Shown one piece after another: positions 1 to 64,000 of a stretch of 64,000 bases of DNA (position 1 is the stretch's first letter; each line of letters opens with the position of its first letter). The notes under the pieces are model-generated. The model had not been told where the DNA came from, ran no database searches, and saw only the letters and a list, made by a program, of their open reading frames with translations. A program made the translations under genes and the position numbers. This DNA is from Balanoglossus misakiensis (Eukaryota > Animalia > Hemichordata), in the NCBI GenBank assembly GCA_040954595.2, contig CM082598.2, forward strand, positions 7,703,097 to 7,767,096, in the 5' to 3' direction.

Positions 1-519
1 ACTGTTACACCAACTCAGTGGCTCTTGACTGAGTTAGTGAGATGTGACAGCTTAACCCCATTTTTCCCTGAGATAACTAAAATAGCTGAAGCTGCACTGT
101 GTGTTCCTGTGAGTAATGCTTGGCCTGAAAGGGGTGCAAGCACTTTGAAGAATGTCAAAACTAGATTAAGAAGTAGACTGTCAAGTGAAATGTTAGAATC
201 TATAATGCATATCAGCATAAATGGTCCCCCAGTTGCCAGTGCTGAGGCAGAACAGATAATATCTCTAGCTGTTGAAAAGTGGGAAAAAGCCAAAAGTAGA
301 AGATACCGCACAAAAGTACAGGCATCATCATGTGTAGACAGTGACTCAGGTGGGGCAACAGGTGGGGCCATTTATGCTGATGCTGCAGTGCAGGTGGATA
401 TTGAGGTTGAGGAGGAAAGTGTTTCCATGATGATACAACATGAAGTAACACAAGTGTCATGTGCTTTGGGTTTACCATCAGAGGATTCAGACCCTGATAG
501 TGACTTTGAATTTGGTTGA
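1..519 (+). CDS. C-terminal part of a hAT-family (ZNF862-like) transposase, dimerization domain; 5' part outside window
   Basis: Frame open from base 1. Motif ALCVPVSNAWPERGASTLKNVKTRLRSRLSSEMLESIMHISING matches the hAT C-terminal S(N)AxxERxFSxxxxxKTxxRxxL pattern; acidic tail; AATAAA at ~529. Confidence 0.8.
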   Translation, partial: TVTPTQWLLTELVRCDSLTPFFPEITKIAEAALCVPVSNAWPERGASTLKNVKTRLRSRLSSEMLESIMHISINGPPVASAEAEQIISLAVEKWEKAKSRRYRTKVQASSCVDSDSGGATGGAIYADAAVQVDIEVEEESVSMMIQHEVTQVSCALGLPSEDSDPDSDFEFG

Positions 520-587
520 CTAGTGCTGTAATAAAAGGTGGCTGAAGTAAAATCATATGAGTTTGTGTGTATGTGTTTGTGTGTAGA

Positions 588-675
588 ATGAGGGGGAGGG
601 GGGGTCAAAGGTCAACATGATTTGGGGGGGGGGGTCAAAGGTCAACATGTCCCGGCCCCGTGTAATTGTCCCCCT
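588..675 (+). mobile_element. Probable right terminus of the hAT element
   Basis: Two subterminal GGGGTCAAAGGTCAACATG repeats, then ...GTGTAATTGTCCCCTA (reverse complement TAGGGGACAATTACAC, a hAT-like TAGGG start). Left end and TSD not in window. Confidence 0.45.
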
Positions 676-2737
676 ACTTTGCCAATATGGCCCTCTATTT
701 CTAATTTTAGTGAAATCCCTGGAATGTTTTTGCACGTTTGTCTGTGCTTGCAGATTCCCATCATTGGACATGCCTGTAGATGAATCAGTGGATTTGACTT
801 TGGGGAGTGACACAGAAGATATGGGCAGAATTCCTCCTTTGCAGATGGAAGTTAATTCAGACAGTGACAGAGAAGATGAGCATTGCAGAACCCCACCATT
901 GCTCAGTGAGAAGTCAGATTCTATTAATATGTCCAAAGGTTCTCTGGATGCAACACTAGACAGTGATAAAAAAACGTGGCCACTGCTTCGCAACATCAGC
1001 TAAGCCACTGGTGACAGTGGACCTGACACTAGACAGTGATACAAGGTTTGTAAGAATATTTTAAGGGGACATTTTGTTTGCCAAACTGAATTCTCAATTA
1101 TATATCAACTTCAGTCATATTGCACCAAATTTGACACAAATTAACAAATAATTATATGACATTTGTACAGTTAAAAAGACATTAACATTGTACATTAAAG
1201 GGTTGCAGAGTGTCTATGCTAGCTGTGATGGCTCCAGTTGTGAACTTTCTGAACAGGTCAACCATTGATTTTTAAGTTTAAGAATGATTAAAACTGGATT
1301 TGTGTGTCAATTGCAATTGCTTTTGACTACGTGTTTATGAAAGATTGATTTTTTGTCATTTATCAAGATGGCTTTATTAAATTAGCACTCAATATTTCAC
1401 AAAATTGACTGGGATTGAAGAAACTAAACCATAATTACAGAAAGTGTATACGTGACTACATTTTTGGTAAATGTGTTTTATATTTGTGAGGTACATATTA
1501 ACTTGATTAATTTGAAATAATCTGTTCTTGTATTCACAGTGAAGATAGCCCCACCACAACTGACACCACCAGAGAGCAACTAAGTAGCCATAATGGAAAT
1601 TTTCCTGTGTACTCAACTGTTCATCAAGGGCTTAGCAGGAAGGACATACTTGACATAATCATATGTAAAACTGTCGATTCAAATATGGTGTGTCACGTAA
1701 TTCCCACTGGCATAAAAAAAATGTCACATATGTTATTGATACTAGAAAAGTTAATGTGAAAGACCTTACTGCAGATGACAATGGTATCTGGAAAGGGGGC
1801 CATGCTTGCCCATCTCGGCATGTGGCAATCATAATAGAAGATGACACAGTAGCAACTGTTAAAACTGTACCAAAGCAACACAGCAGAGCAGACAATGTGT
1901 ACAAATACCAAAGACAATACAGCACACATGCTACATCAACATTCAAGCGTATTATCCACAAAGTTTTTGATCGCAGTCATGTCCTTCTTCCTTATGTTGT
2001 CGTCCAATATTACTTTTGTGGTGGTGAAGAAACTCCAGTTGAACTACTCAAACATGGTAACAAACAGGCGGAAACAACTGACAATTACTATCGCACAAAG
2101 CCAAGTGTCTTTCAGAAAATGAGTGAAAAAATGGAAACCACACGACCAAAAAAAAATGTTACTCAGTGTACTGCAGAAGCTGGAGGTGCCATTGGTTGTT
2201 CCTCAGTAGGGGATATGCCAAGAGACAGGAGACAGGTTTACAACCTTAAGTCTCGTATGGAGGGGACACCAAAATGGAGGCAGGGTGGGCCACCAAAACA
2301 ACAAAACTATGAGGCTTTATTAGGACAAGCAGCGAAAAATGATTTTCTGAGACGTGTGGAGTTTAAGCCAAATCCCACAACATTTGCTGCAACTAACCAG
2401 CAGCTGTTTGATGTGCAGAGATTTTGTGGGAATGAAGATTATAAGTCCATCCTTGGCATCGATCCAACATTCAGGCTTGGGGAATTTTTAGTAACTGTGT
2501 CAACATTCTCACATCCGATGTTTTGCGTAAAGGATAGTGAACGCCATCCTACCATGATGGGACCCATTATGTGCCATACTGGGAAAAAAGTTGATGACTT
2601 TAAGTTCTTCTCTGAGAATTTAAAAAAATATGGCATCGAACGTTTATGTGTTTGGGGAACAGATGGGGAAACGGCACTTGTAAATGCAATGGAGAAAGAG
2701 TACCCTACTGACGTCCATGGAAACTCTATTCATTTAA

Positions 2738-3340
2738 AGCCTCAGTATTTCTCGTAGGGGCAAAATTTTGTTTGAAACGGCATCTATAATTTCTAAAAGT
2801 AGATGATAATTGATACTGAATCGAACAGTCATCATCCCCAGCTCTGCTCATAAACTCATACAATTCACAATATAACGAGTGAAGAATGACTTTCTGTCCG
2901 GACAGAAAGTCACGTGAGTCAGGCTCCTGTTGACACACGTGACTAGTGCGCATGCGCACTCCAATGTGAATCTATGCGGAAGAGGTTTGGTCGCCCCAAA
3001 TCAAGCGACTCAGCGGAGAAATGCGCACTAATTCGGCGGAATTTTGGGAAGATAACTTTATGGGAGAAATCAGTCGATGGAACCAGATCAAATCCGAAAA
3101 TGGTCTGACCATCAAATGTCAAAGTGGCATGTTTGCTGATCGACATGTACAACATTTCTGTTGTAAAATAAACCCGCGCATCATTTCAAGTGTTACGGGC
3201 AATATTTACAGCTTGCATGTAGCTACAGTTGCCCAAACCTTTCTTCTATCTTCATTATGTAATATTCCATGATGAATGTACAGGAAAAACGGGCATTTTT
3301 CGATGATGAAAAATGGATACACACGAGAAATACTGGGGCT
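2738..3340. mobile_element. Kolobok-type non-autonomous element (MITE), 603 bp
   Basis: TTAA at 2734-2737 and 3341-3344. TIR AGCCTCAGTATTTCTCGT / ACGAGAAATACTGGGGCT (17/18). AG..CT termini are Kolobok-like rather than piggyBac CC..GG. Excision restores the host reading frame. Confidence 0.85.
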
Positions 3341-3569
3341 TTAAGATGTTTTGCACATGTTCAATACAATATAAAACGCAAGCTCAGTACTCTTGGTGTA
3401 GAGAAAAAACACGCGAATAAAATTTGTAATGATATCTTATAGTCCATGGGCCAGAGACCGAAACCCTCCCCCCCCCCCCTGGGGAGTTTTGCAGACATAT
3501 ATTTTTGGAAAGCCTATTTATCCAGCTGTCAGAATCAGGTTGTTTGCACTCATATTAATGGTGGGTGTG

Positions 3570-4950
3570 GCCGTGAGGAGCGGTTGTCATGGTAACGATA
3601 GCATAATTTTAGGGGTACTCATACAGTTAAAAAATGATATATTTCAGAATCTGAGAAAGCTAGAGAAAAAAATTTAAACATTGGGTCTTATAAAGTAGGT
3701 TACGGGCTATCCAATGATTACATGACCGACAAGGTCAGAGGTCAAGTTCATCTTCAAAACGCGGGGTCAAAGTAAAAATTGCGCTATTTTTTGCATAACG
3801 ATCATACATAGTTTCGATTTACTGGAAAACGGTTTGCTCGAGGAGGCTGTAAACTGGTCATCAGGTAGCAAGGAATATTAGCTTTAAGAAAAATAGGCCT
3901 ATTTTCGTCTTTGATTGTAATTTATATTAAAATTCTGTAACCATAACGACGGATAGCAGATTTTGCGAAAATCACAAAAATAAGAATCCTGCTATATCTT
4001 TGCTACCAATTAAGCTTTAGATAAAATTTAAACACTCAAACTTATAATGTCGGGTGCGATCTTTTCATTGCTAACTTGAACTTTGGGGTTCAAGGTCAAG
4101 GTCATCCTCAAATTTCAGGTCAAAGTGACAAAATGGACATTATGGACTTTTGTTCAAAATGACATTTTACGGCGAGTGTTTACTAAACACTCTTTGGGTC
4201 TAGAATGCTATAATTTGATCTCCAGATAGAGATGTGTATTGTTTACAAAGATTTTAATTTGTTTTGCTGTTTACATATACTTAATATGCACAACCAGCTG
4301 TTATAATGACAACAAAATGAATGGTAGGAATAGCAAGAGTACGCATACAGTTAAAATGAGATATTTCAGGTTCAGAGAAAGCTAGAGAAAAAATTTAAAC
4401 ATTCAGTATTATAAAGTAGGGTACGGGCTATCCAATGATTACATGACCGACAAGGTCAGAGGTCAAGTTCATCTTCAAAACTTGGGGTCAAAGTGAAAAT
4501 TTCGCTATTTTTCGCATATCGATCATACATAGTTTTGATTTACTGGAAAACGCTTTGCTCGAGGAGGCTGTAAACTGGTCATCAGGTAGCAAGGAATATT
4601 AGCTTTAAGAAAAATAGGCCTATTTTCGTCTTTGATTGTAATTTATATTAAAATTCTGTAACCATAACGACGGATAGAAGATTTTGCGAAATTCCCCAAA
4701 ATAAGAAACTTGCTATATCTTTGCTACCAATTAAGCTTTACATATAATTTAAAAACTCAAACATATAATGTCGGGTGCGAGCTTTTGATTGCTAAATTGA
4801 ACTTTGGGGTTCAAGGTCAAGGTCATCCTCAAATTTCGGGTCAAAGTGACAAAATGGGCATTATGGACTTTGTTCAAAATGACATTTTACGGCGAGTTTA
4901 TTACACTGTTTGGATCTAGAATGCTATAATTTTGTATATTTTGATATTTT
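3570..4950. repeat. Tandem duplication (~720-bp period) inside the left Academ TIR
   Basis: GGCTATCCAATGATTACATGACCGACAAGGTCAGAGG and the following ~500 bp recur at ~3706 and ~4427. Confidence 0.85.
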
Positions 4951-5339
4951 AAATTTAAAGTTCAGGGTCACCTTCAAAAGATGGGGTCAAAATTCAATAT
5001 CCCAACTCTAATTAGTGTTGCAGATCTCCCCAGAAAAAAACGAACCCTCTGACTTGGCCATACAACATTTTGTGTCATACACCATTTTAAAGTTAAGTTC
5101 TGAGAGTTTGAAAATGCTTGACGATATTTTCAATTCCCATGGCGAGCTGATAAATTCAAGATTTAGTAAAATTGGTATATTTCTTGAAATATGCGAACGT
5201 GCATTTGCAATTGCTATAAAGGGACATACATTATCAGCATGTTTTTACTGTAAAAATACTATATTCAACTTATATTGTGGCCATTCTATGGTATTTCATT
5301 TTAAATATGTACAAAGTATTATCATATTTAGCACATTCT

Positions 5340-6270
5340 TATCAAGATGATTTCTGTTGGTATGACAAGTTGACGTAAGGAGTCATCTTGCCCCTCTATC
5401 AGACGCTGCAATTGCGTGTAGAACTAAGAACAATCCGCGTATCTGCTTCTTCACTGTATCTTTTGCGACAACAAAAGTGGTGAAGTTTGGTCCTCCACTT
5501 ACAATTAATTTCTGACCAATGTTGAGATCTACTTTTTTCATTATGTGTAGCATTTTGCAAAATTTGCTTTGTTTTCCTGATTAATGGTAAGCAAGAATGC
5601 CGTCCATTTTGTCGGAGCAATTAGATCAAGTATGATATGATGTGCTGGAGCAACACACATCACGTGTTTGGCCTTTGATCCTTTGATCCCTTTCGCATCA
5701 TAATTATCAATGATCATGTGTATTTGCGAATTATCAACAGGACCTAAAATTCGGCCTCTATTCTACATTATGTATTCCATAAATCCTATTGCTATATCGA
5801 TAAAAGTGATTCTGTCTACAAGATTAGGACCAGGCAGAGACTGAATGGTCATCATAAACTATGGCATCGGCAGCCTCAATGCTAGTCTATCTGTCTCCTG
5901 GAAATGAATTTTAAGTCCATCATCTGAAAACAAACAGAGAGGAACGTTGGAATTTTCAATGACTCCGATGAGTGGCTTCTTCTAACTTGTATTAACAGCA
6001 GGTAATCAAAGATAAACCGTCTTCTTCATTTTTGTCATGTTTTTACATTTCTGCAAGTCATACTATGATAGAAGCACTTACACGGTTTGTCAGGTTCTTC
6101 TTGTATAATTAGTTGCTCAGAAAAAAACAACAGCCATTTCTTTTGATATAGTAATGTTGATAGTTGCTTAAATGAGGGTCGGAAAGATCAAATGGGTCGA
6201 CAAATGCTCCACCTTGTAATTCTTAAAGCTTTGCCACATCAGTATTCCATCTCTTAATGACTGCTTTTCC
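5340..6270 (-). pseudogene. Degraded Academ XPG-like nuclease region
   Basis: Fragments QENKANF and SEEADTRIVL..LHAIA; many stops, frameshifts and deletions. Confidence 0.6.
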
Positions 6271-6275
6271 ATATC

Positions 6276-6514
6276 TGTTATGTTATTGACTATTATTATT
6301 CGGGAGACCGTGGGGTGGATCGATGACCAGGACTGACTCTTATTGCAAGTAAACACAACTATTTATTATGAAGATATGTGCGCGACTGTGTCTAACAGTC
6401 CGCCATGAAACAGCAAGAGAGCGAAGTAACAGCAGGGTTACATGCACTAGAAATCAGGGCGTGAGCGAGGGCGCTATATAGCAAGGATAGCTGACACAAG
6501 GTGATAACACAACA
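6276..6514 (-). repeat. 3' LTR of Mag-like Gypsy
   Basis: Direct repeat of 10844-11082, adjacent to PPT. Confidence 0.95.
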
Positions 6515-6639
6515 TCCCCCTTTGTAAGAAAAAGTGATAGAACACAGTTTGGCAAAATCTGAACTTGTGAATGTCAATAACAATGTCTTTCAATGAATGA
6601 ACTCATAACTGAAGTGTCACTAATCGAGCTCATTAGAGT

Positions 6640-9600
6640 TCACAAGTCTAGGCGCTCTGGTTTCCTAATCGTACGCTGTGAACGACGTAACGCGGGTGCT
6701 GCGGCAGCGGTGTTGTTTTCCTTCGTGGGTGTGGAGTTTGCAGTGCTGGCTGGTCCCGGTACATCTACGGTGATGTCGTTGTCGTGACGGCGCGTACGTA
6801 GGTCTTCATCACGGAAGATCTCTGCAGTAGGCCTGATGTGGCGTCGGTTACGCCTGTACACACCTCGCGATGTCTCTACTGTATAAGATCGTGGTTCGGC
6901 GGTGTGCGTGATGATCTTGCCTGGTTCCCATGTCTTGTTGACGGGGTGTTGCACACGAACTGATTGGTGTGGCTTCAGCTCGGACAGGGGACGGTTGCTC
7001 TCAAAGCGTTTTGTTGACGCGTCTTGACGGCGTTGTAATGCTTCGCTATGGCGGCTTGCATTGTGTGGCATCCTGCCCGGTAGGTTTGACTTGTACATGC
7101 GTGAATTCAGCATCTCGCAGGGCGACGGCAAGTTGTGATCAATCGGCGTTGTGCGCAGACATAGCATAGCTAAATGCGGATCAGTGCCTGTCTCGCGGGC
7201 TTTCGTGAAAAGATCTTTCACCGTATCGACCTGCTTCTCGATGAAGCCATTGCTGGACGGGAAGTGAGGTGAACTCGTGATGTGTTCAAATCCGTAGTTT
7301 CTCGCGAATTCTTTGAATTCCTTGCAATCGAATTGCGGTCCGTTGTCAGAAATCAAGCGATGGCAAATTCCATGCTCGTCGAACATCACTTTCATGTGGT
7401 TGATGATCGATCTCGAACTGAGGTTGCTCAGTTTGCGTACCAGTGGGAATTTAGAATACTGGTCGGCTACCAATAGGTATGTTGATTGTTCCCAGTAGAA
7501 CAAATCGGTTGATAGCGTGTGGCATGGTCCGGGTGGCACGTCGTATGAGTGCAGCGGTTCTTTGGGCAGCGAGTTTTGGTACTTTTGGCACGTTGGGCAT
7601 TTGCGTACCATCTGTTCAATGTCATTGTTCATGCCTACCCAATAGACTGCAGATTTGGCGCGTAGCCGGCATTTCTCATGCCCTGGTGTGCGAGATGAAT
7701 CTTCTCTAGCGCCATTTTGCGTAATGACTTGGGTACGACGATTCTGTTACCCTTGATGACGACTCCATCTGCTACACCTAATTCTTCTCGGAATGTCCAA
7801 TACGGAAGCAAGTGAGTTGGACACTCGGCGCGCGTGTCTGGCCAACCTGTCATTATCATATTTCGAAGCGCGGTTAGCTCAACATCGCGGGCGGTCTCTT
7901 CGCGGAACTGATCAAGTCGAGCGGGCGAAGCACTCAGGTTCATCTGATGTACTGTAATGTCGAGACCTTCGACTGTTGTTCCGGCTTTGGGATCAACGCG
8001 TGATAGCGCGTCAGCTAGCGGGACGCATTTCCCTGTGACGTACTCTAGCGTGTAGTTGTATGGTTGCATGCGTAGCAGCATTCGTGCTAGTCTCGGCGTA
8101 ACATTCACAATGTTTTTCTTTACGATGCTCACCAGCGGCCGGTGATCTGTCTCGATTGTGACGTGGCGGGCGAATACGTACTCATGGAATCGCTCTAGAC
8201 CATATATCACGGCTAACATTTCCCTCTCGATATTCGAGTAGCGCATTTCTGTGTCCGTCAGTGCTTTACTCGCGAACGCGATAGGGCGTTTGTCTTGAAT
8301 AAGCGATGCACCTAGGCCTCTGCTGGACGCGTCTACTTGTAACGTCAGCGGTTTGCGTGGATCGTAAAACGGAAGATTGCGTGTTGCGCACATCTCTGCT
8401 TTGATTCGCGTGAATGCACGGTCGTGTTCTGGACCCCACAGGAACTCAGAGTCCTGTTTACAAAGGTCGCGTAACGGTGCCGTTAGGTCTGCTAAGCAGG
8501 GCGTGAATCTGCTTAGGTAGTACCGAGAAAGCTCTGTAAGCTCAGCTGGGCGGTCCATCTCCCTGATCGCTGATATCTTAGCGGGATCGGGCGAGATACC
8601 ATCTTCTCCGATGATGTGACCGTAGAATGGTATGCGTTTGCATCGTACGACTAGCTTCTCGTCGTTGAAGCGTGCATTTTTCTCTCGTGCGCGTTGTAGT
8701 ACGCGGCGAAGCGCGACATCGTGATCATGGCCATCCGCGTCCCAGCCTGCGATTATGAGGTCATCTGAGATTCCGAACACGCCATGGATGTCACCATATA
8801 GCTTATCCATCTGTCCTTGAAAGACATCTTGGGCGCACTTTATGCCCATCGGTAATCGGCGGTAGCAGTATCTACCAAACGGTGTGTTGAACGTTGTGAG
8901 TAGGGCGCTCTCGTCATCTAGCGGTATGTTCCAATACCCGGAGCGAGCATCTAAAATGCTAAACCACTTTGCACCGTGCAGGCGGCTTACTATCTCATCG
9001 AACGTTGGGGTAGGATAGTGAGGACGTTTGATCGCGTGATTTAAATCTTTCGGATCGAGGCAGAGGCGGATTCTGCCGTTTTTCTTTGTGACACAGACGC
9101 AACTGTTGACCCAATCAGTCGGTTGTGTGACCGGTTCCAGTACTCCTTTCTGTACAAGCGAGTCTAGCTCCTCTTTGAGCGCGTCGCGAAGAGCGTACGG
9201 AACGCGTCGCGGGGGGTGTACCACGGGCGGTACGTTCGGGTCAGTCTCGATGTGATATTTGCCCTCAAAGCAGCCAATCCCTTGAAATACATCCGCGTAT
9301 TGTTCAAGCACTTTCTCACGCGCTATGGGATCGCCCTTTGGTCTGCCGCGTTGCGATGACGCGTTGGACACAGTGTCGGACACCGTGTTGTCGTCTACCA
9401 CATCGATGTTATAGTGAAATGTCACTAGCTGCAATGCGTTGCAGGTTGGCAAACCGAGAAGTACCGGTCCTTCGGCTTTGCTCACGTGAAATAAACAGCG
9501 CGTAGTCTTGTCGCGGTGTTTGAGTGTGAGGTAACACGTACCGTAAAGCTCAACGGTGTGACCTCCGAACGCAATCAGTCTGGATTGACACGGCTGTAAT

Positions 9601-10691
9601 CCAACCAATTCGTTTTCTGTGGTGGGTATCAGTGTTCGGTATACTGAGGCGAGCATGACATTACCCTCTGCACCAGTGTCTATCTTGCATCTGATGGCTT
9701 TTGTTTTGTAATCGGATCTGGCGCTGAGCGTGACGAAGGCTTGCTTGTCGCTACGGTTGCTAGGGGTAACGGTTTGACAGCTGTGGTCTTCACGGACCGT
9801 GTGAAAGTAAACGGTAGCTGCTTCAGCGTTGACTGGACTTCCTGAGTCAGTCTCTTTCATTGTGTGAACACGAGTAGTCGGCTCTGACTTCACTGTGCTC
9901 GGTGCTACTCTCGAGCGAGTTGATCTGCACATCTTTATCCAATGGTTTTGCTTACCGCAGTTTCGGCAGGTTGATCCACGGGCAGGGCATCTTTCCTCCC
10001 GTTTATGAGATTTACCACAATTCCGGCAGGGTTGGGTTGGTGACCTAGGCGGTGACCTCGTGTCACACTTTTTGGCGCTAGTCATTCTGTGGGTTTTCGG
10101 TTTTCCACCACGGGATCTGTGTATAACGTGAACTGTCTCTGGTTCAGCGCTATTGATGTCATTCAGTTGACGAGATGTGGCCTCGTGTCGCTGACATACT
10201 TGTATGGCGTCTTGTAGCGTTGTTTTTTCGCCTTTCTCAAGCAATTTCAATTGTACTTGACGTGAGTTGATGCCATAAATGAGTGTATCTAACATATGTT
10301 CGTTAGGCTCTTTGTAATTGCAATCAGCACAAATGAGTCTGATTCGTTTCATGAAGCTGTCCACGGTTTCATCGGTTTCTTGCTTCAGGTTTCTCAATTT
10401 GAATCTGGCAACTCGAAAATTGCTGTGTGGCTTCACATATGCCTCAAACATCTCCCAGTGTTTGGCGAGATCGTTCAGGGAATCGCCTTTCAGTCCCCAT
10501 GATTTCTGTATGTCACGACCGTCTTGACCAATCCAGATCAGCAGATATCTGAGTTTTCTTTTGTCATCTAGGTTCGCTAATGGACCATCAAAGTACAGCT
10601 CACACAAGTCTTTAAACTTTGTGAGTGCAGTGACTGGGTCGTCAGAGTTCCAGTCCATCTGTGGTGTTGGGAGACCACTTAATTCTGCCAT
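6640..10691 (-). pseudogene. gag-pol polyprotein (zinc knuckles, protease, RT, RNase H, integrase) with one frameshift near 7675
   Basis: CRNCGKSH..C and CRNCGKQNHWIKMC knuckles; IDTGA protease; LDARSGYW and ISDD RT; VDAS..EREMLA..TDH RNase H; HLAHQG..CPTC and SDNGPQF..IEKQV integrase. Confidence 0.93.
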
Positions 10692-10843
10692 GCTGATGCT
10701 GTTTTGATTTCGGCGCGGAGAGCGTCTCAGTGTGTGTTACAATACCTGGCAATGCTCTGTGCAGTCGAGTCCGTTGGTTTCTTCTGATCACCACTTCAGC
10801 GACGGTTTCTAGTTGTCGGCTAAAGTCACCTTTCCTGACACCA

Positions 10844-11082
10844 TGTTATGTTATTGACTATTATTATTCGGGAGACCGTGGGGTGGATCGATGACCAGGA
10901 CTGACTCTTATTGCAAGTAAACACAACTATTTATTATGAAGATATGTGCGCGACTGTGTCTAACAGTCCGCCATGAAACAGCAAGAGAGCGAAGTAACAG
11001 CAGGGTTACATGCACTATAAATCAGGGCGCGAGCGAGGGCGCTATATAGCAAGGATAGCTGACACAAGGTGATAACACAACA
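10844..11082 (-). repeat. 5' LTR of Mag-like Gypsy
   Basis: Direct repeat of 6276-6514, followed on the minus strand by a TGGTGTCAG PBS (tRNA-Leu-like by inference). Confidence 0.95.
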
Positions 11083-11087
11083 ATATC

Positions 11088-11640
11088 GGATCTTATTTTG
11101 TTTACCAATACTGCATATTTATTTGTGAAATGTATCAGAGAACTTTGCAGTAATCGGTCCACCCAAAACCACTTTTCAAGTGCTAAACCTCTCATCTTTA
11201 ATCCTATGACACCACCAGCACCCTTTAGTGAATCGTCAGATAAGTTTGCCATGAAATCCCCTTCATTTAATGACTCTTGTACACTTTCGGGTATTCTATG
11301 CATCACCAGAATAAGTACTGACATGTATCTTGCATAGTCCGTTTCGATTGGCACAAAACAACAGAGGTAATAATAGCTGATTCTTAGCAGTTTGGCAAAT
11401 ATCTCAATCACCATTTCTTAATGCACTTACATTTCTACCGGTGGGTAGAGTTTTAATGGCAGCAATACTCTACACAAAGTCATACCAAAAGTTAAAAGTT
11501 ACTCCTCTCTTGTCTAAACTCAGCCATAAGCGGGAAATGATGTTCAATGATGTGTTCCACAAAATTGTGAACTATTTCCAAAAGTTCATTAGCAGGCTGG
11601 GAAGTCAAAAGATCACAAACCATTTCAGGCATTGACTGTG
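11088..11640 (-). pseudogene. Degraded Academ transposase fragment
   Basis: ETDYARYMSVLILVMHRIPESVQESLNEGDF...LKGAGGVIGL..ALEKWF resembles the Academ NYAR..M..LP..F..G.F..K..GG..G..A..W block. Confidence 0.65.
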
Positions 11641-14439
11641 TTCCCTACCTTTACACCATGATAAAAAGTTGCAGACCCTAGCGCTGGACGTTTTATCAGC
11701 AAGATGGAGGCCATGCAATGACAAACAACCGGAAAACATTTTCACATGAGCAAACGTTTTTTTTAAAAAACGTAGCATTCATTTTGTATGATTATGAATG
11801 ATTGTGATTTAAAAACATTGCTTTTGAGTATATAATGTGTCTTAAGTGCTTTACGCACAATTTCCAAAAAATCTCTGTGCCTAAAACACAGATATTCGAT
11901 CGGGTTGTCTGGACTATTGCCGCAGTGGCATCATGGGATAACGCATAAATCAGCATGACTCGCACTCCCACGGTCGCGTTTTTTTATATAATAATATCCA
12001 GAAGTAAAAGTGGCATCTTATTTAAATATTAATATCAAAATATACAAAATTATAGCATTCTAGATCCCAACAGTGTAGTAAACGCTCGCCGTAAAATGTC
12101 ATTTTGAACAAAGTCCATAATGCCCATTTTGTCACTCTGACCCGAAATTTGAGGATGACCTTGACCTTGACACCAAAGTTCAATTTAGCAATCAAAAGCT
12201 CGCATCTGACAATATAAGTTTGAGTGTTTAAATTTTATCTAAAGTTTAATTGGTAGCAAAGATATAGCAAGTTTCTTATTTTGGGGAATTTCGCAAAATC
12301 TTCTATCCGTCGTTATGGTTACAGAATTTTAATATAAATTACAAGCAAAGACGAAAAAGGCCTATTTTTCCCTTTGGCCCCAAGTTTTGAAGATGAACTT
12401 GACCTCTGACCTTGTCGGTCATGTAATCATTGGATAGGCCATACCCTACTTTATAAGACCCGATGTTTAAATTTTTTCTCTAGCTTTCTCAGATCCTGAA
12501 ATATATCATTTTTTAACTGTATGAGTACCCCTAAAATTATGCTATCGTTACCATGACAACCGCTCCTCACGGCCACACCCACCATTAATATGAGTGCAAA
12601 CAACCTGATTCTGACAGCTGGATAAATAGGCTTTCCAAAAATATATGTCTGCAAAACTCCCCAAGGGGGGGGGTTCGGTCTCTGGCCCATGGACTATTAC
12701 GTTATGAGAGGGGAAGTCTGAGGGTAATGGGACTTGTTGACTCGGAAAGTATTACAGATTTTGACAGCAAGCTCGCTAAGTTAAAAGAAGAATGGGCGTG
12801 TGATAATTTTTACAAGTGGTTTGCAAAGAACCTAGCAGATGTCATCACACAGAATATGTTGAAACCTGTTCGTACTGCAGCAGGGCTTGGAAATCCACCC
12901 AACAAATGGAGTAACATGCGAAACGAGTCAATGATTCTTGTACAAACAGGGAATAGAAAGAGCTTTCAGAAATTCATAGCATCTTTCACAGATTTACAAT
13001 GAACCAGTATAATGAATTACAAAGAGCTGTGTTCAAATTAGGCGAATACAGGTTACATGAGAAGTTCAGCTATTTAGAGGTGGAACCATCTCGTTGGATG
13101 GAAATGTCACAGCAACAACGGAAAGCACACCTCAGACTAGTTTTTGAAACTGAAAATGTTGTGTCTAGTGCTGCTGATCCCTTATTGCCTGTAACCAAAA
13201 AACTCAGTTTAGGGAGCAGCAGTATCAGAAATCTTCCCAACTGGCAGCTGTCTCAAATATGGGATAAATCAGCTGTAATACTATCTTATTTTGAAGTTAG
13301 CCAGCTTCCAAAGTCAGATAAGAAATTCTGTGTTATGGATAAGGATGAATCCTACTGTGTTAGCATAGAAAAAATCAAAAGTGGTCTTAAAATATCATGT
13401 GAGGAAAAGTGTTTTAACTTCAAGCACAACAATGGCTTATGTGAACACTGTCTAGTTGTAGCAGATGTAAATTGTCGTTTGGAGGCCTATATATCATACT
13501 ACAACAGTAAAAGTGGACCAAGGATAGCAAACGCTCTAAAAGGGACTGTCCCACGTGGCATTGGGAAAAAACCTGGAGCCCGAAAGGGTAAAAATGGAGT
13601 TGCATCCAAACCAGTCCTATACTTACTACAGTTGACAACAGTATTGACAGTCCAATTGTGTTTCGATACACAAAAGAATATCATAATAACAACCCTTTTG
13701 TTGCCACATTCATTGACGACGTTCCAAGTGCCAAGAAATGCCAATCTTGTGGGATGGAATTCCCACGTAGTAATCAACACACATTCATTCCATTTGATCT
13801 TGTAATCAGCCACAAAGAACGATATATGTATCCTAATAATGGGTCCTGGCAATATACCACTACAAGAGAAAGAGATGTCTTTTATGATCTCGATGTAGAA
13901 TGTATAAAACAAAGACATCCCTATTTTTGGAAAGGCATTTTTGTTATTCTACCTAATGTAAAGAGTCGACTCAAACCCGGTCAGTTAAAGCGATTAAAAG
14001 AACAGTTTCATTTTGTAGTTGACGAAGACTAGAGAGGATCTATGTAAAAAATACATTACAATGAAAATAAAGATTTTTTAAATGACATTCGTGGTGATTT
14101 GTGTCAAATCCCTTTGTAAAACGTTCAGCTAAATATACAAGATGATAGGAGAGATCAAAATACAATATTGATTGCATGGTCACACAATCACAAAATCACA
14201 AAACACTTTTTTTGTAAAATGTATTTTTTTTATGTCTGCACATCATTTACTGTAATGTTGTAAATGTCAGGATTCATACACCCAGAATCACATAAAATTG
14301 CAGGAATTTTAACCTTTGTTTTAGTATTACAACCAAAAACAAGTAATTTTCCAGGATTGATGACCAAAGAAATTAATTTTTTTATTGAACCTAAATATAC
14401 TTTTATCTGGAAAAACAATGAATAATTACACGGCAAAAA

Positions 14440-14561
14440 AGTTTCCAAGTTAGTTTTCAGGATTTTCCAGGAGTGCATGTATATTACTTTTGTTTAAAGG
14501 TACATCGTACTTCCAGGAACATTACAGGACTCAAGGATTTTCAAGGGCTGTATGAACCCTG
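14440..14561. mobile_element. hAT-like MITE terminus (…TGTATGAACCCTG)
   Basis: TTCCAGGA/TCAAGG subterminal repeats ending in the reverse complement of CAGGGTTCATAC. Partner end not found. Confidence 0.4.
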
Positions 14562-15620
14562 TCACACACACAAACAAACGGATTTTTGAGATGGTTTGAG
14601 GTCGAAAAGCAATGCGCTTGTCTACACCACAGTCCCTCCACTGTGTCTACACTGACAAAAGGTCATGACCCTGGATCACTCATGATGTTTCTCCTGTCTG
14701 GCATACAAACCATTAAACCAATGACGTAATTATCATAATGTTTGGTCATGCAAATTCAAAGTTTTCCGCTGGGAGTCTAAAAATAACCAATCCAGTGTAC
14801 TCGTACAGCTCACCCACGGTTACTAGAAGACCGTGGCCCCCTACAGCACGGTACTAGGATCTACGATTGAATCTCTAAGCATTTTTTGGCGTTGGGGTTG
14901 GTATTGAAATAATTTGGTGTTTATCAAACGTGTACATATAATAACTAGTACATGTAATCGCCTAACGTTTAGCAAAGCCTAGTCTTGTCCATGCCATTCA
15001 GACGCCAATGTAATGTATTAACTGACAGGCGAATTGCCCGCCAAAAAAGAATCCCGCCCCAAAAGGTCAATGTACGAGTATCAGGGCGAAGGATTAGTTG
15101 AAACAAAGCAGTAGTGTCCGTAAGCTTTCGAGGGTCAAACCCTGATGGGGGGTAAGAGTAGTAGTTATATATAGAAACACATGTAACTCACACAACACAG
15201 TATCATTGTCGAAATTTCTTTATTATCTTAATTACAATTCATGCCTCCCCCGCCTTGTGGTATTTAAGGAAATAGTGTCAGTTGCTGCCGCATTTTGAGG
15301 TTTCGATCTTTTGTGGTTTCGTTGTGCGCGCGCGTATATTCACTGTGTATATGTAGCAGTTTGGCATGAATCGTTTGCAGTTTGGCATGAATCGTTTCCG
15401 CGCACACGACGTCGACTCTACCACTACATAGTACCAGGCCGCAGACCAGGAACTGGCGACCCGCCGTTTGTTTCCAACGCCAAATTTGATTCTAATGTTG
15501 AATTTCTGAGAAAACAATTTATCTGACTTGTAGTTTTCTTAGCTCGCTTACGTTTTAATTTGGAAACTTTTAAAAAAATCATACGCCACCGTGTTGATGA
15601 CTGGCCCCTATTTTAATAAT

Positions 15621-15691
15621 GGTTTCGTCGTTTCGCTGTTTCGCTGTTACGTCGTTTCGCTGTTTCGTTGTTTCGCAAAGTATAACTAGCC
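15621..15691. repeat. Short (GTTTCGCT)n-like array ending in a probable MITE terminus (…AAAGTATAACTAGCC)
   Basis: About 7 degenerate 8-bp units. Confidence 0.55.
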
Positions 15692-16749
15692 GGCTAGGTC
15701 CCATGCATAGTGTACAAGATCCCTAAGCATACTTTTTTTTCCAAAAATGAGAATATTTCATGGTTACTCAAATCCTACTTCAATATTTTTCTTCTATAAA
15801 TATCGTCAGTCGATCCTAACTCAAGGTCGATCAATGTTATAGCTCTGAGCTCTATTTCAGGTTATGACACGAAAATAGCGTTGTGCGCATGCGCGAGGTA
15901 CACCCGCCATATTTTAACGGTTTTCTTGTTGTAAACACATCTAAAGGACTATGGCGCGGTCCCAGTGTTCGTCAGACATGTTTATCATCCTCATCCATTC
16001 GGAAAGGGCGATTTTATACCATCAGCGATGCTGCCGTTTGATGAGTTGATCGTTAAAAGATAGGTAAATCTTTTAGCTAGACTTTGCTGCATGTTGTCAG
16101 TCGCGTCCGTCATTGTAATGCCCGTATGGGTGCCGGTGACGAATACGAGTCAATTCAGTTCCGTTCATGACCATCTCGCATTTAGTTTTAGACACCAGGC
16201 AAATTTACTGTTACTTGTTGTCTGTACTGTTGGATATTGCAACGAAATGAACTATGTTTGCATTCTTAACCGGGATTGATTTATTAATAAACGTCTCCTG
16301 ACATTATTACAAGGATATCGCCATGTGTCTAAGCATCCATTTCTTGTGTTTAAATCATGAGTGAACGTGTTTAAATATAGAAGCTGATCGTCTTTGTATG
16401 TGCATTTAATGGCCAATGATAATTTATTTGACAGTTGTTTTTTGTAGAGGTACGATATTTCATGGTAAAAACTGCAATTTCTCAATCGTGCTACATCTGG
16501 AATGTACACTGAGTCTGAAGCAAAGGCTTTGTCATTGCAAAATCAACATTATTTGGAAATTCTTAAATCAATTGTAAACAAAATAACTATCTTAAATCAT
16601 GAGCACCACCTTCGTCAATAGTGTAGGTGGGGAGTTTTTTAAGATGTAAAAATAACCTTTTATCTAATATTGCTTCATTTATTTTCAAGCAAAGAAAAAG
16701 TGTGTTTGTGTGCGGGGGGGGGGGGTTCAATGGTACCCCTTGTTAATTG

Positions 16750-17018
16750 GCTTTGCTGCAAACTCACTGCAATGTTCAAATTTCCAAGGTGGCAATCTTG
16801 ATTGCTGTGAACTCACTGCACTATTCAAATTGCTGTGAACTCACTGCAGTATTCAAAATCTTGTTGCTGGAAGTTTGAAGCAAATTTGCAAGTCCCCTAA
16901 TTTGCATGGTAAAATCAGGACTGTTTGCCACTTTGCAGCAACAGTTTGCAGTGAGTTTGCAGAATCCTGCTGCAGATTTGCGGGAGGAGTTTGCAGCAGG
17001 CCCTTTTTTTCGTAAGGG
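16750..17018. mobile_element. Probable right end of a CMC/EnSpm-like non-autonomous element
   Basis: Multiple AACTCACTGCA / TGCAGTGAGTT subterminal repeats in both orientations; terminus TTTTTTTCGTAAGGG. Left end not found. Confidence 0.4.
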
Positions 17019-19102
17019 AAGGGGACATATACCCCCTGCTGATACCATCCTGAATGAAACACTGAATATAGAAGAAAATCAGACAAAAGCCTCCTTAGCT
17101 CCTAATTAACAAAAACTGGGACAGATAATGTCATAACACAAATACAAAGCAATAACATTGTTTCTGATACAAAGAACTTGTATTGGGTTTATACACTCAT
17201 CTGTATTTCAAATCTCATTAGAACATTGTTGGAAGAAGTACCATTTTTATCATTTTCAAAGACAGTGATGATAACTGGAAAGCACCCCCTTGTCTGTGAT
17301 AGTTCTGGGAACATGCATGGATAGCCATTTTGCCTGAGTGTAATTACCAGGGGAGGGTACAAATTCACAATCTTTTGACATTCATATATTTTCCTTTTTG
17401 TCATTCTGTATACACTTTCCTTCTGTAGTTTTTCTCTAGCAATATCTGTAGTAGGTATGTGAGAAATAACACAATAATTTATTGCAGACACAATTGGTGT
17501 TCAAGAATGTGGTCGATAAACAATTCGTTTCACTAACAAGAATGACATAAATAATATTCTATCATAGCTACAAAAACCAAGTGATCATAGGTTAGCATGA
17601 CATTAAACTGAGAGCGCCTGAAACACTGTTCGCTTAACAATCGACATTTGTGTCACCTTGAATGAACTCGCACAGGTCAGAAAGGTCATTGTCTGTTGAT
17701 ATGGTAATTGGTATCTATGTGGAGCGAGCCACTGTAGAGATGCTAATCAGACTCTAGAATGATTGACTATACAGTTATACAGACAAAGATGGAAAACTTT
17801 GGATTGTGAAAATAAAATATGACGAGCAGTTTATTACTAGTAAAAACTTTGTACGTCCAGCACAAACAATTAACAGTTTCCATGATGTCATTGTTACAAG
17901 TTGTGTGCCCCACTCACAGTCTCTCGATCCACACAGACACCCCACTCACAACTCACGGATAGACTGACTGACTGGTTCACCTTTCCACAGATTTTTGGAC
18001 AATCATTTAACGTCTTGCAGAACAAGTCAGAGTTGTGGACTAATATTTTAGGGGTACAAAACGCGCATATCACAGAGCTGGTTTGAGCTGACCTGCATTT
18101 GGAGCCCACATGAAAATGTGAGCAAACATATATTGCCGTGTCTACAAGTTGCCGTCTGCAGTGTTGAATTTCATCAACAATTTGTCAAGTTTTCACAACT
18201 TTAATTTTGCTGCGACATGTTCTGTCCGTGCGGTAATTTGTAAATTTTGTCCATTAAACATTTCAGTCCACCCGAACCATGAATAATATCAGCGGACATT
18301 TATTCTGAAACACCTGTAGATTATGGGCGTCCATGATGAGACGGACAGTGTAAATTCAGTTCAAAAGTCACTTACTTGTGGGTTTTTATCTTCCTTGGAA
18401 GCCATTGTTATGTCATTAACATTGCTTTGGAATACATCAATAAATTACACCATGTTGCAGTCTTGAGTTCAACTGGCAAGTTAGTTTTGTTGGGATCGCG
18501 TTGTCTAGCTAATCATTTCATTTTGAAGACTGTATCTGTAAAAAAAAGTAAATAAGTAACTATAAGTAAATACAAGCTGCACTACAAAGAAAAATAAGCA
18601 TCTATTTGTCAGAATCATGATGGTACACAGAATATTAATGAAACTGTTATCAGTTTTGCAGGTTCTCTTGTACACATCCATAAATACACATTTTGACAAA
18701 ACAATCCATTCACAAAATGTAAATGTCAAACAAAATATATTGTGGAAGCTGCAATTATTATTACACAATTCTCATTCCATGTTCTCGTTTTGGTTTTTGG
18801 CGACATTCATGTGATAGTAATTACTACTTTGTTTACTATTGCAATATCAAGTTATTAAATTTATTTGCTTTTTCATATATAGTGAAACACATAACTGAAG
18901 TTTTATGGGCCAAACTTGACTTCATAATTGTGCCTTCTTCATTCTGTCAAGATTTAGTTAATCTACATTAATTGTAGACTTATCGAGTCAATCAGAGCAA
19001 TTAGCACCCTTCCCAGGAACCCATGCTTTAGACTGTCAGCAATCATCACTCCCCAGGCACGATCACAAGATCACATTTCCCAGCAAGGGCTATCAGGTTT
19101 TA

Positions 19103-20182
19103 GGGACCGTTCAGTTTTTACGTTTAGGGTGGGTCACATACGTTTGCCACCAAACTTTTGCGTTTGAGTCCACAAAATTGCAGTTTCGCGCCCTTTATTT
19201 TACAAAATTTTCTAATTTCTACACCCACCACTTCATTCTCCGCCACATTTCATTTTTTGCCGGTTTGTCTAGTGTACCAGGGCAGAGTGCTTGCCACTCC
19301 AACCCCACCGATGATAATATTTGTTTAACAAAGTAAATACATAAAAGAGAATAATCGTTTAAACCATTTCGCATAACTGATAGTTTCGCGCTGCATCTTC
19401 TATATACTGAGAAGTTTTATAAATGATGTCATGACGAAGATGACGCCAAATCTTCTAACTTTGAGTGGAGTGGCAAAAAGTGAAATTGGTCCTCCCAAAC
19501 ATTGAGATAATTTGCTTTTGAGTTCATTAAAATGCAACTTTGCGCTACATATTTTACATTTTGTATGGCAGGAGGACACCCCCTCCCACACCCACCCCTC
19601 CACTCTTCGCCACATTGCATTTATTCGCTGGTTTGTCTAGTGTACCAGAGCAGACTTCTTTCCACCCCACCCCCGATGCTTACTTTGAGTAGAGTGGCAA
19701 AATTACAATTTGTCCTCCTAACATTGAGTTAATTTGCTTTTTAGTTCATTAAAATGCAACTTTGAGCACCGTATTTTACAAAATTTTCTTATGTGGGAGG
19801 CGGACACCCCCTCCCACGCCCACCCCCGCCACTTTTCTTGTTTAACCAATTCTAGCAACTATAATTCTATTGACTTGTCATTTTAATTTGTTCACATATT
19901 TCTTTATTGCAACGATATACTATTATATACTTCAATTACTTTAAGAAATTTATAATTGAGGTGTGAGGAGCCTCATTCCCTTTATTGCATACAGTGTACA
20001 TAGGATCAGGACCGCGAATGTTTTCGGCGTGGGGGGGGGGTCATCATATAATTGGGTCTGTCAAAGGGCGGGGGGGGTCATCATTTTTTGCTCCTGGGTG
20101 AAGGGGGGGGGGGTCGGCCTGATTTTGAAAACCAATGACACAAACTTGCCCCCCCCCCCGGCCGTAAACACTGAACGGTCCC
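19103..20182. mobile_element. TWA-flanked MITE (Zator or PIF/Harbinger-like), copy 1
   Basis: TIR GGGACCGTTCAGTTTTTACG / CGTAAACACTGAACGGTCCC; TTA on both sides; inverted relative at 61350-62135. Confidence 0.85.
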
Positions 20183-20937
20183 TTATTGGGCCAGTGGCAT
20201 GCTTGACCTACATGTTAGCTTTGGAAGCAAAGTTGACAGCTAGATACTAGACTAAGATAGTGCATGATCACATACAGGCCTAGATGAATCATTACAGACA
20301 CATAAATTATAATGTCCTTCATAGTTGCATAGGTGCATGCAGGGACAGTTAAATTCTCTTCATCTTAATTTCATTTAAATGCCTTCAATGTTTCATGTTG
20401 GGATTGGTAACAGCTTGGAAATGTAATTCGCCCACGCAGTTAAATTTAGATAACGACAAACAATGTTCTCTTTGTTTGTGATGTAGCCCTTATCAAAAAG
20501 GACAGGTACGGCCCCCTTTGGCCATAATGCCCTGACCATATCATCGATCGCCTCATGGCATCACACAGATAAACACACAAAATTTTAAGAGGTTTCCGAG
20601 GGTACTCCATTCAAAATTAGTTTTTTTCGTGATCTTTAGAGATGGCAAAACGTTGGCAATGGCAAAGATGCTGAAAGCCTGTTGCCAAACATTCTTTGAG
20701 AAATCGTGTTAAGGATGTATGATCAGTAAAATTTAAAGTATTGTAATTTCTTTTTAATTGTACATTTTCGGTTTCTCCTTAAATTATAAGCATTAAAAAA
20801 TAGGTGATAACATATAGGTTTCACCGCACTTGTTTTTGAAATACAAGACTGTGAATGAGTCAGCATTTTTCAACAATGGTTTGTCTATGGGCAAAACACT
20901 TAAAAAAGTTTTTCTCAAAATAGAGCGCGGTGACCAC

Positions 20938-22361
20938 AAATACTTACCGAAATTAGACATTTTTACGTGCACTTGTACATGTCAAATAACATTAACACCG
21001 ATAATCAAGATTGTAATACCTTCTTTAACCCAACAAACATACCTAAATTGTCAAAGCTTGAACATGAGCGATGCGAAGGTCCCCTTAAGGAAAAGGAAAT
21101 ACTAGAATCGCTAAAGTCATCCCCAAAAAACAAATCTCCAGGCAGTGATGGGTTACCACCTGAATTTTACATAGCCTTTTGGGACACGCTTGGTACTAAG
21201 CTTGTGGACAGCCATAATTATGCCTACGAATCGGGACCTTTTTCACAAACCCAGAGACAAGCAGTAATCACCCTCATTCCGAAAACAGGCAAAGACCCCC
21301 ATAACATAGAAAATTGGCGCCCCATTTCCCTTTTAAACTCTGATTACAAAGCAGCAAGTAGGAGTATCGCTACTCGAGTTTCTAAAGTCCTACCTTCAAT
21401 TATTCATCAAGACCAAACAGCCTTCGTCAAGGGCAGAAGTATAATGGAAACTATACGGCTTGTTTCCGATTTAATTGAATACATGGAAAATGAAAAAATA
21501 CCAGGTGCCATACTGTTCATAGAATTTAAGAAAGCGTTTGACAGCCAGGAGTGGAGTTTCATGCTTAAGGCACTACAATTATTCAGTTTTTGTCAACATT
21601 TCTGTAAATGGGTCAACGTTTTCTATACAAAAGTACAGAGCTGTGTCGTAAACAATGGGTATTCAATCGGTTGGTTTGAATTAGAACGTGGGATAAGACA
21701 GGGATGCCCTCTGTCGACAGCATTACTCGTAATATCAATTGAGTTGCTGGCAATAGCCGTAAGGAATTCGGAGGATATTGAAGGAATTACTCTTACCCCA
21801 AATATCAAAAAGAAATTTCAGGTTTTGCAAATGCCACAACTTTATTCTTAAATGGTATAGCAGACATTAAAACAAGCATACAATTATTAAAGGAATTTAC
21901 GAATTGTTCAGGGTTAGAAATAAACTACAATAAAACAGAATTACTTTTAGTAGGACCAACGAAACGTTTGTTGAAATACTCCGGTGATATTCCGCCAGTT
22001 TTTCCGATACTAAATCACCAATCAAATTGCTCGGAGTGTACATTGGCCACGACACAGTTCAAAATGAGAAACTTAATTGCTGGAATATTTTAAGAAAACG
22101 TCGAGATAAATTAGACATATTGAAAGGTAGAAATCTGACAATAGAGGGTAGAGTACTTTTTCAAAATGCTTGGAATTTCAAAATTAGTATACGTTATGAA
22201 AGCAATTTCTGTTCCTGAAAGTTTTGTAAAAGAAGCAGACTCAATACTTTTTAAATTTCTGTGGAAAAATAAGAAAACTCATATAAAAAATGTTACAATT
22301 ATGGGGGATTTAGATAAAGGGGGCTTAAAATGATTGACGTTTTGGAAATGAATATATTGTC
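20938..22361 (+). pseudogene. 5'-truncated Tx1/L1-type LINE ORF2, RT part (continues at 55684)
   Basis: KSPGSDGLPPEFY, NWRPISLLNSDYK, IIHQDQTAFVKGRSI, ERGIRQGCPLS, broken FADD box, GGLKMID; multiple frameshifts. Confidence 0.88.
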
Positions 22362-22468
22362 GACAGCGTGTTTTCAGTGCTCCGACAAAAACTTCAAAAT
22401 TCTGCCTACAGAATAAGGTAAACTCAAGCTGGGTTTCCTATACTTGTGTCATTACGCTAAATCCCACC

Positions 22469-23074
22469 ATGGGCATCGGATTAGAGGCTTGGAGAGCTGG
22501 AATTGGGTGTTTTTCACAGCCAAGAAGTTGGAAAGCGGTATCTCTTGACTGGTACACTCCGTACACGACATGGTCTTCACTCAACGAATTTGGCTACAGG
22601 TTGTTTTCCTGCCTATTTGTATCCGGATTAATCATCTTAGCAACGGAATCGTTACTGTTTGGCACCAACGCATTTTGGTTTTGGCTACAGGTGAGGGGAA
22701 GTTTGTCTTTTCAAGAACATTGCGGTTGTTTTTCCGCTTCAAACAACTCAGGACTCGCGTCAACATACAGTGGGTTACACGTCGACGCCTTTTACGTAAC
22801 ACGCACCTGGACATTCTCAAATTTGACTAACAGTGAAAATGGAGAGTCGCCGATTTGGACGCTGTATACTCCAACGATTTTGTTTCAAGCTGGCGACGTA
22901 GAACTTAATCCAGGTCCACCAAAAACACGGCAAATGAAACTGTATGGAAGAGGCGATTTGTTAGATGTGGAAGATATCGATACTGAAGAGGAAACGAGTG
23001 AGTCGTTACTATCAATACTAAAAGTGATTCGTACCGATATGAAAGGACTACGAAAGGAAATGCAATTAGTAAAT
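22469..23074 (+). pseudogene. LINE ORF1, 5' half: hydrophobic leader, 2A-like peptide, start of coiled coil
   Basis: MGIGLEAWRAGIGCF leader, hydrophobic stretch, ILFQAGDVELNPGP at ~22877-22918; joins 51431 as ..MQLVN-KTVRDIQ.. Confidence 0.8.
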
Positions 23075-24051
23075 TAAAGCTGCAAGCAGCGTTGAAGGGG
23101 CCCAAGCATAGAGTTAATAACCATTAGACGTCATTCAGGGTTGTACCATTCAAATGCTTAGGCTGTATTTGCTCTGGATGTGGAGACATGGGGAAGTAGG
23201 CAACCACCCGAAATGGATGTCTTACAAGTACAAACACAACAACCAAAGGTGAACTTCTACGTTGTAAGTACTTCAGTTACTTCAAAGGTCAGCTGAGGGT
23301 ATCCAAAACTTGGGCCAAAAATTAGGATTCTTATTTGCTTCATATTCAAGACGACGGAAAATCCTCGCTGTTTGGGTTTGTCAAATTAGATATGGCCATA
23401 ATAATGAGTTACGCAAGTAAGTTACAGGTAGCCCCTAAAATTTAACATTTCATGACGCAGAGGGTCCTACCCTACCCCTCCAAACACCTGGCTATACACG
23501 ATGTGCATGCTAACATATGGAAAGCAGGTCAATGGACACCTGATGTCACCCAAAAATTTGACAAAAAATGTTCATCCCTGTTTATGTCATGTGCAACAAA
23601 TCCTACATTTGCAGCCCTTTCACTTTACCTACCATTAGGTATGCACGTAATACATGAATCAAGCAGGTGTCGCAGGTATCCGCCTGTATTTGGCATTTCA
23701 TGATAGTTTCGCTCAGAATACCAAAGCTGCACTTGTACAACGGGCTGAGATATGGCACTGTACGACAGAGGTCATCCAAATCAACTTATACATTTGGGCA
23801 AAACAAACTGACACTTACATTCGTCCCTGTGGAACAAAAACCACACCTATTGCCCTGGTGGTTAGTGTCCAATTAAATGTACAAAATCAAAGACTTAGGC
23901 AGGTGCAACAGGTGACCCCGCCTTTGGTATATCTTTATGGTCCCATCCGTATACTCCCCCCCCCCCCCCACCCCACGCCAAAGCTGCATGCATCTGCTGT
24001 GGATGCTCACTAAGCAAAAGTAGGTGAAATGTCACATAAGATCACCCATAA

Positions 24052-24776
24052 GGCTGCATTCACAAACACCTCTTGAGGGGGGGGGGCGGAGAATTCAATT
24101 TTTTACCGCTAATTTTCACATGCCCCCCGTACACAACCCGAAAAATTTCAAATCCCCCCCTTCCGAACTGCCAAAATTTTGAAATCCCCCCCCCCCCATT
24201 TTCTTTCACAGAGCAAAACACATCACCTTGTATTTTCCTTGTAAAAAAAACAGCGCTCCCATTTTTTAAGTATTTGTATCCTGTGTTGGGAGACATTGTA
24301 AACCGAGAATTGAAGGGGGTGGGTTTGGGATGCGGTGCACGTAAGAAAATTGTATAAAATACAGAGCTCAAAGCTGCATTTTAATGAACCCGGCAAAGGC
24401 AAATGAACTCAACTACCGGTATGTTGGGGAGGACAAATTTAACCGTCGACGCTCAGAGTTATCATGGGGTTGGGGCAAGTCCCCTGACCTGGGACACAAG
24501 ATAAACCAATCAATGATTGAAAGGTGTTGATGAATGGAGGGGTGGGTGTGGGAGGGGGTGTCCCCCTCCCCATTATAAAATTTTGTAAAATAAAGGGCGC
24601 GAAACTGCATTTTTGTGGACTCAAAATAAATTTTTAGTCGTCAACGTTTTCAAGTCCCCCCCCCCTTTCAGTCCCTAAATTATTTCAAATCTCCCCCTTA
24701 CATACCCTCAATTTTTTCAAATCCCCCCTCAATTCTCCTGCCCCGCCCCCCTCCTGAGGTGTTTGTGAATGCAGCC
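24052..24776. mobile_element. TAA-flanked MITE (PIF/Harbinger or Zator-like), 725 bp
   Basis: TIR GGCTGCATTCACAAACACCTC / GAGGTGTTTGTGAATGCAGCC; TAA at 24049-24051 and 24777-24779; empty site CCCATAACTTGACAGG in the paralogous unit at ~49730. Confidence 0.92.
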
Positions 24777-25396
24777 TAACTTGACAGGAAAATCGGACTT
24801 CATATTGATCCATTTGCAACAAATACCACACTAGCATCCCTTTCATTGACCCCACAATTACGCATGCACATAATTGAGTTACGCAGGTGTCACAGGTGAC
24901 CCCCGAATCGGGCGTATTATTTTGGTCCCATACAGCTGCATGAAGCTGCATGCCATTACGGGCGACCTGATAACCCCCACGGCCACCTGTGGGCCAACCC
25001 CCATACTGAACGTTCAGTTGCAACGTCACGACTGAAGTAGGAACTGTTGAACGGCAAAGAAGCCTGATCTCTGATTATTGCTGGTACCATACTCCCTTCG
25101 TGCAAGAAAATCATTGGTCTGCTGACGTATTTCGGCCACATTAGCGACTGAGGGTCGAAGTCCGCTGCCGCATTACATTGAATGTTAACCAGTGTAGCCG
25201 GGTCTAGATAGAAACATTTGAACGGCAACAGCTAACAAACTCAGCGTAATTCAATAAAACGCCCTAACACAGCCTGAACTCCGATAATGTGTTATCCCAA
25301 AATTCATTCCGTGGAAAATAATCACTGGTCTGTTTACGTATTTCAGCCGATTTTCCAAGGACTACTGCAACCCGCCAGAAGTGAGTAGCCTGCTAA

Positions 25397-25925
25397 TGTT
25401 ACGATCTGTATAAAGGTCAAATACGATTTCAAGGGTTAATTAATCCAGAGCTCGGAAATGTCAATGTTTGATAGTATTTTATTTTATGTATTTGAAGTAC
25501 ATAGGGAGAGCGGGTGTTTAACTGACTGCTCTGATTGTCAATCATCACCGAACTGACTTTGTTATATAACACTTTATGTAAATTGGTACGTATAGAGTTG
25601 ACTGATGTCCAATGAAATTGTAACACATTGTATTTGTGATATTTTACATTATTAACCACGCCTTGAGAAAAGTAATTATAAGAGAACTTTGTTTCCAAAG
25701 TTAGGGAGAATAATCTAACGGGAGATGGGAGTACCTCAGGCTACTGAGTTCGTTCCCTTCCTCATGTACTTTACTGGGCGTATTTGATGTACTATATAAT
25801 TCCGGACAATAAATGAACGTGAATCAGATACGTGTCTCCGTGGATCACTGTTCTCGTCAGAGCCCGATACCTCATCGCTACAGATTCCCCAATGCATGAA
25901 CAATCATGAGAAACCAGCCGTAATA
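25397..25925 (+). repeat. 5' LTR
   Basis: TGTTACG..CGTAATA; TATA-like TATATAA ~25793 and AATAAA ~25808. Confidence 0.95.
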
Positions 25926-26002
25926 CATGGTGGAGAAACGAGGGTAGACGAAACAAATCCATCGGAGACAGAAACGGTGACGTCCAGCGGAAAGCTTACA
26001 GC

Positions 26003-29000
26003 ATGGATCGCGAGATGCTAAACGACATGAACAGTCAAATATCGGAAATACGACAGGTTACACTCGGAGCTGGAGGTCAGGTAGGCCCAGGTTTCTTTTC
26101 GGCTACAGAGACTGAGAATGCACACCGATGGTGGAAAAAATATATAGACTTTGCTGACTTTAAGCAATGGTCAGACGATAAACGGCTTAAAGGAATCGGA
26201 CTATATTTGACTGGTGAAGCGGAGCGATGGTTCTACAGACTGTCTGCTGAAAAGAAAAATGACTTGACGACACTGCAAAATGTCTTCCTCGCTCGTTTTG
26301 ATAAGTGAGGTCCGATGTGGCTGTATGACGAGAAACTGTTTCGCCTGAAGCAACTGCCGGACCAGACTGTTGAACAATATGCGGAATTAATATGCGAAAA
26401 AGCAGAAAAAGCGAAAAAGACTGATGAGGAAATACTATCTTTCTTCATGAACGGACTGAGACCGGACATACTAAAGTTCGTAGCGGGAATGACACCTAAG
26501 GACTTCGAAACAGCGTACAAACATGCTCAAACAGCAGAGGTCGTGGCAGGATTACCAGAGACAGACGAGCCAGAAGCGGGTCTTTTACAACAAATCTCGA
26601 CACGGATTGACGAGATGAAACAAGAATATCAAGAAGTGAAGACCAAATCAAGCGCGGCAGATCATCGAGGACGATCGACAAACAGAGAGAAGAAATCGCC
26701 GAATTACAGAGCAAGAGAACGAACAATAGACAATAAGGTAAAGAGGAACAGATATAATTTTACTGGGCACTCTACCCAACGTTTTCCTCGACATAGTCAA
26801 TTTAATTCCCGTGCATGTTTTAATTGTGGGCGTTACGATCATATAGCTAGAAATTGTTCAAAATATGCGTTCTCTGGAAATGTTTCGAAGCCTAGTCGGA
26901 AATTTTATTTTGATGGATCGTCCGACAGGAGGTCATGTACAGGTATAAATGCACTCGGGAAAGAGGGTGCCTATAATGTTAAAGATGGTGTAAACTTTGT
27001 TAACAAAGATGGGTGTGCTTTTCATGAGAATGTTATTCCAATTTCAATATGTCATGAAAAAGTGACGTCATTAATTGATACTGGAGCACATATTACTGTA
27101 GCTCCTATTCGGTTGTTAGAGCTTATTCCCGCTCTAAAGAATTATCCGATGTTCAAGTCCAGACATAATTGTGTACAAACAGCAACCGAAGACAATTTGA
27201 AGGTATTGGGATTTATGAAAATACCTGCTTTTATTGGGAGTAAGCGTGTATTACTGTATGTTAATTTAGTTGAGTCTCTTCAGCATAATCTGATTTTGGG
27301 ACTTGATTTTATGAAGCGTTATAGAGCTGTTATTGATTTCAAGGGTAATATTTTAAGATTACAATCAGACGTACCGTTAAGAACCAATGTTGATGTTAAC
27401 ATTCCACCTGGAAGTGAAATGGTTATTCCAATGAAAGTACCGTATAAATATCTTACTGGAGTTTTAGGTTGTATTTGTGATAAACGAACACGTTTAACCC
27501 CGGGTATTTTGGTAGCTAAGGGGTTGGCCTATTTGAATAAGAATTTTCTTCCCATGCGAGTTGTAAACACTTTGGATACTGTGGTCAAAATTAAGAAAAA
27601 CAGTGTTGTTGGAATGTTTTCGCCCTTGCCCCGTAATAGTGAAATAGTCCCACTCGATAATACTGTCGTTAATTGTGTCTCACCTCAAGGGCCCCGTACA
27701 CAGAAAGAGACGGATGATTTGATGGGTCAATTGAAATTTAATGAATTAGAGATAACTAAGGCACAGCGTAAACAGCTTAGAGATGTTTTACTGCACAATA
27801 TGGAAGCTTTTGTTGATTCTAGTGGTCGTTTAGGCAACTGTGATGTAATCAAACATACAATACGATTACAAGAGGGTGCTGCCCCGTTCCGTCGCCCACC
27901 TTACCGAGTAACGCCTGAGAAAAGGCGTGAACTTGAGCGACAAGTTGATCAGCTGTTAGAACAAAATATTATCGAGCCGTCCACTTCACCGTTTGCTAGT
28001 CCAGTAGTTTTAGTCAAAAAGCCTGATGGTTCGTGGCGTTTTTGCACAGATTTCCGTCATTTGAATAATATTACAGTGCCTGATTCGTTTCCTTTACCCA
28101 GAACTGACGAATCTCTTGAAATGTTAGGCAAGAATAAGCCTCAGTATTTTTCGACGCTTGATTTACAGTCAGGATTTTTTCAATTGGAATTAGATGAAGA
28201 GAGCAGACCAAAGACAGCTTTTGTCCCACATCAAGGGTTATATCAATACAGGAGACTTGCCCAGGGGTTGCGAAATAGTCCCAGTTGTTTTCAGCGTACT
28301 ATGCAACACGTGTTACGCAATATTATGTGGCAATATGTGCTATGTTATATTGATGATATTATTATATTTAGCAGCTCTTTTGAGGAGCATCTACAACACA
28401 TTGATACTGTCCTAACCAGGTTACGTCAAGCTGGATTGAAATTAAAGCCCAGCAAATGTCAATTTATGAGAAAGAGTGTTAATTTTTTGGGTCATATTAT
28501 CAGTAAGGATGGAATTGCGGTTGACGAGAGTAAAGTAACAGCTGTTAAAGAATATCCCCGTCCTCATACTGTCACACAGCTGAAATCATTTTTGGGGTTG
28601 GCCAATTATTATAGAAAGTTTATAAAACATTTCTCGATCATTGCAAGGCCTCTGCATAAATTGTTGGGAAAGGACACGAAATTTGAATGGGATGATCGAT
28701 GCGAACATGCATTCGAGAAATTAAAACATGTCCTGTGTATTCTAGGGTATCCGGATATGAATGAAAATTTCACAATTTATACCGATAGTTCCACTCATGC
28801 CCTGGGGTTTGTTTTAGCTCAACGACAGAATGGTGTTGAACGAGTGATTTTATATGGGGGTCGAAGTTTAAACTGTCACAAAAGAAATTACTCAATTACA
28901 GAATTGGAAGCTTTGGCCGTCATTCATGCTATCCGACAATGTGATCACTATGTACGGAGCAACCATGTCACTAGAGTGACTGATCACTCCAATCTGACTT

Positions 29001-31153
29001 ACATGTTTAAACAGAAAATACCAAGGGGGCGTATTGGCCGTTGGATAATGACCATGCAGCAGTACGATTACGAAATTATCTATAGACCTGGTAAGAAACA
29101 TATGAATGCTGACGGGTTGTCAAGGAGACCATATCAACAATGTGAGGGGTACAAGTCTGACGTCACTGATTTAGAGCATGCGCCTGAAATGAATTACAAG
29201 CCTAACAGTCAGCCAATGGTAGATAAGTGTGTAAACACTGAGCCCATAAACTCACCTTGTATAAATAATATACATACAAGGCAACAAACCGAACCTGGGG
29301 TTCATAATTCTGCTAATAGTGAGGACACATCTGGGTATGGGATTTTACTTAACAGTTCTAACGACACTTCTAACACTGACACCAACACTGAAGTGGATAA
29401 AACATTCGACAGTGAGGTGCAATCACGAATAAAGGGAGAACAGAGAAAGGATGATTATTTGAGTAAATTTCTTAATTATTTAGAGAATGATGAGTTACCA
29501 ACTGATCAAAAGTTAGCTCGTAAATTTGTTAGTATGGCTCCAAATTATGACATTGTTGACGGGGTTTTGTATCATTTTTGGAAACCCACGGGGAAATCAG
29601 CTAGTAAATTAGATTGTGTTAGACAGGTTGTGATACCTAAGTCATTAAGAAATTATGTTCTGCGGTGGGCTCATGATTGTGTTTTAGCGGGACATTTGGG
29701 ATACACTAAAACGTTGGGAGTTTTAAGACAGAGGTATTTTTGGGAAAGGATGCCCCGGGATGTTAATATGTACGTAAAGACATGCGCACATTGTCACACA
29801 CGAAAGAGAGCCACACCCCCTACTCATGCTAAGTTGTTACCTATTCCAGTATCAGGACCCTGGGACCGACTGGGTATGGATATTGTGGGACCCCTCCCTA
29901 GAACGTATGATGGTCATAAATACATCTTAGTACTTACTGATTACTTTACTAAATTTCCACTAGCATATCCATTACGTAATGCACGAGCTGAGACAGTCGC
30001 TAAGATCTTGTTTGATGAAGTAATTGCTACTTATGGCAGCCCCAGAGTTTTGCTGAGTGATCAGGGATCGAATTTTTTATCCCAAGTAGTTCGTGAAACT
30101 TGCAAATTTTTCAACATCCAGAGGAAAGTTTCTACCCCTTATCGTCCACAGACTAATGGCCTTACAGAGCGTTTCAATGGTTGCCTAGTCGACATGCTGT
30201 CCATGTTTGTCGATAGTAAACAGAAAGATTGGGATCGGTACCTAAGTTCAGTGCTTTTCGCTTATAGAGTTAGCCCTCAAGAGTCCAGTGGGTTCAGCCC
30301 GTATTATCTGTTATACGGTCTGCATCCCACATTGCCCATGGATGTTGAGTTTTAGCCAGTTGAGGGGAGGACGAGAAATATAGATACACACCTTAAACAT
30401 TTAGCTGCTAAAAGGGAGATAGCTCATAAAATCGCCAAAGAGAATATAGATCGATATCAACAGAATATGAAGGACCGTTATGATCAAAATATCCAACGGT
30501 CACAAAATCTTAAAGTGGGGGATCCTGTATATTTATACACACCATCTGTTAAACCAGGAGTTAATAAGAAATTCATACATAAGTGGACAGGTCCTTACAT
30601 TATTTCTGAGAAGGTGGGTCCTGTTAATTATAAGTTGCGCTTCATAAATAGCACCAGGAATTATCGTAAAGTCATACATGTGAATAGATTAAAAAGAGCT
30701 TATTTGCGGCCCTCTGAGTTTGACTCATCCTCATCTGATGAGTCGTGTGAAGAAAACGATGTCCCAGAAACCACAAATTATGAAAATGGGACCGAAATAT
30801 GTCAAAGTGCAGAAGCAGAAACATATGCAGAATCAGAAAATGGTTCTGATCAAATTGAGGGATTGGGATTGAGAGATTTGTCGTCAAGGACAAATCCCAG
30901 TGCTTTCGATGAAACTGACAACAATGGAAATTGTCAGACTAATGCTTCTGAGCCATTTTACGATATAGACAATGTGTTAAAGGGTCGATATAGAAATGGG
31001 AAATTACAGTATTTGGTTAAGTGGAAGAATTATTCAAACAAACATAATACGTGGGAGGATGAAGACAATTTGAATGAAGCTGCGAAAGAGTATTTGATAA
31101 GAAATCTTGTAAAGATACAAGGGAAACAGGTTATAGCACATTTGCACATTTAA
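26003..31153 (+). pseudogene. gag-pol in a single frame with two in-frame stops (26306 TGA, 30353 TAG): gag, knuckle, protease, RT, RNase H, integrase, GPY/F, chromodomain
   Basis: CFNCGRYDHIARNC; LIDTGA; YIDDII; YTDSS..ELEALA..TDH; HD..GHLG..CAHC; MDIVG..SDQG..TERFN; KWTGPY; FYDIDNVL..QYLVKWKNYSNKHNTWEDEDNL. Confidence 0.94.
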
Positions 31154-32166
31154 ATCTATGGACAGAGAAATATATGCGTAACAGAAAAAAAACGGAAAAG
31201 GGAGACACGTGGTTGATTGAAATGAATATTTGAATATGACTGAGAGGTATGAGTGTTGGCCGGCCTGTATGAGTGAGTGTACGATTGGCGTGTCCCTTGA
31301 TTCGTTTAATGTTACGTAAGTTGTCGAATGACATTTTATTATCCGTTGTTTGCTGAGTTTAGGTGTAAGAGCTGTGCAACCTGGTTCCCGTGTCACTCTG
31401 TTTAAATGTGTTGATGTATTTAAGTTGTAAAGAAATTACCAGTGAAGTTTGAAGTTGCAGAGATTTTAACACTGGAGAAAAACGTGAGTTGAATTTGCCG
31501 TTCGTTTGATGACCTAAATAAATGGTCCAATTTGTGTATATAGCCCCTTTTAATGGCTATGTGTTTGTATAAAGAAACCAAAGAAAATCCGATTTTCGAA
31601 TGAAGAAAATGCCATTTTCGAAGTTGTAAAGAGTGGATTTTTGACAAAACGCTAAGATGTTTCAGTTTTAATTTTTTAAGGTTATTGAATTTGCCCGACA
31701 TGACGTAACTCGAGAATAAGCAATGTCGGATGATCGTTCGATGTAAAAGAATGCAAGAGAGTTTCGTTTGAGTCAATAAGACAACAGATATTCAGATTGT
31801 GTTGAATGATGGATACAACGTTTTATGGGTTTACAGAGTTGCGATTTTATTGGTTATATTAGTATGTGGATCGGTGTGCGAAGGTTTTATGTGCACATAC
31901 TATTTTAAAATTATATGTACTTTTATTCTGTAGTAATTTTTGTATTGTAATTTTATAATTTTTCAAGACGATCACTTCATAGACATGACTCGATTTTTTC
32001 AAATATTTTACTTCAATTTTGTTATATATATTGTACTCTTACATTTCAAAATCATACGATACAACTTAATATATTCTTGGGGTGGAATTGAACAATTACC
32101 CTTGGGGTACTGCTCTTTAAGAGATTTGTGTCCAATGCGGGACGCATTGGTTTAAAAGGAGGGGAG

Positions 32167-32695
32167 TGTTACGATCTGTATAAAGGTCAAATACGATTTC
32201 AAGGGTTAATTAATCCAGAGCTCGGAAATGTCAATGTTTGATAGTATTTTATTTTATGTATTTGAAGTACATAGGGAGAGCGGGTGTTTAACTGACTGCT
32301 CTGATTGTCAATCATCACCGAACTGACTTTGTTATATAACACTTTATGTAAATTGGTACGTATAGAGTTGACTGATGTCCAATGAAATTGTAACACATTG
32401 TATTTGTGATATTTTACATTATTAACCACGCCTTGAGAAAAGTAATTATAAGAGAACTTTGTTTCCAAAGTTAGGGAGAATAATCTAACGGGAGATGGGA
32501 GTACCTCAGGCTACTGAGTTCGTTCCCTTCCTCATGTACTTTACTGGGCGTATTTGATGTACTATATAATTCCGGACAATAAATGAACGTGAATCAGATA
32601 CGTGTCTCCGTGGATCACTGTTCTCGTCAGAGCCCGATACCTCATCGCTACAGATTCCCCAATGCATGAACAATCATGAGAAACCAGCCGTAATA
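32167..32695 (+). repeat. 3' LTR
   Basis: Direct repeat of 25397-25925 after PPT. Confidence 0.95.
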
Positions 32696-33085
32696 CTAAT
32701 GAGATCTCCACAACATTACGTAATGACGGTCAAAGTCCGATGCCCCAGTGTCCGTCCTCAGCCCACCAAACATGCGAAAAATATTACAAAAATCTTCTTC
32801 TCAAAATCGACGTGGCCTAGGACTTTGAAATTTGGCACAGGGGATTTTGGCCACATGGTCTACAAAAATCGCGAAAAGAATGTACATTCCCCCATTAACG
32901 TGCAAATTAGGTCAATTTGAAAATTTCGCTCGATTATAGCCACCAAGTCACGTGACTAATTACAAATTCAAAGGGCAGGTGCACCAGTACTCATGGGCCC
33001 CAATCATCGTGCCAAACTTCATAGGCGCAGGTGCCGGAATTTCAGAGAAAAACGGGAGCAAAAAAACGACTCAAGAAGAAAGAAG

Positions 33086-36000
33086 AATATAGCTGCAAGC
33101 AGCGATGACGGGCACAAGCTTAAGCCAAAGGTCAAAGGTCATATGTGGTCACCCAAAAATTGGGCAAAAAGTTTTGACCCCCATACTAGTCCAGGTCCAA
33201 CAGAAACCAGACTTCTAGCCCTATTGGTTTGTCTGAAATTAGATATGCGCATAATTAATGATGTAAAGTTTAAGACTCTATCAATAGTTCAATCCATCCA
33301 AACACAAATGCTGTACCTGTTCTGGATGCCGAGATATAGGAAAGTAGGTCAAAGGTCACCTGAGGCCATCCGAAAGTTTAGCAAAAAATTTTGACCCCAT
33401 ACCAGTCCAGGTCCAACAAAAATCAGGCCTCTAACCCTATCGGTTCGCCTAGAATTAGATATGCACATAATTAACGGGGTAAAGTATAAGGCTTCATTAG
33501 GAGTTCCACGCCTCCAAATGCCAAGGCTGTAGCTGCTGTGCATGCCGAGATATGATAAAGTAGGTCAAAGGTCACCTGAGGTCACCCAAAATTTGGGCAA
33601 GAAATTTTGACCCCATACTGGTCCATGTTCAGCAAAAATTAAACCTCTAGCCCTTTTGGTTAGCCTGGAATTAGGTATGCACATAATTAATGAGATAAGC
33701 AGGTGTCACAGGTGACCCCCAATTTTGGCTTTTAAATTTTAGTCCCAACCCTCCAAACGCCAAGTCTGTACCTGCTCTGGAAGCGGAGATATAGGAAAGA
33801 AGGTCAAAGGTCACCTGAGGTCACCCAAAATTTGGGCAAGAAATTTTGACCCTATACTGGTCCATGTTCAACAAAAACCAAACCTATAACCCTTTTGGTT
33901 GGCCTGGAATTAGGTATGCACATAATTAATGAGATAAGCAGGTGTCACAGGTGACCCCCAATTTTGGCTTTTAAATTTTAGTCCCAACCCTCCAAACGCC
34001 AAGTCTGTACCTTCTCTGGATGCCGAGATATATGAAAGTAGGTCAAAGGTCACCTGAGGTCACCCAAAATTTGGGCAAATTTTTTTTTACCCTATACTGG
34101 TCCATGTCCCACAAGCACAAAACCTCTAGCCCTATTAGTTAGCCCAGAATTAGGTATGCACATAATAAATGAGTTAAGCAGGTGTTACAGGTGAGCCCAA
34201 AATTTTGCCTTTTATTTTGGTCCCATTTTGCTCACGGGCCTATAGAGAGTCACAGTACAGGACCATTGCACAGATGTGGACATAGCATCATAGGTTAACT
34301 ATAGAAAGTATAGGCCTATGGCTGGGTCCAAAAAATATGAAATATAATATTTACAAATCTTCTCAAAATTGACTTGGCCCAGAGCCTTGAAATTTGGCAT
34401 GTAGGACACTGACCATATGGTCCGCAAAATGATTTCACAGAATGTTGATATCGTAATTCATATGCAAATTAGGCCCATTTGAAAACTTTGCCCATATATG
34501 GTCATCAGGTCATGTGACTAATTACACATTCACGAGGGTACTGCACGAGCTCTCATAGACCTGCACCATTGTGCCAAGTTTGAGATTCGTAGCTTCAGCC
34601 GTTTCCAAGATCCTAGTTGGCAAAAAAACTGCACAAGAAAAAGAATTAGAAGAAATATAGCTGCAAGCAGCGATGACGGGCACAAGCTTAAGCCGAAGGT
34701 CAAAGGTCATATGTGGTCACCCAAAATTTGGGCAACAAGTTTTGACCCCCATACTAGTCCAGGTCCAACAGAAACCTGACCTCTAGCCCTATTCGTTTGT
34801 CTGAAATTAGATATGCACATAATTAATGATGTAAAGTGTAAGACTCCATTAATAGTTCGATCCATCCAAACACAAATGCTGTACCTGTTCTGGATGCCAA
34901 GATATAGCAAAGTAGGTCAAAGGTCACCTGAGGTCACCCAAAATTTGGGCAAAATTTTTAACCCCATACTGATCCATGTCCCACAAGAACAAAACCTCTA
35001 GCCCTATTGGTTAGCCTGGAATTAGGTATGCACATAATTAATGAGATATGCAGGTGTCACTGGTGACCCCAAATTTTGGCTTTTCAATTTTAGTCCCAAC
35101 CCTCCAAACGCCAAGTCTTTGCCTGCTCTGGTTGCCAAGATATGGTAAATTAGGTCAAAGGTCACCTGAGGTCATGCAAAATTTGGGCAAGAAATTTTGA
35201 CCCTATACTGGTCCATGTTCAACAAAAATCAAACCTCTAACCCTATTGGTTAGCCTGGAATTAGGTATGCACATAATTAATGAGATTAGCAGGTGTCACA
35301 GGTGACCCCCAATTTTGGCTTTTCAATTCTAGTCCCAACCCTCCAAACGCCAAGTCTGTACCTGCTATTGATGCGGAGATATAGGACAGTAGGTCAAAGG
35401 TCACCTGAGGTCACCCAAAATTTGGGCAAATTGTTTTAACCTCATACTGGTCCATGTCCCACAAGAACAAAACCTCTAGCCCTATTGGTTAGCCTGGAAT
35501 TAGGTATGCACATAATTAATGAGATAAGCAGGTGTCACAGGTGACCCCCCAATTTTGGCTTTTCAATTTTAGTCCCAACCCTCCAAACGCCAAGTCTTTG
35601 CCTGCTCTGGTTGCCAAGATATGGTAAATTAGGTCAAAGGTCACCTGAGGTCATGCGAAATTTGGGCAAGAAATTTTGACCCTATACTGGTCCATGTTCA
35701 ACAAAAATCAAACCTCTAACCCTATTGGTTAGCCTGGAATTAGGTATGCACATAATTAATGAGATAAGCAGGTGTCACAGGTGACCCCCAATTTTGGCTT
35801 TTCAATTTTAGTCCCAACCCTCCAAACGCCAAGTCTTTGCCTGCTCTGGTTGCCAAGATATGGTAAATTAGGTCAAAGGTCACCTGAGGTCATGCGAAAT
35901 TTGGGCAAGAAATTTTGACCCTATACTGGTCCATGTTCAACAAAAATCAAACCTCTAACCCTATTGGTTAGCCTGGAATTAGGTATGCACATAATTAATA

Positions 36001-39000
36001 AGATAAGCAGGTGTCACAGGTGACCCCAGATTTTGGCTTTTCAATTTTAGTCCCAACCCTCCAAACGCCAAGTCTGTAACTGCTCTGGATGCGGAGATAT
36101 AGGAAAGTAGGTAAAAGGTCACCTGAGGTCACCCAGAATTTGGGCAATTTTTTTTAACCCCATACTGGTCCATGACCAAAGAGAACGAAACCTCTAGCCC
36201 TATTAGTTAGCCCAGAATTAGGTATGCACATAATTAATGAGTTTAGCAGGTGTTACAGGTGAGCCCGAAATTTTGCCTTTTAATGTGGTCCCATTCTGCT
36301 CACGGGCCAGTAGGCAGTCACTGTACAGGACCATTGCACAGACGTGTACATGGCGTCATAGCTTAACTATAGAAAGTATAGGCCCATGGCTGGGTCCAAA
36401 AATATGAAAAATTACTAATATTTACAAGTCTTCTTCTCAAAATAGACTTTGCCCACGGCCTTGATATTTTGCATGTAGGACACTGATCACATGGTCCACA
36501 AAAGTTGCTAAAAGAATTTCGATATCTCCATTCATATGCAAATTAGGCCCATTTGAAAACTTTGCCCATATATGGTCATCAGGTCACATGACTAATTAAA
36601 CATTCACAGGGATACTGCACCAGCTCTCATAGGCCTGCACCATTGTGCCAAGTTTGAGATTTGTAGGTTCAGCCGTTTTCAAGATCTACCTGAACAAAAA
36701 AACTACACAAGAAAAAAAAAAAAAAAATATAGCTGCAAGCAGCAATAGCGGGCCCAAGCCAACATAGCACATAGCAACATAGCAATAAGCATATCTGCTC
36801 ATGATGCCCAGATATGGTAAAGTAGGTCAAAGGTCAACTGAGGTCATGTTATATTTGGGCAAGAAATTTTTACCCTATACTGGTCCATGTTCAACAAAAA
36901 CAAAACCTATAGCGCTATTGGTTAGCCTGGAATTAGGTATGCACATAATTAATGAGTTAGGCAGGTGTTACAGGTGACCCCAAATTTTGCCTTTTCAATT
37001 TTAGTCCCAACCCTCCAAACGCCAAGTCTGTACCTGCTCTGGATGCCAAGATCTGGTTAAGTAGGTCAAAGGTCACCTGAGGTCATACAAAATTTGGGCA
37101 AGAAATTTTGACCCTATACTGGTCCATGTTCACCAAAAATCAAACCTATAGCCCCATTGGTTAGCCTGGAATTAGGTATGCACATAATTAATGAGATTGC
37201 AGGTGTCACAGGTGACCCCCATTTTGGCTTTTCAACTTTAGTCCCGACCCTCCAAGCGCCAAGTCTGTACCTGCTCTGGATGCCGAGATATAGGAAAGTA
37301 GGTCAAAGGTCACCTGAGGTCACCCAAAATTTGGGCAAGAAATTTTGACCCTATACTGGGCCATGTCCCACAAGAACGAAACCTCTAGCCCTCTTAGTTA
37401 GCCCAGAATTAGGTATGCACATAATTAATTAGTTAGGCAGGTGTTACAGGTGAGCCTAAAATTGTGCCTTTTATTTTGGTCCAATTGTGCTCACTGACCA
37501 ATAGACAGTCACTGTACAGGACTATTGCACAGACCAGAATTCCACAATAAGAAATGGACATAGCTTAACCATAGAGGTATAAGTAAAGGTATAAATTTAA
37601 TAAAAAAATTAATATAAAAAAATCGGTCGATTTTTCATAGTATTTTTTTTTTGCTTAAAATTATTGACAAATGCTAGACTAGCTGCACACCAAAGTTGGA
37701 GATGATCGGCCTAACAGATTTTGAGATATGTATGCATATTTATCCAAAATAATATGTGGTCATAACTTTACTATGTAAAGTATAGGCCCATGGCTTGGGC
37801 GAAAAATATGGAAAATAATACTTAAAAATCTTCTTCTCAAAATTGACATGGCTTATGGCCTTGACATTTGGCATGTAGAACCCTGGCCATATGGTCCACA
37901 AAGCATCTGAACAGAATTTTGATATCTCCATTCATATGCAAATTAGGTCAAATTGAAAATTTTGCCCATATATGGTCATCAGGTCACATGACTAATTACA
38001 CATTCACAAGGGTACTGCACCAGCTCTCATAGGCCTGCACCATTGTGCCAAATGTGAGATTTGTAGGGTCAGCCGTTTTCAAGATCTAGCTGGACAAAAA
38101 AACGACACAAGAAGAAGAAGAAGAAGTAGAAGAATATAGCTGCAAGCAGCAATAGCGGGCCCAAGCCAACATAGCACATAGCAACATAGCAATAAGCATA
38201 TCTGCTCTGGATACCAAGATATGGTAAAGTAGGTCAAAGGTCACCTGAGGTCATGTTATATTTGGGCAAGAAATTTTGACCCTATACTGGTCCATGTTCA
38301 ACAAAAACCAAACCTATAGCCCTATTGGCTAGCCTGGAATTAGGTATGCACATAATTAATGAGATATACAGGTGTCACAGGTGACCCCCATTTTGGCTTT
38401 TCAATTTTAGTCCCAACCCTCCAAACGCCAAGTCTGTACCTGCTCTGGATGCCGAGATATAGGAAAGTAGGTCAAAGGTCACCTGAGGTCACCCAAAATT
38501 TGGGCAAGAAATTTTGACCCTATACTGGTCCATGTCCCACAAGAACGAAACCTCTAGCCCTCTTAGTTAGCCCAGAATTAGGTATGCACATAATGAATGA
38601 GTTAAGCAGGTGTTACAGGTGAGCCTAAAATTTTGCCTTTTATTTTGGTGCCATTGTGCTCACTGACAAATAGATAGTCACTGTACAGGACTATTGCACA
38701 GACCAGAATTCCACAATAAGACATGGACATAGCTTAACCATAGAGGTATAAGTAAAGGTATAAATTTAATAAAAAAATTAATATAAAAAAATCGGTCGAT
38801 TTTTCATATTATTTTTTTTCGCTCAAAATTATTGACAAATGCTAGGCTAGCTGCACACCAAAGTTGGAGATGATTGGCCTAACAGATTTTAAGATATGTA
38901 TGCATATTTATCCAAAATAATATGTGGTCATAGCTTAACTATGTAAAGTATAGGCACATGGCTTGCGCGAAAAATATGAAAAATAATACTTAAAAATCTT

Positions 39001-42000
39001 CTTCTCGAAATTGACATGGCCTATGGCCTTGACATTTGGCATGTAGAACCCTGGCCATGTGGTCCACAAAGCATCTGAACAGAATTTTGATATCTCCATT
39101 CATATGCAAATAAGGCCGATTTCAAAATTTTGCCCATATATGGTCATCAGGTCACATGACTAATTAAACATTCACAAGGGTACTGCACTAGCTCTCATTG
39201 GCCTGCACCATTGTGCCAGGTTTGAAATTGGTAGGTTTAGCAGTTTTCCAGATCTACCTCGCCAAAGAAAACGACAGAAGAAGAAAAAGAAGAAGTAGAA
39301 GAATATAGCTGCAAGCAGCAATGGCGGGCCCAAGCAAACATAGCACATAGCAACATAGCAATAAGCATATCTGCTCTGGATGCCAAGATATGGAAAAGTA
39401 GGTCAAAGGTCACCTGAGGTCATGCAAAATTTGGGCGAGAAATTTTGACCCTATACTGGTCCATGTTCATCAAAAACCAAACCTATAGCCCTATTGGTTT
39501 GCCTGGAATTAGGTATGCACATAATTAATGAGGTAGGCAGGTGTCACAGGTGACCCCCCAATTTGGCTTTTCAATTTTAGTCCCAACCATCCAAACGCCA
39601 ATTCTGTATCTGCTCTGGATGCCAAGATATGGTAAAGTAGGTCAAAGGTCACCTGAGGTCATGCAAAATTTGGGCAATAAATTTTGACCCTATACTGGTC
39701 CACGTTCAACAAAAACCAAACCTATAGCCCTATTGGTTAGCCTGGAATTAGGTATGCACATAATTAATGAGATATGCAGGTGTCACAGGTGACCCCTATT
39801 TTGGCTTTTCAACTTTAGTCCCAACCCTCCAAACGCCAAGTCTGTACCTGCTCTGGATGCCGAGATATAGGAAAGTAGGTCAAAGGTCACCTGAGGTCAC
39901 CCAAAATTTGGACAAGAAATGTTGACCCTATACTGGTCCATGTCCCACAAGAACGAAACCTCTAGCCCTCTTAGTTAGCCCAGAATTAGGTATGCACATA
40001 ATTAATGAGTTAAGCAGGTGTTACAGGTGAGCCTAAAATTCTGCCTTTTATTTTGGTGCCATTGTGCTCACTGACCAATAGACACTCACTGTACAGGACT
40101 ATTGCACTGACCAGAATTCCACAATAAGACATGGACATAGAGGTATAAGTAAAGGTATAAATTTATTTTAAAAATTAATATAAAAAAATCCGTCGATTTT
40201 TCATATTATTTTTTTCCGCTTAAAATTATTGACAAATGCTAGTCTAGCTGCACACCAAAGTTGGAGATGATTGGCCTGACAGATTTTGAGATATGTATGC
40301 ATATTTATCCAAAATAATATGTGGTCATAGCTTTACTATGGAAAGTATAGGCCCATGGCTTGGTCAAAAAATATGAAAAATAATACTTAAAAATCTTCTT
40401 CTCAAAATTGGCATGGCCAATGGCCTTGACATTTGGCAAGTAGGACACTGACCACATGGTCCGCAAAAGTTGCTAAAAGAATTTTGATATCTCCATTCAT
40501 ATGCAAATAAGGCCGATTTGGAAATTTTGCCCATATATGGTCATCAGGTCACATGACTAATTACACATTCACAAGGGTACTGCACGAGCTCTCATAGGCC
40601 TGCACCATTGTGCCAAATGTGAGATTTGTAGGTTCAGCCGTTTTCACGATCTAGCTGGACAAAAAAACGACACAAGAAGAAGAAGAAGAAGAAGAAGTAG
40701 AAGAATATAGCTGCAAGCAGCAATAGCGGGCCCAAGCCAACATAGCACATAGCACATAGCAACATAGCAATAAGCATATCTACTCTGGATGCCAAGATAT
40801 GGTAAAGTAGGTCAAAGGTCAACTGAGTTCATGCAAAATTTGGGCAAGAAATTTTGACCCTATACTGGTCCATGTTCAACAAAAACCAAACCTATAGCAC
40901 TATTGGTTAGCCTGGAATTAGGTATGCACATAATTAATGAGGTAGGCAGGTGTCACAGGTGATCCCCAATTTTGGCTTTTCAATTTTAGTCCCAACCCTC
41001 CAAACGCCAAGTCTGTACCTGCTCTGGATGCCAAGATCTGGTAAAGTAGGTCAAAGGTCACCTAATGTCAAGCAAAATTTGGGCAAGAAATTTTGAACCT
41101 ATACTGGTCCATGTTCAACAAAAACCAAACCTATAGCCCTATTGGTTAGCCTGGAATTAGGTATGCACATAATTAATGAGATATACAGGTGTCACAGGTG
41201 ACCCCCATTTTGGCTTTTCAATTTTAGTCCCAACCCTCCAAACGCCAAGTCTGTACCTGCTCTGGATGCCGAGATATAGGAAAGTAGGTCAAAGGTCACC
41301 TGAGGTCACCCAAAATTTGGGCAAGAAATTTTGACCCTATACTGGTCCATGTCCCACAAGAACGAAACCTCTAGCCCTCTTAGTTAGCCCAGAATTAGGT
41401 ATGCACATAATTAATGAGTTAAGCAGGTGTTACAGGTGAGCCTAAAATTTTGCCTTTTATTTTGGTGCCATTGTGCTCACTGACCAATAGACACTCACTG
41501 TACAGGACTATTGCACTGACCAGAATTCCACAATAAGACATGGACATAGAGGTATAAGTAAAGGTATAAATTTATTTAAAAAATTAATATAAAAAAATCC
41601 GTCGATTTTTCATATTATTTTTTTTCGCTTAAAATTATTGACAAATGCTAGTCTAGCTGCACACCAAAGTTGGAGATGATAGGCCTAACAGATTTTGAGA
41701 TATGTATGCATATTTATCCAAAATAATATGTGGTCATAGCTTTACTATGGAAAGTATAGGCCCATGGCTTGGTCAAAAAATATGAAAAATAATACTTAAA
41801 AATCTTCTTCTCAAAATTGGCATGGCCAATGGCCTTGACATTTGGCAAGTAGGACACTGACCACATGGTCCGCAAAAGTTGCTAAAAGAATTTTGATATC
41901 TCCATTCATATGCAAATTAGGCCGATTTGGAAATTTTGCCCATATATGGTCATCAGGTCACGTGACTAATTTAACATTCACAAGGGTACTGCACTAGCTC

Positions 42001-45000
42001 TCATTGGCCTGCACCATTGTGCCAAGTTTGAAATTGTTAGGTTTAGCAGTTTTCCAGATCTACCTCGCCAAAGAAAACGACAGAAGAAGAAGAAAAAGAA
42101 GAAGTAGAAGAATATAGCTGCAAGCAGCGATGACGGGCACAAGCTTAAGCCGAAGGTCAAAGGTCATATGTGGTCACCCAAAATTTGGGCAAAAAGTTTT
42201 GACCCCCATACTAGTCCAGGTCCAACAGAAACCTGACCTCTAGCCCTATTGGTTTGTCTGAAATTAGAAATGCACATAATTAATGATGTAAAGTGGAAGA
42301 CTCCATTAATAGTTCGATCCATCCAAACACAAATGATGTACCTGCTCTGGATGCCGAGATATAGCAAAGTAGGTCAAATGTCACCTGAGGTCACCCAAAA
42401 TTTGGGCAAAATTTTTGACCCCATACTGATCCATGTCCCACAAGAACAAAACCTCTAGCCCTATTGGTTAGCCTGGAATTAGGTATGCACATAATTAATG
42501 AGATATGCAGGTGTCACAGGTGACCCCCAATTTTGGCTTTTCAATTTTAGTCCCAACCCTCCAAACGCCAAGTCTGTACCTGCTGTGAATTCCGAGATAT
42601 AGGAAAGTAGGTCAAAGGTCACCTGAGGTCACCTAAAATTTGGGCAAAAATTTTTGATCCCATACTGGTCCATGTCCCACAAGAACAAAACCTCTAGCCC
42701 TATTAGTTAGCCTGGAATTAGGTATGCACATATTTAATGAGTTAAGCAGGTGTTACAGGTGAGCCCAAAATTTTGCCTTTTATTGTGGTCCCATTCTGCT
42801 CACGGGCCAATAGAGAGTCACTGTACAGGACGCACAGCCAACGTGGACATAGCGTGATAGCTTAACTATAGAAAGCATAGGCCTATGGCTGGGTCCAAAA
42901 ACATGAAAAATAAAAAAATCTTCTTCTCAAAATAGACTTGGCCCACGGCATTGACATTTGGCATGTAGGACACTGACCACATGGTCTGCAAAAATCCCTA
43001 AAAGAATTTTGATATCTCCATTCATATGCAAATTAGGCCAATTTGAAAACTTTGCCCATATATGGTCATCAGGTCACATGACTTATTAAACATTCACGAG
43101 GGTACAGCACCAGCTCTCATAGGCCTGCATCAGTGTGCCAAGTTTGAGATTTGTAGGTTCAGCCGTTTTCAAGATCCTGTTGGGCAAAAAAACGACACAA
43201 GAAAAAAAAAAAGAAGAAAAAACCCAGTAATACCAATAGGGCACAAGCCTGCTTGGCTTGTGCCCTAAAAATATAGCTGCAAGCAGCAATGGCGGGCCCA
43301 AGCCAACATAGCACATAGCAACATAGCAATAAGCATATCTGCTTTGGATGCCAAGATATGGAAAAGTAGGTCATAGGTCACCTGAGGTCATGCAAAATTT
43401 GGGCGAGAAATTTTGACCCTATACTGGTCCATGTTCATCAAAAACCAAACCTATAGCCCTATTGGTTAGCCTGGAATTAGGTATGCACATAATTAATGAG
43501 GTAGGCAGGTGTCACAGGTGACCCCCCAATTTGGCTTTTCAATTTTAGTCCCAACCATCCAAACGCCAATTCTGTATCTGCTCTGGATGCCAAGATATGG
43601 TAAAGTAGGTCAAAGGTCACCTGAGGTCATGCAAAATTTGGGCAATAAATTTTGACCCTATACTGGTCCACGTTCAACAAAAACCAAACCTATAGCCCTA
43701 TTGGTTAGCCTGGAATTAGGTATGCACATAATTAATGAGATATGCAGGTGTCACAGGTGACCCCTATTTTGGCTTTTCAACTTTAGTCCCAACCCTCCAA
43801 ACGCCAAGTCTGTACCTGCTCTGGATGCCGAGATATAGGAAAGTAGGTCAAAGGTCACCTGAGGTCACCCCAAATTTGGGCAAGAAATTTTGACCCTATA
43901 CTGGTCCATGTCCCACAAGAACGAAACCTCTAGCCCTCTTAGTTAGCCCAGAATTAGGTATGCACATAATTAATGAGTTAACCAGGTGTTACAGGTGAGC
44001 CTAAAATTTTGCCTTTTATTTTGGTGCGATTGTGCTCACTGACCAATAGACACTCACTGTACAGGACTATTGCACTGACCAGAATTCCACAATAAGACAT
44101 GGACATAGAGGTATAAGTAAAGGTATAAATTTATTTTAAAAATTAATATAAAAAAATCCGTCGATTTTCCATATTATTTTTTTTCGCTTAAAATTATTGA
44201 CAAATGCTAGTCTAGCTGCACACCAAAGTTGGAGATGATCGGCCTAACAGATTTTGAGATATGTATGCATATTTATCCAAAATAATATGTGGTCATAGCT
44301 TTACTATGGAAAGTATAGGCCCATGGCTTGGTCAAAAAATATGAAAAATAATACTTAAAAATCTTCTTCTCAAAATTGGCATGGCCAATGGCCTTGACAT
44401 TTGGCAAGTAGGACACTGACCACATGCTCCGCAAAAGTTGCTAAAAGAATTTTGATATCTCCATTCATATGCAAATAAGGCCGATTTGGAAATTTTGCCC
44501 ATATATGGTCATCAGGTCACGTGACTAATTTAACATTCACAAGGGTACTGCACGAGCTCTCATAGGCCTGCACCATTGTGCCAAATGTGAGATTTGTAGG
44601 TTCAGCCGTTTTCACGATCTAGCTGGACAAAAAAACGACACAAGAAGAAGAATATAGCTGCAAGCAGCAATAGCGGGCCCAAGCCGACATAGCACATAGC
44701 AACATAGCAATAAGCATATCTGCTCTGGATGCCAAGATATGGTAAAGTAGGTCAAAGGTCACCTGAGTTCATGCAAAATTTGGGCAAGAAATTTTGACCC
44801 TATACTGGTCCATGTTCAACAAAAACCAAACCTATAGCCCTATTGGTTAACCTGGAATTAGGTATGCACATAATTAATGAGGTAGGCAGGTGTCACAGGT
44901 GACCCCCCAATTTGGCTTTTCAATTTTAGTCCCAACCCTCCAAACGCCAAGTCTGTATCTGGTCTCGATGCCAAGATCTGGTTAAGTAGGTCAAAGGTCA

Positions 45001-48000
45001 CCTGAGGTCATGCAAAATTTGGGCAAGAAATTTTGACCCTGTACTGGTCCATGTTCAACAAAAACAAAACCTATAGCCCTATTGGTTAGCCTGGAATTAG
45101 GTATGCACATAATTAATGAGATATGCAGGTGTCACAGGTGACCCCTATTTTGGCTTTTCAACTTTAGTCCCAACCCTCCAAACGCCAAGTCTGTACCTGC
45201 TCTGGATGCCGAGATATAGGAAAGTAGGTCAAAGGTCACCTGAGTTCACCCCAAATTTGGGCAAGAAATGTTGGCCCTATACTGGTCCATGTCCCACAAG
45301 AACGAAACATCTAGCCCTCTTAGTTAGCCCAGAATTAGGTATGCACATAATTAATGAGTTAAGCAGGTGTTACAGGTGAGCCTAAAATTTTGCCTTTTAT
45401 TTTGGTGCCATTGTGCTCACTGACCAATAGACACTCACTGTACAGGACTATCGCACTGACCAGAATTCCACAATAAGACATGGACATAGCTTAACCATAG
45501 AGGTATAAGCAAAGGTATAAATTTAATAAACAAATTAATATAAAAAAATCTGTCGATTTTTCATATTATTTTTTTCTGCTTAAAATTATTGACAAATGCT
45601 AGGCTTGCTGCACACCAAAGTTGGAGATGATCGGCCTAACAGATTTTGAGATATGTATGCATATTTATCCAAAATAATATGTGGTCATAGCTTTACTATG
45701 TAAAGTATAGGCCCATGGCTTGGTCAAAAAATATGGAAAATAATACTTAAAAATCTTCTTCTCAAAATTGGCATGGCCAATGGCCTTGACATTTGGCATG
45801 TAGGACACTGACCACATGGTCCGCAAAAGTTGCTAAAAGAATTGTGATATCTCCATTCATATGCAAATAAGGCGGATTTGAAAATTTTGCCCATATATGG
45901 TCATCAGGTCACGTGACTAATTAAACATTCACAAGGGTACTGCACTAGCTCTCATTGGCCTGCACCATTGTGCCAAGTTTGAAATTGGTAGGTTTAGCAG
46001 TTTTCCAGATCTACCTCGCCAAAGAAAATGACAGAAGAAGAAAAAGAAGAAGAAGTAGAAGAAAAACCCCAGTAATACCAATAGGGCCCAAGCCTGCTGG
46101 GCTTGGGCCCTAAAAAAGAAGAAGTAGAAGAATATAGCTGCAAGCAGCGATGACGGGCACAAGCTTAAGCCGAAGGTCAAAGGTCATATGTGGTCACCCA
46201 AAAATTGGGCAAAAAGTTTTGACCCCCATACTAGTCCAGGTCCAACAAAAACCAGACCTCTAGCCCTGTTGGTTCGCCTAGAATTAGATATGCACATGAT
46301 TAATGAGGTAAAGTATAAGGCTCCATTAGGAGTTCCATGCCTCCAAATGCCAAGGCTGTATCTGCATGGGTTGCCAAGATACGGTAAAGTAGGTCAAAGG
46401 TCACCTGAGGTCACCCAAAATTTGGGCAAGAAATTTTAACCCCATACTGGTCCATGTTCAACAAAAATCAAACCTCTAGCCCTATTGGCTAGCCTGGAAT
46501 TAGGTATGCACATAATTAATGAGATAAGCAGGTGTCATAGGTGACCCCCAATTTTGTCTTTTCAATTTTAGTCACAACCCTCCAAACGCCAAGTCTGTAC
46601 CTGCTGTGGATGCCGAGATATAGGAAAGTAGGTCAAAGGTCACCTAAGGTCACCCAAAATTGGGGCAAAAATTGTTGATCCCATACTGGTCCATGTCCCA
46701 CAAGAACAAAACCTCTAGCCCTAATAGTTAGCCCGGAATTAGGTATGCACATAATTAATGAGTTAAGCAGGTGTTACAGGTGAGCCCAAAATTTTGTCTT
46801 TTATTTTGGTCCCATTCAGCTCACGGGCCACTAGACTGTCACTGTACAGGACAATTGCACAGACGTGGACATAGCGTCATAGCTTAACTATAGAAAGTAT
46901 AGGCCTATGGCTGGGTCCACAAATATGACAAATAATATTTAATAATCTTCTTCTCAAAATAGACTTGGCCCACGGCCTTGACATTTGGCATGTAGGACAC
47001 TGACCACATGGTCCGCAAAAGTTGCTAAAAGAATTTTGATATCTCCATTCATATGCAAATTAGGCCCATTTGAAAACTTTGCCCATATATGGTCATCAGG
47101 TCACATGACTTATTAAACATTCACGAGGGTACTGCACCAGCTCTCATAGGCCTGCATCACTGTGCCAAGTTTGAGATATGTAGGTTCAGCCGTTTTCAAG
47201 ATCCTATTGGGCAAAAAAACTACACAAGAAAAAGAAGAGGATGAAAAACCCCAGTAATACCAATAGGGCACAAGCCTGCTTGGCTTGTGCCCTAAAAAAA
47301 GCCAGTAATACCAATAGGGCCCAAGCCCGCTGGGCTTGGGCCCTAAAAAACCCCAGTAATACCAATAGGGCCCAAGCCTGCTGGGCTTGGGCCCTAAATA
47401 TAGCTGCAAGCAGCGATGACGGGCACAAGCTAAGGCCGAAGGTCAAAGGTCATATGTGGTCACCCAAAATTTGGGCAAAAAATTTTGACCCCATACTAGT
47501 CCAGGTCCAACAAAAACCAGACCTCTAGCCCTATTGGTTCGCCTAGAGTTAGATATGCACATAATTAATGAGGTTAAGTATAAGGCTCCATTATGAGTTC
47601 CATGCCTCCAAATGCCAAGGCTGTATCTGCATGGGTTGCCGAGATACGGTAAAGTAGGTCAAAGGTCACCTGAGGTCACCCTAAATTGGGCAAGAAATTT
47701 TAACCCCATACTGGTCCATGTTCAACAAAAATCAAACCTCTAGCCCTATTGGCTAGCCTGGAATTAGGTATGCACATAATTAATGAGATAAGCAGGTGTC
47801 ACAGGTGACCCCCAATTTTGTCTTTTCAATTTTAGTCACAACCCTCCAAACGCCAAGTCTGTACCTGCTGTGGATGCCGAGATATAGGAAAGTAGGTCAA
47901 AGGTCACCTGAGGTCACCCAAAATTTAAGCAAAAATTTTTGATCCCATACTGATCCATGTCCCACAAGAACAAAACCTCTAGCCCTAATAGTTAGCCCGG

Positions 48001-48500
48001 AATTAGGTATGCACATAATTAATGAGTTAAGCAGGTGTTACAGGTGAGCCCAAAATTTTGTCTTTTATTTTGGTCCCATTCAGCTCACGGGCCACTAGAC
48101 TGTCACTGTACAGGACAATTGCACAGACGTGGACATAGCGTCATAGCTTAACTATAGAAAGTATAGGCCTATGGCTGGGTCCACAAATATGACAAATAAG
48201 ATTTAATAATCTTTTTCTCACAATAGACTTGGCCCACGGCCTTGATATTTGGCATGTAGGACACTGACCACATGTTCCGCAAAAATTGCTAAAAGAATTT
48301 TGATATCTCCATTCATATGCAAATTAGGCCCATTTGAAAACTTTGCCCATATATGGTCATCAGGTCACATGACTTATTAAACATTCACGAGGGTACTGCA
48401 CCAGCTCTCATAGGCCTGCATCACTGTGCCAAGTTTGAGATTTGTAGGTTCAGCCGTTTTGAAGATCCTATTGGGCAAAAAAACTACACAAGAAAAAAAA
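33086..48500. repeat. Satellite-like array: 1.1-2.1-kb units, each with about 2-6 copies of a ~239-240-bp internal repeat
   Basis: TAGGTCAAAGGTCACCTGAGGTCA recurs e.g. at 35151, 35390, 35630, 35869. Confidence 0.92.
47246..47396 (-). repeat. Stack of three hairpin heads
   Basis: Stems at 47264-47294, 47315-47345, 47366-47396, each preceded by CCAGTAATACCAA. Confidence 0.9.
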
Positions 48501-48504
48501 GAGG

Positions 48505-48789
48505 ATGAAAAACCCCAGTAATACTAATAGGGCACAAGCCTGCTTGGCTTGTGCCCAAAAAAAAAAAAAGATGAAAAACCCCAGTAATACCAATAGGGCA
48601 CAAGCCTGCTTGGCTTGTGCCCTAAAAAAACAGGGTAAAACCAATAGGGCACAAGCGCCTGAGGGCGCTTGTGCCCTAAAAAACCCCAGTAATACCAATA
48701 GGGCACAAGCGCCTGAGGGCGCTTGTGCCCTAAAAAACTCCAGCAATGACAGAAGGGGACCAAGCGCCTGAGGGCGCTTGGTCCCCTAA
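48505..48789 (-). repeat. Stack of five hairpin heads
   Basis: Stems at 48528-48556, 48594-48624, 48645-48678, 48699-48732, 48754-48787. Confidence 0.9.
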
Positions 48790-50215
48790 TTAAAGCTGCA
48801 AGCAGTATTGAAGGGGCCCAAGCATAGAGTTAATAACCATTAGACTCCATTCAGGGTTGTACCATTCAATTGCGTAGGCTGTATTTGCTCTGGATATAGA
48901 GATATGGGGAAGTAGGCAACCACCCAAAATGGATGTCTTACAAGTACAAACAACCAAAGGTGAACTTCTACGTTGTAAGTACTTCAGTAAGTATACTTCA
49001 AAGGTCAGCTGAGGGTACCCAAAAATTGGGCCAAAAATTAGGATTCTTAGATGGTTCATATACAAGACAACGGAAAATCCTCGCTGTTACGGTTTGTCAA
49101 ATTAGATATGGCCATAATAATGAGTTACGCGAGTAAGTTACAGGTGGCCCCAGGAATTTAGCATTTCATGACGCAGAGGGTCCTACCCTACCCCTCCAAA
49201 CACCTGGCTATATATGATGTGCGTGCTAACATATGGAAAGCAGGTCAATGGACACCTGAGGTCACCCAAAAATTTGACAAAAAATTTTCATTCCTGTTTA
49301 TGTCATGTGCAACAAATCCTACATTTGCAGCCCTTTCACTTTGCCTACCATTAGGTATGCACGTAATACATAAATCAAGCAGGTGTCGCAGGTATCCCCC
49401 TGTATTTGACATTTCATGATAGTTTCATCCCTCCAAATACCAAAGCTGCACCTGTACAACGGGCTGAGATATGGCACTGTACGACAGAGGTCATCCAAAT
49501 CAACTTATACATTTGGGCAAAAACAAACTGACACTTACATTCGTCCCTGTGGAACAAAAACCACACACCTGTTGGTTAGTTTAGGCAGGTGCAACAGGGG
49601 ACCCCGCCTTTGGTATATCATTATGGCCCCATCCGTATATGCCGCCCCCCCCCCCCAAATGCCAAAGCTGCATGCATCTGCTGTGGATGCTCACTAAGCA
49701 AAAGTAGGTGAAATGTCACATAAGGTCGCCCATAACTTGACAGGAAAATCGGACTTCAAATTGATCCATGTGCAACAAATACCACGCTAGCATCCCTTTC
49801 ATTGACTCCACAATTACGCATGCAAATAATTGAGTTACACAGGTGTCACAGGTGACCCCGAATCGGGCGTATTACTAGTATTTTGGTCCCATACAGCTGC
49901 ATGAAGCTGCGTGCTATTACGGGCGACCTGATAACCCCCACGGCCACCTGCGGGCCAACCCCCATACTGAACGTCCAGTTGCAACGTCACGACTGAAGTA
50001 GGAACTTTTGAACAGCAACGAAGCCTGATCTCTGATTATTGCTGGTACCATACTCCCTACGTGCAAGAAAATCACTGGTCTGCTGATGTATTTCGGCCAC
50101 ATTAGCGACTGAGGGTCAAAGCCGTCGCCGCATTACATTGAATGTTAACCAGTGTAGCCGGGTCTGGATAGAAACATTTGAACGGCATTAGCTAACAAAC
50201 TCAGCGTAATTCAAT

Positions 50216-50840
50216 TGTAGAATCTGAAAAACCTACAGCCTATGGTCCCCGACAGATACACAACGAGATACACGTATTGTTGACCTCGTTTAATAATATA
50301 AAAACGTACGGTTCTGGAAATAAATTACAGGTACAATAAATTCAAGGAAATTATAACAATGTCAAAACCGGCATAGAAATGTTATGCACGGCAGCAATAA
50401 ATGTGTACAATACATCAAGTATTCACTAAAGAAAATAGTCAGAAATTATCTCGAAATGCAAACGTTCTGAAGTTGAAGAATATAATTCGGCAGAAAGTGC
50501 CACGTCACCATCCAGTTGTCTGCAGAGTAAAATGCCACGTCACCATCCAGTTGTCTTTAGACTAAAATAAATTCGTATACGACCGGAAAACAACTCACCT
50601 CGGATTGTGAAGTTTCGGGGGCGATAGTTACAGCACGCTCACAACTAATTGTTAACTACAGCAAATTAGTAGGCCGTGCGGACAGGAACACAGTAGTGTT
50701 CAGTAAAACGAAAGGGAAAAACTGGCCACTGGAAGGGCCTAAGCTTATATAGCTACGAAAAATTTGCATATTAGGCCACATCCGCGCACTAGCAGTACAC
50801 CTGCTTTTTGAACAGCCAATGAGCAGAGCTTGCAGTAATA
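50216..50840 (-). mobile_element. Probable solo LTR, 625 bp
   Basis: Absent from the paralogous unit (25251 TCAATAAAAC); flanked by TCAAT on both sides; minus strand reads TATTAC..TCTACA with CCAAT/TATA-like motifs near the start. Confidence 0.65.
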
Positions 50841-51430
50841 TCAATAAAACGCCCTTACACAGCCTGAACTCCGATAATGAGCTGTCCCAAAATTCATTCC
50901 GTGGAAAATAATCACTGGTCAGTTTACGTATTTCAGCAGATTTTCCAAGGACTACTGCAACCCGCCAGAAGTGAGTAGCCTGCTAATGAGATCTCCACAA
51001 CATTACGTAGTGACGGTCAAAGTCCGATGCCCTAGTGTCCGTCCTCAGCCCACCAAAAATGCGAAAAATATTACAAAAATCTTCTTCTCAAAATCGACGT
51101 GGCCTAGGACCTTGAAATTTGGCACAGGGGATTTTGGCCACACGGTCTACAAAAATCGCGAAAAGAATGTACATGCCCCCATTAACGTGCAAATTAGGTC
51201 AATTTGAAAATTTCGCTCGATTATAGCCACCAAGTCACGTGACTAATTACAAATTCGAAGGGCAGGTGCACCAGTACTCATGGGCCCCAACCATCGTGCC
51301 AAATTTCAAGGTCCTAGGCCACATCGATTTTGAGAAAAACGGGAGCAAAAAAACGACTCAAGAAGAAAGAAGAAAAACTCCAGCAATAACAGAAGGGGAC
51401 CAAGCGCCTGAGGGCGCTTGGTCCCCTAAT

Positions 51431-51993
51431 AAAACTGTCAGAGATATACAGTCAAAACAAGATGAACTGGTTCAGCAAAATAAGGTGTTAAGCGACAGGA
51501 TTGGTGAGCTTGAGAACGAAGTCGTCGGGCTACGCTCTCAAAGTTGTCGAAATAACGTCATTTTCAGAGGAGTAAAAAAACTAGAAGGTGAGACATGGAA
51601 TGACTGTGAAAAGGTTGTTCGTGACATTCTGAAATCAAAATTTGACGTAGCAGAAGCAGATGACGAGAAGCAAGTTCCCATCGAACGAGCGCACAGACTA
51701 AATATAAAAACGAAGAAAGGAGTTCCACGACCAATTATTGTCAAGTTTCTATCATTCAAGACGAAGTCCAGATACTGCAAAAGGCACGTGGCATCTTGAC
51801 CAGAGAATCAGACATGAGCGTGAGTGAAGATCTTCCGCCACAAGTTCGTCGTTCTCGCAAAAAACTCATTCCGTTTCTTGTCAAGGTGAGAGAAGAGGGA
51901 AAACGCGCCCATTTGTATTTTGATAAGCTTGTGATTGACAGTAAGAAATATCAACTTGACGAAAAGGGTGATTTGATTGCAACTGGTCGTTAG
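51431..51993 (+). pseudogene. LINE ORF1, 3' half (coiled coil, L1-like RRM and CTD), frameshift ~51770
   Basis: SCRNNVIFRGV, IERAHRL, PRPIIVKF, VSEDLPPQVRRSRKKLIP, AHLYFDKLVID. Confidence 0.88.
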
Positions 51994-54900
51994 AGGTGTG
52001 GCCAAGCCCCGATTACTAATTATTTTCAGGGAGAAAACGTTTTTGAGAAATCTCCTACAGTCTTGGGTAAAAATATCCACTCTGTTGTAGCGTGGAATGC
52101 CAGAGGATTGAAAAACCATATCTATGATATAGAGCTAAAACGTTATTTTTCCAAGTTTTCTATAGTGTGTATTTCAGAGACATGGGCAAATACAAATCAT
52201 GAGTTTTCAGGGTGGTTACCAACGCATAAGTGTCATTCGGTCATTAGAAAACGAACCCGGAAATTTGGTCGTTATTCGGGTGGAGTTTGTGTGTTTATTT
52301 TGAAAGAAATTGATAAGTATGTACGAAGAATACTTCAGACTACTGAAGATACTGTTTGCTTGTTTATTGATAAGAATGCCTTTCATACGCCGCGTGATAT
52401 TATTGTTTGCGGTGTCTACGTTTCACCAGAGGGTGCATCAATTTACCAAGAGGGTGAATCAAATGTCATTTTACGACTGGAAAACTGTATTATTGACATA
52501 AATGTACAATTTGAAAACTGTGACTTTGTGTTATTGGGGGATTTCAATGCGAGAGTCGGAGATTTACTTGATTTTGTCATCGAAGATGAAGGAGACACGA
52601 ATCAATATGGTTATGAACTTGATTATTTTGAAACACACAGAAAATCCCGAGATGAAGTTGTAAATTCTTTTGGGCGTTCATTAATAGAGATGTGTTATGA
52701 CCAGCATTTACATTTGGTAAACAGTCGTTTTGCTGGTGACAGAGATGGAAACTTCACCTGTTGTACTAATAACGGGGTCAGTGTTGTTGATTATGTAATA
52801 CTCAGTACACCTTTGTTTCAATATGTAAATGACTTTGTAGTTGACACGTTAGACGTCTCTGATCATTTTCCTATTCATTGTTATTTTAATTTTCCTAATG
52901 CTATGATAGCGGAACCAGATACTAGAACTCAAAAAAATACTATGTTTTTGCACTCTTGGAATAAATTTCGCTGGAAACCCTGTCTTATTGAAGGATTTAA
53001 ATATAAACTACAGGATGAGTTGTTTAATCAAATGCACCAGGTTTTTTACCGCAATATTGAACAGTTGAATGTAGATGAGGCTACGGGTGTTCTGACCGAG
53101 ATTTATTCTAGAGCTGGTTCTGACATGGTAGTAAATAGCCGAGACACGTGTCACTCAAATAGAAATACTGCTAACAAAGCGTGGTGGGATAGAGACTGCT
53201 GGTTCGCAAGAAATAAGAAATTTGATTGTCTAAATAAATACCGTAAGTCAAATAGAGATGATGATCTTAGAAATTATGTAGAAGCCCGTAACTATTTCAA
53301 GGAGTTGTGTAAAATCAAAATCAAGAATTATAAAGTGAAACAGTGTAATACTCTTTTGGAAAATACCAATGACCAGTGTAAGTTTTGGAAGACAATCAAA
53401 GAAATAAGAGGGAATAGAAGTGTATCTTCCCCAAATAACAAGATTGATTCAAAGAAGTGGTTTGACTATTTTAAAAATTTATTGAATGTTTCCAACGAAT
53501 CTATTTGTAGTTCATTTCATAAAAAGATTTCTATGGATGTCAGACTTCATGATGATAATTGTGAGCTTTGTCGACTTAACTTACCTGTGGATGTAAATAG
53601 AATAATAACGGTACAAGATGTCACTGAATGTATTCGTCATTTAAAGAACTCAAAGTCACCTGGCCCAGATGGGCTTGTGAACGAAATGTTTAAAATCAGT
53701 AGTGATGTACTTTTACAAAGTCTTTGTGATCTATTTAATGATATTTTAACCACAGGAGTATTTCCTAGTTGTTGGGGACAAGGCATAATTTACCCACTTC
53801 ACAAAAAGGGTGATACTGCTGACGTCAACAATTTTCGGGGGATTTCCCTTCTCTCTTCTGTGAGTAAAATCTTTACTAAAATTATTAATGAACGCTTGGT
53901 AAAGTGGACAAAGGAAAACAATATAATTATTGAAGCCCAGGCCGGCTTCCGCAAAGGTTATGGTACTATGGATAACATTTTTTCTTTACAGTGTCTTGTA
54001 CAAAAATATTTGTCACAGAAAAAGGGTAGATTGTATTGTATATTTATTGATTTTTCCAAAGCATTTGATCGAGTTACTCACAAATATTTACGGCATAGGT
54101 TGATGTCCTACGGATTGCATGGGAGATTTTTGAAAGTGTATGAAAACATTCATTCTTGCGTTTTATGCAATGGCGGCTTAACTGATAGCTTTGTATGTAA
54201 AGTTGGTACATGTCAAGGGTGTATGCTTAGTCCTATTCTGTTTAGTATTTTTATAAATGAACTTGCATCATATATGAATAGACATGATAATGGAGGCATT
54301 TTTGTTAATACTGATTATAACAATATTGGTATTCTGATGTATGCTGATGACGTGGCAGATGTAGCAGACTTGCCCATAAAACTGCAAAGAAAACTTAATC
54401 AGCTTGAAGCATTTTGTAATGACTGGAGTATGTCAGTAAATTTAGACAAATCAAAAATAATTGTCTTCCGAAATGGGGGAATTTTAAAATGGTTCGAAAA
54501 GTGGGTCTATAATCACGAACCTGTAGACGTTGTTAAACATTACAATTATCTTGGTATTATTTTCTCTTCAAGGTTATCCTGGTCACCGTCCAAGGATAAT
54601 TTGGTGACAAAAGCAAACAAAGCTCTGTACCAAATACAAATTGTTATAAGGAAACTGGATGGTATTCCTCTAAATCAGGCTTTAAAGCTATTTGACACAA
54701 CTGTAGCTCCAATACTTTGTTATTGAGCAGAAATTTGGGGATACGAGTATTCACTTGTAATTGAAAGGGTACAATTTAAGTTCTGTAGATTTCTTTTGGG
54801 TGTTAACTCCAGTGTAAACCATGAAGTTCTGCTCGGGGAATGTGGAAGGTTGCCACTCTCCTGCACATACATGAGGCGTTGTATTTCATACTGGCTTAAA

Positions 54901-55566
54901 CTATTAGAGATGGAAAATTCTCGATACCCAAAAGCCTGTTACGAAATGTTGAGAAAATTAGACTCCGCTGGGAGAGTTACATGGGCGACAAAGGTACGGG
55001 AATTATTGTTCAAGTATGGATTTGGTGTTGTTTGGTTTAAGCAACAGGTGGGGGAGCCAAATATGTTTTTGAAAATGTTCTATGAACGATTACGTGATTG
55101 TTGCAGACAGGAATGGTCAGCTTCAATTAATGATTTCCATAGATTGCGTCAGTATGCTCAATATAAATCCATGCTTGAACCTGAATTATACTTGTCATGT
55201 ATTAAAATTACAAAATTTAAATTTGACCTGGCACGTGTTCGCTGCTCAAGTCATAAGTTAGCCATTGAAAAAGGACGGCACTGTACGCCATCTATACCCT
55301 TGTATCAGAGAATATGTCCTTACTGTGAAAAGCAAGGTATAGCAATTGTTGAGGATGAGTGTCATTTTTTGCTATTGTGTCCATTGTATGAGGAGGAGAG
55401 GTCAAAGCTTATTCCTCTAAAATTCCGTATTAACCCTACACGGGAAAAATGTTTTATTTTGTTAAATTCTAAAACTCAGCAACTTCAATATACACTTGCA
55501 GTTTTCATTCATAAGTCTTTTAAGAAGCGGGATTACTTTGTACAGCAGCAAACACAGCAGAATTGA
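51994..55566 (+). pseudogene. RTE-X-like ORF2 (AP endonuclease, RT, C-terminal Cys/His domain) with one in-frame stop at 54724
   Basis: WNARGL, ISETW, LGDFNAR, VDY, SDHFPI; KSPGPDG, FRGISLL, QAGFRKG, DFSKAFD, QGCMLSP, YADD; Y*AEIWG; HKLAIEKGR..RICPYC..EDECHFLLLCPLY. Confidence 0.92.
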
Positions 55567-55683
55567 TACGCTGGCTTATAGTTTAATTCCATGTAATATT
55601 TCTCTCTGTAAACAGAGTGTCTTTATGTGATGGGCTGAGGCCCTGACATTTGAAATAAACAAACAAACAAACTAAATATTGTC

Positions 55684-56898
55684 TTATTCGAAGCAACTTT
55701 TAGAAAATGATTCCCCATGGAAGTATATAGCATATTTATACTTTCAAAGACTGGGGGCATCAGATTTTTATTAAACAGTAATTATGACGTCAAACGCATT
55801 CCTTTTAAAATCCCAATGTTTTACTTGGATATTTTGACATATTTTTCGGAACTGAAAAACGTGGAAATTCATACAGCCCAGGAGGTCGCGTCACAATTCA
55901 TATGGAATAACAAATATGTTACTGTCGATGGGAACACCATATTCTACAAAAAAATGGTTCCAACAGGGTAATAAGTACATAAGCGATTTCCTTGATGTCA
56001 CTGGTGCTCCACTTCCCTGGCAGGTGTTTAAGGAAAAGTTTAACGTCAATGTAGATTTTATAACATTTAGTGGCGTTATCTCCTCAATACCAAGAAAATG
56101 GAAAGAATTATTGAGAAATGTAAGTTTCATTCCAGCAACTGATGAAAATACACAAGAATATCTTGAAAATAATCCAATTCGATCATGCACCACAAAGGAA
56201 TTCTACGAGATGTTTAAGCAAAAAAAGTTTCTCCCACCCACTTCAGAAAAAAAGTACTCTAAAATGAATTATGCGCAAAACGTTAACTGGACAAAAATAT
56301 GAAAACTGCCATATGAAACCACAAAAGAAGTGAAATTGAGAGTTTTTCAATTTAAAATTAATCACCGTATACAAGCTACAAACCTTTTTTAATGAATAAT
56401 AAAATAAAAGACAGTGATAGCTGTCAACACTGCAATTTGCAAGAAACTTTAGAGCATTTATTCCGGGAATGTAGTGAAGCCAGAAAATTTTGGACCACCT
56501 TTCAAAAATTCTACCAGTTTAAAACAAATAAAATTATCACACTATCTTGTCGAGATGTCCTTTTTGGTGTCCTTCCTCAAAACAGAAACTCACTACTAAA
56601 CCATTTATTAATTATAGCAAAATACCATTTATATGCAATCCGTTTTTTAAATGAGAAACCGTCTCTTGCTGTCTTCATTGAAAAAGTTAAAAGTATTGTA
56701 ATCTCAGAAAAAAATATTGCAAAGAAAAATGGAAAAATCAATCATTTTCACGATAAATGGAAAGTAATCCTACCACTGTGATGTATTTAGATTCTCGATT
56801 ATGACAATTGTTGTCCTTGTTTTTGATTTGTTTTTGCTCTTTGCCCTCCCATTCCTTTTGTTTTGTGTTTTTGACTTCCCTTGCTTTGAAAAAAAAAC
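55684..56898 (+). pseudogene. 3' part of the Tx1/L1-type LINE ORF2 (zf-RVT-like) and 3' UTR
   Basis: FIWNNKYV..FYKKW, FQFKINHR, CQHCNLQETLEHLFREC..FW, LNHLLIIAKYHLY; stop 56781; T-rich UTR and short A-run. Confidence 0.85.
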
Positions 56899-58137
56899 GA
56901 GTCAGCATTTTTTCACCAATGGTTTGTCTATGGGCAAACAATTTACCAAAGTTTATCTCAAAATAGATTGCAGTGACCATATGATTTCATTTGACCAATA
57001 AATTTATTTTTACTTGACTGAATATGTGTATAATTTTGTGAAAATGACAATAGTAGAAGGGAGTTTTTCTAGCGATTCTCAATGTAATCCTTCATGGGAA
57101 AAGACAAACAGATCTAATTTGCACAGTTTACAAGTTTATGTTCTGCACGTACATCATTAAGAGGGGAATCTCTAGCAACGTTGGGGATAAATTATCAGAG
57201 AGAACACAGGTATCTTTCACTCTGGTCAAAAAAAACTCTGATCGTACCGTCGCCTCTTGGTATCATCAAAACGCAGTGACTTTTAAGTGAGACAAGAACG
57301 TGTCTGGACAAATTGTTTTATGACCAAAGCGATATCTTTGATAAATGTGTGTATAACATCACAACACCATGGCCACACCCATTCCTTTGAGTGACATCTT
57401 GCTTATCTCAAAAGTCATCGCAAAATAACATTGTTGCTAACAGTCATTGGCACTCAGCTATACATAGGGATAGTTGGTCCAAGCTTAAACTTTAACAATT
57501 CATGTTGATTGATTTTATCTGTGTAGTATCGAGCGTCGACATCGACAAGACAGTTACGGTGTTACGCTCAAAGTGGAACTAATCGCTTCCACGTACAAGA
57601 AGAGATATGTGTGATTATGGACATCGTTCATGGTGGGACTAATACATGTACATAGACTGGAGTTTTACAGTAAAATGGGGCTGAAAGTTTGTTTCTATGT
57701 TGAACAGAAAATGAGATACTGACTGGATTTCAAATCAACACCAAAAAAAAAGTCCAAATGAATTACATGTAATTATTCCATAATTGTTTGCATTAAATAT
57801 TATTGTTTAGTTGTGACAACTTTTGAGGTTCAGTGCTGTTTGTATTTGACTGCACGCAAAGAAACTTTGTGAGCACGCATATAAAATATATCCATTGTGA
57901 GCAGTGCATCTAGCAATGAACCCTGTACATATACCAATAATTGTGCCGATCAATTTGTATGATTGTCCATTCAAAATTTTTGTTTCTGTTCTGTTTTATA
58001 ATTGTGTCAACGTTTTATTTCCTTTGACGGGGATGGAAGCATCTTCACCCGCGCCCGTCGATGTCAATGGAATTAAAATTACGCAATTCTCATTCCATGT
58101 TTTCATGCTGGCTTTTGGAGACATTCATGTGATAGAA

Positions 58138-58293
58138 AAGACTCTCTCACAGCCCCCTTCGCAGTCCATGCAGGCTTATGGTCTGATTGCAAGGTTCGCT
58201 ACACAACACCATATGAGGCTTCCCCATTGCTAAACGGTTCTGGGCGCGTCAGTGAAGAGCCTTGTAGCGAACCATGGGCTGTGAGAGAGTCTA
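58138..58293. mobile_element. Short non-autonomous element with 9-bp TSD (AcademH-like)
   Basis: GTGATAGAA at 58129-58137 and 58294-58302; TIR AGACTCTCTCACAGCCC / GGGCTGTGAGAGAGTCT(A); absent from the paralogous site at ~18810. Confidence 0.8.
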
Positions 58294-58802
58294 GTGATAG
58301 AAATGGCTATTTTATATTTACATGTACTATAAAGCAATGTCAAGTTATTTTTTTCATAAATAGTGAAACACATAACTGAAGTTTTGTTGGCCTTATTTGA
58401 CTTCATAATTGTCCCTTCTTCATTCTGTCAATATTTAATTAATCCACATTAACTGTAGAGTTATCGAGTCAATCAGAGCAATTAGCCCACATTCCCGGAC
58501 CCCAAACTTTAGACTATCAGCAGTCATCACTCCCCAGGCACGAAGGCACATCATCTATGTGAGCTGAGGCACTGAAGACCCGAGCTGAACAGAAACAACT
58601 TTGCACAGTTTAGTAGTACGCAAAACTTGGCCAAAACAACACAGGCGGTTTTCAATTCTTTCCAGCAAGCTTCTTAGTTTGATACAACTAGGTAAAAATG
58701 GACTATATATATCAGCACAGAAATATCTCTTAAGTTTACCCTGTTTGACTCTATATCAACTTGTTGCTTCAAAATATCGCTATGCTCAGGTACATGGCTT
58801 AA

Positions 58803-59151
58803 AGGGACAAAGTCTCTCCCTCGCTGCCCTTTTACCATTAATTATGTTTGATACAAGACACCATTCATGTAATTCTACATGTGGATTTATAGTGAATCAA
58901 CGTTCGACCACACACAACTTCCATTCCACTTGTAGACATGAGAGTGAAAAAAACTCGCCCAAATGAATAATCAGTGTTTACCGTTTATTCATTTTGCCGA
59001 GATTTTTACTCTCATATCCTACAAACGGGATGAAAGTTGTGTGTGTTCGAACGGTAATTCACTATATATCCACATGTAGAATATCCTAAACGCTGTCTTC
59101 TATCAAACATAATTAATGGAAAAAGGGCATCGAGAGAGAGACTTTGTCCCC
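58803..59151. mobile_element. Palindromic Kolobok-type MITE, 349 bp
   Basis: TTAA on both sides; AGGGACAAAGTCTCTC / GAGAGACTTTGTCCCC; imperfect inverted arms run almost to the centre. Confidence 0.85.
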
Positions 59152-59547
59152 TTAATTGCCTAGACAAGCAGGCTTCATAGGGGTGGACTGGATGAGGAAA
59201 TGAACATTAATTTTTGGTCAGATTGTCTTCACAGATTTACTACATGTGTCAACTTGAGGTCAACGTTCATGAGCAACAAACATTGTAAACAATTTTGAAT
59301 TGAGTTTTATAACTGGTTTGGATGTAAATGACTATAATACTGTATGACAGCACCCAAACAGTTTATTGAATTATATTGGAGAAATCTCGGGGATGAACTA
59401 TAGTCGTATTTAATTGCCAATATCCAAGTTAGGTCACAATACACTTCAATATAGATGCTAACTTTTCATGTTGGGATTGGAAATTTGATTCGCCCATGCA
59501 GTCAAATTTAGATAGCAAGAAATAATTTTCTCTGTGTGTAGCCCTTA

Positions 59548-62500
59548 TAGTCAGGTGGAAATTTCAGAAAATGAGCATTTTAAAAGCATGTCAGGCATTT
59601 TTTGGTACAAGCTGGGAACAAGTTGTTTTTGGATATTTCGAATACGCTGATTTCGAATTTGCCTGTTCCCAAAAATTCTTTTCACGTTTTCATATCGAAA
59701 ATGGCAAATTAATTTGTGACGTCATAATTTCAAAATACCTAAATGAAAACGCTGTTTGTAGCCATTATGGTGCAATATCACAGGTCAACACCATAATAGT
59801 CTATTGAAATCATATTCTTATATTCATTTAAATATTTTTAAACAATTTTTTTAATGTAGAAACATTTGGTGAATTGGTAAAAATGCTCATTTATGTTAAT
59901 TAGGTGACACGCCCATCTAAAAAAAATGGTCTACAAAAGAGAGCCAACAGTGTTAAGTGAGGTGTCTATTCCAATGTTTTCAGGGTCAAAGAATTCAAAT
60001 ATGCAATCGTTTACGTTGTCAGACAAGGTGCAGCATGGAAAATATGCAAAATTAGTTTAATTAGTCATGATGTCATGCTAAAATTGACAACTGAAAGCTA
60101 ATGATACGACTATGACCTGTGAGGTGTCCATTCATATGTTTTTTGACAAATGTTTGCATTTTAATGAATAACTGAAATGAAACTTTTCATATTTGTATGT
60201 AATAGCATGTAAAAAAACAACAAAAACAAACAAACAAATAAACATACACAACGAGGATTTAGTTTAGACTGTACATGCTCGCTGGTAACATCGTGACAGA
60301 CCGCTCCGTTAAAAAAACACCAGAACATTGAATGTATGAACGTTTCGGTCCAAAATTCACAAGTTATTGAACTATGAATGTATGTTTAATGTTGTGAAAA
60401 GCCAAAAACATACTTTATGCCAAGAAAACTGGCATTTAACGTACAAGTTGTTCATTAATAGCGAAAGCATCGTATGGCCACACTCACATTATGCCAGCAC
60501 CGTATATTCATGCTTAGTTATAAGACGTTGAATGCACACTGATGGCCCGACGTCCTCGGTGTTTTTTTGAAACCCGGTCTCTAACAACAATTTCTCTTCA
60601 TAAGTAAAGAGTAATGTGTATTTTTATTACGTTTGTATATATGATACTGTGTGCAAAGTGAAGATTGTGTGTCAGTGAGGCAACATATATACATGTATAT
60701 TTAATCCACTTGGGTGTTGTACTTGGCTCAGATGTGTGTTAATGTGTACTAAACAAATTCAGCTAGCGAGCCACAATATCTGTTGATGAGTTTCCATGGC
60801 AACCATTTTTTCATAATGGCCGCCAATGCAGATAATCTCACCCACCAAATACCAATTATAAAACACCAAAATAAATTCATATTACAATATTTGAAACAAG
60901 AAACTGCTCAAAGAGTAATTTTCAAAATATTTATCATCACTAAACTAGTTATAGGTGTAAATACAGGATCGAGATTCAGTCGCTAAAGAAATTCAAGTTT
61001 GGTAATAACCCCGGTTACAACAAACTTAGTTAAAACACTGTATAACCATAACATTTGGGCATTTTGTGATAAACGTTTAACAAGTAAAGCTCAGTTGATT
61101 CGTTCTTTTCCCCATAAAATATCTTTGATGAACAAAATTCCAAATTTAGTCAACCCAAGAAAAAACGGCATCTTGTTTCTCAACCTTACAAATTGATCTG
61201 ACCAGTTTGAATCAGTGCAGAATCTAGCTTTTCTATTTTATCTTCATCAAATGATTCATGCAAATAAAGAATCACTTCCCCATAAAATGGTGGCAGAAAT
61301 CCAGTATCATGACAGTCGTTTGGTTTGTTAAAGATACTATAGAAACTAAGGGACCGTACAGTTTTTACGGCTGGGGGGGGGGGCAAGTTTGTGTCATCGG
61401 TTTTCAAAATCAGGCCGACCCCCCCTTCACCCAGCACCAAAAAATGATGACCCCCCCCCCCTTTGACAGACCCAAAAATATGATGACCCCCCCCCCACGC
61501 CGAAAACATTCGCCGTCCTGATCCTATGTACACTGTATCCAATAAAGGGAATGAGGCTCCTCACACCTCAATTATAAATTTCTTAAACGTAATTGAAGTA
61601 TATAATAATATATTGTTGCAATAAAGAAATCTATGATCAAAATAAAATGACAAGTCAATACAATAGTTGCTAGAATTGGTAAAACAAGAAAAGTGGCGGG
61701 GGTGGGCTTGGGAGGGGGTGTCCCCCTCCCACATAAGAAAATTTTGTAAAATACGGTGCTCAAAGTTGCATTTTAATGAACTCAAAAGCAAATTAACTCA
61801 ATGTTAGGCCGGAAAAATTTTAATTTTGGCACCCCACTCAAAGTAAGCTGGGGTGGCAAGAAGTATGCTGGGCTTGGTGCACTAGACAAACCAGCAAAAA
61901 ACGAAATGTGGCGGAGAATGAAGGGGGTGGGTGTGAGAAAATTTTGTAAAATAAAGGGCGCGAAACTGCAATTTTGTGGACTCAAAAGTAAAAGTTCAGT
62001 GGCAAAAGTATGTGACGCCCCCCCCTAAACGTTTTAAAAAAAACAGATGGCCCCCCCTTTTGGACTTCAAAATTTAAGTGAACCCCCTGGATTTTGCCAC
62101 CCCCCCCCCCCCGGCCGTATAAACTGAATGGTTCCTAACTTTGTCTAGGTTGCATGTACATAGATAGTGGTTAGGAATCAAAATCAAAATCTGTTTCAAA
62201 CTTTTCATCCAATACTTGTCCTTCGGAAAGCGTTTTGATGAAGTCGCTTGAAGTGCTTTGTATTGCTCATGTTATCGATAATTTTAATCGCACCTTGATG
62301 ATAGTCAGCAGTTCTATATTGATATGTTATTTTGTGTATTTTTGAACCCCCAAAATCAAAGAATAAAATGATAAAGTGAAAATAAGCTTCAAAACACCAA
62401 AAGTCTTCAGGATCACAAGTTTTCTGTAAAGAGTAAGATTTCGCTTACTTCATGCTATTAAGGTGGCATTGCATGAAAAGTTGTGATTTTTGCCAAATTT

Positions 62501-64000
62501 TACTTCTTTACATAAATCGGTAGGCCTAATACTCACCCACATCCTGACTAATACGTCTTGGCGGAAATCGTGCACAATCACCCCCAAATAGCACTTTTCT
62601 GAATGAGTTCACAGCTTAACAAATAGGTGTCAACAATGCAAATGGCCGTTTTTCTCGGTTTGCATTTTCGCTGCTTTTGACAACTTCGGACTAAAATAGC
62701 TTCGCCCTGCATTGGCCGAATTTGCTCAAATTTTGACAGGGAATTGTGTATGACCCATCCAACAAAACGCTAGTTTTGTTTGTCGATAAAGTGTCCCTGG
62801 CGGGAATAAACTCTGATTCAATACAACTCACCGTGAATTTGATCAAATTTTCTGAAAATCTAACTTTCAAACGCTGTTACTCCTGAAGTTTTCCGTAATA
62901 TCTCTTGCAAAGTCAGATCTTTACACATTGAGATATTAGAATGGAAGTATACATTCCAAGTGACTTGTTGGGAGCATTGGGCCACCTAATCCCAGAAAAT
63001 TGCAATAAGACCTGTTTTTCCACTAACCAATCTAAACGCCAACTGCTTGTATATTTAGTTGGGTTTCTATAATTAACACACATTTTTGACAATATTTATG
63101 GCATGATGGACACTATTCTCGACAAATAAAATAATGTTGTGTCCACCGGTGTAATTTTTATGAGTTTGGAATCATAGACACCATTTATCTTTTGGTCAAC
63201 TCTGTTAACAGTCGCCAAAATTGCTGGAGTCGAACTGATATATGATCTAAAGTATCAAGACATATGGTCGATTATTAACGTTTCTGCAATTCGACTTAAG
63301 TTTCTTTAATTTCCTATGGCATTTTGACAAACATCAACGCCCCGAAAAAACGTTGTCAACGCTGCGGTGGCGATTGTGGTCGAAACAAAGCCGCGTGGTT
63401 CGTTACCCGGGGTCCATTTAGATTGCATTGCGTTTGAGGCCCTATGTCTGTCGACCAATAAATGTGACGACCGCGGACTCAGTTTGGATCAACGTCTATT
63501 TCGGGCAGTGGACTCTCCTATCAAGTTGATAAGGAAATTTTACCAGTCACGAGTAAGCCAAGACCACATCCTTGTGCAATTCGAATATATCGGTGATCTG
63601 TTTATATGATAATCATTAGCTAAGGTGGTAAACTGTTGCGATTCATATGTGTAATTTACGTACTGCAAGTTAAATATCGCAATTAGCCTAATGTTTGACC
63701 ACAGGCAGTATGGTTTGATTTCTAAAGGAGCACCTATTAATCCGAGAACAAATAGTTGCGCCTTTAAATTGTTTTTTAATAACTTACTTACCCCTATAGG
63801 TAGTTTAGTAACCATAATATCATTGAAAATCATTCTTTCCACAGTTCCTTGTATCAAATATAGAAATCTAAATTTATTTTGGTGTTCACAGATGTTATTT
63901 GGTGGGTGAAATTATCTGTATTGGTGGCCATTTTGAAAAATTGGTTGCCATGGAAACTCATCAACAGATATTTAGTGACTCGCTATCTGAATTTGTTTAG
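59548..64000. mobile_element. Probable long-TIR non-autonomous element (Academ-like), running off the window
   Basis: Starts TAGTCAGGTGG where paralogy with ~20495 stops; 60749-~60955 is an inverted match to ~63790-64000. Confidence 0.5.
61350..62135. mobile_element. TWA-flanked MITE, copy 2 (inverted relative to 19103-20182)
   Basis: TAA|GGGACCGTACAGTTTTTACGG ... CCGTATAAACTGAATGGTTCC|TAA; internal sequence is the reverse complement of copy 1. Confidence 0.85.

Follow-up and report, generated by a model that had tools for sequence, protein, structure and literature searches.

Thirteen small non-coding elements with Helentron-type ends lie in one orientation over about 28 kb of Balanoglossus misakiensis DNA, within the 64,000 bp stretch analysed here (the window). 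The elements carry HINE/Helitron2 ends, and their pile, set at one T^T of a LINE, probably arose (probability about 0.8) by repeated insertion into the TTTT^T that each copy bears itself. What is directly observed is the anatomy, an outer site found empty, tracts split in two, and a concentration of junctions. Self-insertion has already been proposed for fungal relatives, and TTTT^T is the known Helitron2 target; the present nest, deep, legible in part and with its outer site known in the empty state, could reveal how these elements pick their targets.

The insertion site

The block interrupts ORF1 of a host LINE. The first two features below were delimited with contigs carrying the empty site.

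22372..23071, + strand: 5' portion of the host LINE, to the left of the insertion; comprises the leader and the start of ORF1 (frame 22838-23071)
23072..51427, - strand: the block as a whole, 28,356 bp inserted into one T^T without duplicating the target
51428..55566, + strand: remainder of the host LINE, continuation of ORF1 (51431-51796), then ORF2, which encodes endonuclease and reverse transcriptase

In each of two runs, both from one sample, a contig spans both flanks with equal length, depth and strand per flank. The letters 23071 and 51428 are adjacent in these contigs (positions 121/120 in X1, 322/323 in X2), and the ORF1 reading frame is preserved across the empty site. Because the contigs carry this site, the whole block has one insertion point, a T^T in the LINE ORF1 without duplication, its edges being free to slide by 2 bases within an A-run. 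The empty copy is about 1.5% different and may be a paralogue rather than an allele. The label LINE is based on the endonuclease and reverse transcriptase of ORF2; Pfam gave no family for either half of ORF1, and the two halves did not align to each other.

The junctions of the filled LINE are bridged by none of the contigs listed, so the assembly of the array has no independent confirmation, and the runs show the family at very high depth. It is nevertheless highly improbable that misassembly of a repeat with so many copies created the order of the units: the window contains no N, all units are distinct sequences, independent contigs join the two flanks with base precision, and both tract-to-tail and head-to-head joints are present in raw-data contigs.

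Anatomy of the elements

The sequence-only reading had counted 13 tails and 11 hairpin heads, and both numbers were confirmed, the heads lying at most 2 bases from the positions it gave. Twelve tails carry an exact GCTGCAAGCAGC and one a variant with a final T (48794); all read on the plus strand and none on the minus strand. The hairpins start at 43239, 46084, 47266, 47317, 47368, 48530, 48596, 48647, 48701, 48756 and 51396. In the four of the 11 heads that were folded, the stems measured 13-15 bp and z ranged from -4.4 to -8.9; none of 200 shuffles matched the native fold. A GCTGC/GCAGC palindrome is present in all 13 tails (in A2 with one base altered) and folded in the three tails tried, no better than shuffles (z 0.9, 0.8 and -0.6).

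Read on the minus strand, the order is 5' subTIR hairpin, T/CTT tract, internal repeats of 216-240 bp, 3' subTIR and a putative small 3' stem-loop, the 5' hairpin consisting of the subTIR and its inverted repeat. The subTIRs are short and asymmetric (10-11 bp, GGGCACAAGC / GGGCCCAAGC) and common to the heads and tails of types B and C; that of type A has one mismatch between head and tail. The longest Met-to-stop frame in the three stretches scanned was 93-119 amino acids, and no RepHel frame was recognised among the window ORFs (5 ORFs scanned with Pfam). One metagenome scan returned 0 stretches with the tail motif.

The assignment to Helentron/HINE elements, already proposed in the sequence-only reading, is supported by this anatomy, namely subTIRs, 5' hairpin, CTT/T tract, tandem repeats and T^T without duplication. 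HINE or DINE-1-like elements are described with a 5' subTIR and inverted repeat, a left-flank microsatellite, central tandem repeats, and a 3' subTIR with palindrome (PMC4067079; PMC7492417). The HINE/DINE-1-like Helentrons (PMC4067079) and the oyster Cg_HINE (PMC7492417) share the anatomy, the T-rich TT target, the lack of duplication and the lack of coding capacity. Helitron2 (Bao and Jurka 2013, PMC3627910) shares the asymmetric terminal inverted repeats and the 5' hairpin, as well as insertion after TTTT and before T/C without duplication. A canonical Helitron1 (5' TC, 3' CTRR, A^T target) is excluded by the ends on the element strand, T-AGGG and CTATA-T or CTTTAA-T, and by the T^T target.

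Units of the block

23072..33086, - strand: A1, outermost element of type A, represented by its tail and its body up to and including the split tract; 95-97% identical to A2 when compared piecewise
24054..24777, no strand: MITE within A1, 724 bp, terminal inverted repeats of about 21 bp, TAA duplicated
25398..32696, + strand: Gypsy/chromovirus-type LTR retrotransposon within A1, 7.3 kb, identical 529-bp LTRs, 4-bp duplication
33087..34654, - strand: B1 without its detached head: tail, and body with 5 internal monomers
34655..36726, - strand: B2, tail and body, 7 monomers, terminating in half of a long A-run
36727..42111, - strand: C1, C2, C3 and C4, each with a tail and body of about 1.2-1.4 kb, pairwise 93.6-96.2% identical
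42112..43268, - strand: B3, complete with head, hairpin 43239-43265
43271..44651, - strand: C5, tail, body and left half of the tract, 98.7% identical to C3
44652..46113, - strand: C6, complete, inserted in the middle of the C5 tract, hairpin 46084-46110
46114..46131, - strand: right-half remnant of the C5 tract; the two halves equal the C4 tract 42087-42110 in 24/24 letters
46132..47295, - strand: B4, complete, hairpin 47266-47292
47296..47397, - strand: two C heads detached from their bodies, with hairpins at 47317-47343 and 47368-47394
47398..48558, - strand: B5, complete, hairpin 48530-48556, 97.6% identical to B4
48559..48788, - strand: four detached heads, hairpins 48596, 48647, 48701 and 48756
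48789..51427, - strand: A2, complete type-A element, head-to-tail with A1

Joints and landing sites

A landing pad about 50 bp inside the element's own 5' end had been predicted, and the T-run was indeed found 51-66 bases from the outer end of the head. Each of the 12 inner tails abuts a pad or the edge of a head: nine directly follow an A/GAA tract, in agreement with the earlier observation that most bodies run into the next tail without a head, and three directly follow a head. The element bodies contain 119 T-runs of at least five (99 in the same sense, 20 in the opposite sense) and received none of the inner tails. For this locus, which was picked for being striking, the concentration of sites corresponds to a rough P of about 1e-7 for 12 events and of 4e-4 for 6 (pad counts corrected by hand).

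The tract of C5, split by C6 at a second T5 run in its middle, rejoins exactly. On the tail side 2 A's remain in seven of nine pad joints and on the head side 6-7 A's in six of seven; these regular counts fit a cut after four T's, which is the Helitron2 rule (PMC3627910). In raw-data contigs nested joints occur at 15-100x the depth of the flank contigs, including joints absent from the window (an A tail joined to a B tract, and a short-loop B head joined to an A head). Nesting by repeated insertion is thus supported by the empty site, the rejoining split tract, the site concentration and nested joints elsewhere in the species.

The nesting might be real without any recognition of self, the pad being simply the best match to an extended motif (T-run followed by CTTC) and local hopping supplying the copies; we consider this a serious alternative with somewhat less than even chances. 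Helitron2 is published as targeting TTTT^T/C (PMC3627910), no copy of the longer motif GAAGAAAAA exists on either strand of the 19,437 body bases, C6 struck a second T5 run in mid-tract, and the near-identical neighbours B4/B5 and C3/C5 fit local hopping. However, the outer LINE site and the A-run of B2 lack the longer motif, loose ends beside A-type tails elsewhere have A-rich, mixed flanks (agreement 0.57-0.64), and three tails stand directly at a head edge, including A2 beside the A1 head in LINE DNA. The cause of the site bias is likely either nearness to the hairpin or the longer motif (TTTT^TCTTC).

The extended-motif explanation addresses the cause of the bias only and is compatible with repeated self-insertion.

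Pairing of heads and bodies

At most 10 of the 11 heads can be paired with bodies without crossing, leaving three headless C bodies and one spare long-loop B head. Pairing 10 of 11 by subTIR type is reached in 5 of 4,620 arrangements when all heads are permuted (P=0.001); if only the six detached heads are considered, an equally good result comes from 4 of 60 arrangements (P=0.07). The proposal that the head stack is an ordered insertion record is only partly supported, given the result for the detached heads and the four unbalanced brackets. Its last-in-first-out order holds roughly, with 10 of 11 heads paired; strictly applied it breaks at the seventh head.

Among the detached heads, that at 48596 belongs to B2 and carries the remainder of the B2 A-run, and 48647 and 48701 are long-loop B heads, one of them that of B1 and the other spare; the head at 48756 is that of A1. 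For the four bodies C1-C4 a single C head remains; the two detached C heads (47317, 47368) presumably belong to C5 and to the C1-C4 block.

Both imbalances (four C bodies with one head, a two-headed B) have exactly the shape expected if the pile was partly ready-made, partial nests having each been copied as one unit: a copy begun at an outer tail and stopped at the first head would carry four C bodies and a single head, and one begun at an outer head and stopped at the first tail would be a two-headed B unit. Copying from the head to the first 3' end is the model for FoHeli (PMC5148889), a 3' start was proposed for Helitron2 (PMC3627910), and end bypass has been proposed, too (PMC4067079). 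The same shapes would, however, result from loss of three 51-bp units of the head tandem plus exchange within internal arrays, and we regard unit copying as possible but rather doubtful. In the comparison made for a B1 or B2 chimera, the second monomer of B1 was only 86% like the first monomers of B4 and B5.

Private differences number 30 in C1, 19 in C2, 4 in C3, 7 in C4, 5 in C5 and 16 in C6, with no age gradient evident. Neighbouring units differ by at least 3.8% and change subtype. C3 and C5 are identical at 98.7% over 1,370 bases without gaps, and two types of 5' block alternate along C1-C6, which hints at duplication or conversion; the insertion events are therefore not independent. These two features and the tandem-like head stacks (near-perfect, TRF period 51) would also suit growth mainly by local tandem duplication or by rolling-circle concatemers of headless units, with heads added by slippage and few insertions. 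Yet C4 and C6 are only 96.6% identical, no closer than C4 and C5 (96.4%), the joints C3|C4 and C5|C6 cut the tract at differing positions, stacked heads change subtype in the order that the bodies require, and tract remnants stand where nesting predicts them. Duplication or homologous circle integration would yield head-to-tail instead of tract-to-tail joints, making this mode of growth improbable. A rolling-circle concatemer and homologous circle integration were ruled out as sources of the tract-to-tail joints. A satellite formed by tandem duplication was rejected as well, given headless joints, mixed subtypes and adjacent C units of 93.8-96.2% identity.

Comparison with known nests

The sequence-only reading was not aware of any description of this architecture. 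A lack of precedent is not supported, since self-insertion with multiple 5' termini was proposed for FoHeli of Fusarium oxysporum (PMC5148889; PMC13342296): its stacked 5' ends (31-85 nt repeated) were ascribed to self-insertion near the 5' end (PMC5148889), and up to five 5' termini were reported (PMC13342296). According to the relevant passages of these papers, whose Table S6, Fig. S11 and Supplementary Fig. 5 may show more, the main trace in FoHeli is several heads on one body, with one nested copy seen (PMC5148889; PMC13342296). Here, in contrast, we find a surviving nest in an animal-type genome, with 13 tails, three inter-inserting subtypes, split tracts and an empty outer site.

The passages on HINE/DINE-1-like elements in PMC4067079 and PMC7492417 describe dispersed copies, clusters and end-bypass tandem arrays, and neither insertion into the own 5' tract nor bracket nests. 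In the main text of the Helitron2 paper (PMC3627910) the words 'nested' and 'tandem' do not occur, and the target rule is not tied to a site within the element. Tandem arrays, and no self-insertion, are described in the passages on Xenopus Helitrons (PMC12001565), and the relevant parts of the Paramecium paper (PMC13085455) and of HELIANO (PMC11417382) give general HLE2 rules only.

Proposed mechanism and implications

Repeated self-insertion would proceed as follows. A putative RepHel transposase encoded elsewhere would copy the element and insert it at T^T without duplication, newcomers landing in the TTTT^T about 50 bases behind the 5' hairpin of a resident. Each insertion would cut the head of the resident off from its body and supply a fresh site, so that heads accumulate on one side and bodies on the other. 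A T-run kept beside the old head would stay usable, hence the head-to-tail neighbours. Later remodelling could include slippage among the 51-bp heads, exchange between internal arrays, or events in which a portion of a nest was copied as one unit. It likely removed three heads and one body, and the record is only partly readable because of these losses.

More speculatively, and in our estimate unlikely as a whole, the putative transposase may be drawn to resident 5' hairpins and insert at the nearest TTTT^T, several HLE2 subfamilies may build multi-kilobase satellite-like blocks in this way, and partial nests may be re-mobilised as units. If so, a genome-wide excess of bodies or of heads would reveal the end at which Helitron2/Helentron copying starts.

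For Helentron/Helitron2 target preference, the passages concerned give a short T rule only (TT, TTTT^T/C) and defer the mechanism to future biochemistry, and the proposals for copying direction are opposite, with a head start in FoHeli (PMC5148889) and a 3' start in Helitron2 (PMC3627910). With its outer site known in the empty state, its joints resolved to the base and its surplus heads or bodies open to counting, such a nest makes target choice and copying direction testable from genome data. It also illustrates how, at one harmless spot, satellite-like blocks can grow long with no need for unequal crossing-over, and such blocks are prone to mis-annotation as satellites or truncated copies.

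The type-A elements

A2 occupies the same site as A1, head-to-tail and not nested. The head of A1, expected near 48754, was found at 48735-48787, where 52 of 53 bases match the A2 head. Relative to A1, A2 has about 625-630 extra bases at 50216-50841. The segment 23072-33085, earlier described as the first body, is a type-A body, but 8.0 kb of its length are two unrelated insertions, the MITE (24054..24777), which we take to be PIF/Harbinger-like, and the Gypsy element, whose reading frame is interrupted by stops.

Composition of the array

The window contains no N and has a GC content of 40%. There are 13 occurrences of the tail motif, which marks the 3' end of an element; all lie on the plus strand from 23078 to 48794, with none elsewhere in the window. 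Self-BLAST likewise detected no family copies in the window beyond 23072-51429. The eleven hairpin heads (5' ends) reported by the sequence-only reading lie where it had placed them. Tail and subTIR divide the units into subtypes A (n = 2), B (n = 5) and C (n = 6), arranged as follows (h, head): A1 B1 B2 C1 C2 C3 C4 B3 h C5 C6 h B4 h h h B5 h h h h h A2 h.

Complete units are B3, C6, B4, B5 and A2. On the minus strand they start with T-AGGG, followed by a hairpin of 13-15 bp (z -4.4 to -8.9 in the four heads, out of 11, that were folded), some 17 bases of spacer, a T-run plus CTT tract (the pad) and a conserved 285-bp block. In B and C, 2-7 monomers of 216-240 bp per unit are located downstream of this block. 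The 3' part carries a second subTIR copy and then a small palindrome, which folds, though no better than shuffles. No Met-to-stop frame longer than 119 aa was found in the three stretches scanned. This layout matches that of HINE elements, according to excerpts of PMC4067079 and PMC7492417, and of Helitron2 (PMC3627910). By anatomy, the array is a set of non-autonomous elements of the HLE2 (Helentron/Helitron2) class, and from the same anatomy we infer movement by a RepHel transposase; no autonomous partner encoding one was noticed among the window's ORFs.

Insertion points of the inner elements

None of the 12 inner tails is situated in a body; nine follow a tract and three a head. The bodies (19,437 bases) contain 99 A-runs and 20 T-runs of at least 5, the pad accounting for 0.23-0.27 of such runs per element (hand-corrected pad counts). 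The chance of finding all 12 joints off the bodies is about 1e-7 or less, or 2e-4 to 4e-4 if only 6 events were independent, both figures being internal to a single locus that was selected because it is striking. On the tail side, the A-run has a length of 2 in seven of the nine pad joints (the other two show 3 and 16), and on the head side of 6 in four, 7 in two and 13 in one of seven. These lengths agree with cutting behind four T's, which is the published rule for Helitron2 (PMC3627910).

Nesting is proved most clearly by the split tract of C5. It ends early at 44651, its remainder lies behind the C6 head (46114-46130), and the joined halves equal the C4 tract (24/24). The long A-run of B2 is split likewise, with the remainder in front of the head at 48596. 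There is thus good support, with a probability of roughly 0.8, for repeated insertion into the T-run next to the heads.

The outer insertion site

The flanking DNA, up to 23071 on the left and from 51428 on the right, reads as one frame in two parts, upstream of a LINE ORF2 encoding endonuclease and reverse transcriptase. Parts of the array are present in five public sequencing runs, and the two with the highest coverage, both from one sample, contain 0.54 and 0.47 of its words. An empty site was present in run X1 (contig of 819 bases, depth 48.3; letters 1-120 on 51547-51428, 114-819 on 23078-22372) and in run X2 (905 bases, depth 82.7; letters 2-329 on 22751-23078, 323-896 on 51428-52000), contigs being matched between separate comparisons by having the same length, depth and strand. 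Positions 23071 and 51428 are adjacent in either contig; therefore the 28,356 bases sit at a single point, which is T^T on the element strand, without duplication. The empty copy has a continuous frame. Its left flank departs from the window sequence at 11 of about 706 places in X1 and 6 of 328 in X2, so that this copy may be either allelic or paralogous to the locus. The filled junctions are bridged by none of the listed contigs, which neither confirm nor refute them.

2A-like motifs are known from LINEs of marine invertebrates. The ORF1 frame of the host LINE opens with such a motif, DVELNPGP (22838-22920); a published abstract gives the consensus D(V/I)ExNPGP.

Order of heads and bodies

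The heads had been read as a roughly last-in-first-out stack. Six heads indeed stand in strict order, which breaks at the seventh. At most 10 of the 11 heads can be paired with a tail of the same type without crossing, a value reached by 5 of 4,620 label arrangements (P=0.001). Five of the paired heads adjoin their own body directly, and permuting the six detached heads alone, 4 of 60 arrangements reach 10 (P=0.07). Furthermore, three C bodies are headless, and of the two long-loop B heads one lacks a body. The C units are mosaics with 93.2-96.6% identity, except for C3/C5 (98.7%); B4 and B5 are 97.6% identical. Private differences of the units give no clean age gradient. The head stack is thus only a partial record of insertions.

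The imbalances fit slippage among the 51-bp heads plus exchange between the internal monomer arrays. Copying of partial nests would account for them as well: copying from a tail up to the first head, the direction proposed for Helitron2 (PMC3627910), would yield many bodies with one head, and copying from a head up to the first tail, as stated in excerpts of the paper on Fusarium Helitrons (PMC5148889), two heads with one body. A comparison of the internal monomers favours neither account.

In C1-C6 (36727-46113), the 285-bp block comes in two left and two right variants combined as 2x2 mosaics, the right variant alternating strictly along the series.

Type-A elements

24054-24777: MITE, ~21-bp inverted ends, TAA duplication
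25398-32696: gypsy/chromovirus-type element, young, in A1; chromodomain, stops near 26306 and 30353
48789-51427, minus strand: A2, complete type-A copy
50216-50841: stretch of ~625-630 bases carried by A2, absent from A1 and many contigs

A1, the outermost body, is 95-97% identical to A2 by pieces. It corresponds to A2 plus the 724-bp MITE and the 7,299-bp gypsy element, which has two identical 529-bp LTRs, and is without about 630 bases that A2 carries. The A1 tract is broken at 33086, and the missing head is found at 48735-48787, equal to the A2 head at 52 of 53 bases. A2 follows A1 directly head-to-tail, no host base lying between them given two terminal T's per A element.

A contig joint without the A2-only stretch has a depth of 5,339 in X1 and occurs in runs X3 and X5, too. 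The stretch is bordered by a 5-base repeat, which suggests an insertion; no further copy of it was detected in the window. The MITE interior is similar (67-83%) to 19120-20185 and 61347-62032.

Nested joints in raw sequencing data

Contigs were compared with 47396-52000, the joints listed being 15 of 73 and the between-letter rows 12 of 89. Among the joints listed, the B tract runs into an A tail with a depth of 4,756 in X1, back into a B/C tail with depths of 1,968, 1,212 and 765, and into a long-loop head with 752 in X2; a short-loop B head adjoins an A head with 3,206 in X1 and 1,224 in X2. The B tract/A tail and B head/A head joints are absent from the window. Relative to the LINE-flank contig, the depth of the listed joints is 16-98x in X1 and 1-15x in X2, a rough guide and not a copy number, with shorter joint sides of just 23-26 letters. 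Next to A-type tails, loose contig ends carry many further A-rich flanks; therefore, there are dispersed copies, too. X1, X2 and X5 are one sample and thus a single independent source.

Relation to published self-insertion

The nested array is a real feature and works like the self-insertion of FoHeli, the Fusarium Helitrons, whose multiple 5' termini are proposed to result from this process in excerpts of PMC5148889; the idea is reused in an excerpt of PMC13342296. The earlier suggestion that such an architecture was undescribed is thus not borne out. The Fusarium paper was the only one found in the open-access literature on Helitron2 and self-insertion, and the open-access passages cited here yielded no description of deep, site-fixed, cross-subfamily nests in animals.

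Other elements in the window

The minus strand carries a second LTR retrotransposon at 6276-11082, whose LTRs (6276-6514 and 10844-11082) are 99.2% identical. It is flanked by pieces of a probable DNA transposon (ORFs 1669-2757 and 12589-14032) and surrounded by duplications, some direct and some inverted, that are 180-600 bases long with 89-94% identity (3439-4959, 12021-12697). Decayed LINE pieces at 20934-22350 and 55856-56781 flank the host LINE and may be a single older LINE split by it.
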